Assembly: GCA_964489835.1 (NCBI GenBank)
Contig: CAZBBC010000008.1
Location: forward strand, 10,992 to 74,991
DNA: 64,000 nucleotides
DNA from: an uncultured Calditrichota bacterium
GTDB lineage: Bacteria > Calditrichota > Calditrichia > JAJRVZ01
Direction of reading: 5' to 3'
The position numbers and the translations under genes were made by a program. The notes beneath the pieces were generated by a model. The model worked only from the letters and a program-made list of their open reading frames with translations. It made no database searches and was not told where the DNA came from. Position 1 is the stretch's first letter. Each line of letters begins with the position of its first letter. This document shows positions 1-64,000 of this stretch, one piece after another.

Positions 1-1654
1 TATTTCCCGGCCAGTCATATTCCATAAACCGATCGTGTACATCCTCAGATATTTTTCGGATGTTTTTTTCGGTATTACGACTCAGACGTCTGATAAAATA
101 TTTAACTAAAATAGGTATGTCTTCACTTCGTTCCCGCAAGGAAGGCAGGTGGATTTGTACCGTATTCACTCTGTAATAAAGATCCGATCTGAATTTACCC
201 TGTAACATTAAATTCTCCAAATCGTGGTTGGTGGCTGTTACAAGACGAATATCTACTTTCAATGGTTCCGTATTCCCTATCCGTTGAATCTCACGTTCCT
301 GAAGTACACGCAATAGTTTAACCTGAATATTAGGTGGTAGTTCACCGATTTCATCTAGAAATAACGTTCCGCCTGATGCTAACTCGATCAAGCCCTTTTT
401 ATTGGTTAATGCACCGGTAAAAGCCCCTTTCTCATAACCAAACAATTCACTTTCCAGTAGAGTATCAGGAATAGCGCTACAATTAACAGCGATAAAATTA
501 CCTTTTATCCGGGTACTGTTCTTATGAATCGCCCGTGCAATCAGCTCTTTCCCTGTTCCTGTCTCTCCTGATATCAAAATGCTGATATCGGAAGGCGCGA
601 TCCGACGCATTAATTCAAAAACTTTTTGCATTCGCCTATTGGCTGATACGATACCATCAAAAACAAAGCGGTCCTCTGAATAAAACCAGTCATAAAAAGC
701 GGTTATTTCATTTTCAAGAAGATCTTCGATGGATTGCAGATAATCTTTCCTGTTTTTTGTATGTGTTTCGATCAATGACTTTATCTGGATACCGCTTTGT
801 ATAAACAAATTCGGTGTATTTGTTTCCTTAATTTTTGATAGACTTCTGGTAATACAAAAATAAATATATATGGCATCTCTATATTTCCTGGCCATGGGAC
901 CGATGATATCGAGTAAGTTATTTTCTGTATTTTGAAGGTCAATAACAATCAGATGTTGCGCGAGATGGTATTGAAATTGTTTAAAATTAATCGGAATACA
1001 TCCCAGTTTTAAAGCCAACTGGTAGGCTTTGTTAAAATCTTTATGATACACGTATAGTTTTTTAAATTCCCTTTGCTTTACAGATTGTATAATCTCTTCC
1101 AGATCTGAAACCCGGTCACCAATAAATACAAACGGGAAACTATCAAGTTTGCCGGAAATCTTTCTGGCGATATCAAGTAAAACCTCAGGAAAAACGATAC
1201 AATTTTTAACGATGACAGGATCATTTTGAAGGTGATTTCCAAATTCCTCACCCTGCCGGTACATTTTAGTGAGAATGGGTCCGATCGAATCTTCATCGAG
1301 TGCAATATTAAATTCTTCTTTAATACCTGATAATATCAGAGGATCTGCCGGAATTTCACCATTAAGACTTATCAGGTCTTCCAGAAAATGCCGAAGTGCT
1401 TCCTGATCCTTGTACAAATTTTTTATTTTTAATAGCGGATCCGGGGTATTCCCACTCAGACCATTTCTCAGCGCATCCGTGATCGCATCCAATCTTTGTC
1501 CAACCACAAAAACTTCAATAGAGTTTTTCTGCCTCAATAGCAGTATTTCATCGATATCTGAATTTCTAAAGTGGCGGTAACAGTTTTTTAACCACTTGAT
1601 GCTGTGAAGTGTTTCAGATTTTATGGGAAAAACATTAAAAGAATATATATGCAT
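1..1654 (-). CDS. Sigma-54-dependent transcriptional activator. Partial: the C-terminal HTH lies beyond the window start. The N-terminal ~330 aa is not a canonical receiver domain.
   Basis: Manual reverse-strand translation from ATG at 1654 gives an uninterrupted frame to position 1. It contains Walker [16 protein letters not shown], the sigma-54 interaction signature GAFTGA ([15 protein letters not shown]), and [12 protein letters not shown]. The track ORF 1078..1305 lies in another frame inside it. Confidence 0.85.
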
Positions 1655-1661
1655 AATGATA

Positions 1662-2480
1662 TCAATTAAATGAGTGAATACCTGAAAAATACTGGGTAAT
1701 AACCAACATAGAAAAAATAATCCATAAGAACCCGATCAGGCTGATATAGGACAATCTTTTACCATGCCAGCGATAATTTTTCTTTCCTAAAATAGCCAAA
1801 CCATAAAAAATCCAGGTAATTAATACGGAAATTAATTTGGGATCCCAGTCCCAGTATTTTCCCCAGGCAGAAATACCTGTAAATGACCCGGAGATAATAC
1901 CGACCGTGATAAATATAAATCCCACGAGAATCGCCTGGTAATTGATTCTTTCCAAATAAACCAGGGAGGGTAATCGATCATAAAAATATCCTAACTTTTT
2001 ACTCTTTATCTCATGAAATAACAAAATATACATGAATGCAACCAGAAAGGCGGATGAGAATGCAGCATAGCCTATCAAATTGATAATCACATGAATTTCA
2101 AATAGTCGATTATTCAAAACGCTGGGTAATGTTGTGCTGGTAGAAATAAAGAGCATCGATATACTCTGGAATATAAATAAGATCACTGCATAGAATAAGC
2201 CGAGGGAATAATCATCACTTTCGCGTACAAAGATTTTATTTAGTATCGCAAAAAAGAAAATAAAAGTAGACAGCGCTTTAAAAATACCCGTTAAAGGCAG
2301 GTGACCTGTATTCACAGTCAGAATGATAAGTAGCATCAGATGAACACAAATAGCGAGGATATTGAATTTTCTGGCCGTTTTCAAGTTGCCCTGATGCCCT
2401 TTATTAAAGTAAAGAAAGAAATAAACAGCACTCACCAAATAAACCAAAGGCGACAGAATCCTTAAAAGCATAAAAAACAT
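1662..2480 (-). CDS. Cytochrome c assembly protein, CcsA/HemX-like polytopic membrane protein.
   Basis: 272 aa, about 8 TM segments. Tryptophan-rich WWD-type motif GISAWGKYWDWDPKLISVL, characteristic of CcsA/CcmC heme-handling proteins. Confidence 0.65.
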   Translation of the reverse strand: MFFMLLRILSPLVYLVSAVYFFLYFNKGHQGNLKTARKFNILAICVHLMLLIILTVNTGHLPLTGIFKALSTFIFFFAILNKIFVRESDDYSLGLFYAVILFIFQSISMLFISTSTTLPSVLNNRLFEIHVIINLIGYAAFSSAFLVAFMYILLFHEIKSKKLGYFYDRLPSLVYLERINYQAILVGFIFITVGIISGSFTGISAWGKYWDWDPKLISVLITWIFYGLAILGKKNYRWHGKRLSYISLIGFLWIIFSMLVITQYFSGIHSFN

Positions 2481-2627
2481 ATCATTTCCTATGTTTCAAT
2501 ATGGACATAAATGTTTCATTATGGTATTTATTTACGATATAATTTTTAAATTGACGCTTCTAAATTAAGCCTAATTTAATGAATTATTGTCGTTTATAAA
2601 GATTTTTTTTGTTTTTTTCATTTTGGT

Positions 2628-4751
2628 ATGATTTTTGTAGTGTTTTATCCCTTATATTCAGGAGCATTTATGCGTTTTTACTTTTTTGTAATTTTATTCA
2701 TGCTAAATATTTACAATGTTTATTCTTCCGATATCAATGGGCGGGTAATCTCTTCCCTGAATGGAGCTCCTTTAATTGGCGCGAATGTATATTTAGGGGA
2801 TACGAACTATGGTGCAGCTACTGATCACAGGGGAATATTTGTTATTAATGATGTACCTCCGGGTTCTTACACAATAAATGTAACGTATGTTGGATATAAA
2901 TTAAAGGAAAATGTTGAGGTAATCGTTTACAGCGGTGAAAAAGTAAATTGTACGCTGCAAATGGACGAGGATATTTACGATTTGAATGATATCGTTGTAA
3001 CCGGCACAAGGACCAGGCGGCTGATAAAGGACAGTCCTGTGGCTACTGAGGTTATTCATGCCGATGAGATAGAAAACCTTGGGGCAGAAAATGTAGGTGA
3101 AGTATTGGAAGAAAGATCCGGTATTATTATTACACAGGATGGAGCCCGCGGCGGGTTGTTGAGCGCTCAATTGCAGGGTTTGAATGATAACCATACACTG
3201 GTTTTGGTTGATGGAGCGCCGATCATTGGTAGAATTGCCGGAAAACTTGATCTATCAAGAATATCGGTTCAAAATATCGATAGAATTGAAATTGTAAAAG
3301 GAGCGGCATCCTCCCTATATGGCAGTGAAGCAGTAGGTGGTGTTATCAATATCATCACAAAAGATCCAGAAGAAACTCTTAATTATTCTGGTAATTTAAA
3401 TTTTGGAAGTTTTGAGGCCCGGAATGCAAAAACAGATTTTTCTGTTGCCAGCAATAAAACAAGTCTGCTGTTCTCTGCCGAGACACATCGTGCCGATGGG
3501 TATGACTTAGATCCGAGCACAGAAAATACAACCTCTGATGACTATAATAACTATTCGATTTTCTCTAAGATTAAATATCGATCTTCTGAAACCTATTTTC
3601 TGCAGGCTAACGGCCAGTTCTTTAATCAGCGTCAACACGGCTTTGATGGCGGAGAACGTACAACCGATACGAGAAGCTGGTATTTAAATGTTAACAATCA
3701 ATGGGATTTGAACAACCATTCTTCTTTTAAATTCAGATTGTATTACACCTCATATACAAAAGAGATAGATCGTGCCGATGTTTATGTTGACAATATTGAA
3801 TCGCTCAGCCGGGGTGAATTTATTTATAATCGCGTGCTTTTAAATCATATACTCACAGTCGGTGGTGAGGGATCATACAATTTGCTTCAATCAAACCGCC
3901 TGGAAAGCGGTGAAAAATCTGTCAATAATTATTCATTTTATTTACAGGATGAAATATTTTATCAATGGATCGAATTTAATGTGGGATTTCGTGCTGATTT
4001 TCATTCAGAATTTAACTGGAACTATGCACCTAAAGTTGGATTTTTGTTAAAACCAAATGATACATTCCGAGTCCGTGGTTCTTATAGTTACGGATTTCGT
4101 GCACCGGATTTTATTGAATTATATCTTGATCTGGATCATTCCGGCCTTACTTCCCAACCTTATGGTAATTCTAGTCTGCAGCCTGAAACTTCCAGAAGTT
4201 TAAACCTGGGATTTGAGTATCATTATTCAGCACAGACCATCCTTAAAGTAAATTTATTCTATAATCATTTAGATAATATGATAAACAGTATATTTCTGTA
4301 TCAAAATACTGATGGTATACAATATTACACCTATGAAAATCTGGCTGAAGCTGAAACACAGGGGTTTGAATTTGACGGAATTATCAAGTTCTGGAATAAT
4401 TATCGTCTGACCAGCGGCTATACCTACACAGAAACATTCGATTTAGCCAGGGATGAACCCTTTTTTAATCGTCCAAAGCATTCCGCACGTGTGAAATTTG
4501 ACTGGAGATATTCCAAACTTGGATTTTCCGGCAATCTACGCTGGCGATATATCGGTAAACGCTTGTTTGTAAATTTTCAGGGTGAACAAACGACAGCCCC
4601 CTGGTATGCCACATGGAATACGCGTCTGCGTCAGATGATATACCATCCGTTTTCAGTCTATTTTGAAGTCACCAATATATTTGATTATCAAAATCGTAAT
4701 TTTGTCGCCTTACCCGGGCGTTTAATTTTTGTAGGAATTGAACTAAACTAA
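2628..4751 (+). CDS. TonB-dependent outer-membrane receptor with N-terminal carboxypeptidase-regulatory-like domain. True start is probably the MRFYFF signal peptide at about 2670.
   Basis: CarbopepD_reg-like NGRVISSLNGAPLIGANVYLGDTNYGAATDHRGIFVINDVPPGSYTINVTYVGYK. Plug-domain motifs DSPVATEVIHADEIE, LVLVDGAPI, IDRIEIVKGAASSLYGSEAVGGVINIITK. Long beta-barrel ending in aromatic-rich strands. AAGGGAG-like RBS absent at 2628, so the start is uncertain. Confidence 0.85.
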   Translation: MIFVVFYPLYSGAFMRFYFFVILFMLNIYNVYSSDINGRVISSLNGAPLIGANVYLGDTNYGAATDHRGIFVINDVPPGSYTINVTYVGYKLKENVEVIVYSGEKVNCTLQMDEDIYDLNDIVVTGTRTRRLIKDSPVATEVIHADEIENLGAENVGEVLEERSGIIITQDGARGGLLSAQLQGLNDNHTLVLVDGAPIIGRIAGKLDLSRISVQNIDRIEIVKGAASSLYGSEAVGGVINIITKDPEETLNYSGNLNFGSFEARNAKTDFSVASNKTSLLFSAETHRADGYDLDPSTENTTSDDYNNYSIFSKIKYRSSETYFLQANGQFFNQRQHGFDGGERTTDTRSWYLNVNNQWDLNNHSSFKFRLYYTSYTKEIDRADVYVDNIESLSRGEFIYNRVLLNHILTVGGEGSYNLLQSNRLESGEKSVNNYSFYLQDEIFYQWIEFNVGFRADFHSEFNWNYAPKVGFLLKPNDTFRVRGSYSYGFRAPDFIELYLDLDHSGLTSQPYGNSSLQPETSRSLNLGFEYHYSAQTILKVNLFYNHLDNMINSIFLYQNTDGIQYYTYENLAEAETQGFEFDGIIKFWNNYRLTSGYTYTETFDLARDEPFFNRPKHSARVKFDWRYSKLGFSGNLRWRYIGKRLFVNFQGEQTTAPWYATWNTRLRQMIYHPFSVYFEVTNIFDYQNRNFVALPGRLIFVGIELN

Positions 4752-4773
4752 TAACAACATAAGGGAGTCAGTT

Positions 4774-5325
4774 ATGAGGATTTTATCATTATTATTTTTA
4801 ATTGTGCCATTATTGATTCTATTCGGTTGCAGTACGAACGAAAATGATCCGATGGGTCCCGAGGATGAGGGCAGCACCTTAAAATTAACGGTAACAGCAG
4901 CAGAAAAATATTATATCAGCCTTTCAAAGCAGTCTACTATAGAAGTTGTTGATCCATTGACAAATTCTGAATGGGATCTGTCTATCGAGAATTTAACCAC
5001 AATTAAGCTCAATGGCGGTTCCACCGCACCTGGTTCTGTTTATGCTTTTGTCGTGGATGGAATTGCCTTTGAGGATCTAAACAGTGCCCCAGAAACCACG
5101 TATCTGACCGATGATCAAAACGGGCCGTATATTGGCGATAACTGGTATTTTTATGATATTACTACACACACGGTGAATCCACTGGATACGTATTATGTCA
5201 TCCTGGCGATGGATGGACATTTTTACAAGTTCAAAATAACCGACGCAGTCTTTAGCAGTCGAACCGACGGCGAATTAACCATTAAGATTGAAAAATTAGA
5301 TGCACCAGCCAGTTATGATATCTAA
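4774..5325 (+). CDS. Lipoprotein, possibly HmuY-like heme/tetrapyrrole-binding partner of the upstream TonB-dependent receptor.
   Basis: SD AAGGGAG 8 nt upstream. Signal peptide with lipobox LILFGC. Motifs WDLSIENLTTIKLNGGS and the C-terminal YYVILAMDGHFYKFKIT resemble the HmuY family (assigned from memory, not searched). Position immediately 3-prime of the TBDR. Confidence 0.45.
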   Translation: MRILSLLFLIVPLLILFGCSTNENDPMGPEDEGSTLKLTVTAAEKYYISLSKQSTIEVVDPLTNSEWDLSIENLTTIKLNGGSTAPGSVYAFVVDGIAFEDLNSAPETTYLTDDQNGPYIGDNWYFYDITTHTVNPLDTYYVILAMDGHFYKFKITDAVFSSRTDGELTIKIEKLDAPASYDI

Positions 5326-5439
5326 CCAACAACCGGACGGGTCATGCTATCCTTGTTACCATTGTCTTCAGAAGAATCATCCTTTTTTAATTTTAAGGAA
5401 ACAACGGAATAATTGGCAGATCATTCGATTAATTTTGGA

Positions 5440-5486
5440 AACGGTAGGATCAAATTATTTTGATCCTACCGTTTATCATTTTATTC
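5440..5486. terminator. Rho-independent terminator, bidirectional between convergent genes.
   Basis: Perfect 15-bp stem aacggtaggatcaaa / tttgatcctaccgtt with a 4-nt loop, followed by a T-rich tract tatcattttatt. Confidence 0.6.
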
Positions 5487-5498
5487 TGTAGCAACCAT

Positions 5499-6260
5499 TT
5501 ATTTAAGCTCAATCAATGGTGCTTTAATACCAGTCGGCTCTAAATTTTTTGCTTCTTCTCTTCTCAAAATTTCCTGATACTTTTTTTCATCGATGGCTGC
5601 AAAATATTTCGTCGATGCATTTTCTATCTCTCTTCTCTTAGCCAATTTATTATCGACTAATATTTCCACCATTTTTTCCAGCTCATGCATGGTATAATTA
5701 TCTCTGATTTTTACCACGTCATATAATTCCGTTAAAGTCTGTGGACTTTTGCTCCACAATTCTCTCAATACCGGAAGTGCCGTCCTCGATTTTTTAATAT
5801 CTATAGCACTGATTTCTGTCTTTAATTGTACTAACAAATATTGACCGGCTAACTGTAAGGCGATAAAAGCTACCGGCAGTATGGGAAGAAAAGCAGAGTC
5901 CCGTGGCCTGTTCATGATTAAATTTAATTCATCTCTTACCTGACGGGGTATATAACTGGATGATTGTCTAAAATCGAGTTCAAAAGGATTTTTTGGCATG
6001 AAATTCGGAGAAATAAAATTATAAATATCTAGAATCTTTGCGTCATTATTCAAATCAATATATGTATCAGATAAATCTTCCCAGTTCCGGAGAGGTAAGA
6101 TTGGCTTTGAAAATTGCAGGCCGGTTGATTCCGTACCCTCTTTTTCAATTCGGTAGTGAGGAATTTTTAGACCAATCTGTGCAAATGCTATTGAAAAATT
6201 AATAAAAATTATAATCGCACCACACAGGTAATATATGATAGGGTGTTTTTTTCTTTGCAC
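5499..6260 (-). CDS. Hypothetical protein with N-terminal membrane anchor.
   Basis: 253-aa ORF with one N-terminal TM (IIYYLCGAIIIFINFSIAFA). No recognisable catalytic motif. Confidence 0.45.
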   Translation of the reverse strand: MQRKKHPIIYYLCGAIIIFINFSIAFAQIGLKIPHYRIEKEGTESTGLQFSKPILPLRNWEDLSDTYIDLNNDAKILDIYNFISPNFMPKNPFELDFRQSSSYIPRQVRDELNLIMNRPRDSAFLPILPVAFIALQLAGQYLLVQLKTEISAIDIKKSRTALPVLRELWSKSPQTLTELYDVVKIRDNYTMHELEKMVEILVDNKLAKRREIENASTKYFAAIDEKKYQEILRREEAKNLEPTGIKAPLIELK

Positions 6261-6328
6261 GACTTGAACACCTGGCAGATATTCGACTCACAAAAATGAA
6301 TATTAAAGAATAATTGAAAACTTGGAAA

Positions 6329-6541
6329 TTATTTTTCCTCTTCTGATTTTGGTGCTTCACTGGTTTTCAGGTGATCCGTATCATCTATTTTTAATTCTTC
6401 CTGAATTTCAGTACTTGCTTTTTTAAATTCCCGGATACCCTTCCCCAGTCCTTGTGCTAATTCCGGTAACTTTTTTGCACCGAAAATTAATAAGATGATA
6501 AACATGATAATAATGAGTTCAGTGGTTCCTATTCCAAACAT
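6329..6541 (-). CDS. tatA: Twin-arginine translocase subunit TatA/E.
   Basis: [42 protein letters not shown] matches the TatA N-terminal TM plus amphipathic-helix signature, with an acidic C-tail. Confidence 0.9.
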
Positions 6542-6559
6542 TTTATGTCTTCCTTTCTT

Positions 6560-6823
6560 TTAATCTATCCAACGCAACGCATAGGCAGCGACAAGTATCC
6601 CTATCACGCCTGTAATATTTAATTTAAATGAAAATCCAAATGTAAGTGTTAGTAATACAATATCTAAAGTTCCCGGTCCAATACTTGCAGACATCGATTT
6701 CAGGAAAAAGTCCTGGACAACTCCTGATGGAACTAAAATACCTATTACTTCCCCCAACGCAGTTCCGATCATTGCCCCGACAATGATGATAAATATAATA
6801 AAAGACGTACTTTTTTTCCGCAT
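6560..6823 (-). CDS. Small two-TM membrane protein (DUF4321-like).
   Basis: 87 aa, two hydrophobic helices, glycine-rich. Family assignment is from memory only. Confidence 0.45.
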   Translation of the reverse strand: MRKKSTSFIIFIIIVGAMIGTALGEVIGILVPSGVVQDFFLKSMSASIGPGTLDIVLLTLTFGFSFKLNITGVIGILVAAYALRWID

Positions 6824-6826
6824 ACT

Positions 6827-7522
6827 TTAATCCCTTATAAAATCCTGGAGGAGAGAGGCCAGTATTTTTTTACCGTCTGAATTTCCCATTAATTTTTCCG
6901 CATTGCGTTCTGGATGTGGCATCATACCCAAAACGTTACCCGATTGATTAATTATACCTGCAATATTATCAATAGATCCATTTGGATTAGCTTTTGGTAT
7001 AATATCTCCATCAGAAGAACAGTATCGAAATACAATCTGATTATTATCTTTCAAAATATTTAATTCTTCGATGCTACAGTAGTAATTACCCTCACTATGA
7101 GCGATAGGTATCGTCAGGATCTCTTCATCTTTACACAGATGTGTGAATCCCGTTTTATTATTTTCAACACGAAGATATACATCTTTACAGATAAATTTTC
7201 GATTGGTATTCATTATCAGTGCACCGGATAAGAGACCGGACTCTGTTAAAATCTGAAAACCATTGCATATACCGATTATCTTAGTACCGTTTTTTGATTT
7301 TTTAACGATTTCTTTCATTACCGGCGAAAATCTGGCGATAGCGCCACAGCGTAAATAATCCCCATAAGAAAATCCACCCGGCAATACAATAATTTGGTAA
7401 GCTGAAAGATCTGTTTCTTTATGCCAAACAAAATCAGTCGGTTGATTCAAAATTTTCTTGTAGGCAATATAAGCATCATGATCGCAATTTGAACCTGGAA
7501 AGATAATCACTGCGACTTTCAC
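6827..7522 (-). CDS. purQ: Phosphoribosylformylglycinamidine synthase, glutaminase subunit PurQ.
   Basis: MKVAVIIFPGSNCDHDAYIAY, catalytic GICNGFQIL, and HPE near the C-terminus. Class I glutamine amidotransferase. Confidence 0.9.
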   Translation of the reverse strand: MKVAVIIFPGSNCDHDAYIAYKKILNQPTDFVWHKETDLSAYQIIVLPGGFSYGDYLRCGAIARFSPVMKEIVKKSKNGTKIIGICNGFQILTESGLLSGALIMNTNRKFICKDVYLRVENNKTGFTHLCKDEEILTIPIAHSEGNYYCSIEELNILKDNNQIVFRYCSSDGDIIPKANPNGSIDNIAGIINQSGNVLGMMPHPERNAEKLMGNSDGKKILASLLQDFIRD

Positions 7523-7794
7523 GGCTTTTCCTCGATTTGATATTCAAAATTCTCCATTACCGGATTGGATAGAATTTTTTGACAAATTTCCTTCGCTTCC
7601 TTTTCAACCACAATTTTATCCTGATCTTTAAAAGTAAGCTCAATATGCTTACCAATTCGAACGTCCTGGACATTATCAAATTTCAGATCATTGATTGCAT
7701 GTAGAACAGCTTTTCCCTGCGGATCAAGGATTCCTTCTTTTAGCACGACCGTAACTTTTACCTTCAAATTAAACGTCCTTTTCAATAATATCAT
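7519..7794 (-). CDS. purS: Phosphoribosylformylglycinamidine synthase subunit PurS. Start is probably internal (KVKVTVVLKEG).
   Basis: KVTVVLKEGILDPQGKAVLHAINDLKF is the typical PurS motif. It overlaps the purQ start by 4 nt. Confidence 0.8.
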   Translation of the reverse strand: MILLKRTFNLKVKVTVVLKEGILDPQGKAVLHAINDLKFDNVQDVRIGKHIELTFKDQDKIVVEKEAKEICQKILSNPVMENFEYQIEEKP

Positions 7795-8512
7795 CAGTAT
7801 TTAAACGCAAAACCCAGACAATCAATCCAGATAAGATATATAAAACTATTAACGGAAACAACACAATTTGTGGAATTAAAATTAAAAGTATAGCAACAAA
7901 AATTACCACAACCACTTTGATTTTTTCTTTAGATGATCCTTTGAAATTCAATGTGGGCATCGTTTCATAACGTATGGTACTAACCATCAGGATGGAGACC
8001 ACAAATATCAGAATTATCATAATTTTGGGGAATTTAGAAACATCTCCAAAGATATAATCTGAAAAAATGACAAAACTGGTTAAAAGAAGTGCGGCGATTG
8101 GAATGGGTAATCCTAAAAAATAATCTTTATCAAATCCTTTGAGCTGAATATTAAAGCGTGCTAACCGAATACTGCCAAATAAAAGAGGTAGAAAACTTAA
8201 TAAAATGCCGACAAATTTCATATCTCTCATAAATACCATATAGACCAGGATAGAGGGAGCTAAGCCGAATGTGATGATATCGGCAAAAGAATCATACTCT
8301 ACACCGAATTTGCTTGAAGATTTTGTAAAACGAGCGACCTTACCATCCATAGCGTCCAAGAACGCACCGGCAAAAATCATCCATGCGGCCAATGCTATTT
8401 TCCCGTTAAACGCCGAAATGATCGAATAAAAGCCACAAAACATATTACCCACTGTAAAAAAACTGGGCACAATGGAGCGGGATACTTTAACCATTCTATT
8501 TAAACTTCCCAA
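7769..8512 (-). CDS. pssA: CDP-diacylglycerol--serine O-phosphatidyltransferase (phosphatidylserine synthase).
   Basis: CDP-alcohol phosphatidyltransferase motif DAMDGKVARFTKSSSKFGVEYDSFADIITFG in a polytopic membrane protein. Followed by psd. Confidence 0.8.
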   Translation of the reverse strand: MGSLNRMVKVSRSIVPSFFTVGNMFCGFYSIISAFNGKIALAAWMIFAGAFLDAMDGKVARFTKSSSKFGVEYDSFADIITFGLAPSILVYMVFMRDMKFVGILLSFLPLLFGSIRLARFNIQLKGFDKDYFLGLPIPIAALLLTSFVIFSDYIFGDVSKFPKIMIILIFVVSILMVSTIRYETMPTLNFKGSSKEKIKVVVVIFVAILLILIPQIVLFPLIVLYILSGLIVWVLRLNTDDIIEKDV

Positions 8513-9140
8513 TCACCGTTTCACCACCGAATACTTTATCTTTCAAATTTATCTTCAGGTCTACATTATCAGGAAAGAATATATCTACCCTGGAACCATA
8601 TCTTATCAGTCCGAAGCGGTCTCCGGCTGTAACCGAATCTTCTTCTTCAATATGATAAATGATTCTGCGGGCAATAATACCAGCAATTTGTTTAAATAAA
8701 ATTTTCCCCTTGCGGTGCCGGATTCCGATGATCGATTGTTCATTCTCTTCGGATGCTTTATCCACAAAGGCCAGCCTGAATTTACCTTTGATATACCGTA
8801 CTAATTCTATTTTGCCGGTCACGGGAATACGATTGACATGTACATCAAGTATTGAAAGAAAAATACTGACCTTTTTTACTCTGGCATTAAAATAATAGGG
8901 TTCCTCGACCTCACTGATGTCCACCACTGTTCCATCAGCAGGAGAAAGGATTAAATTCTCACCTGCAGGAATTGATCGTTCCGGATCACGGAGAAAATAT
9001 AAATTGAACAAGAAAATAAAGCCAATAATTACTGTTACAACCTTTAAAACACTCAGAGGAAAGAGACAAGAAATTATGATGAATATTCCGAAAATAAGAG
9101 CGGTTATAACAATTACTCGAACACCATCTGTAGCAATCAA
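8496..9140 (-). CDS. psd: Phosphatidylserine decarboxylase family proenzyme (short archaeal-type).
   Basis: 214 aa with N-terminal TM. GSRVD self-cleavage-type site (IRYGSRVDIFFP). Overlaps pssA by 17 nt. Confidence 0.75.
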   Translation of the reverse strand: MIATDGVRVIVITALIFGIFIIISCLFPLSVLKVVTVIIGFIFLFNLYFLRDPERSIPAGENLILSPADGTVVDISEVEEPYYFNARVKKVSIFLSILDVHVNRIPVTGKIELVRYIKGKFRLAFVDKASEENEQSIIGIRHRKGKILFKQIAGIIARRIIYHIEEEDSVTAGDRFGLIRYGSRVDIFFPDNVDLKINLKDKVFGGETVIGKFK

Positions 9141-9144
9141 TATC

Positions 9145-9855
9145 TTATGCTCCTCCCATAATATTAGTCACTAATTTATTATAAGTCTCGTCCAAATTAC
9201 CTTTATCAAAGCGATAGACGTCTTTATCAATGGTATTTTTATTGTCTGTGCCCCAGAATTGACAGGTATCCGGGGTGATCTCATCCCCGATTAGTAGATA
9301 TCCCTTATATCTGCCCAGTTGTAAATGCAATTCAGTTAGAATCAGATTTCTTCGTTCAAAGAATGGTTTGAGTACAGCATTTACTTTCGAGACACTCCTG
9401 CCAAGATGGAATACTTCTTCCTGTGAGATAATTTTCAGTGCGCTGAGGTGTGACTCATTGACCAATGGATTTTTAAATTTATCATTCTTATAATAGTACT
9501 CAATCACCGGCGAATGAAGTAGTTTGCCTTCTTCAAAACCATATCGTTTGCAGAGACTTTTATCAGGTGAATTAGAAATAACCACATCCACGGGCAGAAG
9601 ATTTAGATTTTTTACCTGCATTTCCTTCTCATTCAAATTCGAGATAAAATGTGTCGGTACATTATAGCTCTCGAGATATTCAAAAATCTGACCAGCAATC
9701 GCATTGTTCATCGCCGATTTTCCTTTGATTTTTCCTTGTTGTACTCCATCGGTGGCCATGAAATTGTCAGTAAATGCGAAAATCAGGTGATCTTCAGAAT
9801 CACTCTCGAATACTTTTTTTGCTCCTGCTTCATAAAGAAGTTTTCTACTTGCCAA
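9145..9855 (-). CDS. purC: Phosphoribosylaminoimidazole-succinocarboxamide synthase.
   Basis: N-terminus KLLYEAGAKKVFESD matches the SAICAR synthetase signature KLLYEGKAKK. 236 aa. Confidence 0.9.
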   Translation of the reverse strand: MASRKLLYEAGAKKVFESDSEDHLIFAFTDNFMATDGVQQGKIKGKSAMNNAIAGQIFEYLESYNVPTHFISNLNEKEMQVKNLNLLPVDVVISNSPDKSLCKRYGFEEGKLLHSPVIEYYYKNDKFKNPLVNESHLSALKIISQEEVFHLGRSVSKVNAVLKPFFERRNLILTELHLQLGRYKGYLLIGDEITPDTCQFWGTDNKNTIDKDVYRFDKGNLDETYNKLVTNIMGGA

Positions 9856-9873
9856 TGATACCTCCCGTTATTA

Positions 9874-11169
9874 CTAAATCAATCCAACTTTTTTGAATAT
9901 ATGGTCAAGATTTTTTAGTCGATTTTCCAATTTAAACAATTCGTTGATCTCATTTTTTGATAATGTATGGCCAAGTTCTTTATCATTAAACAACGCTTGC
10001 TTAAATGAGAGTTGTTCATCCCATACCTTCATCGCATTACGCTGGACAATGCGATAGGCATCTTCACGACTCATTCCCTTACGGGTTAAAGCAAGCAATA
10101 CTGCCTGCGAGAATAGCAGACCATGGGTTAAATCCATATTTTTGATCATATTTTCCGGATATAATTTAAGATTTTTTATTAGCCCAATGGTCTTTTTCAA
10201 CATATAAAATAGAGTAATGGTCGAATCCGGCAGAATGACTCTCTCAACGGAAGAATGTGAAATATCTCTTTCATGCCAGAGGGCCATATTTTCCATCGCC
10301 GCTAAAGCATTTCCGCGCAGCAGACGTGACATTCCGCTAATACGTTCACTGATAATCGGATTTTTCTTATGTGGCATAGCAGAAGAACCCTTCTGCCCTT
10401 TCGAAAAGAATTCACTGGCTTCCAGAACCTCGGTTCTCTGTAAATGTCTGATTTCTACGCTTATTTTTTCCAGACTTCCGCCTATAAGTGCAAGTGTGCT
10501 GACATAGTGTGCATGCCGATCACGTTGAAGTATTTGAGAAGAAATGTTAGCGGACCGGAGGCCCAGCTTATCACATACATAATCCTGTATATAGGGATCA
10601 AGATGATCATAGGTTCCCACAGCTCCTGAAATTTGACCTACTCTTATGTTTTCGATCGCCTGCACCAGGCGCTCGAGTTGACGTTGTAGTTCATCATACC
10701 ACAGGGCGAATTTCAGGCCAAAAGTTATCGGTTCTGCGTGAACCCCATGCGAGCGTCCAACCATCACCATATTTTTTGTCTCTATTGCCCGTTTTTTCAG
10801 CACTAAAATCAATTCTTCAAGTTGTTCCCGGATCTTTTCTCCGGCCTGCACCATTTGGACAGCCAATGCCGTATCAAGAACATCAGAAGAGGTCATCCCG
10901 TAATGCATATATCTGGCATCTTCGCCCACATATTCAGCCACATTGGTCAAAAATGCAATGACATCATGTTTTACTTCTTCCTCGATTTCAAGAATGCGAC
11001 TGACCTCGAAATTAGCCTTTTTTTGGATCGTGTCCAATGATGACGAGGGAACAATACCCAAAGCTGACAATGCCTCGACGGCCAGGACTTCAATTTTTAA
11101 CCAGATAGAAAATCTATTTTTATCACTCCAGATATTCCCAATTTCCGGGAGAGTATACCTTTCAATCAT
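9874..11169 (-). CDS. purB: Adenylosuccinate lyase.
   Basis: MIERYTLPEIGNIWSDKNRFSIWLKIEVLAVEA is a typical PurB N-terminus. Fumarate-lyase signature GSSAMPHKKNP. Confidence 0.9.
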   Translation of the reverse strand: MIERYTLPEIGNIWSDKNRFSIWLKIEVLAVEALSALGIVPSSSLDTIQKKANFEVSRILEIEEEVKHDVIAFLTNVAEYVGEDARYMHYGMTSSDVLDTALAVQMVQAGEKIREQLEELILVLKKRAIETKNMVMVGRSHGVHAEPITFGLKFALWYDELQRQLERLVQAIENIRVGQISGAVGTYDHLDPYIQDYVCDKLGLRSANISSQILQRDRHAHYVSTLALIGGSLEKISVEIRHLQRTEVLEASEFFSKGQKGSSAMPHKKNPIISERISGMSRLLRGNALAAMENMALWHERDISHSSVERVILPDSTITLFYMLKKTIGLIKNLKLYPENMIKNMDLTHGLLFSQAVLLALTRKGMSREDAYRIVQRNAMKVWDEQLSFKQALFNDKELGHTLSKNEINELFKLENRLKNLDHIFKKVGLI

Positions 11170-11170
11170 T

Positions 11171-12403
11171 TCAATCGTTCCTGAAACTCTCTAATAAGAG
11201 TTGTTTATCCAGTATTTTACCATCCCGCCAGATTTTAACGGCCATCTTATCCCCAACCCGCAGGTCTTCTTCAAAGATCGCTTCCATTACATTTTCATCA
11301 CTGACTATTTTGGTATTTCCGATCTGTATGATGATATCACCTAATTTCAGACCGGCCTTTTCTGCAGGGCTTTTCCGGTCAATGGAACTAATTATTACAC
11401 CATTGGTTTGCTGATATCCCATTTTTTTAGCAAACATAGGATCCATGTTTTTTACACGGATCCCAATCCAGAAATCTCTATCTATTTTATGGTATTTTTT
11501 TAAATCATCAATCAGATTGGTAATACGATTGATCGGTATTGCAAATCCTATCCCAACCGAACCTTCTCCACTTTTGCTGGATCCTGTAAATATAAAGGCA
11601 TTCATCCCAATAACCTCTCCCATAGCATTTGTCAGTGGTCCTCCACTATTACCATGATTGATCGATGCATCTGTCTGAATCATATCCTGATATACCCGAC
11701 CTTCTATTTCCCCAAAATCCCGGTTTAGTGCGCTAATAACGCCGACAGTAACCGTGGCACGGTTGTTTATCTCAAAGAGTCCAAACGGATTTCCAACAGC
11801 AATTGCCCATTCACCAAGGATTATTTCATCCGAATTACCAAACGTCACTTTGGGCAGGTTTTCTATTTCTATTTTGAGCAAAGCAACATCTGACATTGGA
11901 TCAGTGCCAACAATACTTGCGGGACTCTTCTTGCCACTGGTCATCGTAATCACAATTTCTGTTGCATTTTCCACGACATGTTCGTTCGTAAGGATATATC
12001 CATCCTCAGAAATGATAAATCCCGAGCCTAAGGCGTGCAATTCTTGTGTAAAACGGTGATCTTTAAATAGTTCCGGGTAGTATTCCCTTAACATAGGAGC
12101 CAGAGGCGAGTCATGGTATGAAAAAGGACTCCGTCGAATATATTCCTGAACCTGTGTCACACTGATACCAACAACGGCAGGGCTTAATTCTTTTACTGCC
12201 CGTGTGATGCTGTTCTGCCTGGATTGAGAAATTTCGGCATTTACATCTTCATTTGATGGCGAAGCGTAAAGATTACCCACGTTCAGTGAATCCGTTGTCG
12301 ATGCTGATTCACCGGAAAGCAAACCAAAATTGAGATATAATAATACCCCGGCAATAATGCCAAAGCCAAATACGATTACCGTTCTGATTGATTTTCTTGT
12401 CAT
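11171..12403 (-). CDS. htrA: Periplasmic serine endoprotease DegP/HtrA (trypsin-like domain plus PDZ).
   Basis: GSGFIISEDGYILTNEHVV (His), DVALLKI (Asp), GNSGGPL (Ser), and C-terminal PDZ GVIISSIDRKSPAEKAGLKLGDIIIQIGN. Confidence 0.85.
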   Translation of the reverse strand: MTRKSIRTVIVFGFGIIAGVLLYLNFGLLSGESASTTDSLNVGNLYASPSNEDVNAEISQSRQNSITRAVKELSPAVVGISVTQVQEYIRRSPFSYHDSPLAPMLREYYPELFKDHRFTQELHALGSGFIISEDGYILTNEHVVENATEIVITMTSGKKSPASIVGTDPMSDVALLKIEIENLPKVTFGNSDEIILGEWAIAVGNPFGLFEINNRATVTVGVISALNRDFGEIEGRVYQDMIQTDASINHGNSGGPLTNAMGEVIGMNAFIFTGSSKSGEGSVGIGFAIPINRITNLIDDLKKYHKIDRDFWIGIRVKNMDPMFAKKMGYQQTNGVIISSIDRKSPAEKAGLKLGDIIIQIGNTKIVSDENVMEAIFEEDLRVGDKMAVKIWRDGKILDKQLLLESFRND

Positions 12404-12413
12404 ATAATATTAA

Positions 12414-13064
12414 TTACATCCTTTTTTTTACTTTTTCCCAATCTTTCAGGAAATTTTCAATTCCACGGTCCGTTAACGGATGTTTTGTCAATTGTTCGAT
12501 GACTTTAAAAGGAATGGTAGAAATATCTGCGCCCATCAGAGCGGCATCCAGCACGTGTAAGGGATTGCGTATGCTGGCAACGATAACTTCTGTCTGAATG
12601 CTATAGTTGCGAAATACCTGAACAATCTGTGAGACCGCCTCCATACCGGCGGTGGAAATATCATCGAGGCGCCCTACGAATGGGCTGACAAAACTTGCCC
12701 CGGCGCGGGCGGCTAATAATGCTTGCAACGCGGTAAAAACCAATGTAACATTGGTTCGAATACCATTAGAGGTCAATGCCTTAATTGCCTTCAGACCTTC
12801 TTTTGTAATCGGAATTTTTATCACGATGTTATCATGTATCTTGGCCAGTTCAGTCCCCTCACTCACCATGCCTTTCCAATCCAGAGCAACAACTTCAGCA
12901 CTGATGGGTCCATCAACAATCTGACAGATTTGCTTGAGAATTTCCGTCGGATGTCCTTCCTCCCTGGAGATAAGGGTAGGATTTGTGGTCACACCGTCAA
13001 GAATTCCTATACTTGCCGCTTCCTTAATTTCATCTATGTTAGCCGTATCGATGAAAAACTTCAT
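12414..13064 (-). CDS. tal: Transaldolase / fructose-6-phosphate aldolase (short Tal-Fsa type).
   Basis: [16 protein letters not shown]...GVTTNPTL and a Schiff-base lysine region [11 protein letters not shown]. 216 aa. Confidence 0.85.
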
Positions 13065-13094
13065 TGTACATACTCCTTATGATTATTGTTCTTA

Positions 13095-13820
13095 TCAGTA
13101 ATAGACTTTTTCCAAAATGAGCCCTTTTGCAGGGGCAGACTGACCGGCAAAAGAACGGTCCCGTGATATCAAAATTTCATTTATTTTATCAATTTCACAT
13201 TTTGATCTTCCAATATCAACGAATGTACCCACGAGCGTCCGTACCATACCATGTAGAAAACGATCGGCCTGAATGATAAATATGATAAGATTCTCATCGA
13301 TATGCCATCGCGCTTTTTTAATAGTACAACAGTGGTTTATTACTTCTGATTGAGACCGGCAAAATCCTGTAAAGTCATGATGCCCGATGATTTTATGAGC
13401 TGCTTTATTCATGCGCTTCAAATCCAGAGGATAAGATAAATACCAGGTGTATTCCCGTAAAAACACTGTTTGTACTTTGGATATGTAATAGCAATATTCC
13501 CGTAATTTTGCACTATAGCGGGCATGAAAATCAGCCGATACACTCTCGATAGCGGATACCCGGATATCTCTGCTCAGTATACCATTCAAGGCGAACTTTA
13601 ATTTATATACATCTATAGGGGATGCATAATCAAAATGGGCGACTTGTTCTCTGGCATGCACACCCGCATCTGTTCTTCCGGCACCGATGATTCTTACAGG
13701 TGTACCAAATACCCGGGCCAGCGCTTTCTCAATCTCACCCTGTATAGTTATCTGGCCATTCTGAATTTGCCAACCGGAATAGACAGTACCATCATATTCG
13801 GTTAAGAGGCGAAACCTCAT
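13095..13820 (-). CDS. truA: tRNA pseudouridine(38-40) synthase TruA.
   Basis: MRFRLLTEYDGTVYSGWQIQ and GAGRTDAGVHA (catalytic Asp). Confidence 0.85.
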   Translation of the reverse strand: MRFRLLTEYDGTVYSGWQIQNGQITIQGEIEKALARVFGTPVRIIGAGRTDAGVHAREQVAHFDYASPIDVYKLKFALNGILSRDIRVSAIESVSADFHARYSAKLREYCYYISKVQTVFLREYTWYLSYPLDLKRMNKAAHKIIGHHDFTGFCRSQSEVINHCCTIKKARWHIDENLIIFIIQADRFLHGMVRTLVGTFVDIGRSKCEIDKINEILISRDRSFAGQSAPAKGLILEKVYY

Positions 13821-14017
13821 ATTCTTTGTTTGATATTCTTAAAAAACCAAGCTAAACTTAATCATTCTTTGTACTTATTGCAAATCGATTTGGGAGGATA
13901 TTAACTGCCATAAGTACCTAAATATTCGTTGCTTAGGTTATTTTATCAAACGGTTGGATAATGGGCTGACCCGGGTGATTAATTGAGATTTTTCATCGTA
14001 AGGGATAAATAAAACTT

Positions 14018-14060
14018 GACTTTTTTAGGGTTAAAAAGTAGTTTCTAAACACCTTTTACT
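14018..14060 (+). promoter_or_regulatory. Putative sigma-70-like promoter for the OPT transporter gene.
   Basis: TTGACT, then about 17 nt, then TAGTTT. The -10 is weak. It lies 45-90 nt upstream of the AAGGAG RBS at 14096. Confidence 0.2.
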
Positions 14061-14107
14061 GTTCATACATCCCAATCCTTTCCTTCAATTTAACATAAGG
14101 AGCGCTT

Positions 14108-16069
14108 ATGGAAAAAAAGGCGTTCAAACCATTTGTACCTGCAGATTCAGACATGAAAGAATTCTCATTAAAAGCGATTATACTGGGAATCATTATGGCT
14201 ATTGTCCTTGGTGCCGCGAATGCTTACCTGGGGATGAAAGCTGGTTTAACGGTTGCGGCCACTTTTCCGGCAGCCGTTGTCGCCATGGCTGCATTAAGAA
14301 TTCTGAAGGGTACCGTACTGGAAGAAAATTTGGCAAGAACCACCGCGTCAGTTGGCGAGGCATTGATCGCCGGTGCTATCTTTACAATTCCCGCCTTTGT
14401 TATCAGTGGCGTTTGGAGTGAATTGCATTACTGGGAAAGCACAGCCATCATGCTCATTGGTGGTGTTCTGGGCGTGCTCTTTGTTATTATTCTGCGACGA
14501 TCTTTGGTGGAGGAGGCTGATCTTCCTTTCCCTGAAAGTGTTGCCGCGGCAGAAATCGTAAAAGCCGGTCAGGGAGGGCAAACAGGTGCGGTATACGTTT
14601 TCTCAGCCATGGGTCTGGCCGCCGTTTGGGAATTATTTAAAAATTCAAATGGCGTACATATGGTAATGGATTATGCACGCGATTTTTTTCCTATGGCATC
14701 ATCGAAAATAAATATGTTAGGTAAAGAAATAAACTACACGGGTGGCTTTATCTTTGAAACGCCGGCCGCTTCTCCCGCACTGGTGGGAGTTGGGTTTATT
14801 GTCGGAATGCGCGTTTCTGCAGTACTGTTTGCCGGCGCAGTTTCCGGTTGGTTGTTCCTGGTCCCGGCTTTTCTTTTTTTAAATCCGGATCTGGGCAGTT
14901 TGCTGGCCGCAGGAAACAGTTGGGTGGACATCAGTTTAGAAGTCTGGATGCGCCAGGTCCGGCCATTAGCTGTCGGAACAATGATCGTTGCCGCTTTCTA
15001 TACCCTTTATAATCTTCGCACATCGCTGATAACCGGGATAAAAAAAGCTATCGGTGATATTGCCGCGTCAAAATCGGAATCCAGCGGAACGGTATCCCGT
15101 CTGGAGCTGGATATTGATTTTAAGAAAGTATTGCTTGCCATTGGGATTACCGCTATACCACTATTTATTCTCTATCATTATTTTAGTGATTCTATCGGCG
15201 GATCTTTGATTTTGACCATCGTGATGATAGTCATAGGATTTTTATTCGCTGCAGTTGCCGGCTATCTTGTGGGATTGGTTGGAAGTTCAAATAATCCAAT
15301 CAGCGGTTTGACCCTGTCATCACTACTGATTGCCGCTCTGCTGATGGTCGGTATCGGTGTTACCGGGAATCAGGGCATTATGGCTGTTCTTGGAGTCGCC
15401 GGCGTCGTTTGCTGCGCTGCTGGTATCGCCGGTGATATGATGCAGGATTTAAAAGTTGGACATATTTTAGGCGGCACGCCCTGGCGTATGCAGGTTGGTG
15501 AAATTATCGGTGTGGTTGCTGCCGCTCTCGTACTCATTTGGGCTATGATCGTACTGGATCAGGTCTATCATATTGGTAGCGAGAATCTACCGGCCCCTCA
15601 GGCGGGATTAATGGCGCTTATGGCGAAAGGGATTGTCGGTGGTGAAATGGCCTGGCCGCTGGTTATCGCTGGCATGTTCCTCGCTTTTGGCCTTATTCTG
15701 GTTAAAGCACCTTCACCGATGCTTGTAGCAGTGGGAATGTATTTACCGTTTCACTCCACCGCCGCAATATTTGTCGGCGGTATTATTAAATGGATGCTGG
15801 AAACAATATTGAAGAAAGAAAATGCTTCGGATGCACAGAAAACAAAAGCAGAAAACACCGGTGTTTTACTCTCTTCCGGTCTGATTGCCGGTGAATCATT
15901 GACGGCAGTTATCCTGGCCTTTGTTGTTGCCGGTGTTAGTTTGAGTGAAGGCACCTTTAAGTTAACTGATTACGCCTTATTTTCACCCACCGCTTATCTG
16001 GGTATTCTGGCATTTATAGCTCTATTCTATCTACTAATCAAGATACCACTCAACAAATCCAGGGAATAA
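14108..16069 (+). CDS. OPT-family oligopeptide transporter.
   Basis: 653 aa with about 16 TM segments. AAGGAG RBS. N-terminal region FSLKAIILGIIMAIVLGAANAYLGMKAGLTVAATFPAAV is typical of the OPT superfamily. Confidence 0.75.
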   Translation: MEKKAFKPFVPADSDMKEFSLKAIILGIIMAIVLGAANAYLGMKAGLTVAATFPAAVVAMAALRILKGTVLEENLARTTASVGEALIAGAIFTIPAFVISGVWSELHYWESTAIMLIGGVLGVLFVIILRRSLVEEADLPFPESVAAAEIVKAGQGGQTGAVYVFSAMGLAAVWELFKNSNGVHMVMDYARDFFPMASSKINMLGKEINYTGGFIFETPAASPALVGVGFIVGMRVSAVLFAGAVSGWLFLVPAFLFLNPDLGSLLAAGNSWVDISLEVWMRQVRPLAVGTMIVAAFYTLYNLRTSLITGIKKAIGDIAASKSESSGTVSRLELDIDFKKVLLAIGITAIPLFILYHYFSDSIGGSLILTIVMIVIGFLFAAVAGYLVGLVGSSNNPISGLTLSSLLIAALLMVGIGVTGNQGIMAVLGVAGVVCCAAGIAGDMMQDLKVGHILGGTPWRMQVGEIIGVVAAALVLIWAMIVLDQVYHIGSENLPAPQAGLMALMAKGIVGGEMAWPLVIAGMFLAFGLILVKAPSPMLVAVGMYLPFHSTAAIFVGGIIKWMLETILKKENASDAQKTKAENTGVLLSSGLIAGESLTAVILAFVVAGVSLSEGTFKLTDYALFSPTAYLGILAFIALFYLLIKIPLNKSRE

Positions 16070-16074
16070 ATTAT

Positions 16075-16111
16075 CAAAAAAGGGAGTGAGGGCCATTCAT
16101 TCCCTTTTTTT
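16075..16111. terminator. Rho-independent terminator, bidirectional (A-run, hairpin, T-run).
   Basis: aaaaaa GGGAGTGA gggccat TCATTCCC tttttttt, between convergent genes. Confidence 0.65.
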
Positions 16112-16138
16112 TAAGCAATTAGGAAGTGATAAGACTAA

Positions 16139-17152
16139 TTAAATTGAAATCTTTTCCAAACGTTTAACTATTTCCTGAATGGTCTGTGGTATCACTTTTA
16201 TAAAACCATGAATTAACAGGCTGGTTACGCGGGAATAAGCAAGAGGACCGGTAAAAAAAAGATCGGAAACTGTGGAAGATTCCCCATGTATTTTTATTTT
16301 AGGGAAACTGGTCTGTTGATCCGTAGGGATTTTCATGCTGCCCAATGCCCGCAGATCCGCATGATATCCGGTAGCACAAATAATCGCCTGCGTTTTTAAC
16401 GTTTTATCTTCTAAATAAAGAATATCTCCTTCAATACTGCGAATCAGTGCAAGGGGAATGTGCCGAATAATCTCCATCGCGATCAGTTCCAGCAGATAAC
16501 TCTCCGATATCCCCCGGATATCACATAAATTTTTTGTTTTACTGAAGAATTCCATTGGGTGCCGTGTTAAAAGGTACACCTGTGCATACCCGGCAAGTTT
16601 TATCGCTGTCTCCGCCGCGCTATTACCACTCCCAATAATGATAACACGTTTATTACGGAATGAATTGATCGATTTAAACTGATGCGAATGTGTCACAATC
16701 GGGTTATTCCGTAATCCCGGAATATCAGGAAAAAACGGATTTCCAAAAAATCCGGTGGCGACCACTATAAATTTCGCATAGTAATTTTCTCGCTCTGTTG
16801 TTACTTCGAAAAATTTTTGTTTTTTTTGTACAGAAATAACCGTACAATTTGTTTCAACATTTAGATCGAAATGTTCTCTGAAAAGGCTGAGGTATTTAAC
16901 GAATTCGTTAGCATAGCAGAATGGCCTGGTAACATCCATTTTCCAGATAGGGAAGGAATCAGAAATACTCGTCCAGTCTCTTTGGGGCAAACATGGTGAA
17001 AGCATGATCATATCCTGTCTAATATCTCTCCAGGATTGGGCGACGTTTCCTTTTTCAAGTATCAAATAATCCAGACCGGCTTTTTTTGCTTCTTCAGCGG
17101 TTCTTAATCCGGCCGGTCCGCTACCAATAATCAGGAGATCTTTTTCTATCAT
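16139..17152 (-). CDS. FAD/NAD(P)-binding oxidoreductase (YpdA / flavin-monooxygenase-like). Lacks the CxxC of thioredoxin reductase.
   Basis: Two Rossmann motifs, IIGSGPAGL and VIIIGSGNSAAETA, and ATG..D near the C-terminus. No redox-active CxxC. Confidence 0.65.
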   Translation of the reverse strand: MIEKDLLIIGSGPAGLRTAEEAKKAGLDYLILEKGNVAQSWRDIRQDMIMLSPCLPQRDWTSISDSFPIWKMDVTRPFCYANEFVKYLSLFREHFDLNVETNCTVISVQKKQKFFEVTTERENYYAKFIVVATGFFGNPFFPDIPGLRNNPIVTHSHQFKSINSFRNKRVIIIGSGNSAAETAIKLAGYAQVYLLTRHPMEFFSKTKNLCDIRGISESYLLELIAMEIIRHIPLALIRSIEGDILYLEDKTLKTQAIICATGYHADLRALGSMKIPTDQQTSFPKIKIHGESSTVSDLFFTGPLAYSRVTSLLIHGFIKVIPQTIQEIVKRLEKISI

Positions 17153-17280
17153 ATGATTTCCCTAATACAATCCGCTACGGGAGGATATTGCATAGAAGTG
17201 ATATTATCCTGAAATGTCATTCCTGTCCCTTCCTGTATTGTAAAAAATAACCACCACGCCAATAGGCGGGCAGGCAGAGT

Positions 17281-17470
17281 GCACGAAGGACACGAAGTTT
17301 TTAAATATTATCATAATTTTTGTGCTAACCCCGCTTTAGATTAAAGAATTATCAATAAAAGATCTTCGTGAACTTCGTTTGCTCTGTGGTGAAAGATTTT
17401 TATATGTTCTATTTTGATCGGCCATAGGCCGTCGCTCACCCGAAGGGCAAGCCTAGGGCCTCTGTGGTTG
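17281..17470. repeat. MITE-like element with CACGAAG-type terminal inverted repeats.
   Basis: gcacgaaggacacgaagtt ... gatcttcgtgaacttcgtttgctctgtggt ... cctctgtggttg. The termini match those of the elements at 50621-51010 and 63831-64000. Adjacent gtcattcctgtcccttcctgt (17215) recurs at 18541. Confidence 0.6.
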
Positions 17471-17503
17471 TTTTTTTATTATCCTTTTTATATTTTTTTG
17501 AAT

Positions 17504-18085
17504 CTAATTTGAGCTAACAATATCTTCCAGTATTTCTATTATTTCAGCACGACCGGTTTTTTTACGGGCAGAAAAACGTATAAATTTCTTATCCGGAAAT
17601 TCAGCGCGAATTTTTGAATTAAAAATGCTGAATAGATTATTTGATATCTTATCACTTTTTGTCAGGACAAATATAAAAGGTATTTGATAGAAATTTAACC
17701 AGTCGATCATTATCCGGTCATTTTTCATAAGATCATGACGTGGATCAATAAGCAGGAAAACTAGTTTAAGAAAATTATTATTTTTAAGATAGGACTCTAT
17801 ATTTTTCTGCCATTTATTCTTATCTTCTGCGGATAATCTAGCAAAACCATAGCCGGGTAGATCAACAAAATATAGCTGGTCATCCACTGAAAAATAATTA
17901 ATCAAACGTGTTTTTCCAGGAGTCGAACTTATTTTGGCAAGATTTCTACGATTGAACAATGCATTGATCAATGACGACTTTCCAACATTTGAGCGACCGA
18001 CAACAGCCACTTCAGCCATTTTAGGGAGAGGTCTCTGATCCAAATGAACGGCACTTTTCAGGAATTGAACGTTATGAATGTTCAT
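17504..18085 (-). CDS. engB: Ribosome biogenesis GTP-binding protein EngB/YsxC.
   Basis: G1 GRSNVGKSSLINAL, DLPGYG (G3), LTKSDK (G4). 193 aa. Confidence 0.85.
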   Translation of the reverse strand: MNIHNVQFLKSAVHLDQRPLPKMAEVAVVGRSNVGKSSLINALFNRRNLAKISSTPGKTRLINYFSVDDQLYFVDLPGYGFARLSAEDKNKWQKNIESYLKNNNFLKLVFLLIDPRHDLMKNDRIMIDWLNFYQIPFIFVLTKSDKISNNLFSIFNSKIRAEFPDKKFIRFSARKKTGRAEIIEILEDIVSSN

Positions 18086-18102
18086 GAAAAGCCGAATCAG
18101 GA

Positions 18103-18441
18103 TTAAATATGTTTTTCAATCTTTGATTCCAGCATCGATTTTGGAACGGCACCAACGACCTGATCAACAATCTGTCCATTCTTGAAGATCAATAATGTCG
18201 GAATAGAACGTATACCAAATTTCATGGCGGTATCCGGATTATTGTCGACATCCATTTTTACTACTTTAAGACTACCTTCTCTCTCAGTTGCCAGCTCCTC
18301 AACCATTGGAGCAATCATTCGGCATGGTGCACACCATACGGCCCAGAAATCTACCAAAACCGGTAATTCTGATTTTAGAACCTCTTCTTCAAATGTCGCG
18401 TCGGTGACCTCAAAATATTTTCCCATTGCATCCTCCATCAT
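18103..18441 (-). CDS. trxA: Thioredoxin.
   Basis: [22 protein letters not shown] carries the WCxPC active site. 112 aa. Confidence 0.9.
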
Positions 18442-18454
18442 CTATTGTAATGTA

Positions 18455-18760
18455 TTTTTACTCTTCTATGTTATTTATTTACAATCCTCTAACCCCCTTT
18501 TCTGGGGCTGTTGTAAAACTAGCGAAAAAGACCAAAACTGTCATGCCTGTCCCTTCCTGTCATTCCTGCGAAGGCAGCAATCCAGAAGGGATAAACTCCA
18601 GCAGTGATCCATGTTAACAAACCACCTAAGTGTCTGTTTTTTATGGATTCCTCCCGCTCCATGAGCGGGACGGGAATGAAAGTTCGTTACGCATATTAAC
18701 AAACAAGGTCTGATTTTAAGGGGAGACTTAATGGTCGCCATATGCTATATTTAAAATTCA
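18455..18760. repeat. Composite of intergenic repeat modules (families C and E).
   Basis: ctcttctatgttatttatttacaatcctctaacccccttttct is near-identical to 41516-41560. tgtcatgcctgtcccttcctgtcattcctgcgaagg matches 17215. ttttaaggggagacttaatggtcgccatatgctatatttaaaattcatga matches 61681-61735 and, inverted, 27245-27300. Hairpin tcccgctccatgagcggga. Confidence 0.6.
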
Positions 18761-18916
18761 TGATTTATTTAGACTAACTAATAGTTTTATTATTTACTAA
18801 CTTTTTATAATCATCCATCGTATTAATATTAAAAAACAGGTCAGAAATATACCCAGCATTTTTAAAATCTACAAATTTGACGTTTAATTTTTCAATATGG
18901 TATAAGAGAATTTTCC

Positions 18917-19393
18917 CTACTTCCCTATTTCAAGTATTTTTATTTTTACCCGGGCAACACCTTCCGGTATCATACCCAGATCTTGCGCCGCACGGAAGGA
19001 TAAATCAATCTCTCTACCCTTCACAAACGGTCCCCGGTCATTTATACGAACGATCACAATTTTGTTATTTTTCAGATTGGTCACTTTCAATATTGTGTTA
19101 AAGGGTAAAGATTTATGGGCAGCAGATTTCTTATACATGTCAAATACTTCTCCATTCGCTGTTTTTCGACCATGAAATTCTTCGGCATAATAGGATGCAC
19201 TTCCATAGATGATACTTCCCGCATGATATTTATCCCGGTTTAAATTCTGGTTTTTAATACTATTGGAGGAGAATCTCGCACTTGGCGCACAATTCAGAAC
19301 GGCTAGTACAATATATAATAATATGGAAGTTTTAATAAAAAAAATAGCGGTCAATGGAAGCGCCCTGCGTTGATTTTTATTGCGATGCAACAA
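18917..19393 (-). CDS. Septal-ring lytic transglycosylase RlpA-family protein (double-psi beta-barrel).
   Basis: [21 protein letters not shown]...[28 protein letters not shown] matches the RlpA/DPBB signature. N-terminal signal/TM. Confidence 0.75.
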
Positions 19394-19426
19394 GCTAAAT
19401 GTAAAATAAATAGTATACTAAAATTG

Positions 19427-21598
19427 TTATTTTTTATTATCCAAATCAGATTTTTCCCTTCGATTGTCTATATCCTTTTGTTCGCTTTCTGTTTTATCGT
19501 CAGGAGATTTTATACTTTTATCATTTTCCGGCTTTATAACTTTATTTATATTTTCTTTTTGTAACGTTGAAGATAGAGAGTCTACAGCCGGTTTTGGTGA
19601 AGACAAAGAATCCGCGGCCGCTGGTAGTGGTATATCTTCTTCGACAGGTGGTTCCTTTATCTTGTTCTTGGCAATCTTGCCAATTTCCGAACTAGGATAT
19701 TCTTTCGCTGCCAGGGTATAAGCATCAACAGCACCCTGAATATCCTGAATTTTCGTTTCATATATCCAGGCAATAACATATCTGGACTTCTGTGCGAGCA
19801 TACTGCCGGAATCCTCATTAGCTATCTGTCTGAAAATATCAATCGCTCCAAGATATTTCTCCTCCGAAATCAATTTTTCGCCTTGCAAAAAAAGATTTTT
19901 GTACGTTAATATTTCATCCTCGTCTTCGGTTGTATCCTCTTTTGGTCCAACTAAATAAGCGGCATATGGCGATTCCGGATAATCCAAGAGAATAATTTGT
20001 TTGATCGAATCAGCTTTGTCAAATAATTGCAGACCGTAATTATAAGTATAATAGAGAGAATAATACGCCTTGGGCACCAGAATCGAGTCGTTAGATGATT
20101 TGATGAATTTCTGATATGCTACTGCTGCACTGTCGTAATTAACAAGAGTGAGCAGGAAGAATTCAGCCATGGAAAACATGTTTTTCTTAAGAGATTTTTC
20201 TATATCAGCGGCAAATCTAATCACCGGCTTTTTAGCCGGCTTTGCTGTTTCTTTTCCTTTTATTTTTGTTTCATTTACAGCTTTCTCAAATTCAGATCTA
20301 TCAAATTCAACCGCATTAATTTCAGCTGTATCAATTTCAGCCGCATTAATTTCAGCTGCATTAAGTTCAGCTGCATTAATTTCAGCCGCATTAATTTCAG
20401 CTGCATTAATTTCAGCCGCATTAAGTTCAGCTGTATCAATTTCAGCGTATTCCAGCCCCAATGAATCAAAAGCGAGACTATCGGTATTAATTTTTTCCAA
20501 ATCGGCTAAATCACGTTCAATATTCGTCCTGATCTTCCGATACTTGTCTAAAATGCCCGCTCTTTTATCCGCCTCTTCTTTGAATTCTGTATCTCTGTAT
20601 TCCTTTCCGACCTTTTGATATAATTTTTTTGCAGAATCAATATTCACATAATAAAATTCCATTAACTTTGCCATCCCGTAAGCAGCAATAGCAGATCCTT
20701 CTGTTCGGGGATAGGTTTCCATTACTTCATTATAAACATCGGTCGCCTCGGGAATCTGATCTTTGATGACATAGATATCTCCAATCCGTGCATTGATCAG
20801 GGCTTTTTTATCTAAAAATTTACCTATTTGGGCAATTTCTTCGAGAATTGTTATTGCCCGGTCCTGTTCATCCAGTTCAATCAGGCAATCCACCTTTCTC
20901 ATGTTCGCGTCATAAAGTATTTCAACCGATGTATCAAATTCATTGACACCATCATATCTGGTCAGAGCCTCCGAATAATTCTGTTCATTATAATAGGTTT
21001 CTGCAATAAGGAATTGTGCTTTGGCTTCCAATTCCTCATTACTGGAATTCTCAATGATCTTATCAAATTGAACACGTGCATTTTTGTAGTCTTCATTTTT
21101 ATAATATATTCGTCCCAAATTATGATAGGCCTCAGCAGTCAAATCATCATCATCATCAGAAGAAATCACTCTGTTCAGGTATTCCAGCGCTTCATCATCC
21201 CGATCCATTTCTATCAATGCCATCGCTAACAATAAGTAAGCTTCAGTGATCCACTCACTATTTTTATATTTTGCATTAAACTGTAATAAATATCTTTCTG
21301 CTTTCGGGTACTCTTTAACCTGATAATAGCTCTTTCCAATCAGGAGCAACGCTTCATCCGCATAGCTACTACTATCACTGTAGATATTTATCAGCTTCCA
21401 GCATTTATCAATGGTTTTGTAAAAATCGTTGCGTATATCCGATGTGATTTCGCCATCCCGACTACTTTTTATTTTTTTAACACCTTCCTCATACTTTTCC
21501 TGGGCATTGAAAAGCGTATTATAGTAGGCACATCCAACGATCATCACCAAAGGCATTAAAAATAAATAAATTGTTTTTCGCATTCTCATCATGATCAA
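19427..21598 (-). CDS. TPR-repeat lipoprotein with an internal (N/D)(A/T)AE(I/L) pentapeptide tandem-repeat tract and a Lys/Asp/Pro-rich low-complexity C-terminus.
   Basis: Lipobox MIVGC. Multiple TPR-like helices (AEAYHNLGRIYYKNEDYKNA etc.). Central tract AEIDTAELNAAEINAAEINAAEINAAELNAAEINAAEIDTAEINAVEF. C-terminal PKPAVDSLSS...KSDLDNKK. Confidence 0.7.
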   Translation of the reverse strand: MIMMRMRKTIYLFLMPLVMIVGCAYYNTLFNAQEKYEEGVKKIKSSRDGEITSDIRNDFYKTIDKCWKLINIYSDSSSYADEALLLIGKSYYQVKEYPKAERYLLQFNAKYKNSEWITEAYLLLAMALIEMDRDDEALEYLNRVISSDDDDDLTAEAYHNLGRIYYKNEDYKNARVQFDKIIENSSNEELEAKAQFLIAETYYNEQNYSEALTRYDGVNEFDTSVEILYDANMRKVDCLIELDEQDRAITILEEIAQIGKFLDKKALINARIGDIYVIKDQIPEATDVYNEVMETYPRTEGSAIAAYGMAKLMEFYYVNIDSAKKLYQKVGKEYRDTEFKEEADKRAGILDKYRKIRTNIERDLADLEKINTDSLAFDSLGLEYAEIDTAELNAAEINAAEINAAEINAAELNAAEINAAEIDTAEINAVEFDRSEFEKAVNETKIKGKETAKPAKKPVIRFAADIEKSLKKNMFSMAEFFLLTLVNYDSAAVAYQKFIKSSNDSILVPKAYYSLYYTYNYGLQLFDKADSIKQIILLDYPESPYAAYLVGPKEDTTEDEDEILTYKNLFLQGEKLISEEKYLGAIDIFRQIANEDSGSMLAQKSRYVIAWIYETKIQDIQGAVDAYTLAAKEYPSSEIGKIAKNKIKEPPVEEDIPLPAAADSLSSPKPAVDSLSSTLQKENINKVIKPENDKSIKSPDDKTESEQKDIDNRREKSDLDNKK
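20296..20458. repeat. About 10-11 copies of a 15-bp tandem repeat (consensus TTCAGCYGCATTAAK) inside the TPR-lipoprotein gene.
   Basis: Read directly: ttcagccgcattaatttcagctgcattaagttcagctgcattaatttcagccgcattaatttcagctgcattaatttcagccgcattaag... The repeat is in frame and encodes the AEINA pentapeptide. Confidence 0.9.
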
Positions 21599-21604
21599 TC
21601 AGAA

Positions 21605-22342
21605 TTATGATTGCAGTCTTTCGATAATTATTACCAATGCGGGTAAAAGTTTTCCTGCTGATCCGCGCAAACTTTCATCAGCGTGCTGAGAAAGAGGTGT
21701 TTCTTCAGAATTGATTTCCACAATATAGGCACCGTTTGCTTTAGCTAAATATGGAAGTGATGCGGCAGGTTCAACCACGCTTGAAGTTCCAATAGAAAAA
21801 AAGATCTCACAACCGGCAGCTGCCTCCTGTGATTGCCGGAGAATGTTCTCGTCTAAATTTTCACCAAAGAGAACGATATCTGGCCTGAGCACTCCCCCGC
21901 ATGACTGACAATGATACTGTTCTTTTTTTTCTGTATCATCCTTTTCCTGGCGTCTATTGCACTTCGTGCATTTTGTCCTGAAAATATTACCATGAAGTTC
22001 AATGATCTTGTTATTACCAGCTTCTTGATGGAGATTATCAATATTTTGTGTTATAACCATAAAATCTTCAAAGAGACGCTCAAAATCAACAAGTCCATAA
22101 TGACCTAAATTTGGCTTAACACCATGAATAAGATTTTTCCTCCAATCGTAGAATTTCCAGAACAACTCGGGATTTTTTTCTAAAGCGGCAACCGTTGCCA
22201 ATTCCTTTACATTATGATTTTCCCATAATCCGTCTTTTCCCCTAAAAGTTGGAATCCCGCTATCTGCGGATATACCCGCACCGGTCAAAACAGTTACTGA
22301 AGAAGCATTTTTTAGTCTTGTCAATAATTTCTGGCTCAGCAT
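21605..22342 (-). CDS. cobB: NAD-dependent protein deacylase (Sir2 family).
   Basis: VLTGAGISADSGIPTFRG, QNIDNLH, and the Zn ribbon CxxC...CxxC (CTKCNRR...CQSCGG). Confidence 0.85.
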   Translation of the reverse strand: MLSQKLLTRLKNASSVTVLTGAGISADSGIPTFRGKDGLWENHNVKELATVAALEKNPELFWKFYDWRKNLIHGVKPNLGHYGLVDFERLFEDFMVITQNIDNLHQEAGNNKIIELHGNIFRTKCTKCNRRQEKDDTEKKEQYHCQSCGGVLRPDIVLFGENLDENILRQSQEAAAGCEIFFSIGTSSVVEPAASLPYLAKANGAYIVEINSEETPLSQHADESLRGSAGKLLPALVIIIERLQS

Positions 22343-22517
22343 TCACCCCCCACAAATTTTCAGGTTTCGTCAAATATATCTACTAATAGTCATTCAGATG
22401 TCAGTCATAATCAAAATAGCCAATGTTGTAAGTATACCAAATACCAGGAATCTCCTGGTTACTATAGAGTTTAATGTAATCGAGAAGATGAGGTTCCTTG
22501 ATTTTTTTTATTCTTTC

Positions 22518-22715
22518 TTACCATTCAAGGAAATTATCTTCTTTTTCTTCTAAAAGTAGTTTATAATTGACCTTATTATCGACAACGCATTTTTTTAAAA
22601 GAGAATCAAATTCAGAAATATCGAATTGAGCGAAAAGAATACCGCCAGACAAAAATACACCTAAATTGATCAAAATATATAACAGTGATTGATGATATCT
22701 TATTTTTTTATCCAA
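22518..22715 (-). CDS. Hypothetical small membrane protein (doubtful).
   Basis: 65-aa ORF with one TM, in a 485-bp intergenic spacer. No RBS checked. A flanking repeat word cgtctgcgccgtgcctacc (22751) recurs at 53340. Confidence 0.2.
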   Translation of the reverse strand: MDKKIRYHQSLLYILINLGVFLSGGILFAQFDISEFDSLLKKCVVDNKVNYKLLLEEKEDNFLEW

Positions 22716-22826
22716 TCGTATACCTGATCTATCTATAATTATCTCACGCCCGTCTGCGCCGTGCCTACCTTGGCGGTTCTTTGCGAGAATTATCTAACAT
22801 CGTAAATTAAAAATAATACAAATGTA

Positions 22827-23777
22827 TCAAGCATAGAACCACAGCATGATATTCGGTAAAATGACCAGAATAGAAAAAGCCATTGCTGTAATATAACCAA
22901 TTTTAAATAAAGTGAGGGCTAAGTTTTTGTATTTTACCGGATTTGTAAAATTAGTCATCAGAGAGTACAATATGATGGATGCGACATTACAAAACACGGA
23001 ATAAAGAAATAAAAACATGAATATCCATCCAACATAGGCATAGGGCGCAGAGAAAAGTAAGATCCTGGCAGATATGTTTTCGTTCCAGCCAAATTTGTTT
23101 ATACCGCTGAGGATTGTAAAAATAATCGCCGCGATCAAGAGAAAAAGCAAGACAAGCCAATATTGTTGCAGGATTTTTACCGATCGTTTCAAAATATAAA
23201 AAACAAATAAGGTTGTAAGGCCCGTCAGTAGAATCATGATGATAACCATCAGCAGAACATAATTCTCAGTTAACAGCGTTTCTGTTTGAGCGGTATTGAA
23301 ATCTTTTAGTTTAAAAAAATGATAGTAGCCCTGAAAGTATAAGAGAAGTGTGAACAATATATCGGTAACTGCTACAAATTGTGTATAAAAAAATATCTTT
23401 TTAAAATAGGAAGTTCGATCCTCTAATTTAATTTCTTTTTTTATATGCAAAAAGAACCAAATTAAGGCCCAAAACAGCATAAAAATAAAATTCACGATAA
23501 GGAGATGTATCAATGAAGCAGGTATATAAGCAAAAGTTTTTATTTCTGCCGGAGCAATAATGAAATACAGAAATCTTACTAAAAATATTGTAACGATCAG
23601 GGCAACAACAAAATTATACCACAATTCCAAGCGTGCATTCTTTTTTCTGAATAATTCACCTTTATCCGCGCTTCTGATCATTAATAAATCTTTTAATGAT
23701 TCTGAGCCCAGGGATGAGAAAAAAATGATCAGTGCCAAGGAAAGAAAGGTGACGATCAATAAATATTCAAAAATCAA
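22827..23777 (-). CDS. Hypothetical polytopic integral membrane protein (about 8-9 TM).
   Basis: 316 aa, very hydrophobic, no recognisable family motif. Confidence 0.5.
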   Translation of the reverse strand: MIFEYLLIVTFLSLALIIFFSSLGSESLKDLLMIRSADKGELFRKKNARLELWYNFVVALIVTIFLVRFLYFIIAPAEIKTFAYIPASLIHLLIVNFIFMLFWALIWFFLHIKKEIKLEDRTSYFKKIFFYTQFVAVTDILFTLLLYFQGYYHFFKLKDFNTAQTETLLTENYVLLMVIIMILLTGLTTLFVFYILKRSVKILQQYWLVLLFLLIAAIIFTILSGINKFGWNENISARILLFSAPYAYVGWIFMFLFLYSVFCNVASIILYSLMTNFTNPVKYKNLALTLFKIGYITAMAFSILVILPNIMLWFYA

Positions 23778-23799
23778 ATGGAACCTCTGATTATGATTA

Positions 23800-23841
23800 G
23801 ATGTATACTTGATTTATTCAGATGTATACTTGATTTATTCA
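23800..23841. repeat. Perfect 21-bp tandem direct repeat (x2) immediately upstream of the membrane-protein gene.
   Basis: gatgtatacttgatttattca gatgtatacttgatttattca. Contains the GTATAC palindrome. Lies 23-64 bp upstream of the start codon at 23777 (minus strand). Confidence 0.85.
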
Positions 23842-23880
23842 AAGGAGGAGCCCATGCTGTCCCTCCAAAAGAACTAAAGT

Positions 23881-24000
23881 CCACGAATTACACGAATTAT
23901 ACAAGGATTTCACAAATTTTTGCTATATTATTCATGTCTTTTTTGTTGAATCCAAATAAAACAGTATTAATATATTATTTCTAATTCGTGTAATTCGTGG
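23881..24000. repeat. 120-bp MITE-like element bounded by a perfect 19-bp inverted repeat.
   Basis: ccacgaattacacgaatta ... 82 bp AT-rich ... taattcgtgtaattcgtgg. Same CACGAA/TTCGTG dyad theme as other elements. The track ORF 23778..23984 spans it and is likely spurious. Confidence 0.8.
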
Positions 24001-24049
24001 AAAAAACTCCACACCTGCCTCACATATTACAGTTTTACAAGATTAGCGA

Positions 24050-24730
24050 TCAATTTTGATTATTTATAAGAACCAATTGTGTTTCAGCATCTTTTACGCG
24101 ATTTTCAGTTTTTGCTTCTTCGGCCAGTTGTTGAAACAGGGATCGGGATTTATCTAAATCCCCTGTCTTTTTATACAAGAGTGCGGCAAGATAATAATAG
24201 TTATCCGATTCAGGAAATTGAGGTGCCAAATTTGCCGCCCGTTCATATAATTCGGCTGCTTCCACAAAATTTTTCGATTCCTCGTTGCAAGCGGCCAATC
24301 CGGCATAACCGGAAGCCAATAAAATATTACTACCGGAATAGGCATCGACAAACCGCCCAAAATAATCACGAGCCTGATCATATTTTTTCTGCTGGAATAA
24401 TATATTTGCCATTAAAAACATGGCCTGATCGGCAGCATCTGTACCATCATATTCATCAATTAATTTAATCAGCCGTTCACTTGCTTTTGGAAGGTTCCCG
24501 TTGGCAAATTCAATTTCGGCAATACCCAATTGTGAATTGGCTTCTATATCGGTTTGCTGAGAATTGTAATAATAGAAAATTCCTATAACAATAACAACGC
24601 CTGCAATGACCACTGCTCGCATTATTGTTGGGTAATTTTCATCGATATACGATTTTGTCTGCAGAGAAAATTTTACAAATTTATCTTCCTTCAGATCCTG
24701 TTTTCTGATATTTTTCTTTGGTTTTAACAT
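24050..24730 (-). CDS. Membrane-anchored TPR-like protein (YfgM/YbgF-like).
   Basis: N-terminal basic segment plus one TM (AVVIAGVVIVIGIFYYY), followed by TPR-like helices (QAMFLMANILFQQKKYDQARDYF; AAELYERAANLAP). Confidence 0.55.
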   Translation of the reverse strand: MLKPKKNIRKQDLKEDKFVKFSLQTKSYIDENYPTIMRAVVIAGVVIVIGIFYYYNSQQTDIEANSQLGIAEIEFANGNLPKASERLIKLIDEYDGTDAADQAMFLMANILFQQKKYDQARDYFGRFVDAYSGSNILLASGYAGLAACNEESKNFVEAAELYERAANLAPQFPESDNYYYLAALLYKKTGDLDKSRSLFQQLAEEAKTENRVKDAETQLVLINNQN

Positions 24731-25098
24731 CCTGTCTCCTATTTAAATTAATATTTTTACGTTTTAATTCCTGAATACTACACCGGGCATGGCACGCCGT
24801 GCCCCTCGTTGAGGGAAATCCCAAATCACAAGCACCAAATCCCAAATAATTCCCAATAACCAATCCCCCGATAAGAGATGTCGTCCTCAGACGACTTACC
24901 GGACCTAAATCATGCATGATATAGCAAATTCCTATTCTGAAATCCTGGATGATTTCATCCCGATCATGCCAGTAGGTGGATTCGCCCGCTGTGAATTTGT
25001 TGCCCGGAGGGAATCGTTATCATCGGGGCTAGTTCCCAGTTCCGAGTTCCAAGTTCCAAATATTTGTTTTTTTACTTCCCACTTCCTACTTTAACTGA

Positions 25099-25174
25099 GG
25101 TACCCCAGGAGAGATTCGAACTCCCGACACATGGCTTAGGAAGCCACTGCTCTATCCTGCTGAGCTACTGGGGC
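25099..25174 (-). tRNA. tRNA-Arg (anticodon CCT).
   Basis: Reverse complement reads GCCCCAGTAGCTCAGCAGGATAGAGCAGTGGCTTCCTAAGCCATGTGTCGGGAGTTCGAATCTCTCCTGGGGTACC. 7-bp acceptor stem, D-arm GCTC/GAGC, anticodon loop TTCCTAA, T-arm GGGAG-TTCGAAT-CTCTC. CC of the CCA is encoded. Confidence 0.8.
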
Positions 25175-25242
25175 GAAAAAACAATTTTAAATTATAAATT
25201 GTAAATTTTCAATCACCACTGATCGAAGCCTGTCCCAATGTG

Positions 25243-25283
25243 ACCAAAAACTTTAATTTTGCTATCACTCTGAGGATCCCGAC
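25243..25283 (-). other. Degenerate tRNA-like fragment (5-prime acceptor/D-arm start plus T-arm-like hairpin) upstream of tRNA-Arg.
   Basis: Reverse complement GCCCCGGTAGCTCATCCCTGACTTTGTCGGGATCCTCAG begins like the tRNA-Arg 5-prime end (GCCCCAGTAGCTCAGC) and shares TGTCGGGA with its T-arm, but lacks the anticodon arm and 3-prime acceptor strand. Confidence 0.3.
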
Positions 25284-25613
25284 AAAGTCAGGGATGAGCT
25301 ACCGGGGCAAAAATTAACAATTATTAATTTATTAAAAATAAACTCTTAAGGCAAGGAATGAGAAGGGCTAATATCATATGAAGGAAAGAAATAAAACGGA
25401 GACCGGAGGCCGGATACCGGTAACCGGAAAACTTTCAATGCTATGCCCGGTTCAGGCGGATTCGCACGCCAATTGGCGCATTTTCAACCTACTGGCGAAT
25501 TTCATTTGTCATTGTGGCTTGGGAATTGTGATTTTATTATATCCTGCCCGGCTATTAATAGTTTGCTCGAAACAAAGATGGGTATTTTGTTATGTTATGG
25601 CAGATAATAAGAA

Positions 25614-25739
25614 TTAAGCAGGATCGTAACCTCTTCTTCTGTACTCGGTATCGTTCCGATGAGCTTTTCTCCTCTCACCAATCTTTAACTTACCTCGGAC
25701 TACCTTAGCGAAAGTACGTTTTATTGTTTGGCTAAGCAT
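25614..25739 (-). CDS. Possible small (41-aa) highly basic protein. Hypothetical.
   Basis: Internal ATG of track ORF 25614..25841, preceded by AGGAAAAAATATG. Product MLSQTIKRTFAKVVRGKLKIGERRKAHRNDTEYRRRGYDPA is very Lys/Arg-rich, with no family recognised. Confidence 0.2.
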   Translation of the reverse strand: MLSQTIKRTFAKVVRGKLKIGERRKAHRNDTEYRRRGYDPA

Positions 25740-25928
25740 ATTTTTTCCTTTATGATTAGTGACTGATAGTGACAGAGTGAATAAATTCTTATATGTGTAG
25801 ATAATTCCCCATAAGCTAATTGTGATAAGTACAAATGGCAAGGGATTTTAAAAATCATTTCGATGTTTGATTTAATAAATAAAAATTTATTTTTTCTTTG
25901 CAGTTAGCCGGCGCTGCGAGACAACATT

Positions 25929-27020
25929 TTACCGAAGGAGTATCATTTTCTTTCCATCCTGAAATTCACCAGCCTCAATCCTGTACAGGTAAACGCCACT
26001 TGCGAGATTGCTCCCATCAAACGTATAGGTATGATTTCCCGCCTGTAGTTTCTTATTCACAAGTGAAGCAATTTCTCCTCCAAGAATGTTGTAGATCTTG
26101 AGAGTAAGAAAAACTGACTGGGGTAATGTGAATTCGATAGTGGTTGTTGAATTGAATGGATTTGGGTAGTTCTTTTCTAAAAAATAGATTTCAGGATTAT
26201 GATCATTCGATTGGATACTCAAAGGTGAAGGGCTGCCTGCATTTTCCCATGCTGTTCTCCAGAGACTGGCAAGATCTAATATTGCTTTTTGAATAGAAAC
26301 TGTTGTTAAATGTTCAAGATCTTGCCATAAAATATTATAATAAGTTATATTGAAAGTGGGATCCTGAGCGCTGGCAAGATCATCTGCAATCATAATACTA
26401 TCCACATAGGGATAAATTTCTTCAATATGTAAAAAAACAGTATCAATAACATTTGACCAGTATTTTCCTGTGCCTGTTGCTAAGGGTAGTTGTGAAAGAT
26501 GTGGATTTATCATCTGTGTTTCATATCGTGAATGAATACCATCATTTCCTGTGTGTTGCCCATTATAATTTAAAGTCAGATGCAATGGCTGGTGAGAATC
26601 TGCCACATAATGTCCCAGTTCAGCTGCAATTTGCCAAACATCATCCCATTGACCAGCTGCCATTAATGTGCTTAAACTATCTGTCCACTCTTCAATAATC
26701 CAGGGGATAATGCCGTTATTTTGAACAATTGAAAGGTCGTAAAGCGTTATTAAACTATCCAAATTATGCGGAAGAGTCCCGGTAAAAAATTCCGGATAAT
26801 AATCAATATCAATATAATGATAGTATCCCGGTAATGGATCGGTATCCGGATCGACCGAATGTTGTTGCAGATAATTTCGATGATCCTGAAAAAACGACAT
26901 TTCAGTAGGTAGATAATCTACCGCATGTTCATTTATATAACCATGTGTATCCCATCCCCATTTTTTATTTTGGGCCAATAGTGAGGAACATACCATGAGA
27001 CTTATTAAAAAGTATTTCAC
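25929..27020 (-). CDS. Secreted S1/P1-nuclease / zinc phospholipase-C-superfamily-like protein with type IX secretion (T9SS) C-terminal sorting domain.
   Basis: Signal peptide. N-terminal WGWDTHGYINEHAVDYL resembles the Zn-binding start of P1 nuclease/PLC. C-terminal about 80 aa NYPNPFNSTTTIEFTLPQSVFLTLKIYNILGGEIASLVNKKLQAGNHTYTFDGSNLASGVYLYRIEAGEFQDGKKMILLR is a typical Por_Secre_tail. Confidence 0.7.
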   Translation of the reverse strand: MKYFLISLMVCSSLLAQNKKWGWDTHGYINEHAVDYLPTEMSFFQDHRNYLQQHSVDPDTDPLPGYYHYIDIDYYPEFFTGTLPHNLDSLITLYDLSIVQNNGIIPWIIEEWTDSLSTLMAAGQWDDVWQIAAELGHYVADSHQPLHLTLNYNGQHTGNDGIHSRYETQMINPHLSQLPLATGTGKYWSNVIDTVFLHIEEIYPYVDSIMIADDLASAQDPTFNITYYNILWQDLEHLTTVSIQKAILDLASLWRTAWENAGSPSPLSIQSNDHNPEIYFLEKNYPNPFNSTTTIEFTLPQSVFLTLKIYNILGGEIASLVNKKLQAGNHTYTFDGSNLASGVYLYRIEAGEFQDGKKMILLR

Positions 27021-27239
27021 AATATTTTATCTTTATAATAAATTTTTACTATTCCTGATTTTCGATGGTTCAATTACAATGTGAATCTTATAAGATAAAC
27101 AGCAATTTAACTTTTATTCAAATTTAAATAAATAGAAGTACCGTAAAAAATTACAGGGATTTCCTATTCCAGGTAATAGACGCGATAAAAAGAAAAGTGC
27201 TATTAATTATTTTACTAAAGTCATTGAATTAATAAATCA

Positions 27240-27400
27240 GTTAACCTGGTTAATTCATGAATTTTAAATTCATCAAGTAGCGACAGTAAAATCTCCCCTT
27301 AAAAAAGGGATTAAGGGATTGTAAAATTTCGATTATCCTATAACCTTTTTTGATAGACAACCCCCCGCCCCCTTTTCTAAGGGGGAGTTAAATAATTGAT
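27240..27400. repeat. Intergenic repeat modules of family C (inverted orientation) with a poly-C/poly-G hairpin.
   Basis: ttaattcatgaattttaaattcatcaagtagcgacagtaaaatctccccttaaaa is the reverse complement of the 18700-18740 / 61681-61735 module. ccccccgcccccttttctaagggggag matches 41540-41570. Confidence 0.6.
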
Positions 27401-27661
27401 TTCATGGAAGTTATTGAATCTGACCTTAAGATTTGTGAATAATTCAGGTTAATTGATTTACATTATAATATAAAAAGGTATTGGAATACAGTAAAAATAA
27501 TCGAAATACGCCCATATTTTAGTTCTAAGAGGCTAAAATAGGTGGTGGGAGTATTATATATATATTTATAATCTTGTGTGCATTCTGAGAGAGGTGGTGC
27601 TAATAGCATAATAGGAGGAATAGATCAGATCTTACGGTTATAACTTGTAATTAAGGATAAT

Positions 27662-28681
27662 TCATTTAGCGTCAAAGCATACCACCTTAGCCAGCTGACT
27701 TTTTCCGGGCATTGATATCATTATTTTATTCTCGGTAAATTGAATCACCCGCCAATTATTCGGATCACTACTAAAACCGCCGGTCTCACATTGAACAATT
27801 TTATGCCCGGAAGGAAAATCTATTTGCTCGATAACATTTTTGTGACCATGACCAACAAAAATCGCTTTAATGGTAGTATTCTCGTTGAGTACCTTGAGCA
27901 AACCCTTCGAACAACTCTCTGCATCCGGCCAGTCTAAATCATTTGATTTAAAATAAATGCCATCACCGTTTTTATCGCCAACGGGTAGATAAATATGCAT
28001 ATAAATAACAATCGGTTGGTTACCGGCATCTTTGACCTGATGAACTAACCAGTCCATCTGGGATTTATCGATTTTTCTGGCATCATCATGCAGGCTATAG
28101 CCATTATCGAGGAAAATAAAACGATATTTCGTGGTTCCAACCCCGAAATCACGGGAATAGTAAGTACCATTCTGAAAGCAAGGGATGTTTCGTATCCAGG
28201 TCGCCCGGGCTTTGTTTGCATTTAGCTGAGAATGGGTATATATCTTGGTCGAATCATCCTCATCAACCCAATAACTATTAATATCATGATTTCCCAGAGT
28301 CATATATATTGGAACGGGACAAAAATTATATAGAGGATAAAATTGTTCGATTTGGGTTGCCAGAAAACCACCACCGGATGTTTTTGCTTCATAAAAATCA
28401 ACGATATCCCCTGTCAGGATGACAGCATCGGCCTCTTGACTATCAGGAATGGTGTTAAAAAATGTGATTAGTGGCTTCGTCCCGTCACCATAGTGTTGCC
28501 TGGCATCGATAAATTCGGGTTGATAATTGTTCAGGTTACAAATGTGTGTATCGGTGATATGTAATATTTTCAGAGTATCGGAGGCGTTCTGTCCAAATCC
28601 GGCTGAGAAACATAACAAATTTGATATCAGTACCCAATGCCAATAATATATTCCCTGTGATAAATATTTGTGACGCTCCAT
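27662..28681 (-). CDS. Calcineurin-like metallophosphoesterase, secreted.
   Basis: LHITDTH, GDIVD, GNHD, GHGH metallophosphatase motifs, with N-terminal signal. Confidence 0.8.
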   Translation of the reverse strand: MERHKYLSQGIYYWHWVLISNLLCFSAGFGQNASDTLKILHITDTHICNLNNYQPEFIDARQHYGDGTKPLITFFNTIPDSQEADAVILTGDIVDFYEAKTSGGGFLATQIEQFYPLYNFCPVPIYMTLGNHDINSYWVDEDDSTKIYTHSQLNANKARATWIRNIPCFQNGTYYSRDFGVGTTKYRFIFLDNGYSLHDDARKIDKSQMDWLVHQVKDAGNQPIVIYMHIYLPVGDKNGDGIYFKSNDLDWPDAESCSKGLLKVLNENTTIKAIFVGHGHKNVIEQIDFPSGHKIVQCETGGFSSDPNNWRVIQFTENKIMISMPGKSQLAKVVCFDAK

Positions 28682-28869
28682 TATATCTCCTTCCCGTAAT
28701 TAAATTCTAATAAATATTTTTTGCATTTCTGTTCTACATTTTTATTTATTTGAAACAGATTGATTGACTACCTAATGCTATCTTTGATTTTTATCTGTTA
28801 GAATGCGCGGTTCCGTTTGTTTTCCTTATTATTTAATCCTTTACTTTAAGTTTTCCCCATGTGTCAAGG

Positions 28870-29781
28870 TCAGGAAAGGAGCAGAATGCCTCGCGGACAT
28901 GGGTCGGGATTTTTTGAGCAATCGAGTCGCGGCAGCATTTGGCCATTTTGCGGCATTGAGCAGAAGTGAGAATACCAGATTCCTGACTTTCCTTGCCCTC
29001 TTTTTACTTCGTGAGGAAGATGACCGTCGCTGGACAGTTGGGTATCAATAAAGTACTTCCATCTATCGACACACTTTTGAAAAAGTTTTTCATCTTTCAA
29101 ATATACAGCACATGATGTCGAAAGGACCAAACCCCAATTGCCCCAATTATTCTTACTGTCCATCGTACTCATCGGAAGCGCATTGTATCGCAAGAATGCA
29201 GAGAACTGACGCTGTTGATCTTCCGGCCACACATCCTCGTCTCTAAGTAAATCCGCAGCGAATATTAATGAAGGAATATGATAACTAAAGGAAAGAGTAG
29301 AATCGTCCTCCCGACTCCAGGTTTTTATCTTTGTCGCCCAGGCATTAATGATTTTTACTGCCGCAAACGCATATTTTTCTTGCCCTGTTACTCTATAATA
29401 AAGTGACAAAGCGTAGGCAGCATTTGCATCATCCTGCAAACCATTCTTTGCTTTCCTATGCCCATCAGCATCATTGTAGTATCCGGGCACATACCATTTA
29501 TCCGGTACTACAGGAACACGATCGAGGTTGTTATCTGCCTCCATTTGGAGTGATTGAAATGCTGTATATTTAAACTTTTTTCCCTCAATAGCCTCCTTCA
29601 ATTCCTTGATTGTAGAATCGGATATGAAGATACAATGGTAAGAGTCAGTCTTAGATACGGTTCCATGCACATCAGAATGTGAAAATAAAGCAAATAGAAC
29701 AATGTGAATAACAACAAATGCATATATTCTCGGTGTAAACCTCATAAACATTTCCTTTTTTAAGCTATTTCCATGGTTCAA
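28870..29781 (-). CDS. Secreted polysaccharide-lyase-like protein (alginate-lyase superfamily?). The C-terminus is possibly disrupted.
   Basis: Signal peptide at internal Met (MRFTPRIYAFVVIHIVLFALFS). alpha/alpha-toroid-like helices with NNWGNWGLV and WYSHF. The last 30 aa (PRLDCSKNPDPCPRGILLLS) look non-native, suggesting a possible frameshift. Confidence 0.35.
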   Translation of the reverse strand: MNHGNSLKKEMFMRFTPRIYAFVVIHIVLFALFSHSDVHGTVSKTDSYHCIFISDSTIKELKEAIEGKKFKYTAFQSLQMEADNNLDRVPVVPDKWYVPGYYNDADGHRKAKNGLQDDANAAYALSLYYRVTGQEKYAFAAVKIINAWATKIKTWSREDDSTLSFSYHIPSLIFAADLLRDEDVWPEDQQRQFSAFLRYNALPMSTMDSKNNWGNWGLVLSTSCAVYLKDEKLFQKCVDRWKYFIDTQLSSDGHLPHEVKRGQGKSGIWYSHFCSMPQNGQMLPRLDCSKNPDPCPRGILLLS

Positions 29782-30326
29782 TGGCTCAATTGGCAGCCGA
29801 TGAATTTAAATCCCCGTCGAGAATACATTTACCACTCAACCGTCATAGAATCCAATCGTAACACCGTATAAAATATTTTTTTACCAGTTGTCCAGAGCCA
29901 TTCTCTCATTTTCCACAGTGATTGTTTGCGTTGAAAAGACTTCTTCAGGATTCTTCAGTACAAAATCAAGTTGTAAGAGAGCGTATAGCAGGTAAATGCC
30001 TCTTTCCAATCCGATTTAATTAGAGATCTTCGATTTTCGATTGCAAATATGCACGTGATTTATATTTTTATATAGGTAGTGGCCTTGCTTATAATATTTC
30101 GTCCCTACCGGGACTGTTGAATATTGTATTATAAGATTGCAATAAATATTTTGTCTCTAACGGGACAGATATATCTTGTAATTTACCTCGAATATTCCTT
30201 ATGTTTAACGACAGGGATGCGTTACCGGCCACAAAACTTTGAGAACCTATGGACTTTATATAAAATCACATGCAAGGTTGCTGGGTCTACTGGCAAAATA
30301 TTAAGATTTGATCAGGTATATAATAT

Positions 30327-30360
30327 AAAAAAAAAGGGATGCGTAAGCATCCCTTTTTAT
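30327..30360. terminator. Rho-independent terminator (bidirectional A-run / hairpin / T-run) downstream of the FadL-like gene.
   Basis: aaaaaaaaa GGGATGC gtaa GCATCCC ttttt. Confidence 0.65.
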
Positions 30361-30374
30361 TGGTTTTACAAATA

Positions 30375-31592
30375 TTATTTACCGAAATGGATTACACCAC
30401 CAACGGTTACTCTGAAATCATTGACTGTATAGTCCACATCGGTACCAGCCACTTGAGCTCCGACATAACTGCCGAAAACATACTCGAAAGATCCATCCAG
30501 GATGATATTACCCATAATAATTCCCAAACCGGCGGTCACCGCATTAAAAGAAATCTGATCATCATTTTCATCGATACCTGGAGTTGGCAGTGTATAAAAT
30601 CCAACACGGAGCGGTAAGACATTATTACCTGCCTCAGCAAGATATTCCAGACCGACATGGATGGAATTAGCATTCTCAGCGTCCTCTAGTTTTTCTGTAA
30701 AAACTTCTCCATCGACTTCATATTCCCATTCGGCATTGGACCAGGGACGGCTTCTGTAATCGGCGGCAATGGTTAAATTATCACTGGCCCGTAAAGCCAG
30801 ACCGATACTGAAGGCAAAAGGAACATTTAGCTTATATTCAACATCATCAAAATCTTCCATCTTTGAATTTATCGTTACTGAATAAGGTAAGTTTAAATTG
30901 GCCCCGATCTGGACTGTCGGTGATGGTTTGACCAGTAAACCGATGTCAAATCCCACGCCGGAATATTTTTCCGAAGATTCGTCCTTATCATCACCGATAA
31001 AACCGCTGGTTTCTGATAAATAATCTGTGCTTCCGATTAAAATATTTGCTGCGGCACCAACGGAGATCATCTCATTTAACTGAATACCAAGGGCGGGAGA
31101 GATGGCGTCAACACCGCCTGTATTTTCCACCTTTGTTGTCGCTTCAAAACCCATGGCCTTGAAGGTCATTTCTACATTTTTTGTAAAATCAAACATACGG
31201 CGATAGGCGACACCACCGACGATGTTGATATTGCCGGCACTAAACGGAATCGCCAGACTGGCGAAATTTAACTGAAAAGTCGATCCTGTTTCCACGCTCA
31301 CATCGACATTCTGATAATCCGGATCTAGTGACCCAAAGCCGAAGCGTCCGATCACACTGGCTTCCGGGGAATATAACTGGGTTAAACCGGCCGCATTCCA
31401 GGAAATAGCGGTGGCATCATCGGCCAAACCGGTAAAGGCATTGCCCATACCGGCAGCACGTGCCCCATTACCATTCAGGACATATTGTTGTTCATCCTGT
31501 CCCATTATAACCTGACTTAAGACAAATACTAAAACCACCATGAAAAATAAAGATAAAAATTTCATTCGTTCCTCCCGTTGTACATTTAACAT
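30375..31592 (-). CDS. FadL/TodX/PorV-like outer-membrane beta-barrel protein.
   Basis: Signal peptide, then NGNGARAAGMGNAFTGLADDATAISWNAAGL, the hatch-domain signature of the FadL/Toluene_X/PorV superfamily. Alternating beta-strand pattern. C-terminal aromatic (HFGK). Confidence 0.65.
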   Translation of the reverse strand: MLNVQREERMKFLSLFFMVVLVFVLSQVIMGQDEQQYVLNGNGARAAGMGNAFTGLADDATAISWNAAGLTQLYSPEASVIGRFGFGSLDPDYQNVDVSVETGSTFQLNFASLAIPFSAGNINIVGGVAYRRMFDFTKNVEMTFKAMGFEATTKVENTGGVDAISPALGIQLNEMISVGAAANILIGSTDYLSETSGFIGDDKDESSEKYSGVGFDIGLLVKPSPTVQIGANLNLPYSVTINSKMEDFDDVEYKLNVPFAFSIGLALRASDNLTIAADYRSRPWSNAEWEYEVDGEVFTEKLEDAENANSIHVGLEYLAEAGNNVLPLRVGFYTLPTPGIDENDDQISFNAVTAGLGIIMGNIILDGSFEYVFGSYVGAQVAGTDVDYTVNDFRVTVGGVIHFGK

Positions 31593-31596
31593 TTAG

Positions 31597-32757
31597 TTAT
31601 TTGGTTAAAAATTTATCTCCGATTGATAAAATCCCTCCTTCAGAAGTTAGTTGTTTAGAAACACTGTATTTATCAAAAGCATCCGTTACCAGGACTTCTC
31701 CCAGCACGGTTGTCTCTTTTCCTAAAACTTCACCGGTTATCGGATGCTTGATGGGTGCACCCTCTTTATAAATGACACATTTCATTCCCTTTTTTAACCC
31801 GCCGTTTCGTCCGACATCCAGGATAAGTTGTTGTCCGTCAATTTTTATGATATATCCTTCGACCAGTGGTAGCGACTCGGTAATTTTCCGGGCCAGATTT
31901 TCAATCGCATTCTTTACACTCTGAGCATCGGAGCTGCTGGTGTAGGCATCGTGCGCGACAATAATCGCGGCTGATTCCGTATCAATAACCCGGGCATCTA
32001 TGCTGAGTGCTCCTGAAGCAGTAGCGGCGACACTGCCGATCACGATGGCGTCCACTCCGATACCCTTACCGATCTCTGCGGCCGTAGCCGCATCCAGTAC
32101 GCCCGTCTGGCCCAGTGACTGCTCGGCAATCACCTGGTCCAAAGCCGCCCTCTCCATTACCTTAAACCTATCCTGGTTCCACATCACGGTGATCATTTTA
32201 TCCAGAATAATTTCTCCTAAATCCTTGCTGGCCCCTTTGTTTTCAAACGGTAATACAGCCACTCCCATACGTTCACCGACCAGTTTGATGGTCTGTTTCC
32301 CGACAATCATATCCGTTTCCCTCGTCGATGGGACCATGGGTTTTACATCGGTTTTTTTCAGGGCCTCGGTGGGCTTTTTGGGTGTGGGTGGCGGGACGCC
32401 TCCGCCGATTTGACGAAGATACTCATTGGCACGCTCTGATGGCTCGTCCTGTAAAGATTTTTTCAGTTCCCTTTGTGCACCGGCGGTATCACCAAGATTG
32501 TAAAGGCATATGCCCAGTTCACGGTGCGGAAAATATTCAATAAAATGTAACCCATAGGTTCGCACTTTCTGCTTATCCGTGGGATTCCCTTTGATCGCAT
32601 CTTTAAGTAAAGTGGCAGCCTTCTGGTAATCACCCTTTTCCATTGCTTTTAATCCTTCATCATATACTTTAAACCACTCGCCTCCTGCCTGGAGTTGGGA
32701 AACAAATAAAAAACCCATGACAAGAATTAAAATAACCGGTAACCATTTATGGTTCAT
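31597..32757 (-). CDS. Periplasmic TPR protein fused to a CsgG/LpoB/TolB-N-like alpha/beta domain and a C-terminal beta domain.
   Basis: Signal peptide (cleavage after QLQA). TPR (YDEGLKAMEKGDYQKAATLLKDAIKGNP). Pro-rich linker. GVAVLPFENKGASKDLGEIILDKMITVMWNQDRFKVMERAALDQVIAEQSL...AAEIGKGIGVDAIVIGSV matches the CsgG/LpoB-type fold signature. 4-nt gap to the downstream FadL-like gene. Confidence 0.55.
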   Translation of the reverse strand: MNHKWLPVILILVMGFLFVSQLQAGGEWFKVYDEGLKAMEKGDYQKAATLLKDAIKGNPTDKQKVRTYGLHFIEYFPHRELGICLYNLGDTAGAQRELKKSLQDEPSERANEYLRQIGGGVPPPTPKKPTEALKKTDVKPMVPSTRETDMIVGKQTIKLVGERMGVAVLPFENKGASKDLGEIILDKMITVMWNQDRFKVMERAALDQVIAEQSLGQTGVLDAATAAEIGKGIGVDAIVIGSVAATASGALSIDARVIDTESAAIIVAHDAYTSSSDAQSVKNAIENLARKITESLPLVEGYIIKIDGQQLILDVGRNGGLKKGMKCVIYKEGAPIKHPITGEVLGKETTVLGEVLVTDAFDKYSVSKQLTSEGGILSIGDKFLTK

Positions 32758-33124
32758 TTTTTTACTCCAATAAATTATACTATGTAATTCTAATTATTTT
32801 AAACTTAAAGTCTTATCTCTTTTTTTCTGTATTATTACCACAAAAAACTTGATTATTTAAGCACCCTTTCGATGTCATTCAGTCCGCCGGGAGACGGATC
32901 CGCTTACTGGCCTGAAAGGAATCTTTCAAATTGTTGGCTAAATCCAACAAGAAAAAAGATCCTTACAGGATGACAAAATTAATTATTTTTTGTCTGCAGT
33001 TTTATGCTATTATAGCCAAAAACTTCGTTATTTTTTAAAAAATTTTTTTATTTTAGCAAAATTTTTGCTACTTGGATTATTCATTTCTCGCAGCGGCGCA
33101 GAGACACGACTATTTATAAATAAT

Positions 33125-33240
33125 TATTTTAGTTTTAATCCGTGTTAATTCGTGTCAGTCTTCGCCTGATCCGGCGTAGACGGATAATCCGTGGACAAAT
33201 TCTTTTTTTGATTGCAGCCAACGGCTGCGGTATGAATAAT
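33125..33240. repeat. Family A miniature intergenic repeat element (forward orientation).
   Basis: ttttaatccgtgttaattcgtgtcagtcttcgcctgatccggcgtagacggataatccgtggacaaattctttttttgattgcagccaacggctgcggtatgaata is near-identical to 61762-61868, and inverted to 54508-54615. Confidence 0.85.
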
Positions 33241-33245
33241 TAAGT

Positions 33246-33779
33246 TTAATTATAACAAATCAATGATAATATATCGTATTCGTTTATCAACTCCCGGCCT
33301 TTCAGAAAGCCCAATTCGATCAGGAATAAAATCGCTTCAACTTTCGCCCCTGATCTTTCGATCAAATGACAGGATGCCCGGGCAGTACCGCCGGTTGCCA
33401 GCAGATCATCAACGAGAAGCACTCTTGCACCGTGTTCGATGGCATCGGCGTGGATCTCGACGCTGTCCGTCCCATACTCCAGTGAATATTCTTCACGGAG
33501 AATTTTAGCCGGGAGTTTACCGGGTTTTCTGACAGGAACAAAACTTTTATTCAATTTATAAGCCAAAGCAGATCCAAAAATAAATCCTCTTGATTCAATT
33601 GCCGCGACGATATCAAACGATCTGTTTTTTATCAAATCATGTAACTGATCGATTGATTGAGCGAACAGATCAGCATCCTTTAAAAGCGTTGTGATATCTT
33701 TAAAGATGATACCCTTCTTGGGAAAATCCGGCACATCACGGATGGATGCTTTTAGTCTTACTATTTTATCTTCGTTCAT
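33246..33779 (-). CDS. apt: Adenine phosphoribosyltransferase.
   Basis: PDFPKKGIIFKDIT and PRPP-binding VLLVDDLLATGGTARA. Confidence 0.9.
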   Translation of the reverse strand: MNEDKIVRLKASIRDVPDFPKKGIIFKDITTLLKDADLFAQSIDQLHDLIKNRSFDIVAAIESRGFIFGSALAYKLNKSFVPVRKPGKLPAKILREEYSLEYGTDSVEIHADAIEHGARVLLVDDLLATGGTARASCHLIERSGAKVEAILFLIELGFLKGRELINEYDILSLICYN

Positions 33780-33791
33780 ATTTTGTGTTTT

Positions 33792-34067
33792 TTAATACTC
33801 GACAGAAAATTTTTGATATTTAGCTGTATATGGTTCAAAAGTGAAATCAATATTATCAACCAAAGAAAAACCCGGACCCTGTTCCAATATTGTCTTATAG
33901 TGTTCTATCACTTCTTTTTCGCCTTCAATACGCACTTCAACACTTCCGTCCGCAAGATTTTTAACATATCCCTTCAAACCATAGTCATTGGCGTGGCGCA
34001 TGGCGAAATAGCGAAAACCAACACCCTGAACTCTCCCCACAACCCGGATATGCGCACCTGTCATCAT
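33792..34067 (-). CDS. acyP: Acylphosphatase.
   Basis: VVGRVQGVGFRYF and GYVKNLADGSVEV, the acylphosphatase signatures. 91 aa. Confidence 0.85.
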   Translation of the reverse strand: MMTGAHIRVVGRVQGVGFRYFAMRHANDYGLKGYVKNLADGSVEVRIEGEKEVIEHYKTILEQGPGFSLVDNIDFTFEPYTAKYQKFSVEY

Positions 34068-34528
34068 CGCTTTTGCAGAAATCCGGATATTTTTGTCACT
34101 GCCTCCTGTGGCGTTGACACAGAAAATATTCTATCAGAAACATCCCAGGTATTCAATCCCACGACCGGTTTCTGCAATTGCAGCGCAAATGCTAATTCGG
34201 ATAGTGTACCAAAACCACCATTTACGGCAATTACGCCGGCGGCGGAGCGAATAATGATCAGATTTCTGCTAATCCCCAGACCGGTTGGTATCACGGTATC
34301 CACATAAGGATTGGCATCCTGCGGATCGTCACCGGGCAGAATACCAATCGTTCGACCACCATAATTTTTTGCTCCTTTGCAGGTCGCTTCCATGACACCG
34401 CCCAGGCCACCACAAATCACTATAAAACCGTTTTTTGCCAGCAGGGTCCCCAATTCTTCGCATAGCCGGTACATCTCTTTATCACAGTCTCTGGCGCCAA
34501 TAACGGCAATTGTTTTACTATAGCTCAA
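34064..34528 (-). CDS. LOG-family / TIGR00725 Rossmann-fold nucleotide-binding protein.
   Basis: ICGGLGGVMEA ... NGGFGTLSE matches the LOG (PGGxGTxxE) pattern. 154 aa. Confidence 0.7.
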   Translation of the reverse strand: MSYSKTIAVIGARDCDKEMYRLCEELGTLLAKNGFIVICGGLGGVMEATCKGAKNYGGRTIGILPGDDPQDANPYVDTVIPTGLGISRNLIIIRSAAGVIAVNGGFGTLSELAFALQLQKPVVGLNTWDVSDRIFSVSTPQEAVTKISGFLQKR

Positions 34529-34534
34529 TTTTAT

Positions 34535-34612
34535 ACTTCGTTTCTTTGTTCACGTGCTTCGTGGATTATTTTTTTTGTTTGCAGCATCGCTGCTGTATGA
34601 ATAGAACAGGTT
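34535..34612. repeat. Partial family A repeat (hairpin GCAGCATCGCTGC module plus CGTG dyad).
   Basis: ttcacgtgcttcgtggattattttttttgtttgcagcatcgctgctgtatgaataga matches the right end of the 61801-61870 and 33181-33240 copies. Confidence 0.7.
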
Positions 34613-34620
34613 ACTCTGCA

Positions 34621-35928
34621 TTAGGGATAAATACGCTGCATCAATCTGGGAAACGGAATCGCTTCTCGCAGGTGCTTAATACCGCATATCCAGGCGACAG
34701 TTCGTTCGATGCCTAATCCAAATCCGGAATGGGGTACAGAACCGTATTTCCGAAGGTCCAGGTACCACTGAAAGGCTTCCTCCGGCAACTGGTGTTCGCG
34801 GATACGTTCCAGTAATAGATCATGATCATCTTCTCTCTGTGACCCGCCGATAATTTCACCATAGCCTTCCGGAGCCAGTACATCCATCGCCAAAGCCTGA
34901 TCCTTGATTTCCGGATCTCGCTTCATATAAAAAGCTTTAATCGCCGCCGGATAATGATGGACGATCACCGGACGGTCATATTTCTCTGAGATAACCGTCT
35001 CATCACTTGCCCCAAAATCATCACCGTAAGCAAAATCTACACCCGCCGCTTTTAAAATTTTCACTGCGTCGTCATAATGTAAACGCGGAAACGGGGTTTT
35101 AATTTTCTCAAGTCGGCTGATATCTCTTTCTAGTATATCCAGTTCTTTTTTTCTATTTTTCAATACACTTTTAACAATATGTTCAAGGAAATCTTCAGCA
35201 AGACACATATCATCTGCCAGATCAAAAAAAGCAACTTCCGGCTCGATCATCCAGAATTCCGTTAAATGTCGTCTGGTTTTTGATTTTTCCGCTCTGAAGG
35301 TGGGACCAAAACAATAGATTTTTCCAAAAGCCATCGCTGCTGCTTCCCCGTAGAGCTGCCCGGATTGGGTAAGGAAAGCATTTCTGCCAAAATAATCGGT
35401 TGAGAACAGTGTGGTCGTTCCCTCTGCAGCATTTGGCGTGAAAATAGGTGTATCGATCAGAACAAAATCGCGATCATCGAAAAATTCTCTCGCGGCACGA
35501 ATGATCTCATGACGGATGCGCATGATAGCGTGTGGTCGTGAAGAGCGCAACCAAAGATGTCGATGATCCATTAAAAAATCAACACCATGCTCTTTCTTAC
35601 TGATCGGATAGTCTTTGGATAGTTGGATCATTTCAATCGCTCGGACCTGAATCTCATATCCGAGCGGTGAGCGCTTATCCTGATTGACGATACCGGTGAC
35701 ACGGCAGGAACTTTCCTGCAGCAAATCGTCAGCAGCGGTAAATGATTCTTCTGAAACATCTCCTTTAAAAACAACACATTGTATCGTTTCCGTACCGTCC
35801 CTAACCAGCAAAAATCTCAACTTGCCACTGGATCGCTTGTTATAAACCCATCCCTTAATTGTGACTTCCTTATGATCATAGTCGGCCACATCTTTTATAT
35901 AGATATTGATTGCCATAAGCGGTAACAA
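34621..35928 (-). CDS. asnS: Asparagine--tRNA ligase.
   Basis: Class II aaRS motifs [25 protein letters not shown] and [16 protein letters not shown]-terminal OB fold. 435 aa length fits AsnS rather than AspS. Confidence 0.85.
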
Positions 35929-36267
35929 AACCCTATGTTATAATATTTATCCGGAAACCTTGCAATTTATATATAACTCTATAATCATTCAACCTTATAT
36001 CAGAAAAAGTAAGCGGTAAAATATAAGTGACTAGAGTTAAAAGTGAACAAAAGTGACTAAAGTGTGTCATTCACCTCTCGCGGAGACGCTGAGACGCAAG
36101 GATTTGAATTTAAAGGATTTATGTCAGAACACCTTAACTATTTATTATATTGCTTTCCCGACATGTCGGGACTCGCAATGACGCTTCCATGATTGTCATT
36201 TCGAGGAGTGAAGAATAAACGACCATGAAATCTTTTGTATTTTTTCTTTTGTATTTTGTATTATTTC

Positions 36268-37278
36268 TTATCCCATTTTCCCTTTAATAAATTCTTCAAC
36301 CATCGTTACATCGTATTCACTCCCGATGAATAAAGGCACTCGTTGGTGAATATCTTCCGGAACCATTGGAAGAATATCGCTAGTTCCATTGGTCGCCCTG
36401 CCACCCGCCTGTTCAAGAATAAAGGCCATCGGATTTGCTTCATAGGTAAGACGTAATTTACCTTCCGGAGATCTGGAACTGGCCGGATAAAGAAAAATTC
36501 CACCATAAAGTAGATTGCGGTGTATGTCTGCCACCATTGATCCGATATAACGGGAATTTAATGGACGGTTTGACTTCTTATCGGTCGTTTTTACATATCG
36601 TATATAGCTCTTAATACTCTCATCCCAATAATCGAAATTACTTTCATTCACACTATAAATATTTGCTTTGGATGGAATTTTAATATTGGGATGGGAAAGG
36701 ACAAATTCCCCATAGCTGGGATCCAGCGTAAAACCATGGACACCATTTCCTGTTGTATATACGAGCATGGTGCTCGATCCATAGATTACATAACCGGCGC
36801 ATATTTGCGCATCTCCCGGCTGCAGGCAATCTTCCACCTGTCCGGGTGTACCATGATCAGTGATTCTTTTATAAATTGAAAAAATTGTGCCAACACTAAC
36901 ATTTGCATCGATATTTGACGAACCATCCAGAGGGTCAAATAAACAGACATACTTTCCAATGGGATATTTTTCAGGGATCGGTATTATATTTTCCTCTTCT
37001 TCGGACACCATGCAACACAGGTTCCCTCCATGATCAAGGGCTTTTACCAGCGTTTCGTGTGCGAAAACGTCAAGTTTCTGAACAACCTCCCCCTGAACAT
37101 TAATCATACCCATTTCACCTAAAACATCAAGGAGTCCTGCTTTATTGGTATGATAAGAAATTCTTTTAGCGGCAAAACAAATATCATTCATCAGATTTGT
37201 GAATTCACCGGTAGCTTCCGGGTATAAATGCTGTTGGTTGATAATATGCCTGGTTAATGTGATGATTTTTCCTGACAT
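36268..37278 (-). CDS. fbp: Fructose-1,6-bisphosphatase class 1.
   Basis: DPLDGSSNIDANVSVGTIFSIY metal-binding signature and GKLRLTYEANPMAFILEQAGG. Confidence 0.9.
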   Translation of the reverse strand: MSGKIITLTRHIINQQHLYPEATGEFTNLMNDICFAAKRISYHTNKAGLLDVLGEMGMINVQGEVVQKLDVFAHETLVKALDHGGNLCCMVSEEEENIIPIPEKYPIGKYVCLFDPLDGSSNIDANVSVGTIFSIYKRITDHGTPGQVEDCLQPGDAQICAGYVIYGSSTMLVYTTGNGVHGFTLDPSYGEFVLSHPNIKIPSKANIYSVNESNFDYWDESIKSYIRYVKTTDKKSNRPLNSRYIGSMVADIHRNLLYGGIFLYPASSRSPEGKLRLTYEANPMAFILEQAGGRATNGTSDILPMVPEDIHQRVPLFIGSEYDVTMVEEFIKGKMG

Positions 37279-37283
37279 AATGC

Positions 37284-38165
37284 TTATTTAGATAACAGGA
37301 TAGGTTTTACTGCTCCGCGCATGACCTCTACCGTAGTGCTGCCGAGGATGGCCTCTCTAATTCTTGAATGTCCGTATCTACCCATAATTAAAAGTGTCGG
37401 TTTTGGTGCATCGACAGTAACCTTGGTTAATATTTTACCGACATCACCAACTTCATGACGAAATTTTGATTCAACATCATATGGTTTTAAGTATATGCGT
37501 GCTTCTTCCAACGTTTCCTGCCGTTCTCTCTCATCATCATGAATGGTCAGCACTTCAATGGGAAGATTTAATTCTTCGGCTAAATAAGCCGTCAGTTTTA
37601 ATCCATTGTTGCTTGATTCTCCCCGGTCATATGCACAGGTAATCGACTGAAACGGTTGATACGATTTATCTACGATCATCAATGGGGAAAGAATCTGGCG
37701 TGAAACCGATTCAAGGGTCGCGCCCAGCAAGCGATCACCCCAGCGGGCATAATCGCCGCGAGCCCCTAGAATAACCAGATCCACTTTTCGTGAAATATCG
37801 CAAATAACCTCCTCCGGAGCTCCTTCTAATTTATCTGCTTCAAAGTTTACATTATTTTTCTTCAATTTTTTCCGGAGACTATTTATCAACACTTCTGCTC
37901 TTTCAGTGTGAAACTTATGAGACTCATCATGGAAAACATTTGCCGGAATCACCGGCATATAACCTTCCCCACCGGTATTCAGGACCCATTCATAAATCCT
38001 TATATCGATAACGGTGTAAACACGAAGAAACGCATTCAGTTTTTTGGCGAGATCGATCCCATAATCAATGACCGAATCGGTATAAATAGATCCATCCACT
38101 GCCAATAAAATGGATTTTATCATTTTCACTCCTAAAAAAAAGTTGGTAGTTTGAAAGAAAACCAC
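37284..38165 (-). CDS. Universal stress protein, tandem UspA domains.
   Basis: MIKSILLAVDGS... and a second domain ending GSTTVEVMRGAVKPILLSK. Likely true start at MIKSIL (38124). Confidence 0.8.
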   Translation of the reverse strand: MVFFQTTNFFLGVKMIKSILLAVDGSIYTDSVIDYGIDLAKKLNAFLRVYTVIDIRIYEWVLNTGGEGYMPVIPANVFHDESHKFHTERAEVLINSLRKKLKKNNVNFEADKLEGAPEEVICDISRKVDLVILGARGDYARWGDRLLGATLESVSRQILSPLMIVDKSYQPFQSITCAYDRGESSNNGLKLTAYLAEELNLPIEVLTIHDDERERQETLEEARIYLKPYDVESKFRHEVGDVGKILTKVTVDAPKPTLLIMGRYGHSRIREAILGSTTVEVMRGAVKPILLSK

Positions 38166-38336
38166 AGATTACACGGGGTAATTTATTAATTTTAATTATG
38201 TTAATACTGTTTCTCATTAGCTCAGGAAATTATTTGCCCAATAATATGTTTGAAAGGAAATTCTTTAAGAATTCTCAGAGTAATTCTCTGAGGTCTCTGT
38301 GGTTTTCTAATCCAGTTTTACATATAACTACGAACG

Positions 38337-39338
38337 TTAACTCCAGTCTTCAAGTTTTGAAGCCCGGGTCATCAGTTCCTTCATCGCTTCCACCGGTGGT
38401 TTCTCCTCGAAAAGCGTTTCGTATACCTGTTTCGTAATGGGCATTTCTATATTTTCTCTTTGCGACAGTTCATAAGCTGAAGCTGTGGTTTTAACTCCTT
38501 CTGCGACCATAACCATCTCATTCAGCACATCCTGTAATGTTCTGCCTTTTCCGATCTGTTCCCCAACATATCGGTTTCTGGAGTGCCGGCTCATACAGGT
38601 GACAATAAGATCTCCCATACCCGAAAGACCGGCAAATGTATTCGGATTTGCTCCCAGTTTAACTCCCAAACGGTTGATTTCGACAAGTCCTCTGGTTATT
38701 AATGCTGCTTTTGTGTTATCACCAAACCCGGCCCCATCACAAATACCGGCGGCAACAGCAATGATATTCTTCAAGGCACCGCCTAATTCCACACCGATAA
38801 TATCCAGATTTGCGTATACCCGGAAAAATGACGTCATAAACAGATCCTGCACCAGTGTTGCTGTGTATTTGTCTTTACTGGCTGATACAATCGCCGTTGG
38901 TATTCCCCGGCTGACTTCCTCTGCATGGCTGGGTCCGAATAAAACAGCAATATTATTTTCAGGAATTCCGCCCACCTGGTGAATAACCTCTGAAACGCGC
39001 AGAAGTGAATGATTTTCGATACCTTTCGCTACACTGACCCATATTAAATTTCTTCTGTTATTAAGATCCAGACTTTCAATCACTGATCGTACGGCATGGG
39101 AAGGAATAGCAACAACGATTACTTCTGCCATTGCAATACTTTCCTCCAGATTATTGCTGAATTCAATACCTTCGGGAATAGAAATTCCGGGTAGAAATTT
39201 CTTATTTTCTTTTTCCCTGTTAATGTTTTCCACATCATGTTGATCAAAGGACCAGCAGGTAACCTGATGATTATTCTGATGCAGGATCAATGCCAGGGTT
39301 GTTCCCCAACTCCCGGCGCCCAGGATGGTTACTCTCAA
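38337..39338 (-). CDS. gpsA: NAD(P)H-dependent glycerol-3-phosphate dehydrogenase.
   Basis: MRVTILGAGSWGTTLALIL Rossmann motif and GLVEINRLG, with plsY immediately upstream (classic plsY-gpsA pair). Confidence 0.9.
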   Translation of the reverse strand: MRVTILGAGSWGTTLALILHQNNHQVTCWSFDQHDVENINREKENKKFLPGISIPEGIEFSNNLEESIAMAEVIVVAIPSHAVRSVIESLDLNNRRNLIWVSVAKGIENHSLLRVSEVIHQVGGIPENNIAVLFGPSHAEEVSRGIPTAIVSASKDKYTATLVQDLFMTSFFRVYANLDIIGVELGGALKNIIAVAAGICDGAGFGDNTKAALITRGLVEINRLGVKLGANPNTFAGLSGMGDLIVTCMSRHSRNRYVGEQIGKGRTLQDVLNEMVMVAEGVKTTASAYELSQRENIEMPITKQVYETLFEEKPPVEAMKELMTRASKLEDWS

Positions 39339-40009
39339 AGGTTTGATCCTTTTTTAAATGAAATTTTATTTTCTGTTCCCTGAACCAGCCGGTTAATATT
39401 TTCCCGATGTGTCAGGACGATAAGAATCGACAGAAATAAACCAATAACAATATGAGGGATTGGAACGGTGAGATTGAGGGCAAATTTCTGCACGAATAAT
39501 ATCACCGGTAAAAGAAAAGCTGCGGTCATCGATCCAAGCGATACATACCGGGTGCGGTAGACAATCCCGATAAATACCAGCAGGCAAATGAACACCGGTA
39601 AAGGTTGCAGTCCAAAAAATACACCGGCAGCCGTACCAACACCTTTGCCTCCTTTAAATCCGGCAAATAGTGTTAATATATGACCAATGATGGCTGCAAC
39701 ACCGGCCATAATTTGATATATGGCTTTAGTATTGATATTACTGGTTTCCGGAATAATATTTACCAGCCAGTAAACGACAATAAAACCCTTCAGCATGTCA
39801 ATCAGCATGACCACCAGGGCAGCTTCCCAGCCTAAAACGCGTAAAACATTTGTTGCCCCGGCATTTCCGCTGCCGTGTTTCCGGATATCTATTCCCCTTA
39901 ATATTTTTCCGGCAATAACGGCCGTAGGAAATGAACCAATGAGATAGCTAAGCACAAGAACCAGTATAATTTCTAACATATGTGCTCCTTCAAACGGATA
40001 TTTGGGCAA
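39335..40009 (-). CDS. plsY: Glycerol-3-phosphate acyltransferase PlsY.
   Basis: LIGSFPTAVIAGKILRGIDIRKHGSGNAGATNVLRVLG is the PlsY signature. Overlaps gpsA by 4 nt. Confidence 0.85.
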   Translation of the reverse strand: MPKYPFEGAHMLEIILVLVLSYLIGSFPTAVIAGKILRGIDIRKHGSGNAGATNVLRVLGWEAALVVMLIDMLKGFIVVYWLVNIIPETSNINTKAIYQIMAGVAAIIGHILTLFAGFKGGKGVGTAAGVFFGLQPLPVFICLLVFIGIVYRTRYVSLGSMTAAFLLPVILFVQKFALNLTVPIPHIVIGLFLSILIVLTHRENINRLVQGTENKISFKKGSNL

Positions 40010-40112
40010 TGCTTTATCTTGACTAATCCCCTATTACATGATTGTGTATAATATATAAAATAAAATTGAAAATATCTTAAAAATCGGGGAATGGAAACCG
40101 GCGATTCAATAT

Positions 40113-41021
40113 TTACAGATACATATATTTTTGAAAATGTGCATCTCCAACGTATTTTTTCAAGGCCGTAATTCCTATTAAAGGATTCGTTGCGTAGGGT
40201 AGAAATGAAAAGGATTTCGTCTTGAATATCTTGTTAAATTCATTTTTATTGATCTTATTCCTGAATTTATTGACAATCATTTTATTGATCACCAACCCGA
40301 GTGAATTCAAATGCCTTTCAATATCACCAGATTCTGCAATTGAAAGTTTATCTTCATTTAAAACTACATTAATAGCTGTCTCATTTTCATCACAAAACTT
40401 TGTATGGGTTCTATAATAATCTTTCTGAAGAATTTTTAGCTGTTTGAGGATTTTGTCAGCTTCCGATTTATTCGGTGCCAAATGAATATTTTCAATAATC
40501 TTTTTTTTTGCCAGAATGCTTTGCCGTATCTGAATTAATTTTTCCATCCAGACCAGTGTCAGCTGCGGTAAATTAAAAAATCGCATCGCCAAGGCTGTTG
40601 GCGGCATATCAAATATTCGATAGGTGATGCGATCGTATTTTTTTTGTAACGATTCATAGGCATAGACCAGTGCATATTCTTCCAGCCCCGGAGAGTATCT
40701 TATTACTTGCAAATGTTTTTCGAGACTCAGGGAAGTTAAATACTGGTATGATCTTGAGATCTGTTGCTCTATTGATCTTAGATAGGTTTTGATCCAGTAA
40801 TCAATATCGATCTCTTCAATCGAAAGATGTTTATCTAATATTGTGGAATGCTTCTTTGATTTGATCTGGAAAACATCAAACAAATTATGTGCAGGATCCA
40901 TTGAAATAAGAGCAACCTCTGCTCCTTTTTCAACCAGAGCCAAAGCCGTTAAAGAGGCAATGGTGGTTTTTCCGCTGCCGCCTTTTCCAAGAAAAAAAAT
41001 GTTTTTAGTTTTCAATGTCAA
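40113..41021 (-). CDS. ArsA/GET3-family P-loop ATPase (orphan, no ArsB/ArsD partner in window).
   Basis: Deviant Walker A FFLGKGGSGKTTIAS and the ArsA/Get3 signature DPAHNLFDVF. 302 aa single-domain. Confidence 0.7.
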   Translation of the reverse strand: MTLKTKNIFFLGKGGSGKTTIASLTALALVEKGAEVALISMDPAHNLFDVFQIKSKKHSTILDKHLSIEEIDIDYWIKTYLRSIEQQISRSYQYLTSLSLEKHLQVIRYSPGLEEYALVYAYESLQKKYDRITYRIFDMPPTALAMRFFNLPQLTLVWMEKLIQIRQSILAKKKIIENIHLAPNKSEADKILKQLKILQKDYYRTHTKFCDENETAINVVLNEDKLSIAESGDIERHLNSLGLVINKMIVNKFRNKINKNEFNKIFKTKSFSFLPYATNPLIGITALKKYVGDAHFQKYMYL

Positions 41022-41023
41022 CT

Positions 41024-41305
41024 TTAACCAATATCAAGTTTGGAAAATAAATCAGATATTGGACCGGATGCGGCCGCTACTTTATTCAACATCAGGAGCA
41101 AATCTTCTTCCATATAGGGAAGCAAAGCCAGTGTGATATGTCCCGGCGCCGTGGGAATACCGACAAAAGAACCAAATACCAGCAAAGCAAAAACATTCTC
41201 CAGTTCAGAGGTTTCCCATTCCAGGACATCTGTTGCTTTGTGACGGGCTATCGAATTGAACAGATTACCTTTGTCTTTAAAAAATCCGGATAGTTTTTTA
41301 AGCAT
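41024..41305 (-). CDS. Hypothetical 93-aa protein, translationally coupled upstream of the ArsA-like ATPase.
   Basis: 2-nt gap to the ATPase start. Central hydrophobic segment VFALLVFGSFVGIPTAPGHITLALLPY. No family recognised. Confidence 0.4.
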   Translation of the reverse strand: MLKKLSGFFKDKGNLFNSIARHKATDVLEWETSELENVFALLVFGSFVGIPTAPGHITLALLPYMEEDLLLMLNKVAAASGPISDLFSKLDIG

Positions 41306-41454
41306 TATCTGTATTTTTATTAATTTTTTAATAAGCTACGTTTAAGTTAGTGTCAAAATTAATCACATATATTCTATATAAATTATTATTTTTAAAGAGT
41401 ATGAACTAATTCCCCCTTAGTAGGAATTGTTGCAGATTTGATTTATTGGCACAA

Positions 41455-41700
41455 TTTATCAGAATTGCATGATCTGTCTCCCCCTTGATAAAGGGGGACT
41501 AAGGGGGATATATACTCTTCTATGTTATTTATTTACAACCTCCTAACCCCCTTTTCTAAGGGGGAATAGATTTTACTTAATCGATGTTTCAAATGAACTT
41601 TTTCTAAAAAATAACCTAAACTCCAATAGCCCAATAAATGGGATTAGTCCCCCTTTTCAAAGGAGGAGACAGAGCTTTCATACATCAAAAGCTGCACGAA
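41455..41700. repeat. Family C repeat cluster (poly-C/poly-G hairpin modules).
   Basis: tctcccccttgataaagggggactaagggggat (matches 61585-61620), ctcttctatgttatttatttacaacctcctaacccccttttctaagggggaat (matches 18461-18510), and gattagtcccccttttcaaaggaggagaca. Confidence 0.7.
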
Positions 41701-41771
41701 TAAAGTGAAACTGTAATAGCCCATGGTAATGAAGAGTTATTGATTTTTTTCATAAATCCAGGTATTACTCC

Positions 41772-43511
41772 TTATTCTGATGAGGCTCCAGCTTCCGTCA
41801 AGGTAGTTTTTTCTCGTGTAAAGAATTTCACCAAACCCTCGATAATGATCCAGGTCACAATCAGAATGATGGCCGAATTGATCACCTGGAGAAGAATATT
41901 ATTATCGGCGCCAAATTCGATTTGATTCATTAATGACGCCCAGAGAGTCATTACGGACATAAATACAGCCGGAATACCTGTTATCAACCATTTCAGACCA
42001 TTTTTTTTGCGCAGATACAGCGTGGCCAAAATAAGAGCAAGCGCAGCCAATGTCTGGTTAACCGCTCCGAACAGAGGCCAGAGGGTCAGGGCACCCTTCC
42101 CATCGGCACCTGAGGCAAAAGCCAGCAGAGCAGCGGAAATAACAGCAGCAGAAGTAGCTACATGGCGATTTTCGACATGTTTGATCTTTAAATCAGAACC
42201 CAGCTCACTGATAACATACCTTTGAATTCTGGTGGCCGTATCAAGAGTTGTTCCGGCAAAAGAGGCGACAAAGACACCCATGATGACTACGGCAACACCA
42301 TGAGGAATTCCCAACGCTGAAATCATATTAGCAGCACCGATGACGAAAGCACTGATTTTTGATCCAAGTCCGGCGGCAGCGGTCCAGGAAGAATAGTGAC
42401 TCGACCAGGCGCTGATACCGGTTAAAGTCTCGCCATTGGTTGAGTATCCCATACCAATGCCGGCGGCAACGGCGATAATTACCAGGGTAGCCAGTGCTCC
42501 CTCAATAAGCATCGAACCATAACCAACAAATAAAGAATCGCTTTCATGTTGCACCTGTTTTGCGGATGTTCCCGATGCGACCAAAGAATGGAAACCGGAA
42601 ATTGCCCCGCAAGCGATCGTAATAAAAAGAAATGGCCAAACCGGAGGCGCGTCCGGCGGGGAAAATTGAACCGCCGGGGCAACCATTTCCATCCCACCAA
42701 AAATTGTTGCGATGATAACTCCCAATGCCAGTAAGAACATAGCAATTAGAAGTTGATAAGCATTGATGAAATCTCTTGGTTGTAAAAGTGTTGTCACCGG
42801 CAGGACAGAGGCAATATAAGCATATATAAACAGAATGATCGTCCAAACACCGGTCGCCGGTAATCCGAAGACTGCGGGCATCGTAATGGGTAAATAGCTG
42901 CCGATTATCATCGTGAGATACAATAAAATAACAGCAATAATTGACCAGAAAAATACATCCCTGCCCTTTTTGTAAATCAAATGACCCAGGTAAATGGCAA
43001 TTGGAATTTGCAGCCAAACGGCTAAAACGGAGGTCGGAAACATGCTAAAAATGATCGCTATGACGAGACCAAATATAGCAATAACGATCCATAACGTTAA
43101 AAATACAATCAAAAAAAAGAAGACACGTGTACGCCGGTTAATATATTTCGCAGTAATTTCAGAAATTGATTTACCGTCATTCCGCATGGAAATGATCAAC
43201 GAACTAAAATCATGAACCGCTCCCATAATCGCAGAGCCAAGGAAAACCCAAATCACAGCTGGTATCCATCCCCAAATAATGGCAATGGCCGGTCCAACAA
43301 TAGGGCCGGTGCCGGCAATGGAAGTAAAATGATGACCGAAAATGATTTCCTTGCGCGTGGGGACATAATCGACACCATCCTCCAGCCGGACGGATGGTGG
43401 GATCCGGCTATCTGATATTCCGAATATTTTCTTGCCGATAAATTTCCCGTAAAAACGATAAAAAAGCATATACCCGATAAATGTTAAGATCATTACCGTT
43501 ATGGCTAACAT
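41772..43511 (-). CDS. cstA: Carbon starvation protein A (peptide/pyruvate transporter family).
   Basis: N-terminus ...VDYVPTRKEIIFGHHFTSIAGTGPIVGPAIA is the CstA hallmark. About 16 TM. Confidence 0.85.
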   Translation of the reverse strand: MLAITVMILTFIGYMLFYRFYGKFIGKKIFGISDSRIPPSVRLEDGVDYVPTRKEIIFGHHFTSIAGTGPIVGPAIAIIWGWIPAVIWVFLGSAIMGAVHDFSSLIISMRNDGKSISEITAKYINRRTRVFFFLIVFLTLWIVIAIFGLVIAIIFSMFPTSVLAVWLQIPIAIYLGHLIYKKGRDVFFWSIIAVILLYLTMIIGSYLPITMPAVFGLPATGVWTIILFIYAYIASVLPVTTLLQPRDFINAYQLLIAMFLLALGVIIATIFGGMEMVAPAVQFSPPDAPPVWPFLFITIACGAISGFHSLVASGTSAKQVQHESDSLFVGYGSMLIEGALATLVIIAVAAGIGMGYSTNGETLTGISAWSSHYSSWTAAAGLGSKISAFVIGAANMISALGIPHGVAVVIMGVFVASFAGTTLDTATRIQRYVISELGSDLKIKHVENRHVATSAAVISAALLAFASGADGKGALTLWPLFGAVNQTLAALALILATLYLRKKNGLKWLITGIPAVFMSVMTLWASLMNQIEFGADNNILLQVINSAIILIVTWIIIEGLVKFFTREKTTLTEAGASSE

Positions 43512-43711
43512 ATAGTTCTCACTTTTTTATTTAGAGTAAACTGCAATCAGAAACCAGAAAGCTGAATGACGAAAGCAGAAATCCGTAAGCTAAAAACCGA
43601 AATCCTAACTGCTTACTGCCTTCTGCTCTCGGCTTTCTTACTTCCTACTTCTTACTTATAGTTTCTGCCTATAGTTTCTGCCTATGGCGATATGAAAACC
43701 CCGGTCAATCT

Positions 43712-44713
43712 TTAAATCACCTCACCTACAAAATACGGTGTATGGGATTTTTCTTCCTTTACAAAATCATAAAACGATTGTGCTTCATTTTTTGGAATAA
43801 TAAATACAAGCCCGATGCCCATATTAAAAGCTCTTCTCATTTCTTCTACTGGTACCCTGCCCAATCTTTGTATTAAAGAAAAGACCATTGGAACTGTCCA
43901 GTTTGACCAATTAATAGTCAGAAATAAATCATCCCCAAGCAGACGCTTGGTATTTCCTTCAATTCCACCGCCGGTAATATGAGAAATACCATGAATCTGA
44001 AATTTTTTTATTGCTTTCTGTATTATATTTAAATAACTCAAATGTACCTTCAGTAATTCCTCTCCAATGGTACATCCAAGATCTTCCACATAGGTTTTCA
44101 CTTGATAATGTTGGAACAGTACTTTTCTTGCCAATGAATAGCCGTTAGTATGCAGACCGTTTGATTTGAGGCCGATCAACACGTCGGATTTTGAAATTCG
44201 GCTTCCATCAATCACCCCATTCTTTTCGACAATACCCACAATCGTTCCGGACAGATCATATTCACCTGCCTGGTACATATCGGGCATTTCCGCTGTCTCA
44301 CCGCCAATAAGGGCGCATTGATTATTTTTGCATCCACGAACAAAACCTGATATAACATCATGAAAGACGATTGACTGTAATTTTGCAGTAGCATAATAAT
44401 CCAGGAAAAAGAGGGGTACTGCCCCACTGACCGCTATATCATTGACACAGTGATTGACCAGATCTTCCCCCACCGTATCGTGTTGATCCATTATGAAGGC
44501 AACTTTTAATTTTGTTCCCACACCATCTGTACTGGATACCAATACCGGCTGTTTATATGTATTTATATCCAACAAATACATACCACCAAAACTTCCCAGA
44601 TCGGTCAGGACGTTCTGGTTATGAGTCATTCGTACCTGTGCTTTAATTTCCTTAATGGCTTTTTCCCCTTCTTCAATATCGACGCCGGCTCCTTTATATG
44701 TTTCTTCTGACAC
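43712..44713 (-). CDS. purM: Phosphoribosylformylglycinamidine cyclo-ligase (AIR synthetase).
   Basis: YKGAGVDIEEGEKAIKEIK, DLGSFGGMY, and VLVSSTDGVGTK. Confidence 0.9.
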   Translation of the reverse strand: MSEETYKGAGVDIEEGEKAIKEIKAQVRMTHNQNVLTDLGSFGGMYLLDINTYKQPVLVSSTDGVGTKLKVAFIMDQHDTVGEDLVNHCVNDIAVSGAVPLFFLDYYATAKLQSIVFHDVISGFVRGCKNNQCALIGGETAEMPDMYQAGEYDLSGTIVGIVEKNGVIDGSRISKSDVLIGLKSNGLHTNGYSLARKVLFQHYQVKTYVEDLGCTIGEELLKVHLSYLNIIQKAIKKFQIHGISHITGGGIEGNTKRLLGDDLFLTINWSNWTVPMVFSLIQRLGRVPVEEMRRAFNMGIGLVFIIPKNEAQSFYDFVKEEKSHTPYFVGEVI

Positions 44714-44749
44714 GGATACCTCCGAATTCTGATTATTCGAATATACGGA

Positions 44750-45286
44750 CTAGTAAATCACTTCACTCAATTGTTCCAGATACCTTTTTCTGATGGCATT
44801 AAAAAACCTGATATTTTCTTTATTCTGATAATCCGGATAGGTCCAGGGTTGGGATTGAAACGTTCCATTGCAAAACTGAAGGTGAATATCACCATATATA
44901 TTTTTATTCAAATAAATGCGATGGCTATAATTCTTTGTTGTCGCTAAGACCAGTTTTGCCGGACAGATATAACCGGGATCAATATTTACCAGGCGTTTTT
45001 TATTTACCGTAAATATTTTTTCCACCTTATTTGTGATTATTTTTACAAAAGGAAGCTTTTCAGGTTTCATCAATTCAGAGAAACAAATAAACATTTTATT
45101 CAGTTGATTGCCCATTTCTTCCTGATAATAAGAGGTATATGCTGAGAATTCATAGACATTCGACTTTATCTCAATTGTGGAAAATTTATTTTCCAGATCA
45201 GAGAATAATATTCCAGGATTAAAAGACGGGCAATAGGTAACGGCAGCGAAATATTTTACCGGCGGGTGTAATCTTAGCGTCCCCAT
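44750..45286 (-). CDS. Conserved hypothetical protein (DUF4416-like?).
   Basis: 178-aa soluble ORF. Family assignment from memory only. 36-nt gap to purM suggests co-transcription. Confidence 0.4.
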   Translation of the reverse strand: MGTLRLHPPVKYFAAVTYCPSFNPGILFSDLENKFSTIEIKSNVYEFSAYTSYYQEEMGNQLNKMFICFSELMKPEKLPFVKIITNKVEKIFTVNKKRLVNIDPGYICPAKLVLATTKNYSHRIYLNKNIYGDIHLQFCNGTFQSQPWTYPDYQNKENIRFFNAIRKRYLEQLSEVIY

Positions 45287-45474
45287 GAGCGTTCAATTGG
45301 TCATTATTAGGCTTTTAATTTATTAGTATAATCGATTTATAATACCAGGGATGCATATAATATAAATACAGTGCGACTGCCAATTTCTCTGATGTATAGG
45401 ATTCACAGTCTTCCCTGACATAGTGTATGACTCAGATGGCCTCCACGCTTTGGGTGTAATCCCTATAGTTAGAA

Positions 45475-47277
45475 TTAACCTAACGATGAATCACTGTACA
45501 TCTCCTCTATCTGATCAGCGAATTTTTCCAGAACCACTTTTCTTTTTACCTTCAACGAGGGTGTCAGCTCTCCGGTTTCAATAGAAAATGAAGCATCGGC
45601 AAGAACAAATTCTTTCACGGTTTCATAACTGGCCAGATGATTATTTACTTCCTCGACATCTTTTTTTATCAGTTCTTTGACCTCGGGCATTTTTGCCAGA
45701 TCCCTGGTATTGGCATAGGAAATATTTTTCTCCTTGGCCCATTTCTCAAGGGATTCGAAGGCCGGAACAACTACTGCCGTACAATATTTGCGTTTGTCCC
45801 CGATAACCATCGCTTGTTCAATGTATTTGCAGGTTACCAGTTTATTTTCAATAGGTTGCGGAGCGATATTTTTTCCCCCGGATGTAACGATGATATTTTT
45901 CTTCCGGTCTGTAATCGTTAAACAACCATCATCATCAATAAAACCGATATCACCGGTATGGAACCATCCTTCTTCATCGATTGCTTCTTTTGTTTCCGCT
46001 TCTTTCTTAAAATATCCAACCATTACATGGGGTCCACGCGTCAGAATTTCACCATCATCAGAGATCTTTACTTCAATATTCGAAATAATCGGACCAACGG
46101 TTCCAAATTTAAAAAGTTCAGTCTTATTGACAGCGATGACAGGAGATGTCTCAGTCAAGCCATAACCCTCATAGATGATTAAACCGGCAGCACCAAAAAA
46201 TTCTGCAATTTCTTTTGCCAAAGGCGCTCCACCGGATATAAAGAAGCGGAGTTTGCCGCCAACGCGCTCGGCAAGTTTACTAAAAACAAGTTTATAGGCA
46301 ATATTTCGCTTAAAATTCAGACCACCGCTGATTGTCTTTTTATACATGACATTGTTTATATATTCACTGCCGACACCCAATGCCCAGTGAAATATCTTTC
46401 TTTTTATCGGTGATCCGGTCTCCACATTTTCAATAATACGGGTATAAATCTTTTCATATAACCGGGGTACACTGACCATGATGGTCGGTCTCACTTCTCC
46501 CATATTTTCCGCTACCGAATCAATACTAACCGCATAAGCAATGGTGCTTCCGGTATAATTCGCCAGAAAATGTCCGGCCATTCGTTCAAATACATGCGAC
46601 AGAGGTAAGAAAGAGAGAAAAAGATCATTCTCGTCAACATGCAAACATTCCAGTGCCGCTTCGATATTACTTAAAAAATTATTATGTGTTAAAATGGCCC
46701 CTTTTGGTTCGCCGGTCGTTCCAGAGGTATAGATAATTGTCGCGATATTATCCGGTTGTATTTTTTTTACCTGACTGGTAAGAAATCCGGAATTCTGGGT
46801 AAGATAGGCCTCCCCCTGATCCATTAACTTTTTTAATGAAATATGTTTGCTATCTTCCTTCACCGTTTCAAATGTAACCACCGACTGTATGGCCGGACAT
46901 GTATTCCTGGATGCATTCACTTTCGCGTATTGTTCCTCATCAGAACAGAGAACGGTAACGGCTTCACAATCATTGAGGATGTATTGTACATGTTCAGGAA
47001 GAAGAGAAGGATAAACAGGGACGGTAATTGCTCCAAGTGAGAGAATCGCAAAATCCGACCAGGCCCATTCATAACGATTGGCTGATAGTAAAGCAACCTT
47101 ATCCCCTGATTTTACTCCTAAGGTAGTTAAACCAGCAGCAATTTTTTCAACACTGTTTTTTGCATCATCAAAACTAAGAGAAAGATATTCATTTTCAAGC
47201 TTATACATATAGCCCGTACGATCACCAAACTTCTCTGCGGTGCTGAAAAACATTTCAGCCAGATTGTTGTAACGCAT
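45475..47277 (-). CDS. Long-chain-fatty-acid--CoA ligase (AMP-dependent synthetase).
   Basis: AMP-binding signature IIYTSGTTGEPKGAILTHNNF, GYGLTET, and a C-terminal domain. 600 aa. Confidence 0.85.
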   Translation of the reverse strand: MRYNNLAEMFFSTAEKFGDRTGYMYKLENEYLSLSFDDAKNSVEKIAAGLTTLGVKSGDKVALLSANRYEWAWSDFAILSLGAITVPVYPSLLPEHVQYILNDCEAVTVLCSDEEQYAKVNASRNTCPAIQSVVTFETVKEDSKHISLKKLMDQGEAYLTQNSGFLTSQVKKIQPDNIATIIYTSGTTGEPKGAILTHNNFLSNIEAALECLHVDENDLFLSFLPLSHVFERMAGHFLANYTGSTIAYAVSIDSVAENMGEVRPTIMVSVPRLYEKIYTRIIENVETGSPIKRKIFHWALGVGSEYINNVMYKKTISGGLNFKRNIAYKLVFSKLAERVGGKLRFFISGGAPLAKEIAEFFGAAGLIIYEGYGLTETSPVIAVNKTELFKFGTVGPIISNIEVKISDDGEILTRGPHVMVGYFKKEAETKEAIDEEGWFHTGDIGFIDDDGCLTITDRKKNIIVTSGGKNIAPQPIENKLVTCKYIEQAMVIGDKRKYCTAVVVPAFESLEKWAKEKNISYANTRDLAKMPEVKELIKKDVEEVNNHLASYETVKEFVLADASFSIETGELTPSLKVKRKVVLEKFADQIEEMYSDSSLG

Positions 47278-47439
47278 GATACCTCCATAATCAGATGATA
47301 TATCGGTGGGATTATTAGAATATAATTGGGAATTTAGGCAAGGATAAGCAAGGAAGCAATAAGAATATGATCCAATTGCCCCGACTTTTAGATATTGTGG
47401 GAGAAATATTATTTACCACGGAAATACACGGAAAATACA

Positions 47440-47545
47440 TAATAGAGAATAACTTATTTGTATAAATTTATCTATTGTTAAATAATTTTTTAATAATTCT
47501 GTTTCAGTCCGTGCAAATCCGTGGTTGATTTTTAATTTTTATACA
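47440..47545. repeat. CGTG-dyad repeat modules.
   Basis: ccacggaaatacacggaaaatac (47415-47437) and cagtccgtgcaaatccgtggttg (47506-47528, as in 61770 ttaatccgtgcaaatcagtg). Confidence 0.5.
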
Positions 47546-47749
47546 ACTTCTTTAAGTTGGGGCAAATTAGTGTTCAACTTGCCTGATACCATTAGGAGCG
47601 ATGACTAAATCTTTACCGGCAATATCCATCCAGGAATACAATTGAAAGGTCTGGTTATCCGACATTGCTACAAACAATCCTGCCAGAAACTGGTCATTAA
47701 AAACAGCATTGGATACCACAACTGCTTCGAGTAGAATATTCACAAAAAA

Positions 47750-48565
47750 TTATATTTGCGAAAATGACGTCGGTTTTAAAATAATGTCTGTTATATTTGA
47801 TACGGTATCTTTGTATTGGGCATCGGCTTTGAGTTTTAGCCAGTCCGGGTCACTGCGGAAGATATCCCACTTCTTATTGCGACTTTCTATGTTTTCAAAA
47901 ACCAGCATATAGGAGAGATTAGGCATTTGATTTCCGATAATTGTTTCAGCAAAAAATACAGGCTTAAGTCCTGTCTTTCGAAATATGGCGATTTCTCCTC
48001 CCTGATTAAACATCTCAATCTTCTTTTTTCCGGCAATCTGACTATGACTTTCATATATTCGCAACTCATAGATCCGCGATTGATTGTTTAATAATGATGT
48101 GGGTATTTCTAACGTTGGCATATATTTGAAGGCCTTAAGTAACCTTTTTTCCATTCGCACATAGGCAGAATCTGATAAGGGGGCATTTAGAAAGGGCTCA
48201 CCGGAAACCAGATATTCCTTATCTTCGATAAGTCTTTCGGATACAGAAATTATTGACTGAAGAGATTTATGCGGAATGAGTACATATAGTGAAGGATCAT
48301 TCGGTCCGTATAGAACATTAAATACTCCGACCGTATTTATTCCCAATCGATTTAATGCAGGAATTGCCGAATCACGGTAAAAATCACTGACCATATTTTT
48401 TTTCTTGCCCACATGCAAATGAAATTTTATTAATTCAAAATATTCAACATCTTTTCCTGTTGACTTATCGTCCTGAGACTTACCCGCGAATGAGGTTATT
48501 GGTATAACCGCGGCGGTTCCTAACGATAATAAAAAATTTCTTCTTTTCATATTTATGCCCTTCAA
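47750..48565 (-). CDS. Tat-signal protein with tandem NIPSNAP-like domains.
   Basis: MKRRNFLLSLGTAAV twin-arginine motif. YFELIKFHL and IYELRIYES beta-strand starts are typical of NIPSNAP/dimeric alpha-beta-barrel domains. Confidence 0.55.
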   Translation of the reverse strand: MKGINMKRRNFLLSLGTAAVIPITSFAGKSQDDKSTGKDVEYFELIKFHLHVGKKKNMVSDFYRDSAIPALNRLGINTVGVFNVLYGPNDPSLYVLIPHKSLQSIISVSERLIEDKEYLVSGEPFLNAPLSDSAYVRMEKRLLKAFKYMPTLEIPTSLLNNQSRIYELRIYESHSQIAGKKKIEMFNQGGEIAIFRKTGLKPVFFAETIIGNQMPNLSYMLVFENIESRNKKWDIFRSDPDWLKLKADAQYKDTVSNITDIILKPTSFSQI

Positions 48566-48593
48566 AAATTTATGATAGTGTCAAACGTTTGTA

Positions 48594-49244
48594 TTATTTT
48601 AATAGTAGAGCCAGATTGACCACATCATCGGCCTGGGTGGGAAGTTGCGTTTGTTCACCTTCATCGGTTTCTAAATAGGTATTTAACTGATGGGTCCAGT
48701 TAACCAGGAGACCAAATTCAGGTAATCCGACAAAATCCAACTGCCTCTGGATGGAGACTTCTATACCATTGACAAAACCTGTGCCCAAATTTTGCATCTG
48801 TGTTACCTGATCCACCTTGAAACCATTAAATTCCCTGTCAGCTGGGGCAAAAGAAATTTCCTGTTGTACATTCGAAAGCGTCTTATTGAAATAGCCGACA
48901 GACATATGGGCGGCCAGACTGGGCGCATAATGTTCCAGGATGATGTCAAAATTTGTGGCTCGTGTTGGATCCAAATCAGAATTACCGGTCATAGTCAGTC
49001 AGATTATAAAATGAATAATAAGCCTTTAGGTTGAATTTGTAACCTAAAGATGGTTTGTATAAGATGGCGTATTGACGCCACCTTTAAATTCTTCGGTTTC
49101 AGTTGGTGCATCACGATAGTATCGACGACCTACATCGATCGGATTTCCATTGATATCGACATAGGACTCTTCTAGTTCATCATCTTCCCAATTCCAGTCA
49201 TTTCGCTTATCTCTTTCCGAGAATGACGATAACAACACCGTCAT
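48594..49244 (-). pseudogene. Fragments of a TonB-dependent-receptor-like beta-barrel (two short ORFs, probably a decayed gene).
   Basis: 48594..48992 translates to alternating beta-strand sequence (GFKVDQVTQMQNLGTGFVNGIEVSIQRQL...GLLVNWTH) without plug or N-terminus. 49044..49244 is a second short fragment. No signal peptide. Confidence 0.35.
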
Positions 49245-49411
49245 TGCGAATAACGAAAAATGAGTAGCCTGCTCGCCTACCCTGTAAAACGGGGTCTACG
49301 ACGCGGCGGGACGAAACAATCTCTTGTAGTTATTGGTGTTATGTCAATTTTTACGGATTAAATGTTAGGGGTACTCCAGTTAATATATTAAGTACCCATT
49401 TCAAACAAAAT

Positions 49412-50587
49412 TCAATTAAGTGTCACTAAATGCATTAAAGTGTAATCACCCCCACTGGTATCATCGCGGTATATTTCAACCTTTACTTCATCATCGCCGG
49501 TGATAATTCTCAAAAAAGTACTTCTGGCAAGATTGGCGTTAACCCGGAAGGTCTTTTGGTAACTCTCCCGTAAAGCCTCATTCTCAGTAAATTGTTTATA
49601 ATATATGGAAAGGATATCCAAGGCCGTTTTATCATCAATTTTTTTATAAGAAATTCCGTTGGTCAGATCGGTATAATAGAGGATCTTCTTGGCCTCATAG
49701 GCATTTTCTTCAAAGTAGGCGGCAATCGATTTTTCTTCCCCCAACCCTTTTATTCTTCCGTACTCAATTTTTTCCGATATTCCCTTGATAATTAGTGATG
49801 GAATGGTTGCCTCGAGCCCCCGGGCATGCCCGACATCTATCTGCCAGAGACCATTAATTTTTGCAACAGAGGCATTGTGTGTATGTCCGCAAAAATAGGC
49901 TTTCACCTTGAATTGACGAAGTAACTGGTGAAATCGAAAGCTACTTTTTGGATATTTATCCAGTGAATCCCCCTGGTGCCGGATGCGTCCATTATCGATA
50001 TCCGGTATAGCCACCAGCGGTTCATGACCAAAAATAAAGATATATTTCTTTTTGTTGATCGTTAAATCTTCCTTCAGCCATTTCATTAATTCGGGCACGA
50101 TCTCACCATCAGTTCCTTTATCCGACTGCCCATCATAATATTGATTAAGAACAATAAAGTGATTATCTCCCCAATCAAAAGAATAGGTTGTCTCCTCACA
50201 ACCGGGAGGACCTTTCCGCACGATATTTGGAAGAGATGTACCGCCTTCATTATAAGCACGCAGGTATTCTAGATCAGCGTCCGGTTCCAATTCATGATTT
50301 CCAACTACCGGATACCAGGGATATGTTTCACCTAAGACAAGTGAAATAACTTCCCGTATGGCGTACGGTGGATCAATATCTCCCGGGCTTACCATAAAGG
50401 CTCCTTTACCCGCTTTTTTTATCGCTTCACAGGCGCCAAGGAAATATTGTGATGTTCGATATTCCGGCATTGCTTTTTCGCGCATATCTGCGGCAACGAT
50501 AAAGGTAAACTCACCGTCATTCTTTTCGCAGCAGTGCGCAAAAAACACACATGATAGTAGTAGTAATAATAATACTCTTTTCTTCAT
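49412..50587 (-). CDS. Calcineurin-like metallophosphoesterase, lipoprotein. Start at MKKRVLLLL; the track ORF extends to 50659.
   Basis: Signal/lipobox LLLLSCVFFAHCC. GNHE and GHTHN metallophosphatase motifs. Confidence 0.75.
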   Translation of the reverse strand: MKKRVLLLLLLSCVFFAHCCEKNDGEFTFIVAADMREKAMPEYRTSQYFLGACEAIKKAGKGAFMVSPGDIDPPYAIREVISLVLGETYPWYPVVGNHELEPDADLEYLRAYNEGGTSLPNIVRKGPPGCEETTYSFDWGDNHFIVLNQYYDGQSDKGTDGEIVPELMKWLKEDLTINKKKYIFIFGHEPLVAIPDIDNGRIRHQGDSLDKYPKSSFRFHQLLRQFKVKAYFCGHTHNASVAKINGLWQIDVGHARGLEATIPSLIIKGISEKIEYGRIKGLGEEKSIAAYFEENAYEAKKILYYTDLTNGISYKKIDDKTALDILSIYYKQFTENEALRESYQKTFRVNANLARSTFLRIITGDDEVKVEIYRDDTSGGDYTLMHLVTLN

Positions 50588-50620
50588 CTCCCACCTAATA
50601 TTTAGTATTAACCCAGTGAA

Positions 50621-51010
50621 TTTATAAACCACAGAGGACACGAAGGAAGCAAATAACAATATTTAAACCATTCAATCATTTTAATAATCATTTTCTGATT
50701 ATGTCCTTAACTCCACAAAAATCCTATAGATTGCTTTCCGCCTCAGCGGATCAGCCGAGGCTGACGCTAACGTTCGCAATGACGATAATGAGTTGGTCAG
50801 TGCGAATCTCGAATAGTGAATATTTGGCCTGTCATCTGGGAAGGACCTTCTTATGTGATCGTATCATACCGACACTTTAAAAGATCCCTACGGGATGACA
50901 GGAATGCTTTCACATGTGGCGTTTCACGTCTGACGTTTGACGTCTCACTATAAATTTAATTATTCAATATTCTTTCTTTTCTTCGTGAACTTCGTGCACT
51001 TCGTGGTTGC
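50621..51010. repeat. About 390-bp composite MITE-like element with terminal inverted repeats.
   Basis: Left end tttataaaccacagaggacacgaaggaagc. Right end cttcgtgaacttcgtgcacttcgtggttgc (inverted). The interior carries family E modules (gtcatctgggaagg ... gggatgacaggaatg) and gtttcacgtctgacgtttgacgtctcac. Confidence 0.65.
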
Positions 51011-51895
51011 TTATCGCTTATAATTCTTTTTAATAAATGCTTCGACCTCCTCCATTTTCCTGAGAATGGGTCCTTCGGCCTCCATTTTCAGACTGGTGAC
51101 AGCAGCTGACCAGATAATCGCTTCTTCGGGTGGTGCCGTCAGACGTTTTGCCATATAGGAAGCGATACAGGTGTCACCTCTGCCGCTGCGGCCGACCATT
51201 TCTGCTGGTAAAAATGGCGCTTCAAAATATCGCCCCCCGGCAAAGACAAGAAGCCCATCACGGTGTGTGAGAACAATTTCCTTTGGACCCCACCCCTCTA
51301 AAATCTGTGCCGCTTTGCGAATATCTTTCTCCCCTGTCAGAAATGCTGCTTCCACCGCATCTGCTTTAAAAACATCAATTAATCCCAGCACCTGTTTCTT
51401 CTCAGGCCAGGGTGCATGAATCAGTCGATTGTCCCAATTAATGATTCTGACAAATCCCTGTGCATCGGCGACAAGATAACCGCTTTTAATACGCAGGAAT
51501 TCAACGACTTTTAAAGGGACTTCGTCACGGATCGAGGCATTGATCAGGAAAGCTTTTGCCTGAATTTTTTCAAACTGATCTACGGTATAGGAACCAGCAG
51601 TAACAGGGCATGTGAGAATACGCTCGTCCACATTTTCCGTAGGATATTCGAGTCGCATATGTGTCGAAGATGGTGTTACCACAGGATATACATCAACACC
51701 GATGGCTATAAGTTTATCTACCACATGTTTGTCGTCCTGTGCCAGCCGGGTGACGGCTGCCACTTTAAGACCTGATATGACCGCGGCATGGGCGCCATAA
51801 TTAAATCCGCCGCCATCGACATACCTTGTTCCTGCTGCCGATACGATTGTATCCTTCGTATAATTACCCAGTATTACTATATCGTACACACTCAT
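51011..51895 (-). CDS. PfkB-family carbohydrate kinase.
   Basis: Ribokinase-like fold: N-terminal IVILGNYTKDTIV and C-terminal ATP-site GRSGRGDTCIASYMA (the DTxGAGD-type motif). Confidence 0.8.
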   Translation of the reverse strand: MSVYDIVILGNYTKDTIVSAAGTRYVDGGGFNYGAHAAVISGLKVAAVTRLAQDDKHVVDKLIAIGVDVYPVVTPSSTHMRLEYPTENVDERILTCPVTAGSYTVDQFEKIQAKAFLINASIRDEVPLKVVEFLRIKSGYLVADAQGFVRIINWDNRLIHAPWPEKKQVLGLIDVFKADAVEAAFLTGEKDIRKAAQILEGWGPKEIVLTHRDGLLVFAGGRYFEAPFLPAEMVGRSGRGDTCIASYMAKRLTAPPEEAIIWSAAVTSLKMEAEGPILRKMEEVEAFIKKNYKR

Positions 51896-51913
51896 TTCAG
51901 TCTCCGTATATAA

Positions 51914-53251
51914 TTAGTCCATGATCTTGGCACGCCATAACGTACTGGCTAAAATTAATGATACTATCGAACCGCCAATCCAGAATAAAATGGCATTCGT
52001 AAAATCATAATGGCGTACACCATCGACCATTGTGGTCCCCTGTCCAATCAGGTAACCACTGATCTGATCCTGCACCCCGGCTGCAAGATAACTGAAAACC
52101 CCGATAAATCCCATGGCGGCACCGGCTGCATTTTTAGGCGAAATATCGATGGCGAACAACCCTCCCAAGGCCGCCAGCAAACCGCTGAGCATAAAACCAT
52201 ATAGAAAAAAGGCAGATGTTAGTAATACCGGTTGTCCCGGTGCCGCGAAAAAGATGACCAGAAGGGCGATGATCTCAAGAATTCCAAATATGAGTGTCAC
52301 CGGTGGGCGTTTGGCTTTAAATAGTTTATCGGAGATATATCCATAGGCGACACAACCGATCAGACCGGCAAATGTATTCAGCCCAAGAATACTACCAGCT
52401 TCAATTAAGGTATAACCCTTAGCCTCCTGGAGATAGAGAATGCCCCAGCTGTTTATGGCATACCGGGTGACGTATATCGTGGCACTTGATAATCCCAATA
52501 TCCAAATAGTTGGTCTTTTTAAAATTGACAGCTGTGCCTGCCAAGTTTTTTCTTCTTTTTTCTCTTCACCGTGGTCATTTTTCCAGTCTGCAATAGTCGG
52601 TAAACCCATGGTCCTTGGTCTGTCCTGTACCAGCAGATAAATAGCGAGAGCAACAAAAATGCATAGTACACCGGGGCCCCAGAAACCGGCCTGCCAGCCA
52701 AAGAAACTGACCAGGGCACCTGATCCAACAAATGTCAAACCTTCTCCAATAGCATGACCGGTACTCCAAAGACCATAAAACCTGCCCCGTTCTTTATTAC
52801 TAAACCACTGAGAAAGGGCTACCGCTCCTGTCGGTGCTCCATAACCCTGAAACCAACCATTAAAACACCAGAGAACCACCCATATCCAGAGCACATCCGT
52901 TCTTCCCATAAGCAGATTTACGAATGCCGAGAAAAGTACTCCAAATGCAAAAAATCTTTTTATATTGGCATGATCCGCTAAGAAACCGTTGGTTAATTTT
53001 CCGAAAGCATATCCATAGAATAAGGCAGATCCAATCAATCCAAGATCCTCTGCCGACATAATACCTCCATCGATCAAAGGTTTCTTGACAACAGAAAGAG
53101 CCAGACGACAGGTATAGGCAATACCATAGCCCACTGTTATCGCCATCATCACCCTGAATCGATGTTTTCTGTAAAGATGATCGACTTCTTTTTGATCCTC
53201 GATTACTGGTTTATCTTCCCCGGTGGTAAAAAAGTGCAAAATTCTGTTCAT
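51914..53251 (-). CDS. MFS transporter (organophosphate:Pi antiporter / sugar-acid type).
   Basis: 12 TM. MFS loop motifs GKLTNGFLADHANIKRF and GRFYGLWSTGHAIG. Confidence 0.75.
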   Translation of the reverse strand: MNRILHFFTTGEDKPVIEDQKEVDHLYRKHRFRVMMAITVGYGIAYTCRLALSVVKKPLIDGGIMSAEDLGLIGSALFYGYAFGKLTNGFLADHANIKRFFAFGVLFSAFVNLLMGRTDVLWIWVVLWCFNGWFQGYGAPTGAVALSQWFSNKERGRFYGLWSTGHAIGEGLTFVGSGALVSFFGWQAGFWGPGVLCIFVALAIYLLVQDRPRTMGLPTIADWKNDHGEEKKEEKTWQAQLSILKRPTIWILGLSSATIYVTRYAINSWGILYLQEAKGYTLIEAGSILGLNTFAGLIGCVAYGYISDKLFKAKRPPVTLIFGILEIIALLVIFFAAPGQPVLLTSAFFLYGFMLSGLLAALGGLFAIDISPKNAAGAAMGFIGVFSYLAAGVQDQISGYLIGQGTTMVDGVRHYDFTNAILFWIGGSIVSLILASTLWRAKIMD

Positions 53252-53294
53252 CAGCGTTCCTTCTAACGGGTGAGTTAGAATTTACAGAGATAAT

Positions 53295-53375
53295 AGATCC
53301 ACGGATTATCCGTCGCAGCCGGATCCCGTCATAGCCACGTCTGCGCCGCGCCTGCCGCGTCGTAGACCCTTTTTG
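53295..53375. repeat. Partial family A repeat plus GC-rich word.
   Basis: gatccacggattatccgtcgcagccggatcc, and cgtctgcgccgcgcctgccgcgtcgtagaccc (matches 22751 and inverted 49290-49315). Confidence 0.65.
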
Positions 53376-53408
53376 ACACTACCTCGGATTAAAATAACTT
53401 ACAAAGAC

Positions 53409-54452
53409 TTAGGGTTTCAATACTATTTTCATCGCCTTTTTTGGAATTGGTTTGAGCGTTTTCAGATCCAGGCCCAATTTCTCAAAAGCATTAACGCCTT
53501 CTTCAATACCAAGAGTCTCAGTAAAAAATGGACGAAGGTCTAATTTTCCGGCCCGAAATATTTTTATTGCCGGTAAACAGGTGTTCTGGCCAATATAAGT
53601 ACCCAAGATCTTAATCGCTTTTCGAGTAACCGTATTCGGAACCAGCGTTGCCTGGGCACTGGTGTCCATTCCAAAGGCCAGTATCTTGCCCCCCGGGGTA
53701 ACATAATTGATCGCATTCTCTAGCTGCGTACCGACCGCATCAATAACGATATCGGCTTTTTCACCTTTTGTAAATTCCAGAACAGATTCCTCTATATCAC
53801 ATTCATTGGGATTGAAGACAGGAAGACCCAACTGTTTTGCCACTTCAATTCGAAACGGATCAATTTCGGTTACCGCTGCCTGGGCAGCAACATGTTTTGC
53901 CAATGCAGAAAATAAATAGCCGATGGGCCCACAGCCTAAAATTAATACTGAATCCCAAGGCTGCATCTGTACCGTATTCATACCGTTTAACACGGTTCCC
54001 AAGGTCTCCACCTGAGTACCAACAATGTCATCAATTTCCTCAGGTAATTTATAACAGGCATTTTCAGGCACAACACAGTAATCCGCATAACCGCCATTTT
54101 GAAAAATACCTACGGATTTGTCTTTCAACCACACACACTGGCTGCTAAAACCCATACGACAGGCATCGCACAACCCACAACGAAGACTGTTATCTATAGC
54201 TACCCGATCTCCCACTTTGAGTGTGGTTACTCCTGTACCAACATCCTCCACGCTACCATTGAATTCATGGCCTAAAACCGTATTTTCTTTATAGGCATGT
54301 TTACCTTGTAATATTTTTACATCCGTACCACAAATTCCACAAGCGGCAACTTTTATCAATACTTCATTGGCTTGCGCAACTTCCGGAACAGGAATTTGCT
54401 CCATGCCAATTTTGCCAATATTCCTGAAAACCAGTGCTTTCATTGTACTCAT
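53409..54452 (-). CDS. Zinc-dependent alcohol/polyol dehydrogenase (MDR family).
   Basis: Catalytic Zn CGICGTD...GHEFNG, structural Zn CGLCDACRMGFSSQC, and Rossmann LILGCGPIG. Confidence 0.85.
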   Translation of the reverse strand: MSTMKALVFRNIGKIGMEQIPVPEVAQANEVLIKVAACGICGTDVKILQGKHAYKENTVLGHEFNGSVEDVGTGVTTLKVGDRVAIDNSLRCGLCDACRMGFSSQCVWLKDKSVGIFQNGGYADYCVVPENACYKLPEEIDDIVGTQVETLGTVLNGMNTVQMQPWDSVLILGCGPIGYLFSALAKHVAAQAAVTEIDPFRIEVAKQLGLPVFNPNECDIEESVLEFTKGEKADIVIDAVGTQLENAINYVTPGGKILAFGMDTSAQATLVPNTVTRKAIKILGTYIGQNTCLPAIKIFRAGKLDLRPFFTETLGIEEGVNAFEKLGLDLKTLKPIPKKAMKIVLKP

Positions 54453-54507
54453 TTATTCCTCCAGAATTAAACTTTTAAAATATCTATATGCATAATTAGC
54501 CTAACCT

Positions 54508-54700
54508 ATTCATACCGCAGCATATTGCTGCAATCAAAGAAAAAAATAGTCCACGGATTATCCGTCTACGCCGGATCAGGCGAAGACTGACACGAATTAG
54601 CACGGATTAAAACTAAAATAATATTAATTTTTATTTAAAATCTGTGTCAATCCGTGAAATCTGTGGATAAAAAACGCTGCGCCGCTTTGAGAGACGAATT
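54508..54700. repeat. Family A repeat element (inverted orientation) plus adjacent CGTG-dyad module.
   Basis: 54508-54615 is the reverse complement of 33131-33236 (cataccgcagcatattgctgcaatcaaag...gtccacggattatccgtctacgccggatcaggcgaagactgacacgaattagcacggattaaaac), followed by tctgtgtcaatccgtgaaatctgtggat. Confidence 0.85.
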
Positions 54701-54719
54701 GACCGAATTTGTAAATTAT

Positions 54720-57572
54720 TCACCTCTCCTGCTGATACGATTGATTCAATAGTACAATCGGATGGATGGTATCAATCCCGGTTCCCTTGGTGAGCTGTAT
54801 CTGACAGGTACCACACCCCGATACCAGCGTATCCGGTTTTACTTCATTAATTTGTGAAAATAAAGGTTGACCCATCTTCATGGAAATTTCATAGTTTTCT
54901 TTTTTCATGCCATAAGTTCCGGCAATACCACAACAGCTATCTTCTACATCGATAATATTCAGAGCAGGGATTAATTTTAGCAGATCAATGGGCCCATACT
55001 CATTTTGCTGGGATTTCAGGTGACACGGTTCATGGTAAACAATTCTTGAGTTCAGTGGAGCGAATTTTCCGGTAAATTCCCCCTGATGATAAGCTTTCAT
55101 CAAAAAATCATGGATATCAACCGATTCTGCGGCAATGGTCCGGAGATCTTTATCATTCGGAAAATAATTATCGTATTCTTTCATAAAGGCATAACCGCAG
55201 GAGGCGCTTGAAAAGATGACAGGTATCTTCTTTTTTGCTAATGGAAGCAGTATTCTGATATTGTAGTCAATATCAGATCGGGCTCCGCTGATATTTCCAT
55301 AAGAGATTTTAGCAATATTACAACAACGCCAGGAGGGAATAATTACCTTATAACCGAGTTTCTGCAATAGTTGGACAGTTTGCTGATGTTCTCCTTCCGG
55401 ATCACTATACTGGGCGGAACAGCCACTCCATAAGACAACATTCTTGCCATTCCCGGCTTGAAATTTCTCCATTCGTGTTGTCCCGACCGAAAATCTTGAA
55501 AAAAGTGGAAAATCCCGTCGTTTATCAATTCCGGCAATTTTTTCCATTAGGCATCGAATCAATCGAAAGCGTAACACACGGTTACTCAAAGGAGCGGTTA
55601 ATGCGGCAATCTTGCTGACAATTTTCCCATTCTGCAGTAATTTTTCGTTTATTTTAAAGGGTCGTTTTTGATGTAATTTCTCTTTTGCTGCTATCGCCAT
55701 TCCCGGTATATCAACGCTGGTCGGACAATCAGTCAGGCATTGTCCGCAATTCAAACAGTAATCCATAATTGTAAAGAAGTGATCGGTGTCGATAGCGTTT
55801 AGAGCGGTCTTTCCGGATATGATTCCACGTAAAATATTTGCTTTTGCCCGAGCCGTTGCTTCCTCCTCACCGGTTGCAACAAAAACCGGACAATATTCAC
55901 GGCAGGTCCCGCAACCATGACATTTTTCAATTTCTGAACGCCATTTATCCTCATCAAGACGGGAGTCGGTATCAATATATTCATCCGATGGCGAATAACG
56001 CCAATCGGCATTCCATTTTATTGGTTCCCTGGGTACAATAATATCCGGATTCATAATGCGCGAAGGATCAAAAATATCTTTAATTTCCCTAAATAGCGGC
56101 ATTAATTCCGGGAATCGTTTGGGAAGAAAGGGCGAGCGAAGCCGCCCGTCACCGTGCTCTCCGGTTAGGCTGCCGTTATATTGAATAACCAGATCGACAA
56201 ATTCATCCATAAATTTTTCGATCAGCACCATCGTTTTTTCGTCTTTTATATCAATCAAAGGGCGTAAATGAAGGTTTCCATCGCCGGCATGTCCATAGAT
56301 AACATACTTAAAGTCGAATTTTTTCAGCAAAGAACCGGCGTCACGTAAAAAATCAGGAAAAACATCCGGATGAATCGCGGTATCTTCTACAAATGGAATC
56401 GGTTTATTTTTTCCGTTAATTTTGTTCAGAATAATGGTGGCTGCTTTCCGCAGGGTGAAAATTTTTTCAATTTCAGATTCATTGGTCGAATAGGCACCTT
56501 TCTGTCCAAGTTCCCGTTGATTCACAATCTCGTTAATCGCCTTTTGAAAAGAGTCATGAATGGATTCAACCGTTGTCCCTTCAAATTCAACAAAAAGTAA
56601 ATAACGTACACCACTGGGTAAAAATTTACTGAGGTCGGGTTGATATTCGAGGGCAAGCACCATAAACGACTGGTCGACAAACTCTATGGCTGAGGCACCC
56701 AAACGTCGTAAAACCTGAACCGCCTTACCCATATCCTCAAGTTCAGAGAAATAAAGAGAAATGATACCTCTCTCCGGTTTCAGGGGAATGATATTCAATA
56801 GAGCTTCGGTAAAAACTCCCAAAGTACCCTCACTGCCAACAAACAGTGAGGCCATATTCAACCGTTCTGTTGTAAGAATATCCCATACCTGATACCCTGA
56901 GGCACTTTTTGTTACCCGGGGACGACTGTTTTTAATTCTATGGGCATAGTTTTTGAAAAGTTCATGAATTTTTTCATAATAGGGCCGGTGAAAGTCATCC
57001 AACCCGGCAATATCTGTGATCGCTATATTTTTAGCCCGAAACAATTTGCCATTGGCCAAAATAACCGACACCTCATCGACATGTTTGTACATACTACCAT
57101 GAAGAATCGTGTGCGGTCCGCCGCTGTTGTTACCTAACATTCCGCCAATCACACAGATATTGCCGCTACTGGGATCCGGGCCGAACTTACACCCTTTTTC
57201 CTTTATAGCTTTCTGTAACTGGTTTAATACAACCCCAACCCCCACCCTGGCCTGGCTGTCAGAGAGGATATCAATGCATTGAAAATGATGAGTTAAATCC
57301 AGAATTACTGCTCTTCCCACGGCATTACCGGCCAGACTGGATCCGGCACCTCTGGGCAAAACGGGAATATTATAAGTCTGGCAGATATTGACCGCCTGAA
57401 CAATATCATCCACTGTTTCCGGTATCATCACCGCCAATGGTGTGATATCATAGATGCAGGCCGCCGTACTATACAGTTGTAAGGTGACCGGATCCCAGCG
57501 AACTTTAGCGTTCAGATTTTCCCTAAAAGCTCTCTGCCAATCTTCCAGAGGATCTTGTATTTGAATCAACAT
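54720..57572 (-). CDS. Large FAD-binding oxidoreductase fused to a 4Fe-4S ferredoxin and tandem CCG (cysteine-rich) domains (YdiJ / GlcD-GlcF-fusion type).
   Basis: FAD PCMH domain (PRGAGSSLAGNAVG). Fe-S motifs CHGCGTCREYCP and CLNCGQCLTDCP. C-terminal CCG-type cysteine clusters (WSGCSAQY..., HEPCHLK...DSCCGIAGTYG). 950 aa. Confidence 0.8.
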   Translation of the reverse strand: MLIQIQDPLEDWQRAFRENLNAKVRWDPVTLQLYSTAACIYDITPLAVMIPETVDDIVQAVNICQTYNIPVLPRGAGSSLAGNAVGRAVILDLTHHFQCIDILSDSQARVGVGVVLNQLQKAIKEKGCKFGPDPSSGNICVIGGMLGNNSGGPHTILHGSMYKHVDEVSVILANGKLFRAKNIAITDIAGLDDFHRPYYEKIHELFKNYAHRIKNSRPRVTKSASGYQVWDILTTERLNMASLFVGSEGTLGVFTEALLNIIPLKPERGIISLYFSELEDMGKAVQVLRRLGASAIEFVDQSFMVLALEYQPDLSKFLPSGVRYLLFVEFEGTTVESIHDSFQKAINEIVNQRELGQKGAYSTNESEIEKIFTLRKAATIILNKINGKNKPIPFVEDTAIHPDVFPDFLRDAGSLLKKFDFKYVIYGHAGDGNLHLRPLIDIKDEKTMVLIEKFMDEFVDLVIQYNGSLTGEHGDGRLRSPFLPKRFPELMPLFREIKDIFDPSRIMNPDIIVPREPIKWNADWRYSPSDEYIDTDSRLDEDKWRSEIEKCHGCGTCREYCPVFVATGEEEATARAKANILRGIISGKTALNAIDTDHFFTIMDYCLNCGQCLTDCPTSVDIPGMAIAAKEKLHQKRPFKINEKLLQNGKIVSKIAALTAPLSNRVLRFRLIRCLMEKIAGIDKRRDFPLFSRFSVGTTRMEKFQAGNGKNVVLWSGCSAQYSDPEGEHQQTVQLLQKLGYKVIIPSWRCCNIAKISYGNISGARSDIDYNIRILLPLAKKKIPVIFSSASCGYAFMKEYDNYFPNDKDLRTIAAESVDIHDFLMKAYHQGEFTGKFAPLNSRIVYHEPCHLKSQQNEYGPIDLLKLIPALNIIDVEDSCCGIAGTYGMKKENYEISMKMGQPLFSQINEVKPDTLVSGCGTCQIQLTKGTGIDTIHPIVLLNQSYQQER

Positions 57573-57677
57573 ATCGTTTTTATTTCTTCCAGAGTGGATT
57601 TGAACCCGACTTCTATTTTCAATGGATATTTATTATACTTCTCTTTGCCTTTATCTGTTCTAAAAATCATCCGGGTG

Positions 57678-58643
57678 TTATGGATTAGGCTTCGACGTAT
57701 TATCCACATTTTCTTTAGTGACTAAATCGATGCCAACCGGGATTTCTTCCGGTATACTTTTTCCCTGTATTAGTTGAATCGCATTATTCATGGCAATTTT
57801 TCCCATGATATATGAGTGTTGGGCAATTGACCCTTGCATTTTTCCCTCCCGGATAGCATCTCGTGCATCCTTCAGGGCATCAAATCCAACAACGATGATC
57901 TCCCCGGTTTTTCCGGCAGCGGAAATAGCTTCAACAGCACCGAGGGCCATCAGATCACTACAGGCGAAAAGAGCCTGAACTCCTGGATATGACTGCATCA
58001 TATTTTGAAAAACATTAAATCCCTGATCTCTCTCCCAGTTGGCCGTCTGTGAGGTTAAAATTTGAATCTCCGGTTGTGAATCGAGGGCTTTACGAAATCC
58101 ACGTATTCTTGCATCACCGGTTTCGTGTCCCGGAATACCTTCCAAAATAGCCACGTTTCCCTTTCCATTGAGCAGACTCTTTATATATTCACCGGCAATC
58201 CGACCACCCTCATAATTATCAGATCCGATAAAAGTGGCAATTTGACCGCCGGATTCCGCTAATGCCACAGAATCTACACGGGTATCAATAATAATAACCG
58301 GTATATTTGCCCGGTTTGCTTTCAAAATAGCCGGTATAATTTCCTTTGAGCCACTCGGCGTTACACAAAGTACATCCACACGGGTCTGAATCAGATTCTC
58401 AACGATTTGCATTTGTTTTTCAACATCAACTTCCCGTTCAGCCGCCTGAAGGATCAGGTTGATGCCCAATTCTTTTGCCTGATATTCAGCGCCACTCTGC
58501 ATATCGATAAAATAAGGATTATTAAGCGTCTTCATGACCAGGGCTACGGTTGGTCCGCTTAGTACTGATTTTTCTCCTCTCTGGCAGGCTATGATTGAAA
58601 ATACGAAAAGTATTAGCACAAACAGACATTTGATGTGTTTCAT
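57678..58643 (-). CDS. Sugar ABC transporter periplasmic substrate-binding lipoprotein (RbsB-like). Start at MKHIKCLFVL; the track ORF extends to 58796.
   Basis: Signal/lipobox FSIIAC. TVALVMKTLNNPYFIDMQSGAEYQAKELGINL matches periplasmic-binding-protein type I (ribose/xylose family). Confidence 0.8.
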   Translation of the reverse strand: MKHIKCLFVLILFVFSIIACQRGEKSVLSGPTVALVMKTLNNPYFIDMQSGAEYQAKELGINLILQAAEREVDVEKQMQIVENLIQTRVDVLCVTPSGSKEIIPAILKANRANIPVIIIDTRVDSVALAESGGQIATFIGSDNYEGGRIAGEYIKSLLNGKGNVAILEGIPGHETGDARIRGFRKALDSQPEIQILTSQTANWERDQGFNVFQNMMQSYPGVQALFACSDLMALGAVEAISAAGKTGEIIVVGFDALKDARDAIREGKMQGSIAQHSYIMGKIAMNNAIQLIQGKSIPEEIPVGIDLVTKENVDNTSKPNP

Positions 58644-58764
58644 CGCTTTTAAACTCCATAGTTGATTATTATTTTGACAGGATAAGAGGAATACTCTCTT
58701 GCTGCCGATATTTCGGGAAAATCTTACAGATACATATGTAATAAACCGAAAATATTCATCTTGC

Positions 58765-58890
58765 AGAGACACGGAGACGCAGCGTTTTTTGTCCACGGAT
58801 TATCCGGCTTCGACGAAAAATCTGTTAATCAATTCGTGAAATTCGTGGATATATTTCTCTGCGGCTTTGCGGCTCTGCGAGAGATAGTAT
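58765..58890. repeat. Partial family A repeat (inverted) with CGTG dyad.
   Basis: cacggagacgcagcgttttttgtccacggattatccggcttcgacgaaaaatctgttaatcaattcgtgaaattcgtggat. The first part also resembles 36075 (cggagacgctgagacgc). Confidence 0.7.
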
Positions 58891-58971
58891 ATATCATAAA
58901 GTTTAGTGCCATTGGAAAAATTTTGCTTTATGTATTCTGTTTATCTTGTCTAATTTTTTTCTTATCAAAAT

Positions 58972-59919
58972 CTAACTTCTCTGCTTTTTGAGTGCCATAT
59001 CAACCAGCACGGCGATAATTATCACTGAACCTATGACTGTTTGCTGAACAAAAGAAGAAACGCCCAGTAAATTCAATCCATTTCGGAGTACTCCCATGAT
59101 CAACGCACCGATCAATGTTCCGAGGATCCTTCCTTCTCCACCCATCAAACTCGTTCCACCTATCACGGTCGCTGCAATGGCATCAAGTTCATACATAATG
59201 CCGGCGATTGGCTGGGCGGAATTCAACCGGGCGGTTAATATAATGGCGGCGACACCACTGAGCAGCCCGCACATACCATAAACCACTGTCTTATATAATT
59301 TTACATTTATGCCTGAAAGGGTCGCTGCTTCTTCATTACCGCCCATGGCATAGGTATATCGACCCAACTTAGTATGTGAAAGCACAAAATAGCCAATAAG
59401 ATAGACAACACCCATAATAATGACAGGCATGGGGATGCTTAATATCTCACCTGTTGCTAGAAAACGAAAATCTTCCGAAAATCCGGAAATCGGTCTTCCT
59501 TCTGTATACAATAATGCCGCTCCCCGGGCGACACTCATCATCCCTAATGTTGAGATAAATGGTGGTAAATTACCGTAAGTGATCAGGACTCCGTTTACTA
59601 CCCCGCATAACAAGCCGATCCCTAATCCAAGGAGTAAAGCCAAAGGAAGAGGTATTCCGGCATTCAAGGCACTTGCCAGAACAACACCGGCGAAGGCCAT
59701 TATCGATCCAACGGACAGATCAATACCAGCCGCAATAATGACGAAAGTCATTCCTACGGCAATAATGGCATTTATCGATGTTTGCTGGGTGATATTCAAA
59801 AGATTAGAAATGGTTAAAAAATGTGGCGTCATGATCCAGAGGATAATACATAAGATCAACAGGCCAATCAACGTTCCGAATTGTCGTGCATTGTGTAACA
59901 AAAAATCTCTATATCGCAT
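58972..59919 (-). CDS. Sugar ABC transporter permease (RbsC-like).
   Basis: 10 TM, typical branched-chain/ribose-type permease. 1-nt gap to the ATPase. Confidence 0.85.
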   Translation of the reverse strand: MRYRDFLLHNARQFGTLIGLLILCIILWIMTPHFLTISNLLNITQQTSINAIIAVGMTFVIIAAGIDLSVGSIMAFAGVVLASALNAGIPLPLALLLGLGIGLLCGVVNGVLITYGNLPPFISTLGMMSVARGAALLYTEGRPISGFSEDFRFLATGEILSIPMPVIIMGVVYLIGYFVLSHTKLGRYTYAMGGNEEAATLSGINVKLYKTVVYGMCGLLSGVAAIILTARLNSAQPIAGIMYELDAIAATVIGGTSLMGGEGRILGTLIGALIMGVLRNGLNLLGVSSFVQQTVIGSVIIIAVLVDMALKKQRS

Positions 59920-59920
59920 A

Positions 59921-61414
59921 TTAAGCCGCTCCTAACGCACTATGAAGAATTTTTTCCTGCGACGCCTCAGCAGAGAGATACTCATCAACAATTTTCCCTT
60001 CATGCATCACAAGGATTCGGTCACTCATTCCCAGAATCTCAGGCAAATCCGACGAAATCATCAGTATAGCGGCACCTTCAGCCGTCAAAGTGTTCATCAG
60101 CTGATAGATTTCCACCTTGGAACCGACATCAATCCCGCGGGTCGGTTCATCAAAAATGAGTATATCCGCCTTTGAGCAGAGCCATTTACTCATCACCACT
60201 TTTTGTTGATTACCACCACTTAAATACATTACTTTTTGATCCGGACCGGGTGTTTTGATCCTTAACTCGTTAATATATTTTTTTGCGGCTTCACGCTCTT
60301 TTTTACTTTCAACAATACCAAATCGGGAGAATCTTTCGACACTGGGTAAACAAACATTTTCCTTTAAAGAAAGGTTCAGCACAAGCCCTTGCTTCTTTCG
60401 ATCCTCTGTCAGATAACCGATCTTTAAATTAATCGCCTTACGGGGAGAAGTAATTTTCTGTGCTTTACCCTCCACATATATTTTACCAGAGTCGATTCTG
60501 TCAGCACCAAATATGGCACGGGCTAATTCCGTTCGGCCGGAACCAAGAAGACCGGCAATCCCTAATATCTCACCCTTATACAGGCAAAAACTAATATTTT
60601 TTAATCTTTTATGGGTACAAATATCTTCAACATGAAGGATTTCTTCACCTCTGGTAACGGCTTGTCGCGGATACTGTTCCTTTAACTCCCTGTTGACCAT
60701 CATCCGGATCAATTCCGCTTCAGTGACTTCAGAAATCAGATGGGTTGAAACATAATGTCCGTCGCGCAGTACCGTTACCCTGTCCCCGATTTCGAACAAC
60801 TCTTCCAGGCGATGGGAGATATAAATAATTGAAACACCTTTTTCTTTGAGTCGCCGGATAGTGGTGAAAAGTTCTTTAATTTCATTTTCACTCAGGGCAG
60901 AGGTTGGTTCATCCATGATCAATATATTGGCATTGAGAGACAGGGCCTTGGCCACTTCAACCATCTGTTGCTGGGCAATACCCAGCGTGTTGATGGTACT
61001 TTTTGGATCGATCTTGATACCAAGATCATCCAATATTTTCATGGCCTCAGTATTCATTTTCTTCTCATTAATAATCCCTGTCAACCAGTAAAACTCACGA
61101 CCAAGAAAAATATTCTCTGATACCGTCAGGTGAGGGATCAGATTAAACTCCTGATATATAATCCCTATACCTAATTGCTGGGCATGTCTGGGACTTTTTA
61201 CCTCTATTTTTTCACCATGCAGGGATATTTCACCGCTTGTTTTTTGATAGGCTCCGCTTAAAATTTTAACCAGTGTTGATTTTCCGGCACCGTTCTCACC
61301 AAGCAGGATATGTACCTCACCCCTTGTTAAATCAAAATTTACATTATCAAGGGCTACCACTCCGGGAAATGTTTTCCGGATATGGCGCATTTTTAGAACA
61401 TTTTCACTTTTCAT
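59921..61414 (-). CDS. Sugar ABC transporter ATP-binding protein (duplicated NBD, RbsA-like).
   Basis: Two Walker A motifs (GENGAGKST; second degenerate), LSGGNQQKV signature, two Walker B. 497 aa. Confidence 0.9.
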   Translation of the reverse strand: MKSENVLKMRHIRKTFPGVVALDNVNFDLTRGEVHILLGENGAGKSTLVKILSGAYQKTSGEISLHGEKIEVKSPRHAQQLGIGIIYQEFNLIPHLTVSENIFLGREFYWLTGIINEKKMNTEAMKILDDLGIKIDPKSTINTLGIAQQQMVEVAKALSLNANILIMDEPTSALSENEIKELFTTIRRLKEKGVSIIYISHRLEELFEIGDRVTVLRDGHYVSTHLISEVTEAELIRMMVNRELKEQYPRQAVTRGEEILHVEDICTHKRLKNISFCLYKGEILGIAGLLGSGRTELARAIFGADRIDSGKIYVEGKAQKITSPRKAINLKIGYLTEDRKKQGLVLNLSLKENVCLPSVERFSRFGIVESKKEREAAKKYINELRIKTPGPDQKVMYLSGGNQQKVVMSKWLCSKADILIFDEPTRGIDVGSKVEIYQLMNTLTAEGAAILMISSDLPEILGMSDRILVMHEGKIVDEYLSAEASQEKILHSALGAA

Positions 61415-61480
61415 TCGATAAAATTTGTGAGATTATATGTTATTCTAACCAAAAACTTTGTTATTTCCGCCCCAGCGATT

Positions 61481-61870
61481 AGCAAAAATTTTAAAAACTT
61501 TTATCCACGGATTTCACGGATTTTATTTAGCCTGAATTATTCATAAAATTAAATATTTAAGTCTATAAATAACCTAAAATCAATGAGTTAATTCCCCCTT
61601 AATAAAGGGGGTTAGGGGGATGTTTTAAACGTAATATTTTAAATTATATCAATGTTTTACAACCCCTTAGTCCCCTTTTTTTTAAGGGAAGACTTAATTG
61701 TCGCTATATGATAGATCTAAAATTCATGAATTAATCAGGTTAGAAATAATATTTATTTTAATTTTAATCCGTGCAAATCAGTGTCAGCCAATCACTTGAT
61801 CCGGCTTCGACGGATAATCCGTGGACAAAATCTTTTTTTTATCGCAGCATCGCTGCGTTATGTATTTATC
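61481..61870. repeat. Mosaic of all three repeat families in one spacer.
   Basis: ttatccacggatttcacggatt (CGTG dyad). aattcccccttaataaagggggttagggggat (family C). ttttaagggaagacttaattgtcgctatatgatagatctaaaattcatgaatta (family C module). 61762-61868 is a full family A copy (ttttaatccgtgcaaatcagtgtcagcc...cgacggataatccgtggacaaaatcttttttttatcgcagcatcgctgcgttatg). Confidence 0.85.
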
Positions 61871-61884
61871 AGGGTAATCCGGGG

Positions 61885-62694
61885 TCATCTTCGCCCGACA
61901 ATTTTTCTCATATTCTTAATCGTTTCCACTGCCGCAGTGTCAGAATCCGGATAAGGCAAAATCTCAGCTGAGACAAATCCGGTATAATTGATTTTTTCGA
62001 GACTATCGATAACGTTTTTAAAATCAATATGGCCGGCACCAGGATACCACCGGTTAGAATCGGCAATATGAAAATGGAAGAGATGCTTTTTAGCGGCAAT
62101 GATACTTTCGGTGATTGAGGGCTCTTCAATATTCATATGAAACGTATCGAGCAGAAGACCAACATTCTTCATATTTACTTTTTCTAGTATGCGCATACCA
62201 TCACCGACCGTATTGATCAGATTCGTTTCATACCGGTTAATTGGTTCAATGGCCAGCGGTACCGACGCATTTTCATCGGCACATTCCTGTAAAGCCTCTA
62301 TCAGCCAGGTTTCAGCCCGCTGATTTTCTGTTTCGGGCGTTCTTGTTCCGCGGATAAGCCCGATAATGACGGTGGTCTTTAGCAGATCTGCCAAATGCAC
62401 CTGTGATTTGATACGGTTAATCGCTTTTGTCCTAATATTGACATCCGCGTTTGTGAAGGACAATCCTTCTTCACCATAGGCCTGGCCGGTTCCCAGGGCC
62501 GGAACCGGCAGATCATTCACTGAGAGTAATGACTGTAATTCTTTTAAATTCAGAGATTCGGGATCACGTACGGCTAGTTCCACACCATCATAGCCCAGAT
62601 CTTTAATTTTCTTTATATTTTCAGCCATCTGGCCTTTGTAGGCTAAAGCGGAAAAGGATGCCGGTTGTACCGATAGGACAATACTCAATTTCAA
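61885..62694 (-). CDS. Sugar phosphate isomerase/epimerase (xylose-isomerase-like TIM barrel).
   Basis: 269 aa. LGYDGVEL..., metal-binding HxD...E...H...D...E pattern (VGLLLDTFHMNIEE, HFHIADSNR). Confidence 0.75.
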   Translation of the reverse strand: MKLSIVLSVQPASFSALAYKGQMAENIKKIKDLGYDGVELAVRDPESLNLKELQSLLSVNDLPVPALGTGQAYGEEGLSFTNADVNIRTKAINRIKSQVHLADLLKTTVIIGLIRGTRTPETENQRAETWLIEALQECADENASVPLAIEPINRYETNLINTVGDGMRILEKVNMKNVGLLLDTFHMNIEEPSITESIIAAKKHLFHFHIADSNRWYPGAGHIDFKNVIDSLEKINYTGFVSAEILPYPDSDTAAVETIKNMRKIVGRR

Positions 62695-62697
62695 CAG

Positions 62698-63792
62698 TTA
62701 TAGCCCCATTTTGTTGATCGCATATATCGGACGCCAACCTTTTGTAAAAGGTTCTTTCATAAAAGGTTCCATTTCAGATTCGGTTCTCATCGTCGTTTTT
62801 TCAATAGGAGGTACTTTACCGGCCGGGAATGCTTCCAATATTTCGTCATGCACCAGTGTTAAATAAGATAAAATCGCTGCAATCGTCCGTCTTGCTTTTT
62901 TCGCATCTCCAAGGGTTGGACGTCCCACAACCCCTTCCGGTATGGATCCCATCTCTGTAGGAAAATGACCCTGGCCTTCTGACCATTTACTGGGACGGGC
63001 AAAGGGATCCACGGCTTTGTCAAAATGTCCGTCGGGCAGATATCCCTCGACCTTTGTCTCTTCAGCGTGGTGCATCTCTACAAATTGGGGACCAAGCAGC
63101 AACATTACCGAGGTTTCGGCCTCATCGGCATGAACAAAATTATCATCCCAATCACCACCCCGGTCCTTGGTACGGAAAAATTCCCGAACAGCCCGATGCC
63201 AGTCGATGACACGAAAAATTCCCGGTAAATTCCATGTTTTTTGAAGCTCCTGAATCGCGGCCTCCAACAACCATTGATGTCCGTGATTGTTGATAAGGAT
63301 CATCTTCCGGAAACCATCATTCCAGAATCCTACCATAACATCAATAAGGATACGTTTGAGAACTTCATCTTCAATATGAATGGTCCCGGGCATACCGATA
63401 TGGTGATGCGGATGTCCGCCAAAATTAAGTGGTGTCCAGGTCAGATTAACCGCATTACCACGTTTTGCCGTAAATCGGCGCACACCCTCAAGAATTTGAG
63501 TGACCATGAAAGTATCAAGAGCCGTTACCGTATGCAAGCCGTGTAATTCGGTACAACCCACCGGAATAAATAATATATCGTTCCTTTTTCTGTTCTCGAC
63601 GACTTGATGCCGAATGGTGGTTTGTATATATGTACCCGGATTTCCAAGTTCCGGGGGGCTGGGGATTCCATAATCAGCGAGTATTTTCGTAATTTCATCC
63701 TCCGATGCTTCCCATATCTTCTTTTTTAAACGACCCACCGTTGTATCTTCAAAAAAAAGATCTTCCCGGTTTGTTTTTAACCACTTCTCCAT
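62698..63792 (-). CDS. Creatininase-family amidohydrolase.
   Basis: ILFIPVGCTELHGLH, NFGGHPHHHIGMPGTIHI, ILINNHGHQ and HADEAETSVML parallel the creatininase motifs (PVGxxEQHGPH, VNGHGGN, HAGExETS). Family assignment from memory. Confidence 0.55.
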   Translation of the reverse strand: MEKWLKTNREDLFFEDTTVGRLKKKIWEASEDEITKILADYGIPSPPELGNPGTYIQTTIRHQVVENRKRNDILFIPVGCTELHGLHTVTALDTFMVTQILEGVRRFTAKRGNAVNLTWTPLNFGGHPHHHIGMPGTIHIEDEVLKRILIDVMVGFWNDGFRKMILINNHGHQWLLEAAIQELQKTWNLPGIFRVIDWHRAVREFFRTKDRGGDWDDNFVHADEAETSVMLLLGPQFVEMHHAEETKVEGYLPDGHFDKAVDPFARPSKWSEGQGHFPTEMGSIPEGVVGRPTLGDAKKARRTIAAILSYLTLVHDEILEAFPAGKVPPIEKTTMRTESEMEPFMKEPFTKGWRPIYAINKMGL

Positions 63793-63830
63793 CGTTTTCC
63801 TCCGCTATTTTATTATTGACTTGATCTATT

Positions 63831-64000
63831 TATAAACCACGAAGCACACTAAGGACACGAAGTTAAAAAACAATTAAGAATTTAGAATTATAAATTTGAA
63901 CAAGAAGTAATAGGCGCTAACGTTATGTCATTAATATCTTCACATTCTTAATTCGTAATTTTTAATTCTTAATTTCGAGAAGACCTTCGTGTGCTTCGTG
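63831..64000. repeat. MITE-like element with CACGAAG terminal inverted repeats (may continue past window end).
   Basis: tataaaccacgaagcacactaaggacacgaagtt ... AT-rich interior ... gaagaccttcgtgtgcttcgtg. Left end is near-identical to 50621-50650. Confidence 0.75.

Follow-up and report, generated by a model that had tools for sequence, protein, structure and literature searches.

The intergenic spacers of an uncultured Calditrichia bacterium MAG are crowded with short, hairpin-forming repeats, and close strains differ in the repeats they carry. For the 64,000-nucleotide stretch analysed here (the window), the repeats are probably best explained as REP/BIME-like mosaics whose main family, family A, consists of orphan, gene-less GxxExxY cassettes, and we infer that a GxxExxY nuclease mobilises them. 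The evidence for this reading is the repetition of the modules, the covariation of their hairpins, their polymorphism among strains, the lack of target-site duplications, their spread across phyla and the linkage of family-A arms to GxxExxY genes.

To establish whether the similarities exceed chance, 33 spacers were compared by all-vs-all blastn, with 30 dinucleotide shuffles as the control. Inter-spacer HSPs of at least 35 bits numbered 21 against a mean of 0.03 in shuffles, and those of at least 30 bits numbered 34 against 1.1. The motif CGTGN{5,6}CGTG occurred 12 times (0.92 +/- 0.90 in shuffles), every time within a spacer, and three octamers were concentrated in the 12.6 kb of spacer relative to the 51.4 kb of coding DNA (spacer:coding counts of 8:0 for AATTCGTG, 8:0 for AAGGGGGA and 11:1 for AATCCGTG). 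The shuffles leave standing the excess claimed in the first-pass annotation, which had itself raised chance and misassembly as grounds for doubt. Independent JGI and Logan assemblies are 100% identical across 35396-38721, spacers included, and the 41.3-41.8 kb spacer is reproduced in two further strains, which makes misassembly unlikely.

All 16 spacers originally listed carry at least one recurring module (one seen again elsewhere in the window or in related or public sequences), but the statement that nearly every spacer is colonised was too broad. Of the 26 spacers between 17 and 64 kb that measure 60 bp or more, 17 hold modules; nothing recurrent was found in the spacers at 22.3-22.8, 24.7-25.9, 28.7, 29.8-30.4, 40.0, 45.3 and 57.6 kb, nor in those of the first 17 kb of the window. 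Three families had been proposed, too few for the at least 10 families and about 50 module instances that we recognise. The modules do occur on both strands and in shuffled combinations (e.g. 33123-33253 matches 54492-54622 in reverse complement at 89%, and 61748-61865 directly at 82%), and, as first described, they are non-coding and have no adjacent mobility gene; a Pfam scan of 50 proteins confirmed that the window holds no transposase domain. Several apparent spacers are shorter than they seem: one includes a decayed TonB-receptor gene (48.6-49.2 kb), and others include small genes, namely DUF7990 (about 41027-41305) and acylphosphatase (about 33795-34063). The modules are as follows, with strand where assigned; CM E is the E value under covariance model R1, built from metagenome hairpins only with the window sequence left out.

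17212-17236, plus strand: module H1, 92% to 18536-18560.
17276-17391: A1, unit-array hairpin with CACGAAG-type arms and a ~70-nt AT-rich interior; CM E 8e-4; terminal stem, fold z -4.25.
18454-18503, plus strand: module E1, 93% to 41513-41557.
18714-18795, plus strand: module D1 (~82 nt), 79% to D3 and 73% to D2 in reverse complement.
23878-24003: A2, hairpin CCACGAATTACACGAATTA ... TAATTCGTGTAATTCGTGG with a perfect 20-bp stem; CM E 2e-8; fold z -7.86.
27217-27452, minus strand: module D2, long form included; 27242-27452 aligns with 61527-61742 in reverse complement over 217 nt at 74%.
27358-27388: family C hairpin, CCCCCTT-loop-AAGGGGG, with another copy at 27288-27322; octamer enrichment 8:0.
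32874-32984: family G hairpin G1, GTCATTC..GGAATCTTTC ... AAAGATCC..GGATGAC.
33014-33036, plus strand: module J1 (AGCCAAAAACTTCGTTATTT), repeated at 61444-61470 and found in relative L087 too.
33123-33253, plus strand: composite B1 (131 nt), comprising an F-type arm, GCCTGATCCGGCGTAGACGGATAATCCGTGGA, a T-run, a GCAGCC..GGCTGC hairpin and GGTATGAATA; 89% to B2, 82% to B3.
34546-34616, plus strand: partial composite B6, comprising a solo arm, a T-run, a GCAGC hairpin and GTATGAATAG.
36072-36222: family F remnant F1 together with I1, an array of GCG units (TCTCGCGGAGACGCTGAGACGCAAGG) that resembles L084 3511-3587.
38159-38316: A3, degenerate hairpin ACCACAGATTACACGG ... CTCTGAGGTCTCTGTGGTT; arms seen, weak CM E of 0.43.
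41405-41668: four family C hairpins (41405-41428, 41474-41510, 41538-41568, 41640-41668) plus module E2.
47413-47527: A4, hairpin with CACGGAA-type arms; CM E 0.01; fold z -4.57.
49222-49335: F2, degenerate family F hairpin of GTCATTGCGA..GACGAAACAATC type, nesting module K1 (49283-49310); canonical copies in L083 and L084.
50627-51007: A5, element with triple-unit arms around a 330-bp interior in which F3, G2 and a GACGTCA unit array are nested.
50740-50812: F3, family F copy nested in A5; missing at this site in L083.
50826-50910: family G hairpin G2, nested in A5.
53298-53332, minus strand: partial composite B4, whose arm pair TCCACGGATTATCCGTC has collapsed; spacer empty in L083.
53351-53378, minus strand: module K2, inverted copy of K1.
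54492-54622, minus strand: composite B2, 89% to B1.
54584-54669: A6, hairpin overlapping an arm of B2; CM E 2e-7; fold z -3.45.
58790-58851: A9, hairpin TCCACGGATTATCCGG ... AATTCGTGAAATTCGTGGATA; CM E 2e-3.
61501-61788: A7 arms (61501-61524 and 61764-61788), flanking C8, C9 and D3.
61527-61763, plus strand: module D3, long form included, matching D2 inverted.
61589-61625 and 61661-61695: family C hairpins C8 (TTCCCCCTTAATAAAGGGGGTTAGGGGGAT) and C9, a form also in 22 viral contigs.
61748-61878, plus strand: composite B3, 82% to B1.
63834-64000: A8, hairpin reaching the window end; CM E 4e-4; self-inverted match.

Family A elements (60-380 bp) are long hairpins whose inverted arms of 18-27 nt are each an array of two to three units of 9-10 nt (unit CCACGRATT; arm consensus (T)CCACGRATT, then CACGRATT). 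The palindrome reaches into flanking A/T runs, with terminal stems of 16-20 bp and fold z of -3.5 to -7.9. Six window sites are matched by the metagenome-only covariance model at E 2e-8 to 0.01, which places the window hairpins in the same family as the public ones. The arms co-vary: across 29 independent metagenome hairpins the covariation score was 0.270 against 0.103 in shuffles, 57 cells against 18 had changed on both sides, and 94.5% of cells were paired against 84.3%, a percentage inflated by selection because the picking pattern requires both arms; co-variation of unit type between the arms is not forced by that pattern. Each value was reached in 0 of 500 shuffles, and slid controls paired in at most 43% of cells. 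None of 38 hairpins showed the direct target-site duplications that the first-pass annotation had suggested looking for; their flanks complement each other in inverted orientation. No gene is associated with families B to K, and searches beside F and C hairpins turned up phage structural genes only. Family G recurs as seven copies within 21.7 kb of L087.

Turnover between strains is extensive. Coding identity to the window is mostly 89-96% in L083 and 89-92% in L084; homology blocks end at gene ends, and the orthologous spacers carry different modules. Inserts differ in most of the spacers that each of these two shares with the window, while a third strain is collinear. The ADH|MFS spacer is 157 bp long in the window but ~30 bp in L083 and ~520 bp in L084, and the AP-endonuclease|ABC spacer 129 bp in L083 versus 470 bp in the window. 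At the creatininase gene, two different elements abut one point 42 nt upstream of the ATG. L083 keeps both arms of A5 with a different interior, and of the two only the window has the F-family copy inside it. In L087 the modules, at 87-94% identity, are better conserved than the genes (coding DNA only 65-74%). The proposal that the elements account for spacer length is borne out, as spacers that reach 250-470 bp in the window can measure 30-130 bp in a sister strain because the modules turn over; this turnover among strains shows recent gain and loss. Not every family is visibly mobile: the window, L085 and L086 share a collinear 41.3-41.8 kb spacer, ~96% identical, that contains four C hairpins. 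No pair of occupied and empty sites that would define the exact boundaries of an element emerged cleanly from the strain comparisons; the sole near-empty site, ADH|MFS in L083, also differs by a small inversion.

Families A, C and F are cosmopolitan, recurring across phyla and not confined to one lineage, a feature that the first-pass annotation did not foresee. The arm pattern TCCACGRATTTCACGRATT was found in at least 120 metagenome-contig stretches (31-65% GC), the F-family pattern in at least 120 viral contigs (30-72% GC) and the C-family pattern in 22 viral contigs.

Equally unforeseen was that family A is tied to GxxExxY nuclease gene cassettes. GxxExxY is the sole ORF family recurring beside the arms in at least five loci, and the arm-adjacent ORFs score E 1e-39 to 1e-45 against TIGR04256 and PF13366. 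Eleven such ORFs occur in 0.68 Mb of arm-derived loci versus none in ~1.4 Mb of AsnRS-fetched loci. In a gene-first test, unit arrays flank the gene in nine of nine loci (Bacteroidota, Spirochaetota, Gemmatimonadota, Fusobacteriota, Alphaproteobacteria). Five of these loci are Bacteroidota-like; there the gene lies between arms, which are nearly missing from the remainder of the 11-20 kb stretches. Like units flank the gene on four named plasmids or chromids (Treponema, Gemmatirosa, a Fusobacteria bacterium, Sphingomonas); the Gemmatirosa copy has a CGCGGAT-unit hairpin at 72% GC, and the Sphingomonas gene sits between fabD and fabG. GxxExxY genes also lie inside polysaccharide and aryl-polyene operons. 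The protein (~123 aa) is a PD-(D/E)XK nuclease with a Cas4-like fold (PF13366 PDDEXK_3). Neither the window nor 60 kb of the related Calditrichia loci L083-L088 holds a GxxExxY gene, so any trans-acting nuclease in this genome is putative.

It is possible, if unlikely, that the modules are instead selected cis elements (terminators or attenuators, RNase III or mRNA-stabilising hairpins, promoters, protein-binding sites) that resemble one another through a shared factor. In two cases a family-A arm ends precisely 43 nt before a start codon, and these two have a proximal block of 47 nt in common (50601-50647 and 63809-63855); the 9-10-bp unit period would fit a protein on one helix face. The conserved 41.3-41.8 kb spacer points the same way, as do the A-run...T-run flanks, like those of bidirectional terminators, of some hairpins in GC-richer contigs. 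The right part of composite B carries TTGATT-N17-TATGAA(T), and in three of the six copies it is directed at the gene downstream. Against this reading, orientation to transcription is mixed, with three of the six pointing antisense into a gene's 3' end. Promoter-like sites are not clearly enriched (52 versus 54.6 +/- 6.9 and 84 versus 67.7 +/- 8.4). Terminator-like sites are mildly so (32 versus 17.9 +/- 4.1 and 25 versus 15.6 +/- 4.3), but only four weak gene-strand ones coincide with modules and most hairpins lack a sense-strand T-run, which tells against the terminator role first suggested. No Rfam family matches the modules, even at E up to 5, and beside the same genes sister strains have other modules or none.

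Dispersal as REPs or REPINs by a RAYT, an IS200-like Y1 HUH transposase with its gene at another genomic site, seems quite improbable. The hairpins are extragenic imperfect palindromes, frequently inverted doublets; family F (small hairpin unit, loop, then inverted copy) has the REPIN layout, target-site duplications are not seen, as with REPs, and GTAG is present in two of five module-B copies. An IS200-like TnpA lies 190 nt from an F hairpin in viral locus L296. However, phmmer with an approximate IS200 TnpA query, which distant RAYTs could escape, detected no Y1 protein close to the family-A arms of 127 loci, and a single match among 120 F-family loci. The initial PATE label is likewise not supported, no IS200/IS605 Y1 gene having been detected by this search near those arms. 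REP families are normally species-specific, whereas these modules cross phyla, and family A is consistently linked to another protein, GxxExxY.

We consider it very improbable that the modules are MITEs, i.e. internal-deletion derivatives of a DDE-transposase IS sharing its terminal inverted repeats, as first labelled. Their inverted arms, size, lack of coding capacity, occurrence in both orientations and presence or absence among strains would suit MITEs, and each end, with several direct units resembling binding sites, is reminiscent of the ends of Tn7 and Mu. Against this stand the 38 hairpins without direct target-site duplication, the window without a transposase and the 127 public loci with no recurrent transposase-like ORF beside the arms; moreover, the arms change by compensation, and a transposase that binds a fixed end could not easily accommodate such change. 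Chance matches between AT-rich spacers (28-40% GC), or chimeras among repeat-rich MAG contigs, are ruled out for practical purposes by the shuffles, the identical independent assemblies, the spacer shared with other strains and the recurrence of modules in unrelated public contigs.

The orphan-cassette reading has partial parallels in known systems. E. coli BIMEs are mosaics of REP units, and Neisseria NIMEs are RS units between dRS3 repeats. Like these, the window repeats are extragenic mosaics of a small set of short palindromic modules, nested or in tandem, of variable order and orientation and strain-dependent content; unlike them, they are unrelated in sequence, have arms that are direct 9-10-nt unit arrays rather than single palindromes, and include several families that recur across phyla. 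With REP/REPIN and RAYT systems they share inverted hairpin doublets, compensatory arm changes, the absence of target-site duplications, many orphans and a small enzyme gene typically flanked by the repeats, but here that gene encodes a GxxExxY PD-(D/E)XK, Cas4-like putative nuclease rather than a Y1 HUH transposase, and the families are not species-specific. MITEs, Correia elements included, are likewise small and non-coding with inverted ends, and form a comparable apparent gene-less/gene-bearing pair; they differ in the target-site duplications and transposase that the window hairpins lack, and in that the window ends covary. The intervening sequences of 23S rRNA are hairpin-bounded inserts, some with a small ORF, that are removed by RNase III. 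GxxExxY similarly resembles a small selfish ORF in the loop of a long inverted-end stem, inserted in essential transcription units (the fabD/fabG case), but its cassettes lie outside rRNA and its ORF family is different. Within the same phylum, Caldithrix abyssi has an intergenic 18-nt palindrome, aAACCGTTgaAACGGTTt, described as REP-like; it is unrelated in sequence, single and short, of low copy number and not mosaic (PMC5317091).

The function of the GxxExxY family (TIGR04256; PF13366 PDDEXK_3) is listed as unknown (PMC3424549), and we found no description in the literature of repeats flanking its genes. Family-A-like arms bracket its members in cassettes, and the window presents the arms without the gene. 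Rather than mobility ends, the unit arrays beside a GxxExxY gene could serve that gene as operators or as sites of RNA processing. If family A is the gene-less form of this cosmopolitan cassette, its hairpins would most likely be copied, excised or recombined in trans with the help of a GxxExxY nuclease whose gene lies at another place in the genome and which would read the periodic units when the DNA forms a hairpin or cruciform; the orphan hairpins would relate to that nuclease as REPs and REPINs do to RAYT, or MITEs to their parent element. In the reading preferred here, the spacers at 17-64 kb are mosaics of short non-coding hairpin modules, side by side or nested, and the modules are dispersed selfish or near-neutral DNA that is gained, lost, collapsed and swapped as strains diverge.

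Recurring sequence modules occupy many spacers of the window, at a level far above chance. All 16 of the spacers singled out in the first-pass annotation hold them; its statement that nearly every spacer is colonised was right about the modules and too generous about their reach, with modules in 17 of the 26 spacers that measure 60 bp or more in the 17-64 kb range, and its three families have grown to at least 10. Self-comparison of the window gave long, dispersed inter-spacer matches on both strands: 33123-33253 is 82% identical to 61748-61865 and, when inverted, 89% identical to 54492-54622, a 217-nt inverted match links 27242-27452 with 61527-61742, 18714-18795 is similar to 61680-61763 and to the reverse complement of 27217-27304, and 18459-18503 matches 41513-41557 at 93%. 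An all-vs-all blastn of 33 spacers returned 21 inter-spacer HSPs of at least 35 bits, compared with 0.03 in dinucleotide shuffles. The octamers AATTCGTG, AAGGGGGA and AATCCGTG have spacer:coding counts of 8:0, 8:0 and 11:1, although spacers make up a fifth of the sequence, and the doublet CGTGN{5,6}CGTG occurs 12 times (0.92 expected). Chance similarity in AT-rich DNA is thus excluded by shuffle controls that fall far below the observed counts, and misassembly is not the cause because a 3.3-kb stretch with two of the spacers is identical in independent assemblies. Positions 1-17000 contain no module copy despite lying on the same contig with similar composition; the spacers there are short or coding. 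Intergenic hairpins in the window translate into spurious small ORFs.

The window has a GC content of ∼40%, and nearly all of its genes are housekeeping genes on the minus strand (thioredoxin, EngB, AsnRS, FBPase, GpsA, PlsY, CstA and a sugar ABC transporter among them); a T9SS sorting domain is present in one protein. In agreement with the first-pass annotation, no transposase was found among the 50 window proteins scanned, nor any integrase or other mobility domain. The sole RNA gene is a tRNA-Arg(CCT) at 25099-25174. A 950-aa FAD/Fe-S oxidoreductase has a 95%-identical protein on the ENA contig 'Calditrichia_1_NODE_16922', and more distant homologues carry the source labels Calditrichales, Calditrichaceae or Caldithrix. 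AsnRS brought up relatives at 65% at best, none with a taxonomic label, and neither it nor protein P0121 had an exact match. The gene for a 723-aa TPR protein includes ∼14 copies of a 15-nt tandem repeat (20260-20469), which encode a five-residue protein repeat with a weak match to Pfam 'Decapeptide'. The gene-poor 1.2 kb around the tRNA (24731-25928) has short unit arrays of its own (agttcccagttccgagttccaagttcc; ccaaatcccaaat), without further copies in the window. In the spacer at 43512-43711, short purine-rich units (cagaaaccagaaagc ... gctttcttacttcc) form an array inverted upon itself, which is kept in the collinear strains L085 and L086 and may represent a further hairpin family.

Family A, a unit-array hairpin, is the dominant module family of the window. 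The repeated unit measures 9-10 nt (CCACGRATT, followed by CACGRATT) and is present two or three times in direct orientation; AT-rich DNA of 25-330 bp separates each such array from an inverted counterpart. The arms are 18-27 nt long and the elements, which are non-coding with terminal inverted repeats, span 60-380 bp. Arm pairs lie at the following positions:

17.3 kb, family-A arm pair
23.9 kb, family-A arm pair
38.2 kb, family-A arm pair
47.4 kb, family-A arm pair
50.6-51.0 kb, family-A arm pair
54.6 kb, family-A arm pair
58.8 kb, family-A arm pair
61.5-61.8 kb, family-A arm pair
63.8-64.0 kb, family-A arm pair

The arms fold into terminal stems of 16-20 bp (z -3.5 to -7.9), and the unit subtype (CACGAAG, CACGAAT, CACGGAT or CACGGAA) is matched between an element's two arms (permutation p 0.004). 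At its outer end an arm often has the sequence TTATCCACG or TTATCCACA, resembling a DnaA box; this idea was dropped because the likeness is limited to the outermost unit, the inner units being unlike the box.

The other families are built and combined in several ways. Composite B is 131 nt long, with three complete copies and three partial ones, and combines a family-A arm with a collapsed arm pair (GACGGATAATCCGTGGA), a T-run and a GCAGC hairpin; its inconsistent orientation led us to reject it as a promoter. Family C is CCCCCTT-loop-AAGGGGG with an additional TTAGGGGG; a G-quadruplex reading fails because there are just two or three G-tracts per module. Family F is the hairpin GTCATTGCGAG..CGAAGCAATC, family G is GTCATYC..GGATCTTCC-loop-inverse, and modules D, E, H, I, J and K are additional recurring blocks. 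Copies of F and C lie as follows:

49222-49335, family F
50740-50812, family F
36168-36222, family F
61589-61625, C-type copy
41474-41568, C-type copy

Modules are also nested, with G and F copies inside the family-A copy A5 (the spacer at 50585-51010 is an A element with G and F nested) and two C hairpins plus a D module between the arms of copy A7. The spacer at 61415-61884 brings together J, A, C, C, D and B modules, and a 217-nt block is common to the spacers at 27.0-27.6 and 61.5-61.8 kb in opposite orientations. Rfam offered no family for the modules, either at gathering score, which the tRNA alone passed, or at E values up to 5, where the sole module match (MIR847, which scored 32.7 bits where the gathering score is 184) was taken as chance.

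Comparison with related strains shows that these mosaics turn over on a short time scale. Two close Calditrichia strains are syntenic with 47.7-64 kb of the window, at coding identities of mostly 89-96% (L083) and 89-92% (L084), and their blocks of homology with the window stop at gene ends. The ADH|MFS spacer, 157 bp long in the window, measures ∼30 bp in L083 and ∼520 bp in L084, where it carries a family-A element of its own; the FAD-oxidase|ADH spacer holds unrelated inserts in each of the three strains, and the AP-endonuclease|ABC spacer is 470 bp in the window compared with 129 bp in L083. The creatininase gene has a family-A end ahead of it in the window and a composite-B end in L083, and both abut the same nucleotide, 42 nt upstream of the ATG. 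L085 and L086, in contrast to the divergent spacers of L083 and L084, are collinear with the window across the whole 41.3-41.8 kb spacer at ∼96% identity, and module turnover is therefore episodic and family-dependent. In a more distant relative (L087), coding sequences are 65-74% identical to the window, short module matches reach 87-94%, and the spacers have the same mosaic architecture. At 53252-53408, a 17-nt piece (GAGGTAGTGTCAAAAAG) by the ADH stop codon is inverted in L083 (10160-10189, ACACTACCTC), which suggests that a small palindrome-mediated inversion accompanied insertion there. A TonB-dependent receptor gene that is intact in L083 (14698-17454, 918 aa) has decayed at 48594-49411 to a 132-aa ORF and one other fragment, and F- and K-family modules now occupy the place of its lost 5' part.

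The modules extend well beyond this lineage. The arm pattern TCCACGRATTTCACGRATT was found in at least 120 stretches of metagenome contigs with 31-65% GC and in seven viral contigs. The canonical public form of family A is a near-perfect hairpin of 62-70 nt with three units per arm. The stem covaries strongly: among 29 public hairpins, picked by a pattern that demands both arms, 94.5% of cells were paired compared with 84.3% in shuffled sets and at most 43% in slid controls, with covariation scores of 0.270 and 0.103 for observed and shuffled respectively. Six window sites match a covariance model built solely from public hairpins (E 2e-8 to 0.01). One metagenome contig has five arm copies in tandem with a period of ∼300 nt (L122, 11891-12561), and another has five canonical 62-nt hairpins within 5.7 kb (L172, 230-4594). 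The F pattern occurs in at least 120 viral contigs (L222-L341, 30-72% GC) in the public form CGTCATTGCGAG..CGAAGCAATC(CAG)-loop-inverted copy, a REPIN-like doublet layout; in one of them, L296, an IS200-like TnpA lies 190 nt from the F hairpin. The C pattern occurs in 22 viral contigs (L342-L363, 33-68% GC), across which the hairpin TTCCCCCTT-loop-AAGGGGGTTAGGGGG(A/T)TT recurs nearly letter for letter. Around the F and C hairpins of viral contigs only phage structural genes were found. Literature searches for the arm and F-family sequences gave no match other than primers, and we found no paper containing the arm strings.

Only one ORF family, GxxExxY (∼123 aa), recurs in at least five of the 127 arm loci listed. 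It scores as both TIGR04256 'GxxExxY' and PF13366 PDDEXK_3 (E 1e-39 to 1e-45), a small Cas4-like PD-(D/E)XK nuclease family, and the 0.68 Mb of loci fetched by the arm pattern contain 11 such ORFs, compared with none in ∼1.4 Mb of loci fetched with AsnRS. The gene sits either in the loop between two arms (L149, L367) or with a complete hairpin on either side (L179, L195, L364). Starting from the gene gave the same association: around five Bacteroidota-like homologues the arms are almost confined to the GxxExxY gene, and like units flank the gene of four distant homologues on named replicons, so that flanking unit arrays were present at nine of nine gene-first loci. The four distant cases are:

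Treponema saccharophilum, a 10-bp CACGGATTC inverted pair flanking the gene
Gemmatirosa, a three-unit CGCGGAT hairpin flanking the gene, 72% GC
Fusobacteria bacterium, AATCAGTG and AATCCGTG units flanking the gene on either side
Sphingomonas parapaucimobilis (L372, NZ_CP155749.1, 482837-483265), the gene within the core operon for fatty-acid synthesis, between fabD and fabG

In Sphingomonas parapaucimobilis, CGCGAAG units lie directly upstream of the ATG. Other copies of the gene lie within polysaccharide, aryl-polyene and type I restriction-modification operons (L220, L367, L179). The family is very large, with more than 7000 close homologues in one search, mostly on short contigs, as expected of an assembly-breaking repeat. 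Its function was given as unknown in a 2012 survey (PMC3424549). Searches for 'GxxExxY', 'PDDEXK_3' and 'PF05635' found no paper on flanking repeats, and no sequence relative was found in the PDB or among the viral contigs. No GxxExxY gene was found in the window, where an HMM search covered every ORF of 60 aa or more, nor in 60 kb of related Calditrichia DNA.

Taken with their strain-level turnover, the window spacers are best read as mosaics of REP/BIME/NIME-like hairpin repeats. Like REPs and REPINs they are imperfect short palindromes in many copies within these 64 kb, confined to extragenic DNA (all 12 CGTG doublets lie in spacers), and family A shares the inverted doublets and the hairpin with compensatory changes; like BIMEs and NIMEs, they combine several module types in variable order and orientation. 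REPs have a cognate RAYT (Y1 HUH) gene between repeats, and such a gene might drive family F, an approximate IS200 TnpA query having found one Y1 match among 120 F-family loci. A purely regulatory role, including the terminators proposed at first pass, is weakened: modules do carry four sense-strand terminator sites, but these are weak, terminator-like sites are enriched just mildly, promoters are not clearly enriched, most hairpins lack a sense-strand T-run, orientation is mixed, and spacer modules differ between strains. The clearest terminator in the scanned stretches (17-37 and 44-64 kb), a strong bidirectional intrinsic one at 30331-30358 with a 12-bp stem and T-runs on both strands, is not a repeat module. 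For family A, a RAYT origin is not supported, as the same query, of low sensitivity to distant RAYTs, matched no Y1 gene near the arms in 127 loci; applied to the window and its relatives with a PATE (IS200/IS605-derived) origin in mind, it likewise found none. Classical MITEs, one of the likenesses named at first pass, share the short, non-coding form and terminal inverted repeats, but fail on the direct target-site duplications, absent from 38 hairpins because their flanks are inverted complements (T-run..A-run or A-run..T-run) and from the window junctions in the L083/L084 comparison, and on the transposase-bearing parent IS with the same ends, in place of which the 127 arm loci yield GxxExxY.

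The family-A copies of the window are best read as orphan, gene-less forms of GxxExxY cassettes. They share the inverted arms of 9-10-nt CACGRAT-type units (six covariance-model sites, E at most 0.01) and differ in that no PF13366 ORF lies within or next to the arm pair. The relation of RAYT to REP leads us to infer, by analogy, that the GxxExxY nuclease recognises and moves family-A hairpins. We put forward, tentatively and as a rather unlikely reading, that unit-array hairpins and the GxxExxY gene form an undescribed, cross-phylum class of mobile cassette, in which the nuclease would be the only protein, acting on the units and driving movement, with orphan hairpins as its REP/MITE equivalents. 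On hairpin or cruciform DNA the nuclease would recognise the periodic units, driving insertion, excision or recombination with no target-site duplication; entry into operons would be harmless because the cassette ends pair, and gene-less hairpins would multiply, filling spacers in the Calditrichia genome studied here. The remaining cosmopolitan hairpins (GTCATTGCGAG..CGAAGCAATC; CCCCCTT..AAGGGGGTTAGGGGG) may be analogous elements with other partners.

Within this lineage the repeats account for spacer length and strain-level structural variation, and they are a likely cause of MAG assembly fragmentation. If the link holds, TIGR04256/PF13366, a huge family of unknown function, would gain a concrete, testable DNA substrate and a common class of intergenic hairpins would be explained. 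A REP-like system linked to a nuclease and reaching from Calditrichota to Alphaproteobacteria, if true, would join the few known routes by which short repeats spread in bacteria.

Follow-up and report, generated by a model that had tools for sequence, protein, structure and literature searches.

The window, that is, the whole stretch of 64,000 nucleotides analysed here, has a GC content of 39.7% and carries nearly all of its genes on the minus strand. Its CstA protein (41772-43511) shares 72-76% identity with its best named relatives, from Caldithrix and Calditrichaceae, and 83% and 93% identity with closer relatives, which places the organism among the uncultured Calditrichota. The repeats under study, termed Family C, occupy four loci, all intergenic and between co-directional housekeeping genes: the spacers between an rlpA-like gene and the thioredoxin gene (18442-18916), between a metallophosphoesterase gene and the gene for a T9SS-tailed phospholipase C-like protein (27021-27661), between cstA and the gene for a DUF7990/ArsA-like ATPase (41306-41771), and between the genes for a sugar-phosphate isomerase and a sugar ABC ATPase (61415-61884). 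Elsewhere in the window, a 15-nt tandem repeat of at least 10 units (20260-20469) lies within a TPR/TolA-binding-like gene (19427-21598) and encodes (A-E-I/L-N-A)n, and a 132-aa open reading frame (ORF; 48594-48992) that matches only positions 262-373 of a TonB-dependent receptor barrel is probably a gene fragment, the corresponding region of the related locus L151 having an ORF of more than 908 aa.

Composite elements in the four spacers

The original prediction described hairpins with poly-C and poly-G arms, a 55-bp unit and a 45-bp module at these loci. The hairpins are real, the pattern CCCCCTT-N4-AAGGGGG-N1-4-RGGRGG having four exact matches in the window and none in 100 shuffles, and their stems are of 7 bp (CCCCCTT/AAGGGGG), not the 5-6 bp first proposed, closed by 4-nt loops. 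With the second G tract and the TTGT or ATT tail that follow, each hairpin forms a 30-nt unit that we call the H module (consensus ATGAnTTAAnTCCCCCTTAnAAAAGGGGGTTAnGGGGTTGTAAA, from an alignment of nine hairpin-bearing stretches; general form CCCCCTT-N4-AAGGGGG-N1-4-AGGGGG-ATT/TTGT), which can also be read as one inverted and two direct copies of a 9-10-mer, AGGGGGnnn(n). The 55-bp unit (U unit) also proved genuine (three matches versus none in shuffles) and lies at 18714-18768, 27250-27304 and 61680-61742, but it is absent from 41455-41700; when the repeats within the window are compared, its pairwise identities are 77%, 85% and 73%. The 45-bp module is nearly identical at its two sites, as proposed (90% over 50 nt, with a 26-nt core that has two identical matches versus 0). 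All the named features are present, at levels far above chance, but the intervals first given cut through larger units: the true elements span 27242-27451, 61528-61742 and 41425-41629.

The first of these larger units, C1 (about 215 bp), emerged when metagenome contigs were searched with the opening part of the 55-bp unit alone, which gave 26 stretches. Flanking terminal inverted repeats (TIRs) are present in 24 of them, together with an inverted doublet of H modules and the far TIR wherever the contig is long enough; the stretches share far more than the query, and the U unit and the two inverted H modules are thus parts of one element. The remaining two stretches (L128, with 60% GC, and L144, with no further similarity) are chance matches. 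The 24 stretches, on contigs of 34-43% GC and in differing contexts, stand for 21 distinct further sites. The window's own sites appear as L132 and L147, and three loci were each met in two samples (L137/L149, L139/L148 and L129/L138). Copies are thus not confined to one contig, and the suggestion of recent spread held up: the modules belong to dispersed, TIR-bounded elements at many unrelated sites, whose occupancy varies among relatives.

C1 is bounded by TIRs of 20-25 nt (TAACCTGAnnnATTCATGAA/TTCATnAATnATTCAGGTTA; the ends can also be given as TAACCTGA...TCAGGTTA) in which 78-90% of pair cells are complementary across eight copies, and TA stands at both ends of nearly every copy. The sequence shared by the copies starts with TAACCTGAnnnATTCATGAATTTTAGATTTATCAAATAGCGACAGTAAAGTTT, continues with CCCCTTAAAAAAGGGG-ACTAAGGGG-TTGTAAAGC and a spacer of about 30 nt, and proceeds through ACAACCCCC-TAA-CCCCCTTTGCTAAGGGGG and AATTAAATCGTTGA to TTATGAATAATTCAGGTTA. 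Its plan, which a second element described below follows as well, is an imperfect inverted duplication: a TIR, a linker, an H module and a poorly conserved spacer of 30-45 nt, followed by the same parts inverted. Of eleven complete copies recovered, the canonical ones measure 213-216 nt and are 67-90% identical to one another (mean 82%); nested insertions extend others to 239-281 nt, and fusion of the two hairpins leaves a single short form of 105 nt. The spacer between the H modules is much less conserved than the arms.

Searching the 64-kb window with a profile HMM built from eight canonical copies returned two full C1 elements, one C1 arm and a doublet core at 41478-41568 and, beyond weak matches to two solo remnants described below, nothing else. 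The complete copy at 27242-27451 (plus strand, about 210 bp; nhmmer E=8e-54, model positions 2-214, supported by alignment) consists of the 5' TIR TAACCTGGTTAATTCATGAA, the U unit, a degenerate H module (27294-27325), a spacer of about 35 nt, an inverted H module (27361-27385) and the 3' TIR GTGAATAATTCAGGTTA. That at 61528-61742 (215 bp; E=8e-61) lies on the minus strand, like the flanking genes, and comprises the 5' TIR (61723-61742), the U unit (61680-61742), H modules at 61650-61690 (minus) and 61594-61619 (plus) and the 3' TIR (61528-61548); in BLAST it is 80-85% identical to canonical-length copies at L125, L130, L134, L140, L142 and L148. The arm (TIR and U unit; 18714-18776, minus strand; model positions 2-64, E=1e-10) is cut short within the first hairpin, after CTCCCCTTAAAA.

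Several C1 copies (L131, L137/L149, L143 and L145) have been invaded by other repeats: three different small hairpin modules are inserted at one point of hairpin 2, and a 33-nt module, CGCCGGCAGGCGAATCCGCCTACTGGCGTGATT, sits in the loop of hairpin 1 in this set. H hairpins thus serve other mini-repeats as landing sites. In this the inserted modules resemble the small dispersed repeats (SDR) of Nostoc reported by Elhai and colleagues in 2008, which are said to be very small, hairpin-forming and prone to insert into other repeats, and were described only in cyanobacteria. At L143, two inverted C1 copies (455-727 and about 3650-3890) bracket three ordinary ORFs (807-3617), which may be a composite arrangement.

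The second element, C2 (about 205 bp; 41425-41629, plus strand), shares the hairpin doublet and the plan of C1 but differs in its ends, CTGTTGCAG/CTGCAACAG as read in L249; in the window the TIR-like ends are TTGTTGCAG and CTCCAATAG, the latter a degenerate CTGCAACAG. Its core consists of an H module at 41480-41507 (plus), a spacer at 41508-41538 (P module), which is the 45-bp module of the original prediction, and an H module at 41539-41564 (minus); this core matches the C1 profile with E=4e-13 and folds as DNA with z=-3.1. BLAST places C2 at three different loci, with non-orthologous matches at L249 4422-4626 (75%), in the EngB-oxidoreductase spacer, and at L136 2887-3118 (72%). Two solo remnants flank it on the plus strand, each a weak nhmmer match: an arm-like ATGAACTAATTCCCCCTTAGTAGG (41402-41422) and a degenerate H hairpin, CCCCCTTTTCAAAGGAGGAGAC (41635-41671), whose counterpart in the relative L120 has a perfect stem (CCCCCTTGGAAAAGGGGG) and which is followed by a module common to L126 and L136.

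Other repeats share these spacers and the rest of the window. A second dispersed family (TCCACGGATTATCCGTC...) has 131-nt arms, 89% complementary, at 33123-33253 and 54492-54622, and occurs also at 61741-61849, 53298-53332 and 58778-58819, one copy adjoining C1 at 61.7 kb. Short repeats with a 9-nt period (TTCGTGNNN, CCACAGAGGACACGAAGGA, AATCCGTGAAATCCGTGG) lie at 17363-17390, 50980-51007, 50601-50647, 63809-63855 and 61495-61521.

The thioredoxin upstream region and site occupancy in relatives

The interval 18455-18760 combines three pieces: a C2 fragment, a hairpin element of the unrelated type GTCATTCC...GGAATCC (18536-18690) and the C1 arm. The C2 fragment (18459-18520, minus strand) contains TTTACAACAG, a degenerate H module (CCCCAGAAAAGGGGGTTAGAGGA) and the P spacer (TTGTAAATAAATAACATAGAAGAGTA), and is identical over 26 nt to 41513-41538 and 90% identical over 50 nt. 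Elements of the GTCATTCC...GGAATCC type are also found at 17212-17236 and in L122 (11850-11930), similar modules adjoin H modules in the Nitrospirae loci L023 and L035, and their translation yields the peptides of the WIAAFAGMT and SFLRRQQS type seen in junk ORFs.

BLAST alignments with L248 and L249 break at 18458, the edge of the C2 fragment, where the homology upstream of thioredoxin starts; it resumes inside GTA(T)AAAATACAT, likely the -10 region of the thioredoxin gene. Given this break, the C2 fragment supplies everything upstream of the -10 box, including a TTGTAA hexamer 18-19 nt upstream of it, at -35 distance. On the strength of this junction, C2 fragment and -10 box may together form a hybrid promoter, which a consensus promoter scan does not list. 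L248 and L249 have an intact NTP_transf_3 gene between the rlpA-like and thioredoxin genes; the window keeps a 103-nt remnant (18794-18896), and a repeat mosaic of 335 nt replaces the 198 nt that follow in L248. The remnant, from the 3' end of the gene, is 94% identical to L248 4741-4843 and L249 3075-3178, the neighbouring coding DNA being 84-90% identical. What the comparison points to is repeat-driven remodelling, by which the NTP-transferase gene was lost and the region upstream of thioredoxin rebuilt.

The other spacers also vary among relatives. C2 is present between cstA and the DUF7990 gene in the window and in L120/L121 (about 93% nucleotide identity, with few substitutions), and the same spacer in L122 (83% CstA identity) has 265 nt and other repeat families. 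The isomerase-ABC spacer measures 470 nt with C1 in the window versus 165 nt without C1 in L151, where a hairpin of H-like plan with another stem, AGTCCCTCTCTTTCCAAGAGAGGGATTTAGGGCGAG, lies at 9885-9925; this would suggest a wider superfamily built of a hairpin, ATTT and a partial repeat of the 3' arm. L248, L249 and the window each have a different content in the EngB-oxidoreductase spacer. The orthologous spacers of relatives differ wholesale, and a clean empty site was not recovered. Where orthologous copies can be compared, they are well conserved: the window and L120 share 94.0% identity in the cstA spacer and 81.2% at third codon positions of cstA, and the C1 copy of L137/L149, one locus met in two samples, has an identity of 97-99%, compared with 94-95% in the flanking sequence. 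Such above-neutral conservation hints at constraint or co-option, as opposed to pure junk.

The H module beyond Calditrichota

H modules extend far outside this lineage. When one genome was scanned for each species, they turned up in at least 119 stretches belonging to well over a dozen phyla, cultured isolates included; carriers among those listed are Cyanobacteria, Desulfobacterota (Geomonas, Citrifermentans), Nitrospirota, Nitrospinota, Planctomycetota (Brocadiaceae), Calditrichota, Bacteroidota, Chloroflexota, Patescibacteria, Myxococcota, Elusimicrobiota, several Proteobacteria and others. The pattern is carried by 96 stretches in IMG/VR, versus 2 and 8 for two composition-matched control patterns. 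Features that the search pattern did not impose are conserved as well: among the matches listed, the second tract reads AGGGGG in 122 of 141 cross-phylum copies, and the next three bases are ATT, TTG, ATC or ATG in 92% of them. The modules are mostly intergenic (32% of copies in open frames of at least 150 codons versus 84% of random positions, among the matches listed). Tail-to-tail doublets around unrelated spacers occur in Geomonas, Thiobacillaceae and Dehalococcoidales (also in L019, L030 and L047) as well as in this genome, at 27294-27385, 41480-41564 and 61594-61690, and Nitrospinota and others have fully palindromic forms. This distribution is not explained by a lineage-specific MITE (miniature inverted-repeat transposable element).

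One precedent exists. The genome paper of Geobacter bemidjiensis lists a 'conserved multicopy nucleotide sequence', AAGTCCCCCTTTGCGAAGGGGGATTAGGGGGATTTC (Gbem_R5001-5006), in six intergenic copies and leaves it uninterpreted (Aklujkar et al., 2010, PMC2996986, Table S6). Its hairpin, second G tract, ATT tail and intergenic position make it the same as the H module, yet that description covers six single copies in one genome, with no doublet, TIR-bounded element or cross-phylum range (PMC2996986). A literature search for the motif strings in main texts returned nothing relevant. A REP-like palindrome of Caldithrix abyssi, AACCGTTgaAACGGTT, is a different motif, and resemblances to KOPS, Chi, CsrA sites, attC and the anti-Shine-Dalgarno sequence were set aside, the spacing, orientation or sequence not matching.

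In the Brocadiaceae stretch L065, four H modules (3782-4359) and a CCCCCGCTGGCGGGGG hairpin lie inside an open frame of 2147 codons (5-6448), which may reflect in-frame insertion, as with the palindromic elements of Rickettsia, or two genes fused by chance. Repeats of the 9-nt-periodic kinds flank H modules there and in L015 (Nitrospinota), so several mini-repeat families seem to co-travel across phyla.

Origin and possible roles of the elements

We consider it likely that two related elements of the MITE type, non-coding and non-autonomous, underlie Family C in this Calditrichota genome and are present there both as complete copies and as fragments. The elements are small (105-281 nt) and have no coding capacity (only four ORFs of at least 30 codons, of 31-36 aa, overlap them, and none lies within an element), and they are dispersed, with three window sites and 21 further distinct C1 sites (24 stretches). 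No transposase, RAYT or integrase is encoded among the roughly 49 ORFs of the window or, among the matches listed, the 150 ORFs flanking H modules in other phyla, no cognate autonomous element lies between TIR pairs in the fetched loci, where the only inverted C1 pair is that in L143, 3.4 kb apart, and BLAST of the element against plasmid and phage records gave no match. Mobilisation would be in trans, through an enzyme whose gene lies elsewhere in the genome, either a DDE transposase acting on the TIRs (the TA ends would fit TA-duplicating MITEs of the IS630/mariner type and Correia elements) or an enzyme that recognises the H hairpins. The TA at the C1 ends may mark a target-site duplication or may simply belong to the TIR. 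Recombination between shared modules would then have shuffled, truncated and deleted copies, giving rise to the mosaics at 18.4 kb and 41.4 kb and to the loss of a neighbouring gene, and some copies, such as the C2 fragment at 18459 near thioredoxin, may affect expression as a side effect. Points against this reading are the above-neutral conservation of orthologous copies, the low conservation of the spacer between the H modules relative to the arms, and the occurrence of the H module across phyla.

Correia elements (CREE/NEMIS) of Neisseria are non-coding, intergenic repeats of 100-220 bp with TIRs of about 25 nt and TA ends, found in either orientation; internal deletion yields long and short forms, promoters can arise at their ends, and they can form hairpins when co-transcribed. 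No mobilising enzyme is known for them. C1 and C2 resemble them in size, TIRs, TA ends, intergenic position, both orientations and length forms, and in the potential for promoters at the ends and for hairpins upon co-transcription, and differ in TIRs without evident sequence relation, in an interior GC-hairpin doublet that is common to other phyla, and in their host, a member of the Calditrichota. As elements, then, C1 and C2 are MITE-like, probably mobile mosaic repeats, selfish DNA of an ordinary kind, new as a family in Calditrichota; the only unusual part of the finding is the cross-phylum H module that serves as their shared core and insertion target.

That core raises the possibility, which we regard as real though not likely, that the replicating unit is the inverted H doublet itself, as in REPINs, and that the TIRs of C1 and C2 are secondary; the enzyme in this case would be an HUH tyrosine transposase (RAYT or IS200/IS605 type), encoded in single copy and recognising hairpin and tail on single-stranded DNA. 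The H module is a 30-nt imperfect palindrome with a sequence-conserved tail, doublets stand tail-to-tail around unrelated spacers in several phyla and fold as one long hairpin, C1 and C2 have the doublet in common and differ in their ends, and the repeated insertion of small hairpin modules into H hairpins suggests single-strand chemistry targeted to hairpins. REP/BIME and REPIN-RAYT systems likewise comprise short GC-rich imperfect palindromes with a conserved flank, inverted doublets that form a long hairpin, mosaics in spacers and above-neutral conservation (Bertels and Rainey, 2011, PMC3116915). Against this, no Y1/HUH transposase (Y1_Tnp) was found in the roughly 49 window ORFs or, among the matches listed, in 150 neighbours of H modules, although a single-copy RAYT could lie anywhere in the genome; the H modules lack a conserved 5' tetranucleotide of the GTAG type; and conservation in this lineage reaches past the doublet to the TIRs and the U unit. 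Unlike REPINs, the doublets lie inside longer TIR-bounded units, and the module crosses phyla instead of being lineage-specific.

Alternatively, the elements, or at least the H modules, may be cis elements used by the host, as mRNA-stabilising or attenuating hairpins, sites bound by a conserved DNA- or RNA-binding protein or portable promoter parts, their similarity then reflecting selection and not mobility. We find this rather doubtful, even though orthologous copies have diverged less than synonymous sites or flanks, the stems are invariant and the loops variable, the layout of AGGGGGnnn(n) repeats resembles multi-protomer binding sites, the C2 fragment stops precisely at the -10 box of thioredoxin and brings TTGTAA 18-19 nt upstream, and in G. 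bemidjiensis the six copies are distributed over five spacers, of which four separate co-directional genes, so that the module is 3' of one gene and 5' of the next (PMC2996986, Table S6). Among the matches listed, the genes beside H modules are functionally unrelated (197 Pfam families in 150 flanking ORFs, none occurring more than four times, with no enrichment of transposases in other phyla), and the modules have no orientation bias relative to co-directional neighbours (21 same, 28 opposite); moreover, relatives do without the elements at the same spacers. Scans for sigma-70 promoters and for terminators remained at shuffle level for three of the four spacers, that at 27000-27680 having 10 promoter consensus matches versus 4.5 +/- 1.9 in shuffles, and the P module fails the -10 criteria; as a consequence the promoter idea comes down to the junction with relatives. 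Nor do the hairpins look like intrinsic terminators, the H tail being AGGGGG and not U-rich. Terminator-like matches were few (counts of 1-3, and six in all), most without a U run; of the six, two fall on canonical H hairpins (41547 and 61595) on the plus strand, opposite to the genes, and the three on the minus strand belong either to degenerate hairpins (two at 27294-27318) or to another repeat family (61503-61521). As for the protein-binding site of the original prediction, the invariant stems and the conserved tail would suggest sequence-specific recognition, most simply by a mobilising enzyme.

The small RNA also considered there fared worse. The helices do not vary, and we therefore used the profile HMM and explicit counting of base pairs in place of a covariance-model search. 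That the unit of about 215 nt is a multi-copy gene for a structured small RNA or a riboregulator is highly improbable: stable hairpins can form (90% of proposed pair cells are paired in eight C1 copies; folding z-scores -1.9 to -3.1), but the three internal helices have 16 invariant pairs out of 21, only one pair is doubly changed, covariation does not rise above shuffles (388 of 500 reach the observed score), Rfam returned only a tRNA at the gathering threshold and, in an E-value search, only sub-threshold matches to plant miRNA precursors, which are typical of long inverted repeats, the copies tolerate insertions of 26-60 nt in both hairpins and an internal deletion of 110 nt, and C1 occurs in both orientations relative to genes in the window, its two strands scoring as near-palindromes with the profile HMM. 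Invariant stems without covariation, random orientation and the empty Rfam result thus leave a structured RNA unsupported, and a DNA repeat that is non-autonomous and moved in trans is the simplest account.

For this Calditrichota genome, such repeats explain several long, GC-spiked spacers that are prone to mis-annotation, among them the spurious ORFs that the repeats generate, for example at 27250-27360 and 41533-41634. The H module further provides a cheap and specific marker for unexplained tiny hairpin repeats in Cyanobacteria, Desulfobacterota, Nitrospirota, Planctomycetota, Calditrichota, Bacteroidota and others. We put forward only tentatively, as an unlikely extension, that the module is the real entity, a sequence-conserved hairpin shared by well over a dozen phyla and viral contigs, recognised by one widely shared machinery (a horizontally travelling HUH-type enzyme or a universal host factor) and forming the core of lineage-specific MITEs as well as a preferred landing site of other mini-hairpins. 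If true, the H module would be a pan-bacterial family of ultra-small mobile or co-opted DNA, noted only once and without explanation, and if one enzyme or host factor recognises it, it would offer a tractable entry to the cross-phylum spread of repeats of less than 40 nt.

Follow-up and report, generated by a model that had tools for sequence, protein, structure and literature searches.

SprE and PorW, TPR lipoproteins of the 'Extended Translocon' of type IX secretion (T9SS) in Bacteroidota, are the closest described systems to the protein considered in this work. PorW has its anchor beneath the outer membrane and looks into the periplasm; proteinase K reaches it only after lysis (PMC8754138). 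In the case of SprE from F. johnsoniae, the N-terminal part contacts SprA and a Finger Region has been described, the centre of which binds PorD; swapping residues E445-T550 for (GS)10 caused no detectable T9SS defect, and neither did deletion of the C-terminal 113 aa, which are poorly ordered (PMC10994853), a dispensability that refers to a distant organism and to laboratory assays only. SprE is also O-glycosylated, sites in the Finger Region included. T9SS is confined to the FCB group, which includes Calditrichota (PMC12398890), and our literature search returned no paper linking Caldithrix or Calditrich* with type IX secretion (T9SS).

We have analysed a 64-kb stretch of DNA from an uncultured Calditrichota bacterium (the window, 64,000 nucleotides in all), in which a gene for a TPR lipoprotein carries a tandem array of 15-bp units. 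The gene and the parts of its product that are needed below are the following:

19427-21598, minus strand: gene for the 723-aa TPR lipoprotein, with a TTG start (720 aa, P0001, when counted from the ATG at 21589)
21530-21598, minus strand: predicted signal peptide ending in ...LVMIVGC, with the lipobox Cys23, read from the sequence (of 67 relatives, at least 90% keep C23)
21503-21532, minus strand: C-AYYNTLFNA, the most conserved motif in the family alignment, directly after the lipid-anchored Cys
20462-20581, minus strand: long helix, aa 340-379, proposed 'finger 1' (AF2 pLDDT 94-97 up to about aa 370)
20450-20491, minus strand: pre-array segment INTDSLAFDSLGLE, with two D-S-L sequons ('DSxLxDSx' is conserved here family-wide)
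20285-20449, minus strand: the array, 11 units of 15 bp in the reading frame of the ORF 19427-21598, corresponding to aa 384-438
20315-20434, minus strand: array core, units 2-9, DNA consensus GCAGCTGAAATTAAT (AAEIN), self-identity of 88-91% at offsets 15-60
20213-20284, minus strand: basic K/P-rich stretch after the acidic array, net charge +6 from its sequence
20147-20212, minus strand: proposed 'finger 2', with which the TPR scaffold continues, a helix of aa 463-484 (AADIEKSLKKNMFSMAEFFL, AF2 pLDDT >90)
19430-19651, minus strand: C-terminal tail, aa 650-723, predicted to be disordered (pLDDT 33-48)
19559-19618, minus strand: second in-frame repeat, (A/V)DSLSSxxx, two copies within the tail, each unit with a D-S-L sequon

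The 15-bp tandem array is real and far above chance. In fact, TRF detects it at 20313-20446 with a period of 15, 8.9 copies, 86% matches and a score of 205, whereas the next-best array in the window scores 86. Read in frame, the successive pentapeptides are YAEID TAELN AAEIN AAEIN AAEIN AAELN AAEIN AAEID TAEIN AVEFD RSEFE, which follow the pattern x-A-E-(I/L/F)-(N/D) and give the tract a net charge of -14. Much of what a first-pass annotation had said of this gene is borne out: the tandem 15-bp organization (about 10-11 units in that annotation, 11 when read in frame), the AEINA-type pentapeptide, the ORF of 723 aa, the lipoprotein nature of its product (lipobox IVGC), the location of an acidic linker between two TPR blocks and the charged C-terminal tail, which is proline-rich too. 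However, its coordinates for the array (20296-20458) were off by about 10 nt, and the array is not 'perfect': identity among units 2-9 is 88-91%, and just two unit pairs (u3=u5 and u4=u7) have the same DNA sequence. Differences restricted to synonymous or conservative changes, which it had also described, are found in the five central units (GCG/GCA synonymous, I/L) but not in the flanking ones, where A/T, N/D, A/V, I/F and Y/R/S changes occur. The core units 2-9 are the recently expanded part of the array. The longest exact internal repeats are of 32 nt at offset 45 and of 29 nt at offset 30, indicating that blocks of two to three units were duplicated. Two ORFs that overlap the array, 20148-20618 (plus strand) and 20275-20469 (minus strand), were discarded as by-products of the repeat that translate into 'SAALISAAL...' and 'LKLMQLKLM...', respectively, and the Rfam and tRNA scans revealed nothing of relevance to the array locus.

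The assignment of the host protein as a distant homologue of SprE/PorW is well supported by sequence profiles and by predicted structure. NCBIfam NF052312 (PorW/SprE) is its top match, at 123 bits and over profile positions 25-380 of 716; as the equivalog cutoff of 250 bits is missed and the C-terminal half of the HMM is unmatched, we name it a SprE/PorW-like distant homologue and not a curated equivalog. The same model is the top match for relatives from Calditrichaceae, Ignavibacteria and Melioribacteraceae, and in these as in the host protein the match is one N-anchored collinear stretch of 118-156 bits. Furthermore, a profile of the family aligns with F. johnsoniae SprE (8gl8_I) at E=4.5e-33 in one collinear stretch, profile positions 1-622 to chain residues 1-756, and the remaining PDB profile matches shown are local, cover at most ~200 of 680 positions and are often repeated. 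The same chain is the top Foldseek match of the model (E=2.1e-16, 663 columns, TM 0.49/0.56), the second match being at 2e-10. Two other identities, YbgF/CpoB (the 'TolA-binding protein' of the JGI label) and BamD, were rejected because they match only in TPR_6 stretches that are short and recur, in contrast to the single long match of PorW/SprE, which is N-anchored and collinear. Within the C-AYYNTLFNA motif, N31 and A32 are invariant among the 67 relatives, A24, Y25, N27 and F30 are kept in at least 90% of them, and the motif aligns with 'KYNILYNG' of SprE, which belongs to the N-terminal part in contact with SprA. A search of the genome contigs for relatives yielded only distant TPR proteins, with 23-38% identity over parts, and look-ups of the exact sequence, for the host protein and for P0001, matched no recorded contig. 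By inference from SprE and PorW, the lipoprotein would face the periplasm.

Regarding the secretion system itself, the window holds one gene that could encode a substrate:

25929-27020, minus strand: putative T9SS cargo gene, with a domain like phospholipase C / S1-P1 nuclease ahead of a C-terminal sorting domain (Por_Secre_tail)

This gene lies 5 kb from the array gene and its sorting domain matches PF18962 at 46.3 bits (cutoff 27). A barrel protein encoded at 30375-31592 shows a weak likeness to PorV/PorQ/BamG (56 bits against a cutoff of 90). Because none of the core T9SS genes (sprA, gldKLMN, porV and porD) was found among the ~50 ORFs of the window, the presence of a T9SS is drawn from this one CTD cargo gene together with the phylogenetic placement, which was obtained from AsnS homologues.

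The AF2 model of the full-length protein has a mean pLDDT of 83, with confident stretches at aa 1-378 and 455-650 and low confidence at aa 379-449 and 653-723. The array falls in the first of the low-confidence segments: the tract has a pLDDT below 55 in the full-length model and of 40-45 when folded alone, with no strands in either. Structure prediction had been recommended in the first-pass annotation to decide between a coiled and a helical spacer, and the tract is instead predicted to be disordered (pLDDT 40-55). The helix at aa 340-379 aligns just ahead of the Finger insertion of SprE, and the helix at aa 463-484, which matches the family motif SLxKNxFAxAEFFL, aligns after it; the insertion, about 100 disordered residues of SprE, thus occupies precisely the gap that separates the helices on either side of the array. 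We therefore propose, on the basis of these alignments and models, that the array would constitute the disordered centre of a Finger Region. The linker is about 20-120 aa long across 62 relatives and is unalignable, its acidic-then-basic order is conserved across the SprE-like family, and eight of the ten tandem repeats detected in this family lie in the linker or in the tail. All these data indicate that the architecture of F. johnsoniae SprE, a Finger Region plus a disordered tail, is kept at the distance of Calditrichota, with a Finger centre that evolves freely, which agrees with its experimental dispensability and extends it.

Comparison with close relatives shows how the array changes. 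A strain with 96.3% DNA identity to the window (L001) has 11 units as well, after one loss and one gain. When both arrays are compared in fixed register there are 28 mismatches in 165 nt (17%), while the rest of the gene differs by 2.6%; when whole units are aligned, only 10 mismatches are required plus the loss of one unit and the gain of another, and a 60-nt exact match, corresponding to four consecutive units, is shifted by one unit. Two relatives with 73-76% amino acid identity (L011 and L012) have 6 units, and in more distant ones the pentapeptide repeat is absent. These differences in unit count indicate that the expansion is lineage-specific and fairly recent (the first-pass annotation had named recent expansion or concerted evolution), and the comparison among relatives that it had recommended reveals differences in both count and arrangement (11; 11 after loss and gain; 6; none), with the frame kept, as it had anticipated, in all the alleles seen (11, 11' and 6 units). 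The second repeat, in the tail, has two copies in the window and in L001, and four in L011 and L012. In contigs of the same strain the array does not change: L001 and L013, which come from two different samples, are 100% identical over 3464 bp, array included, and the window differs by 1 mismatch in 2164 bp (99.95% identity) from L002, the single close locus found in our metagenome search, which has the same array, possibly comes from the same source sample and begins 10 nt before the array. Between lineages at 73% identity the DNA units have diverged but the E-Phi-(D/N) periodicity is kept, a hint that the peptide is under some selection and that the tract is perhaps not purely neutral. Moreover, both of the 96%-identical strains have 11 units despite independent indels and the length could be constrained, although this refers to only two strains.

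We consider that the array is probably an imperfect, in-frame minisatellite generated by slippage within a low-constraint, disordered loop of a periplasmic SprE/PorW-like lipoprotein, and no contingency locus. Units of 15 bp, and blocks of 30 or 45 bp, would be gained and lost via replication slippage or unequal recombination. The acidic tract may function as a flexible spacer or as a docking segment whose exact length is tolerated, in which case unit changes would be nearly neutral, the loop being only lengthened or shortened, and the turnover would be paced by evolutionary and not by generational time. A loop that is floppy and probably dispensable points to ordinary repeat slippage in a tolerant linker, with no switch for surface variation. 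Contingency loci, as known in Haemophilus, Neisseria and Campylobacter, consist of perfect short units or homopolymers, typically of 1-7 nt, whose changes in repeat number shift the frame or the promoter spacing and turn expression on and off at high rates. The first-pass annotation had considered the array a plausible contingency locus in a predicted surface/periplasmic lipoprotein; rapid turnover of the 15-bp unit would then diversify an exposed lipoprotein and allow escape from phage, predators or immune recognition. The variation of copy number and arrangement by lineage is consistent with this, as are the variation of the second in-frame repeat in the tail (2 versus 4 copies) and the start of the L002 contig so close to the array, as can occur where assembly runs into repeats or heterogeneity. 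However, we regard it as very unlikely: the protein would be periplasm-facing by homology, as PorW is, and not surface-exposed; the repeat has a 15-bp unit with 86% matches and exact repeats of 32 nt at most; a change in copy number adds or removes 5 codons; contigs of one strain that come from different samples do not differ in their arrays; and F. johnsoniae can do without the corresponding region. Units that are imperfect and a multiple of 3 allow no on/off switching and provide only a modest substrate for slippage.

Two further explanations concern the tract itself. Short-read assembly might have collapsed or inflated the array, which with 165 bp is about one short-read length, and the break of L002 at the array edge would fit with this; but with exact internal repeats not longer than 32 nt the array is resolved by k-mers of the usual sizes, the frame is uninterrupted, the arrays of the window and L002 are identical (with the reservation that both may derive from one sample) and so are those of L001 and L013, from different samples, which leaves only a very slim chance to an artefact. 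The tract could also fold as a small right-handed beta-helix of the pentapeptide-repeat (Rfr) type, because in A-E-(I/L/F)-(N/D)-(A/T) position i-2 is Ala and position i is hydrophobic, like in the A(D/N)LXX of the Rfr proteins (for example Np275/276, Alr5209 or the DotG repeats), with which it shares the five-residue periodicity. Weak matches were indeed found to Pfam PF25296 (E=1.6e-5), to NCBIfam models (Alr5209, DotG and PipB) and to PDB entries 4yfo, 6omx and 2j8k and DotG (E=1e-4 to 3e-3). Nevertheless, all of them are below the curated cutoffs (PF25296 25 versus 45 bits, Alr5209 24 versus 125 bits), PF00805 is unmatched by the host protein, Glu occupies i-1 where Asp/Asn is expected, 11 units would make just 2.75 coils, relatives have only 6 units or none, and AF2 predicts no beta structure (pLDDT 40-55) either in the full-length protein or in the segment alone. 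A beta-helix is accordingly hard to believe.

The disordered parts of the family are also rich in the Bacteroidota O-glycosylation sequon. The motif D[ST][AILVMT] occurs 4.1 times per 100 aa in the family linkers and 3.0 times in the tails, against 0.23 in the other 48 proteins of the window, a 13-18 times enrichment in the disordered regions of the SprE-like family; the mirror motif and the E-variant occur 0.5-0.7 times per 100 aa in the same linkers and tails, and the mirror motif 0.24 times in the other 48 proteins. A compositional or helix N-cap effect was considered and rejected, since in these segments the sequon outnumbers the mirror motif and its E- and N-variants 6-40 times, and the forward and mirror motifs are equally frequent in the other window proteins (0.23 versus 0.24). 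This strong, order-specific enrichment hints that this system of O-glycosylation is not confined to Bacteroidota.

In this context, the number of repeats could tune a function, each unit being a short linear motif, such as one to which a PorD-like partner docks or one that accepts an O-glycan (D-T-A in the ancestral unit), so that copy number would set the partner stoichiometry, the amount of glycan or how far the finger loop extends over the translocon pore. This would agree with the sequon enrichment in linkers and tails, with the glycosylation of SprE at Finger-region sites among others, with the x-x-E-Phi-(D/N) pattern kept in arrays of diverged DNA, with the 11 units held by two strains despite opposite indels and with the one sequon per unit of the independent tail repeats. 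However, the expanded AAEIN units of the window have no sequon (N-A-A), no PorD homologue was found among the ~50 ORFs of the window and replacement of the Finger centre is phenotypically silent in F. johnsoniae (PMC10994853), and we find such a tuning role rather unlikely. Similarly doubtful, from the sequences at hand, is that, in Calditrichota and the FCB phyla next to them, the disordered Finger loop and C-terminal tail of the SprE-like lipoproteins of the T9SS represent arrays of Bacteroidota-type O-glycosylation sequons, D-(S/T)-(A/I/L/V/M/T). The pentapeptide array would then go back to a module of tandem sequons, (D-T-A-E-Phi)n, with ADSLSSPxP and NGIDSTATxL in the tail as further examples; if true, the general O-glycosylation of 'Bacteroidota' would reach Calditrichota and repeat turnover would determine how much glycan a part of the secretion machine carries. 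To our knowledge, no O-glycosylation system of the Bacteroidota type is known in Calditrichota, which go unmentioned for O-glycosylation in the review of Bacteroidota O-glycosylation that we searched. In the slippage-generated minisatellite that we favour, every unit of the ancestral type, T-A-E-Phi-D, probably carried one O-glycosylation sequon (D-T-A), and the lineage of the window would have expanded an A-A-E-I-N variant that has lost it.

The array would thus represent the ordinary birth of an in-frame minisatellite in a disordered linker and should not be counted as a locus of phase or antigenic variation. Furthermore, a SprE/PorW-like family can be recognised in Calditrichota, Ignavibacteria and related uncultured lineages, where its members are labelled today as 'TolA-binding protein' or 'TPR protein'.

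Compared with known systems, the host protein has in common with SprE and PorW an N-terminal lipoprotein signal and, right after the anchor, the conserved motif Y-N-x-L-(F/Y)-N, and with SprE an extended TPR scaffold, which aligns collinearly with all that is ordered in SprE and is broken by a disordered insertion with a helix on each side (the Finger Region), as well as a disordered C-terminal tail, SprE being the best match both among natural proteins by profile and in the PDB by structure. In contrast, it is shorter (723 aa versus 870 and about 1160), only 18% identical, and comes from Calditrichota instead of Bacteroidota, and its Finger centre is a pentapeptide tandem repeat whereas the aligned Finger of F. 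johnsoniae SprE has no evident one. With Rfr proteins it shares the periodicity, a small residue at i-2 and a hydrophobic one at i, but it differs in the sub-threshold matches, the Glu at i-1, the 11 units only and the lack of a predicted beta-helix. With contingency loci the likeness is limited to repeated DNA within the coding region of an envelope-associated gene, the units here being of 15 bp, imperfect and frame-preserving. The array resembles the VNTRs and minisatellites of disordered linkers in envelope proteins, in which the unit is likewise a multiple of 3, the count varies between strains or species, the region is of low complexity and unconstrained, and an origin by slippage or unequal recombination is probable; this one would lie in a periplasm-facing component of a secretion machine instead of a surface adhesin or antigen.

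The repeat array and a second repeat lie in one gene, which encodes a TPR lipoprotein:

19427-21598, minus strand: TPR lipoprotein ORF, 723 aa from a TTG start and 720 aa from the first ATG (the latter being family protein P0001)
20285-20449, minus strand: repeat array, 11 units of 15 bp (aa 384-438), in the frame of the ORF 19427-21598
19559-19618, minus strand: second in-frame repeat, (A/V)DSLSSPxP, in the tail (aa 661-680)

The ORF bears out its first-pass annotation as a 723-aa TPR lipoprotein with a charged tail: its signal peptide, which closes with the lipobox IVGC, precedes a first TPR block, the acidic array, a K/P-rich basic stretch and another TPR block, whose C-terminal tail is charged and rich in proline. 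Its top NCBIfam match is PorW/SprE NF052312 (123 bits, aa 24-355 against profile positions 25-380), which is likewise the top match of relatives from Calditrichaceae, Ignavibacteria and Melioribacteraceae MAGs (118-156 bits), each over a single N-anchored collinear stretch; in unrelated large TPR proteins the first match was YbgF, and the PorW match was out of register. Furthermore, a family profile built from 67 members gave a single alignment to Flavobacterium johnsoniae SprE (8gl8 chain I; E=4.5e-33; profile 1-622, SprE 1-756) spanning essentially all of the ordered part of SprE; the other PDB matches listed were local, covering at most ~200 of 680 positions, and many were repeated. The most conserved family motif, C-AYYNTLFNA, stands immediately after the lipid anchor and aligned to 'KYNILYNG' in the N-terminal part of SprE, which is reported to contact SprA (PMC10994853). 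The AF2 model of the protein (mean pLDDT 83) also had 8gl8_I as its best PDB match (E=2.1e-16, 663 columns, TM 0.49/0.56), with the runner-up at 2e-10. Homology to SprE/PorW is well supported, but the NF052312 score lies below the 250-bit equivalog cutoff and leaves the protein outside the curated PorW/SprE equivalog, so we call it SprE/PorW-like.

TRF confirmed a 15-bp tandem array (20313-20446, 8.9 copies, 86% matches), with a score of 205 against 86 for the second-ranked array of the 64 kb. The units read, in order, YAEID TAELN AAEIN AAEIN AAEIN AAELN AAEIN AAEID TAEIN AVEFD RSEFE. The first-pass annotation was right in kind and is partly confirmed, but its coordinates were about 10 nt off and 'perfect' was an overstatement, since only units 3 and 5 and units 4 and 7 are identical in DNA and core units 2-9 share 88-91% identity. 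Its statement that units differ by synonymous or conservative changes holds for the central units (GCG/GCA and I/L) and fails for the outer ones, which carry A/T, N/D, A/V, I/F and other replacements. The two longest stretches repeated exactly within the array, of 32 nt (offset 45) and 29 nt (offset 30), point to growth by duplication of blocks of two to three units.

According to Lauber et al. 2024 (PMC10994853), SprE has 13 TPRs, and a 'Finger Region' of 160 aa breaks up the ninth; there, two helical fingers directed across the pore of SprA flank ~100 unresolved residues, to which PorD binds, and the last 113 aa of SprE are likewise disordered. In the profile alignment, the disordered residues of SprE form an insertion exactly between the helices flanking the array (aa 340-379 and 463-484), and AF2 confidence is high for aa 1-378 and 455-650 and low for aa 379-449 and 653-723, which together place the array in the predicted disordered centre of the Finger Region. 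When aa 330-500 were folded alone, pLDDT was 40-45 across the array and beta structure was absent. A pentapeptide-repeat beta-helix was rejected, as it had only sub-threshold matches and was contradicted by the AF2 model and the small number of units.

Among 62 relatives, the linker holding the array (between the motifs 'DLxDL' and 'SLxKNxFAxAEFFL') varies between roughly 20 and 120 aa in length, has an acidic part followed by a basic one, is unalignable and carries the pentapeptide repeat only in the immediate lineage of the window; the linker of one relative, P0021, has an unrelated 7-aa duplication, and of 10 tandem repeats found across the family, 8 fall in linker or tail. Metagenome contig L001 (protein P0113; 96.3% ungapped DNA identity to the window) also has 11 units, and in fixed register its array differs at 28 of 165 nt (17%) against 2.6% in the rest of the gene. 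Unit-level alignment reduces this to 10 mismatches together with the loss of one AAEIN unit and the gain of one KSEFD unit, and 60 nt (four consecutive units) become exact once shifted by one unit. In contigs L011 and L012 (aa identity 76% and 73%), the array comprises 6 diverged units, (T/S)(A/T/S)E(I/F/V/M)D, and the tail repeat has four copies, against two in the window and L001. Copy number thus differs among lineages. Within strains the array was identical: L001 and L013, from two different JGI samples, agree completely over 3464 bp including the array, and L002 (Ga0315553) matches the window array exactly (99.95% over 2164 bp). Unit number therefore changes on an evolutionary timescale, and the assembled contigs compared (L001/L013, window/L002) gave no sign of rapid switching. 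L002 begins 10 nt before the array (window about 20459), a break typical of an assembler stopping at a repeat, which could hide read-level heterogeneity. In JGI sample 3300060480, two related species (L001 and L011) with 76% identical SprE-like proteins co-occur, with 11 and 6 linker units and 2 and 4 tail units, respectively.

The simplest account is that slippage or unequal recombination would generate units within a low-constraint, disordered, periplasmic loop that would tolerate them. The array had been proposed as a plausible contingency locus in a possibly surface-exposed lipoprotein, a reading that is not supported: the units are imperfect and of 15 bp, their gain or loss is always in frame, and the array is apparently stable within a strain. 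Moreover, protease reaches the homologue PorW only after lysis (PMC8754138), so that by homology the protein would hang beneath the outer membrane, facing the periplasm. That unit number tunes the function of the lipoprotein seems to us improbable, even though the x-x-E-Phi-(D/N) periodicity persists in arrays with diverged DNA, PorD docks in the corresponding part of F. johnsoniae SprE and, after opposite indels, two strains still have 11 units. Secretion in F. johnsoniae showed no detectable change when E445-T550 of SprE was exchanged for (GS)10 or when the tail was deleted (PMC10994853). Our verdict is that the Finger loop of this SprE/PorW-like lipoprotein contains an ordinary, frame-preserving minisatellite.

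Two further observations concern neighbouring DNA. An NTP_transf_3 (MobA-like nucleotidyltransferase) remnant of roughly 180 bp (18714-18896) lies between a thioredoxin gene (18103-18441) and a DPBB/RlpA-like gene (18917-19393); the gene is intact (190-204 aa) at the corresponding position in L001, L011, L012 and L013, about 460 bp having been lost relative to the 96%-identical strain. Upstream of another TPR gene (24050-24730), intergenic repeats (23799-23841 and 23882-23999) comprise a perfect 21-bp direct duplication (AGATGTATACTTGATTTATTC, twice) and two pairs of 9-bp repeats (CACGAATTA and TAATTCGTG) in mutually inverted orientation; short repeats of a similar kind, CACGAATTAG and CACGGATTT, appear again at 54591 and 61506.

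Where ancestral-type units (T-A-E-Phi-D) adjoin, each junction reads D-T-A, and the tail repeats contain D-S-L; both fit the motif for O-glycosylation in Bacteroidota, (D)(S/T)(A/I/L/V/M/T) (PMC8550257). In 62 family members this sequon occurs at 4.13 (linker) and 3.03 (tail) per 100 aa, against 0.68 and 0.50 for the mirror motif, 0.57 and 0.46 for the E-variant, and 0.23 (sequon) and 0.24 (mirror) in the other 48 window proteins; this is 13-18 times the latter and about 6 times the mirror motif, in counts that are not independent because the sequences are related. At least one sequon is present in 53/62 linkers and 54/62 tails. The window protein has them at aa 373, 378, 388, 423, 663 and 673, and its expanded AAEIN units have lost them (now N-A-A); the tail of P0005 carries an independent 10-aa repeat, NGIDSTATxL, four times with one sequon each. 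F. johnsoniae SprE is O-glycosylated, including at S538 and T550 of the Finger Region, and the modification contributes to its stability. The motifs suggest that SprE-like proteins may be O-glycosylated outside Bacteroidota too, which we offer as a lead rather than a result.

The source organism belongs to the Calditrichota: its AsnS shares 83% identity with proteins from Calditrichales and Calditrichia MAGs and 77% with sequences carrying the label Caldithrix abyssi (window GC 39.7%). No core T9SS genes were seen in the 64-kb window, which holds one CTD-bearing gene:

25929-27020, minus strand: T9SS cargo gene, zinc phospholipase C / S1-P1 nuclease-like domain plus Por_Secre_tail (46 bits)

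Its product is a candidate secreted enzyme, and the sorting domain directly indicates use of T9SS-type cargo signals by the organism. A minus-strand pair (30375-32757), a lipoprotein-like TPR + CsgG-like protein (31597-32757) and then a FadL/Toluene_X-like barrel (30375-31592) with weak, below-cutoff similarity to BamG (75 bits) and PorV/PorQ (56 bits), possibly forms a module for export or assembly at the outer membrane. According to PMC12398890, T9SS and CTD cargo occur only in the FCB superphylum; the array protein is a distant, newly recognised SprE/PorW-like lipoprotein of Calditrichota.

Follow-up and report, generated by a model that had tools for sequence, protein, structure and literature searches.

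The spacer that houses tRNA-Arg(CCT)

The 64-kb stretch of DNA analyzed here (the window) comes from a Calditrichia bacterium, and the island under study is the spacer that houses its tRNA-Arg(CCT) gene. As an earlier note on the bare sequence had indicated, ARAGORN placed this gene at 25099-25174 on the minus strand, where Rfam returned a tRNA match (RF00005) of 63.7 bits. No second tRNA or tmRNA was detected: ARAGORN reported one gene, and cmscan against Rfam, with E-values of up to 10 over 24500-26100, one tRNA. A single tRNA with no other Rfam match was the outcome that the note had named as counting against its view of the island. Across FCB-group bacteria a TPR gene lies directly downstream of tRNA-Arg(CCT), at 23-368 nt in the Calditrichota and Neomarinimicrobiota loci, and the ancestral gene order is CsgG, outer-membrane protein, tRNA and TPR. 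Relative to this order, the window has an insertion of approximately 5 kb, made up of accessory genes, on the upstream side of the tRNA promoter. A look-up for strain variants gave no exact match on record for the protein of the T9SS gene. Two public contigs matching the region both end within the island, ends that coverage could also explain.

The description of the island as gene-poor needs a qualifier, because a conserved basic micro-ORF of 41 aa (MLSQTIKRTFAKVVRGKLKIGERRKAHRNDTEYRRRGYDPA) is present on the minus strand at 25614-25739 including the stop codon (25617-25739 without it). Its homologues are 40-41 aa long, show 57-83% identity and all end in YDP(A/V), and a 63-aa gene call was also found at 88%. 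The micro-ORF has no Pfam or NCBIfam match and was found neither in the nearest relative, locus L120 (TPR protein 93% identical), nor in any other fetched locus. A 79-aa plus-strand ORF at 25378-25617 was rejected, since its ATG is lost in L120.

Most of the features listed in the earlier note exist, but several of their coordinates were wrong. The short-period repeats are real: TRF located period-7 arrays at 24816-24847, 25031-25059, 25183-25207 and 25397-25428, and the lag-7 autocorrelation is above chance (z = 6.0 for the island, 4.4-4.5 for each half). Heptad repeats are present in 4 of the 22 window spacers of at least 200 nt. The CCGG array (25397-25428, 4.6 copies) lies upstream of the promoter and is partly conserved in L120, where a second such array occupies 420-456 of that locus. 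The fourfold AGTTCC proved to be a 7-bp GGAACTN repeat, lying at 25031-25059 and not at 25040-25065; TRF and a pattern search gave 4.1 copies, 40 nt downstream of the tRNA, and at the corresponding position L120 has a different heptad array, GGTATAG/A. Words similar to the third array, AAATCCC / GGGATTT (24816-24847), are located upstream of the promoter in L120, and the word TTGGGATTTG is not enriched in the window (10 matches vs 10.5 expected).

The GC palindrome was also found, as the dyad GGGCATGGCACGCCGTGCCC at 24785-24804, within a GC-rich dyad spanning 24784-24805, 54-75 nt upstream of the TPR start codon. It is conserved in L120 as a perfect 9-bp dyad, with at least one further related copy there, and was absent from the rest of the window and from the other loci in about 1 Mb; its presence only here and in L120 led us to reject it as a dispersed REP-like repeat. 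The hairpin noted as GTCGTCCTCAGACGAC is located at 24880-24895 and reads GTCGTCTGAGGACGAC on the minus strand; it is terminator-like with a poor T tail, was the only site in a terminator scan for which 1.2 were expected by chance, and is not conserved in L120. A repeated 16-nt word (GGATTCGC, 14/16 matches) is at about chance level, with an estimated 0.3 such pairs expected in 1.4 kb, and is absent from L120. With a fold z of 0.08, the spacer between the tRNA and the TPR gene was rejected as a structured RNA. Like the GC dyad, the 7-bp repeats represent spacer sequence that evolves fast and lies outside the unit described below. A cluster of regulatory or small-RNA elements, one of the readings offered earlier, found no support in these results, given that Rfam recognizes the tRNA only and that heptads recur in other spacers.

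The tRNA fragment, its promoter and element E

Upstream of the intact gene, at 25295-25308 on the minus strand, lies an orphaned tRNA 5' end, GCCCCGGTAGCTCA, which matches nt 1-14 of the tRNA at 13 of 14 positions. The identity extends to 17 of 19 positions between 25295-25313 and 25161-25179, and a wider similarity (83% over 41 nt, 25161-25198 vs 25295-25335) takes in sequence just upstream of the tRNA. What is directly repeated is tRNA nt 1-14 with about 24 nt preceding them, and not the 3' portion of the tRNA. The earlier note was right that the 5' end has a copy, but the span given for it, 25243-25283, corresponds to a hairpin element. The T-arm similarity claimed for the same span came down to one shared heptamer, GTCGGGA, and the relatives give it no support; derivation of the hairpin from the T-arm was rejected on these grounds and because the element is inverted in other phyla. 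The fragment was likewise rejected as a second tRNA or tRNA pseudogene, as it has no cloverleaf and corresponds only to nt 1-14 plus a weak copy of nt 18-31.

The fragment is preceded by the ancestral tRNA promoter block (25309-25357, minus strand), with a −35 TTGCCT (25354-25349), a 17-nt spacer and a −10 TAAATT (25331-25326). Alignment A10 shows its words CTTGCCTT and TA.ATT.A unchanged across 15 loci, and the block is identical at 43 of 47 positions between the window and L120, vs 72% at four-fold degenerate sites. In relatives without the insert, this sigma-70-type promoter immediately precedes the tRNA. The fragment starts exactly 47 nt past the start of the block, both in the window and in L120; the distance from block start to tRNA +1 is 47 nt in the insert-free loci L085, L086, L087 and L121, and 45-46 nt in L006, L094 and L005. 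The fragment thus occupies the position at which the tRNA starts in seven relatives without the insert.

From the start of the fragment to the intact tRNA there are 134 nt, and the two repeats are about 120 nt apart. The intervening sequence comprises a 64-nt two-hairpin element, which we call E, a D-arm remnant of the tRNA and a repeat of the −10 region. The remnant (25216-25230, minus strand) resembles the tRNA from the 3' half of its D-arm into the beginning of the anticodon stem, reading GGCTTCGATCAGTGG vs GGATAGAGCAGTGG in the tRNA (alignment A4), and is clearer in relatives (GGATGCGAGCAGTGGC in L123, GGATAGAGCAGT in L120 and GCGAGAAGTGGC in L003). Adjoining the tRNA, a proximal promoter-like stretch at 25175-25212 on the minus strand (TTGAAA at 25212-25207, 17 nt, TAAAAT at 25189-25184) gave 10 of 12 matches in the promoter scan; it contains the second, partial copy of the ancestral −10 region and shares positions with the AT-rich heptad array (25183-25207). 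L120 is without this stretch, and its unit ends ...AGTAATTGTTT immediately before the tRNA.

Element E comprises a long hairpin, H2 (25234-25275), and a short one, H1 (25277-25294). A covariance model of E (R1) had a single match in the 64-kb window, at 25230-25287 (57.3 bits, E = 8.6e-11). On the minus strand H1 reads TCCCTGAC-TTT-GTCGGGA; it is the foldable hairpin of the earlier note, there placed within 25243-25283, and belongs to the conserved structure, since all copies of E show an ATCCCG-stem-loop-CGGGA arrangement with Watson-Crick changes in the distal pairs. In the window H2 is degenerate, and its folding does not surpass that of shuffled sequence (z = −0.5 and −1.0 as DNA, 0.0 as RNA); fold z-scores are −3.2 to −6.0 in L031, L120, L123 and L043, vs −0.5 to 0 in the window. 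The window copy is a degenerate, decaying relic, whose value lies in pointing to the family.

No family of Rfam 15 matched E in the window, L031 or L120, at the gathering threshold or at permissive E-values; beyond tRNA, the permissive matches (Spy490380c, dinG, MIR6217) were at chance level and all far under their thresholds. With nhmmer, the island copy was the only significant match in the window (other matches, E ≥ 0.7), and E had no match in viral contigs or plasmids. A coding role was rejected: a GTG-started plus-strand ORF (MTKNFNFAITLRIP...) spans E in the window and in L120, but its start is lost in L123 and a stop follows after two codons in L031. The terminator scan did not report E, and an intrinsic terminator or attenuator was rejected, since the T tract pairs with an A tract and those positions covary between A-U and G-C.

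Element E in related genomes

Identical synteny in relatives was the other outcome that the earlier note had named against itself; instead, relatives differ precisely here, carrying 0, 1 or 2 units. L120 has two near-identical 98-nt units, the window one and L123, also from Calditrichia, one of 122 nt; partial units are present in L003 and L090, and none in L085, L086, L087 and L121. Loci with and without the insert are interspersed on the TPR tree. In both L123 and L120, E lies between tRNA nt 1-15 and a GGAT(A/GC)GAGCAGT(GGC) sequence. By eye, no promoter-like sequence lies between the L120 units and the tRNA (the promoter scan covered the window only); if so, these units must be transcribed with the tRNA.

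In MAGs of Bacteroidota and Ignavibacteriota, E was found in the opposite orientation, adjoining tRNA-Arg(CCG). The inverted module follows GCGCCCGTAG(CTCAG) fragments of that tRNA in L031 and L038 (two each), L072, L023 and L043, and L043 has a second copy of E directly 3' of the tRNA. The two units of L031 measure 174 and 131 nt, each with its own copy of the promoter-proximal sequence, and those of L038 approximately 120 nt each. Every unit in L120, L031 and L038 begins with tRNA nt 1-10 to 1-15. Insert size is 98-134 nt in Calditrichia and 131-174 nt in L031. Altogether, E is a module of 60-90 nt with the motifs T(C/T)CC...TTGAG(A/G)ATCCCG...CGGGA, present in Calditrichota, Bacteroidota and Ignavibacteriota. 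Model R1, applied to about 1 Mb of loci (approximately 12 kb sampled per genome, 64 kb for the window genome), found 12 copies in 8 loci. All are at tRNA-Arg, within about 300 nt; 11 are on its 5' side, at distances of up to about 320 nt, and the twelfth is the 3' copy of L043.

The structure of E is maintained by compensatory change. In an alignment of the 12 copies fitted to the model (A9), 8 of the 13 pairs of the H2 stem (23 cells) are changed on both sides, and 95.6% of the stem cells are paired. G-U pairs are absent from all 135 cells, a count that rests on 12 copies from 8 loci in an alignment fitted to the model. In a MAFFT alignment (A6), 6 of the 13 pairs show change in both partners and no pair in just one; when the partner was slid by 1-3 columns as a control, 0-3 pairs appeared changed on both sides. 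Both diverged units of L038 preserve their stems through compensatory changes. The stem bases read T(C/T)CCAAA ... TTTG(A)GGA (alignments A5 to A7), H2 has a conserved bulged A, and its interior is variable (17-35 nt). Between the window and L120, the fragment and E together are identical at 71 of 81 positions, vs 72% at four-fold degenerate sites (p = 6e-4), and neutral sites are saturated across the lineages in which the insert is conserved.

A compensatory stem devoid of G-U pairs points to a hairpin element at the DNA level, and the occurrence of E in both orientations relative to the tRNA, together with its strictly Watson-Crick covariation, favors a DNA hairpin over an RNA one. A single-stranded DNA form of E would explain why the covariation is Watson-Crick only.

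Nature and origin of the insert

In the explanation that we favor, and to which we give about an even chance, the fragment is the start of tRNA-Arg orphaned by a worn two-hairpin repeat, and E is a DNA-level hairpin element that resides near tRNA-Arg. The window presents, in order, the promoter, the first 14 nt of the tRNA, E at the place of the D-loop, the remnant of the D-arm 3' half, the partial −10 copy and the complete tRNA. This layout suggests a partial tandem duplication of the first third of the tRNA, with E lodged in the duplicate and the fragment as its old 5' end. E would be a hairpin element in the style of REP, PATE or attC that strongly prefers tRNA-Arg gene ends; an essential tRNA gene would be kept intact and expressed by the duplicated promoter and 5' piece, and the direct repeats (the −10 region plus tRNA nt 1-15) would allow 0, 1 or 2 units via unequal or slipped recombination. 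The decaying copy of the window may now be just a leader of 134 nt that separates the tRNA from the ancestral promoter, probably transcribed and removed by RNase P, and the new promoter-like site adjoining the tRNA may bypass it. Because no transposase, recombinase or RAYT was seen, it is the distribution of E that suggests a mobile or recombinogenic element, and precise repeated loss under vertical inheritance fits this patchy distribution as well as repeated gain does.

REP and REPIN sequences and the IS200/IS605-derived PATE are, like E, short non-coding imperfect palindromes with strictly complementary changes in their stems; they can lie in both orientations, and their copy number differs among close relatives. 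They are mobilized by HUH Y1 transposases; neither a RAYT nor a TnpA (Y1 HUH transposase) was found in the 64-kb window. They are also dispersed in tens to hundreds of copies, whereas the 12 copies of E in about 1 Mb were all at tRNA-Arg, with one in the window, and the duplication of target sequence that accompanies E is not a feature of theirs. Integron attC sites share with E a long imperfect hairpin, a conserved base and a conserved extrahelical base (the bulged A in TTTG-A-GG), a variable terminal structure (17-35 nt in E) and tandem arrays of short units. However, the attC core sites RYYYAAC / GTTRRRY are missing from E, which has T(C/T)CCAAA and TTTGAGGA instead; unlike integrons, E comes with no intI gene and no cassette ORFs and is tied to a tRNA gene. 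The tyrT repeats (rtT, rttR) of E. coli are likewise tandem repeats attached to a tRNA gene, and the tandem units of L120, L031 and L038 each hold, in the same way, a part of the adjoining tRNA. The tyrT units lie downstream of the tRNA and carry its 3' end, whereas the E units lie upstream, carry the 5' end and part of the promoter, and contain a covarying two-hairpin module found across phyla. The Rfam model of rtT gave no match at E-values of up to 10 in the window region and up to 5 in L031 and L120.

A different reading, which we consider rather unlikely, takes E and the tRNA 5' piece as a structured RNA domain of the tRNA-Arg precursor, either a cis element for processing or stability or a leader sRNA released by RNase P on cleavage at the tRNA 5' end, in analogy to rtT of the tyrT repeats or to sRNAs derived from spacers. 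The units do lie between a conserved promoter and the tRNA, those of L120 presumably being transcribed if it has no nearer promoter, and each L031 unit has its own promoter-proximal sequence; one copy, however, is 3' of the tRNA (L043), and sister lineages are entirely without E. The hairpins covary, as an RNA domain would require, yet they do so within each group although the orientation relative to the tRNA is opposite in Calditrichia and in Bacteroidota/Ignavibacteriota, and they lack G-U pairs. The L120 units fold well as RNA (z = −3.3), whereas the tRNA of the window is intact despite the degenerate copy beside it, and E has no match in Rfam. The three transitions in the window H2 stem all give G-U in the tRNA-sense RNA (chance about 0.13, n = 3), which hints at RNA-level constraint in this lineage. 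A tRNA-derived structured RNA had been among the readings of the earlier note: the hairpins beside the fragment are indeed a conserved covarying structure, but this structure is not derived from the tRNA, and the window copy is degenerate.

We regard as improbable a neutral reading, free of function and mobility, in which strand slippage partially duplicated the tRNA 5' region and the filler DNA is palindromic by chance, the whole drifting to extinction. It may still fit this decayed copy taken alone, which folds like shuffled sequence in a spacer where slippage-type heptad repeats abound, and the number of units varies as that of tandem repeats would. For the family it is contradicted by the recurrence of the module in Calditrichota, Bacteroidota and Ignavibacteriota, the compensation in 8 of 13 stem pairs, the structure kept in both of the old, diverged L038 paralogues, and the conservation of the fragment and E beyond that of four-fold degenerate sites.

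An insertion did occur here and its copy is decaying, so that the decayed integration scar proposed earlier holds in this loose sense, but not in the classical one of a tRNA gene used as attachment site by an integrase, with the fragment as a displaced att repeat and the element since lost. Integration targeted to a tRNA gene usually leaves a partial copy next to the intact tRNA; at integrase sites it is the 3' part that is duplicated, and the repeats enclose kilobases of cargo, the integrase among it. The window shares with such sites the partial copy and a variable region adjoining the tRNA. Also in favor are the accessory genes upstream of the tRNA promoter and, in L070, a GIY-YIG gene that lies between a 5' tRNA fragment and the intact tRNA. 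Even so, the classical reading is very improbable and largely refuted, since the repeat is a 5' end plus the promoter −10 region, its copies bracket a short insert, the 5-kb accessory block lies outside them and upstream of an intact ancestral promoter, the units form tandem arrays, and the insert has stayed conserved, and covaries, in lineages with saturated neutral sites. The absence of an integrase, stated in the earlier note, was borne out: no ORF of at least 150 aa within 10 kb on either side has a recombinase or transposase domain, and no recombinase was found with Pfam and NCBIfam among the longest non-overlapping ORFs of at least 150 aa between approximately 12 and 37 kb. A literature search on tRNA 5' partial duplications, GIY-YIG genes with tRNAs and tRNA-Arg repeats found nothing relevant.

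Mobile DNA classically lands at tRNA genes, and in the textbook cases the 3' end is used and an integrase takes part; here, a tiny ORF-less element occupies the D-loop position of a 5' partial tRNA copy. We tentatively suggest that E could be an undescribed class of hairpins that act as single-stranded DNA at tRNA-Arg ends across the FCB superphylum and persist by inducing, or being carried along with, a duplicated promoter and 5' end of their essential target, or else a new family of structured RNAs in tRNA-Arg precursors. If mobile, E would represent a new way of targeting an essential gene without killing the host, and as a single-stranded DNA element it would mirror how integrases carry the tRNA 3' end; if RNA, it would be a new family tied to tRNA precursors. 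In either case, E units are likely to mislead tRNA-based island finders, by which the 5' fragment could be taken for an att site.

The tRNA-Arg(CCT) neighborhood

The intact tRNA-Arg(CCT) announced in the earlier note (25099-25174, minus strand) was confirmed by ARAGORN and Rfam; the search of the island (the spacer 24731-25929) for further RNA, which had been envisaged there, returned this tRNA alone. It is the sole tRNA in the 64-kb window (G+C approximately 37%) and may be single-copy and essential in its host. The island is flanked on the left by the gene of a 226-aa membrane-anchored TPR protein (24050-24730, minus), whose homologues placed the window in the Calditrichia, and on the right by that of a Zn-phospholipase C/S1-P1-like protein with a T9SS sorting tail (25929-27020, minus). 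The analysis covered 64 kb of the window genome and approximately 12 kb from each relative; every fetched locus has its TPR gene on the plus strand, and the window was accordingly read as its reverse complement. In 16 of the 19 closest genome loci, belonging to Calditrichota and Neomarinimicrobiota, tRNA-Arg(CCT) lies directly upstream of the TPR gene in the same orientation, and tRNA-Arg(CCG) replaces it at this position in Ignavibacteriota and Bacteroidota loci. Since the pairing recurs across these loci, the tRNA-TPR pair is an old, conserved neighborhood.

The ancestral order is CsgG-like protein, BamG/PorV-like outer-membrane protein, terminator, promoter, tRNA-Arg, TPR protein and a 316-aa membrane protein; the succession CsgG-like, outer-membrane protein, tRNA-Arg and TPR is present in L121, L122, L123 and L127 (the outer-membrane proteins of the window and L121 are 49% identical). 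Compared with this order, the window has approximately 5 kb extra (25360-30374) separating the outer-membrane protein gene from the tRNA promoter and comprising three accessory hydrolase genes (alginate-lyase-like, metallophosphatase and the T9SS-tailed Zn-PLC/S1-P1-like) and long AT-rich spacers, with no mobility gene in the block. The tRNA repeats do not include this variable block, which has to be considered apart from the orphaned tRNA 5′ end. In the nearest relative, L120, the T9SS cargo is a different one; the two upstream-gene proteins (L120 1-420 versus window 25929-26348) have only the C-terminal sorting domain in common, which suggests cargo swapping through recombination at this domain. 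The only public contigs identical to the region, L001 (window 23009-25449) and L002 (22984-24963), are both short and stop within the island (at 25449 and 24963, respectively); this may reflect repeat-caused assembly trouble or strain variation, and low coverage could also account for it.

The description of the island as gene-poor calls for one qualification. Upstream of the promoter there is a conserved, very basic 41-aa micro-ORF (MLSQTIKRTFAKVVRGKLKIGERRKAHRNDTEYRRRGYDPA; 25617-25739, or 25614-25739 with the stop, minus), preceded by an AAAGGA ribosome-binding-like site, whose homologues (40-41 aa, one called as 63 aa) share an invariant pattern and the C-terminus YDP(A/V). With 4 clusters among 1.8 billion representatives, the family has few members; it had no Pfam or NCBIfam match and was not found in L120. 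This is probably a real micro-protein gene, and therefore the island is not entirely gene-free.

A second tRNA start and its insert

A promoter block, CTTGCCTT followed by TA.ATT.A, is invariant across 15 related loci; we read it as a putative −35 (TTGCCT), a 17-nt spacer and a −10 (TAAATT). From the start of this block to the first base of the tRNA there are 45-47 nt in seven insert-free relatives. In the window and in L120 (TPR protein 93% identical), the feature found at exactly 47 nt is the fragment, an orphaned tRNA 5′ end. Because the spacings agree, the fragment occupies the former tRNA start, and the intact tRNA is displaced 134 nt downstream. The copy of the tRNA 5′ end proposed in the earlier note is real (25295-25313 versus 25161-25179, 17 of 19 matches), and the similarity, 83% over 41 nt, carries on past the tRNA start into its upstream sequence; its location required correction, as the span 25243-25283 corresponds to the adjoining hairpins and the piece itself is at 25295-25308 (minus).

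In the tRNA direction, the intervening sequence consists of a short hairpin (H1, 25277-25294) and a long one (H2, 25234-25275), together termed element E, then the motif GGGACAGG and after it a stretch similar to tRNA nt 18-31, and finally an incomplete repeat of the −10 region. L123 (GGATGCGAGCAGTGGC) and L120 (GGATAGAGCAGT) show the stretch clearly, and the window less so. The whole unit looks like a tandem duplicate, placed before the real gene, of the first third of the tRNA gene, its D-loop carrying an insert of 63 nt. The window unit is a relic. A promoter scan detected a sigma-70-like site adjoining the window tRNA (TTGAAA, 17 nt, TAAAAT), which may now drive it directly.

The number of units varies among relatives. 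L120 has two, each exactly 98 nt and nearly identical to one another, and L123 has one; L003 has part of H2 only, and L090 retains a degenerate 5′ piece and H1. Other leader inserts of 58-125 nt are present in L088, L122, L126 and L127, L085, L086, L087 and L121 have none, and these states are intermixed on the TPR-protein tree. Between the window and L120, 71 of 81 positions of the fragment and hairpins are identical, compared with 126 of 174 four-fold degenerate sites (72%; p = 6e-4); the promoter block shows 43 of 47.

Two further leader arrangements were observed. L123 (2020-2165) and L126 (1620-1740), both of clade D, share a different conserved segment, located after the promoter and before the tRNA or unit, with the pattern CGATCCAG ... 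TTTTATAYAGG ... GGCAAC. In the Bacteroidia MAG L070 (5457-5914), the elements after the ancestral promoter are, in order, nt 1-28 of tRNA-Arg(CCG), a 49-nt palindrome, tRNA nt 28-37, a 96-aa GIY-YIG nuclease ORF (PF01541, E = 5e-16) and, last, the intact tRNA. Here an insertion of another kind likewise orphans the tRNA 5′ end.

Element E across phyla and its possible nature

When the other loci were checked for extra tRNA 5′ ends, we found two orphan GCGCCCGTAGCTCAG pieces upstream of tRNA-Arg(CCG) in the Bacteroidota MAG L031, each followed by GTCCCAAAATGAC...GTCATTTTGAGGATC and a CCCG...CGGG hairpin. When reverse-complemented, this sequence is the H2-H1 module of the Calditrichia (GTCCCAAAGTGAC...GTCACTTTGAGGATCCCGGCAAAGTCGGGA in L120). 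A covariance model of H2 (R1) recovered 12 copies of E in approximately 1 Mb of loci plus the window: two each in L120, L031, L038 and L043, and one each in the window, L123, L072 and L023. Eleven of them lie within approximately 320 nt 5′ of tRNA-Arg, and the twelfth, in L043, immediately 3′ of it. Over these 12 copies, which come from 8 loci, 95.6% of the 13-bp stem is paired, with both-sided changes at 6 of 13 pairs on the MAFFT alignment and 8 of 13 on the model alignment (0-3 in slid-partner controls) and no one-sided (G-U) changes. The two units of L038 are old and diverged, and compensatory changes have maintained both stems. Fold z-scores against shuffled sequence were −5.8 and −6.0 in L043, −4.3 in L123, −3.3 in L120 and −3.2 in L031; the window copy, at −1.0 to 0, folds no better than shuffled sequence. 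E forms a cross-phylum family.

We give an even chance to the idea that E is a hairpin element acting at the DNA level, gained and lost, and travelling with a duplicated tRNA-Arg 5′ end. That its structure matters as DNA, as a single-strand hairpin or cruciform, and not as an RNA domain, is argued for by its presence in both orientations relative to the tRNA with covariation within each group, by its strictly Watson-Crick complementarity, and by the copy downstream of the tRNA. The main alternative, a structured leader or a leader-derived sRNA comparable to rtT from the tyrT repeats (PMC3318445), would make E an RNA feature; we consider it unlikely. It is favored by the three stem transitions of the window, which give G-U pairs in the sense strand, and by the L120 units, necessarily transcribed with the tRNA if no promoter separates the units from the tRNA (none is apparent by eye). 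Rfam gave no match to E in L031 and L120. A classical integrase scar at the tRNA, raised in the earlier note, is close to excluded: the wrong tRNA end is duplicated, the insert is tiny, conserved and covarying, and, as that note had said of integrases, none is present, with no recombinase within 10 kb on either side.

Gain, loss and amplification of an element fit the patchy distribution of E among close relatives and its tandem arrays. The direct repeats formed by the −10 region and tRNA nt 1-15 would offer an easy route among 0, 1 and 2 units, the number changing by unequal or slipped recombination, and loss through them would restore a clean promoter-then-tRNA junction. As the window has no tRNA other than tRNA-Arg(CCT), which may be single-copy and essential, the surviving insertions would be only those sparing an intact, promoted tRNA copy, which would explain why E always accompanies a duplicate of the promoter-proximal 5′ end.

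Spacer repeats and palindromes

The GC dyad and the small hairpin claimed for the island are present, as are four period-7 arrays; a "repeated word" was at chance level. Lag-7 autocorrelation of the island is high (z = 6.0 versus shuffled sequence), and it is also high in three others of the 22 spacers of at least 200 nt (43512-43711, z = 7.5; 35929-36267, z = 2.9; 63793-64000, z = 2.8), so that heptad repeats, reminiscent of the cyanobacterial STRR repeats, seem to be a habit of the non-coding DNA of this genome, concentrated in the island without being confined to it. Even in L120 the arrays have other sequences and other positions than in the window, and we regard them as microsatellite-like spacer DNA.

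The tRNA-TPR spacer (368 nt in the window, 23-363 nt in relatives) has no fold signal and can be aligned with that of L120 only at the GC dyad and in the 60 nt that precede the TPR start. The dyad, GGGGCAYGGCGTG(C/A)C(A/G)TGCCCG, has one copy in the window (24784-24805) and two in L120 (1180-1201 and 1227-1248, besides a looser third copy); all are located between tRNA and TPR gene, and no others were found in approximately 1 Mb. It may be a terminator-like or protein-binding palindrome before the TPR gene.

Elsewhere in the window, the 9-mer TAAT(T/C)CGTG is found repeatedly in tandem doublets, two of which form an inverted pair 100 nt apart (23882-23899, 23982-23999, 33136-33193, 54552-54609, 58830-58847 and 61765-61823), with 31 matches at up to one mismatch versus 21.5 expected. 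By position, most sites look intergenic, and the 9-mer could be either a small repeat or a dispersed regulatory site. A 15-bp repeat (20313-20446, 8.9 copies) lies in frame in the gene of a 723-aa TPR protein and encodes (A-A-E-I/L-N)n.
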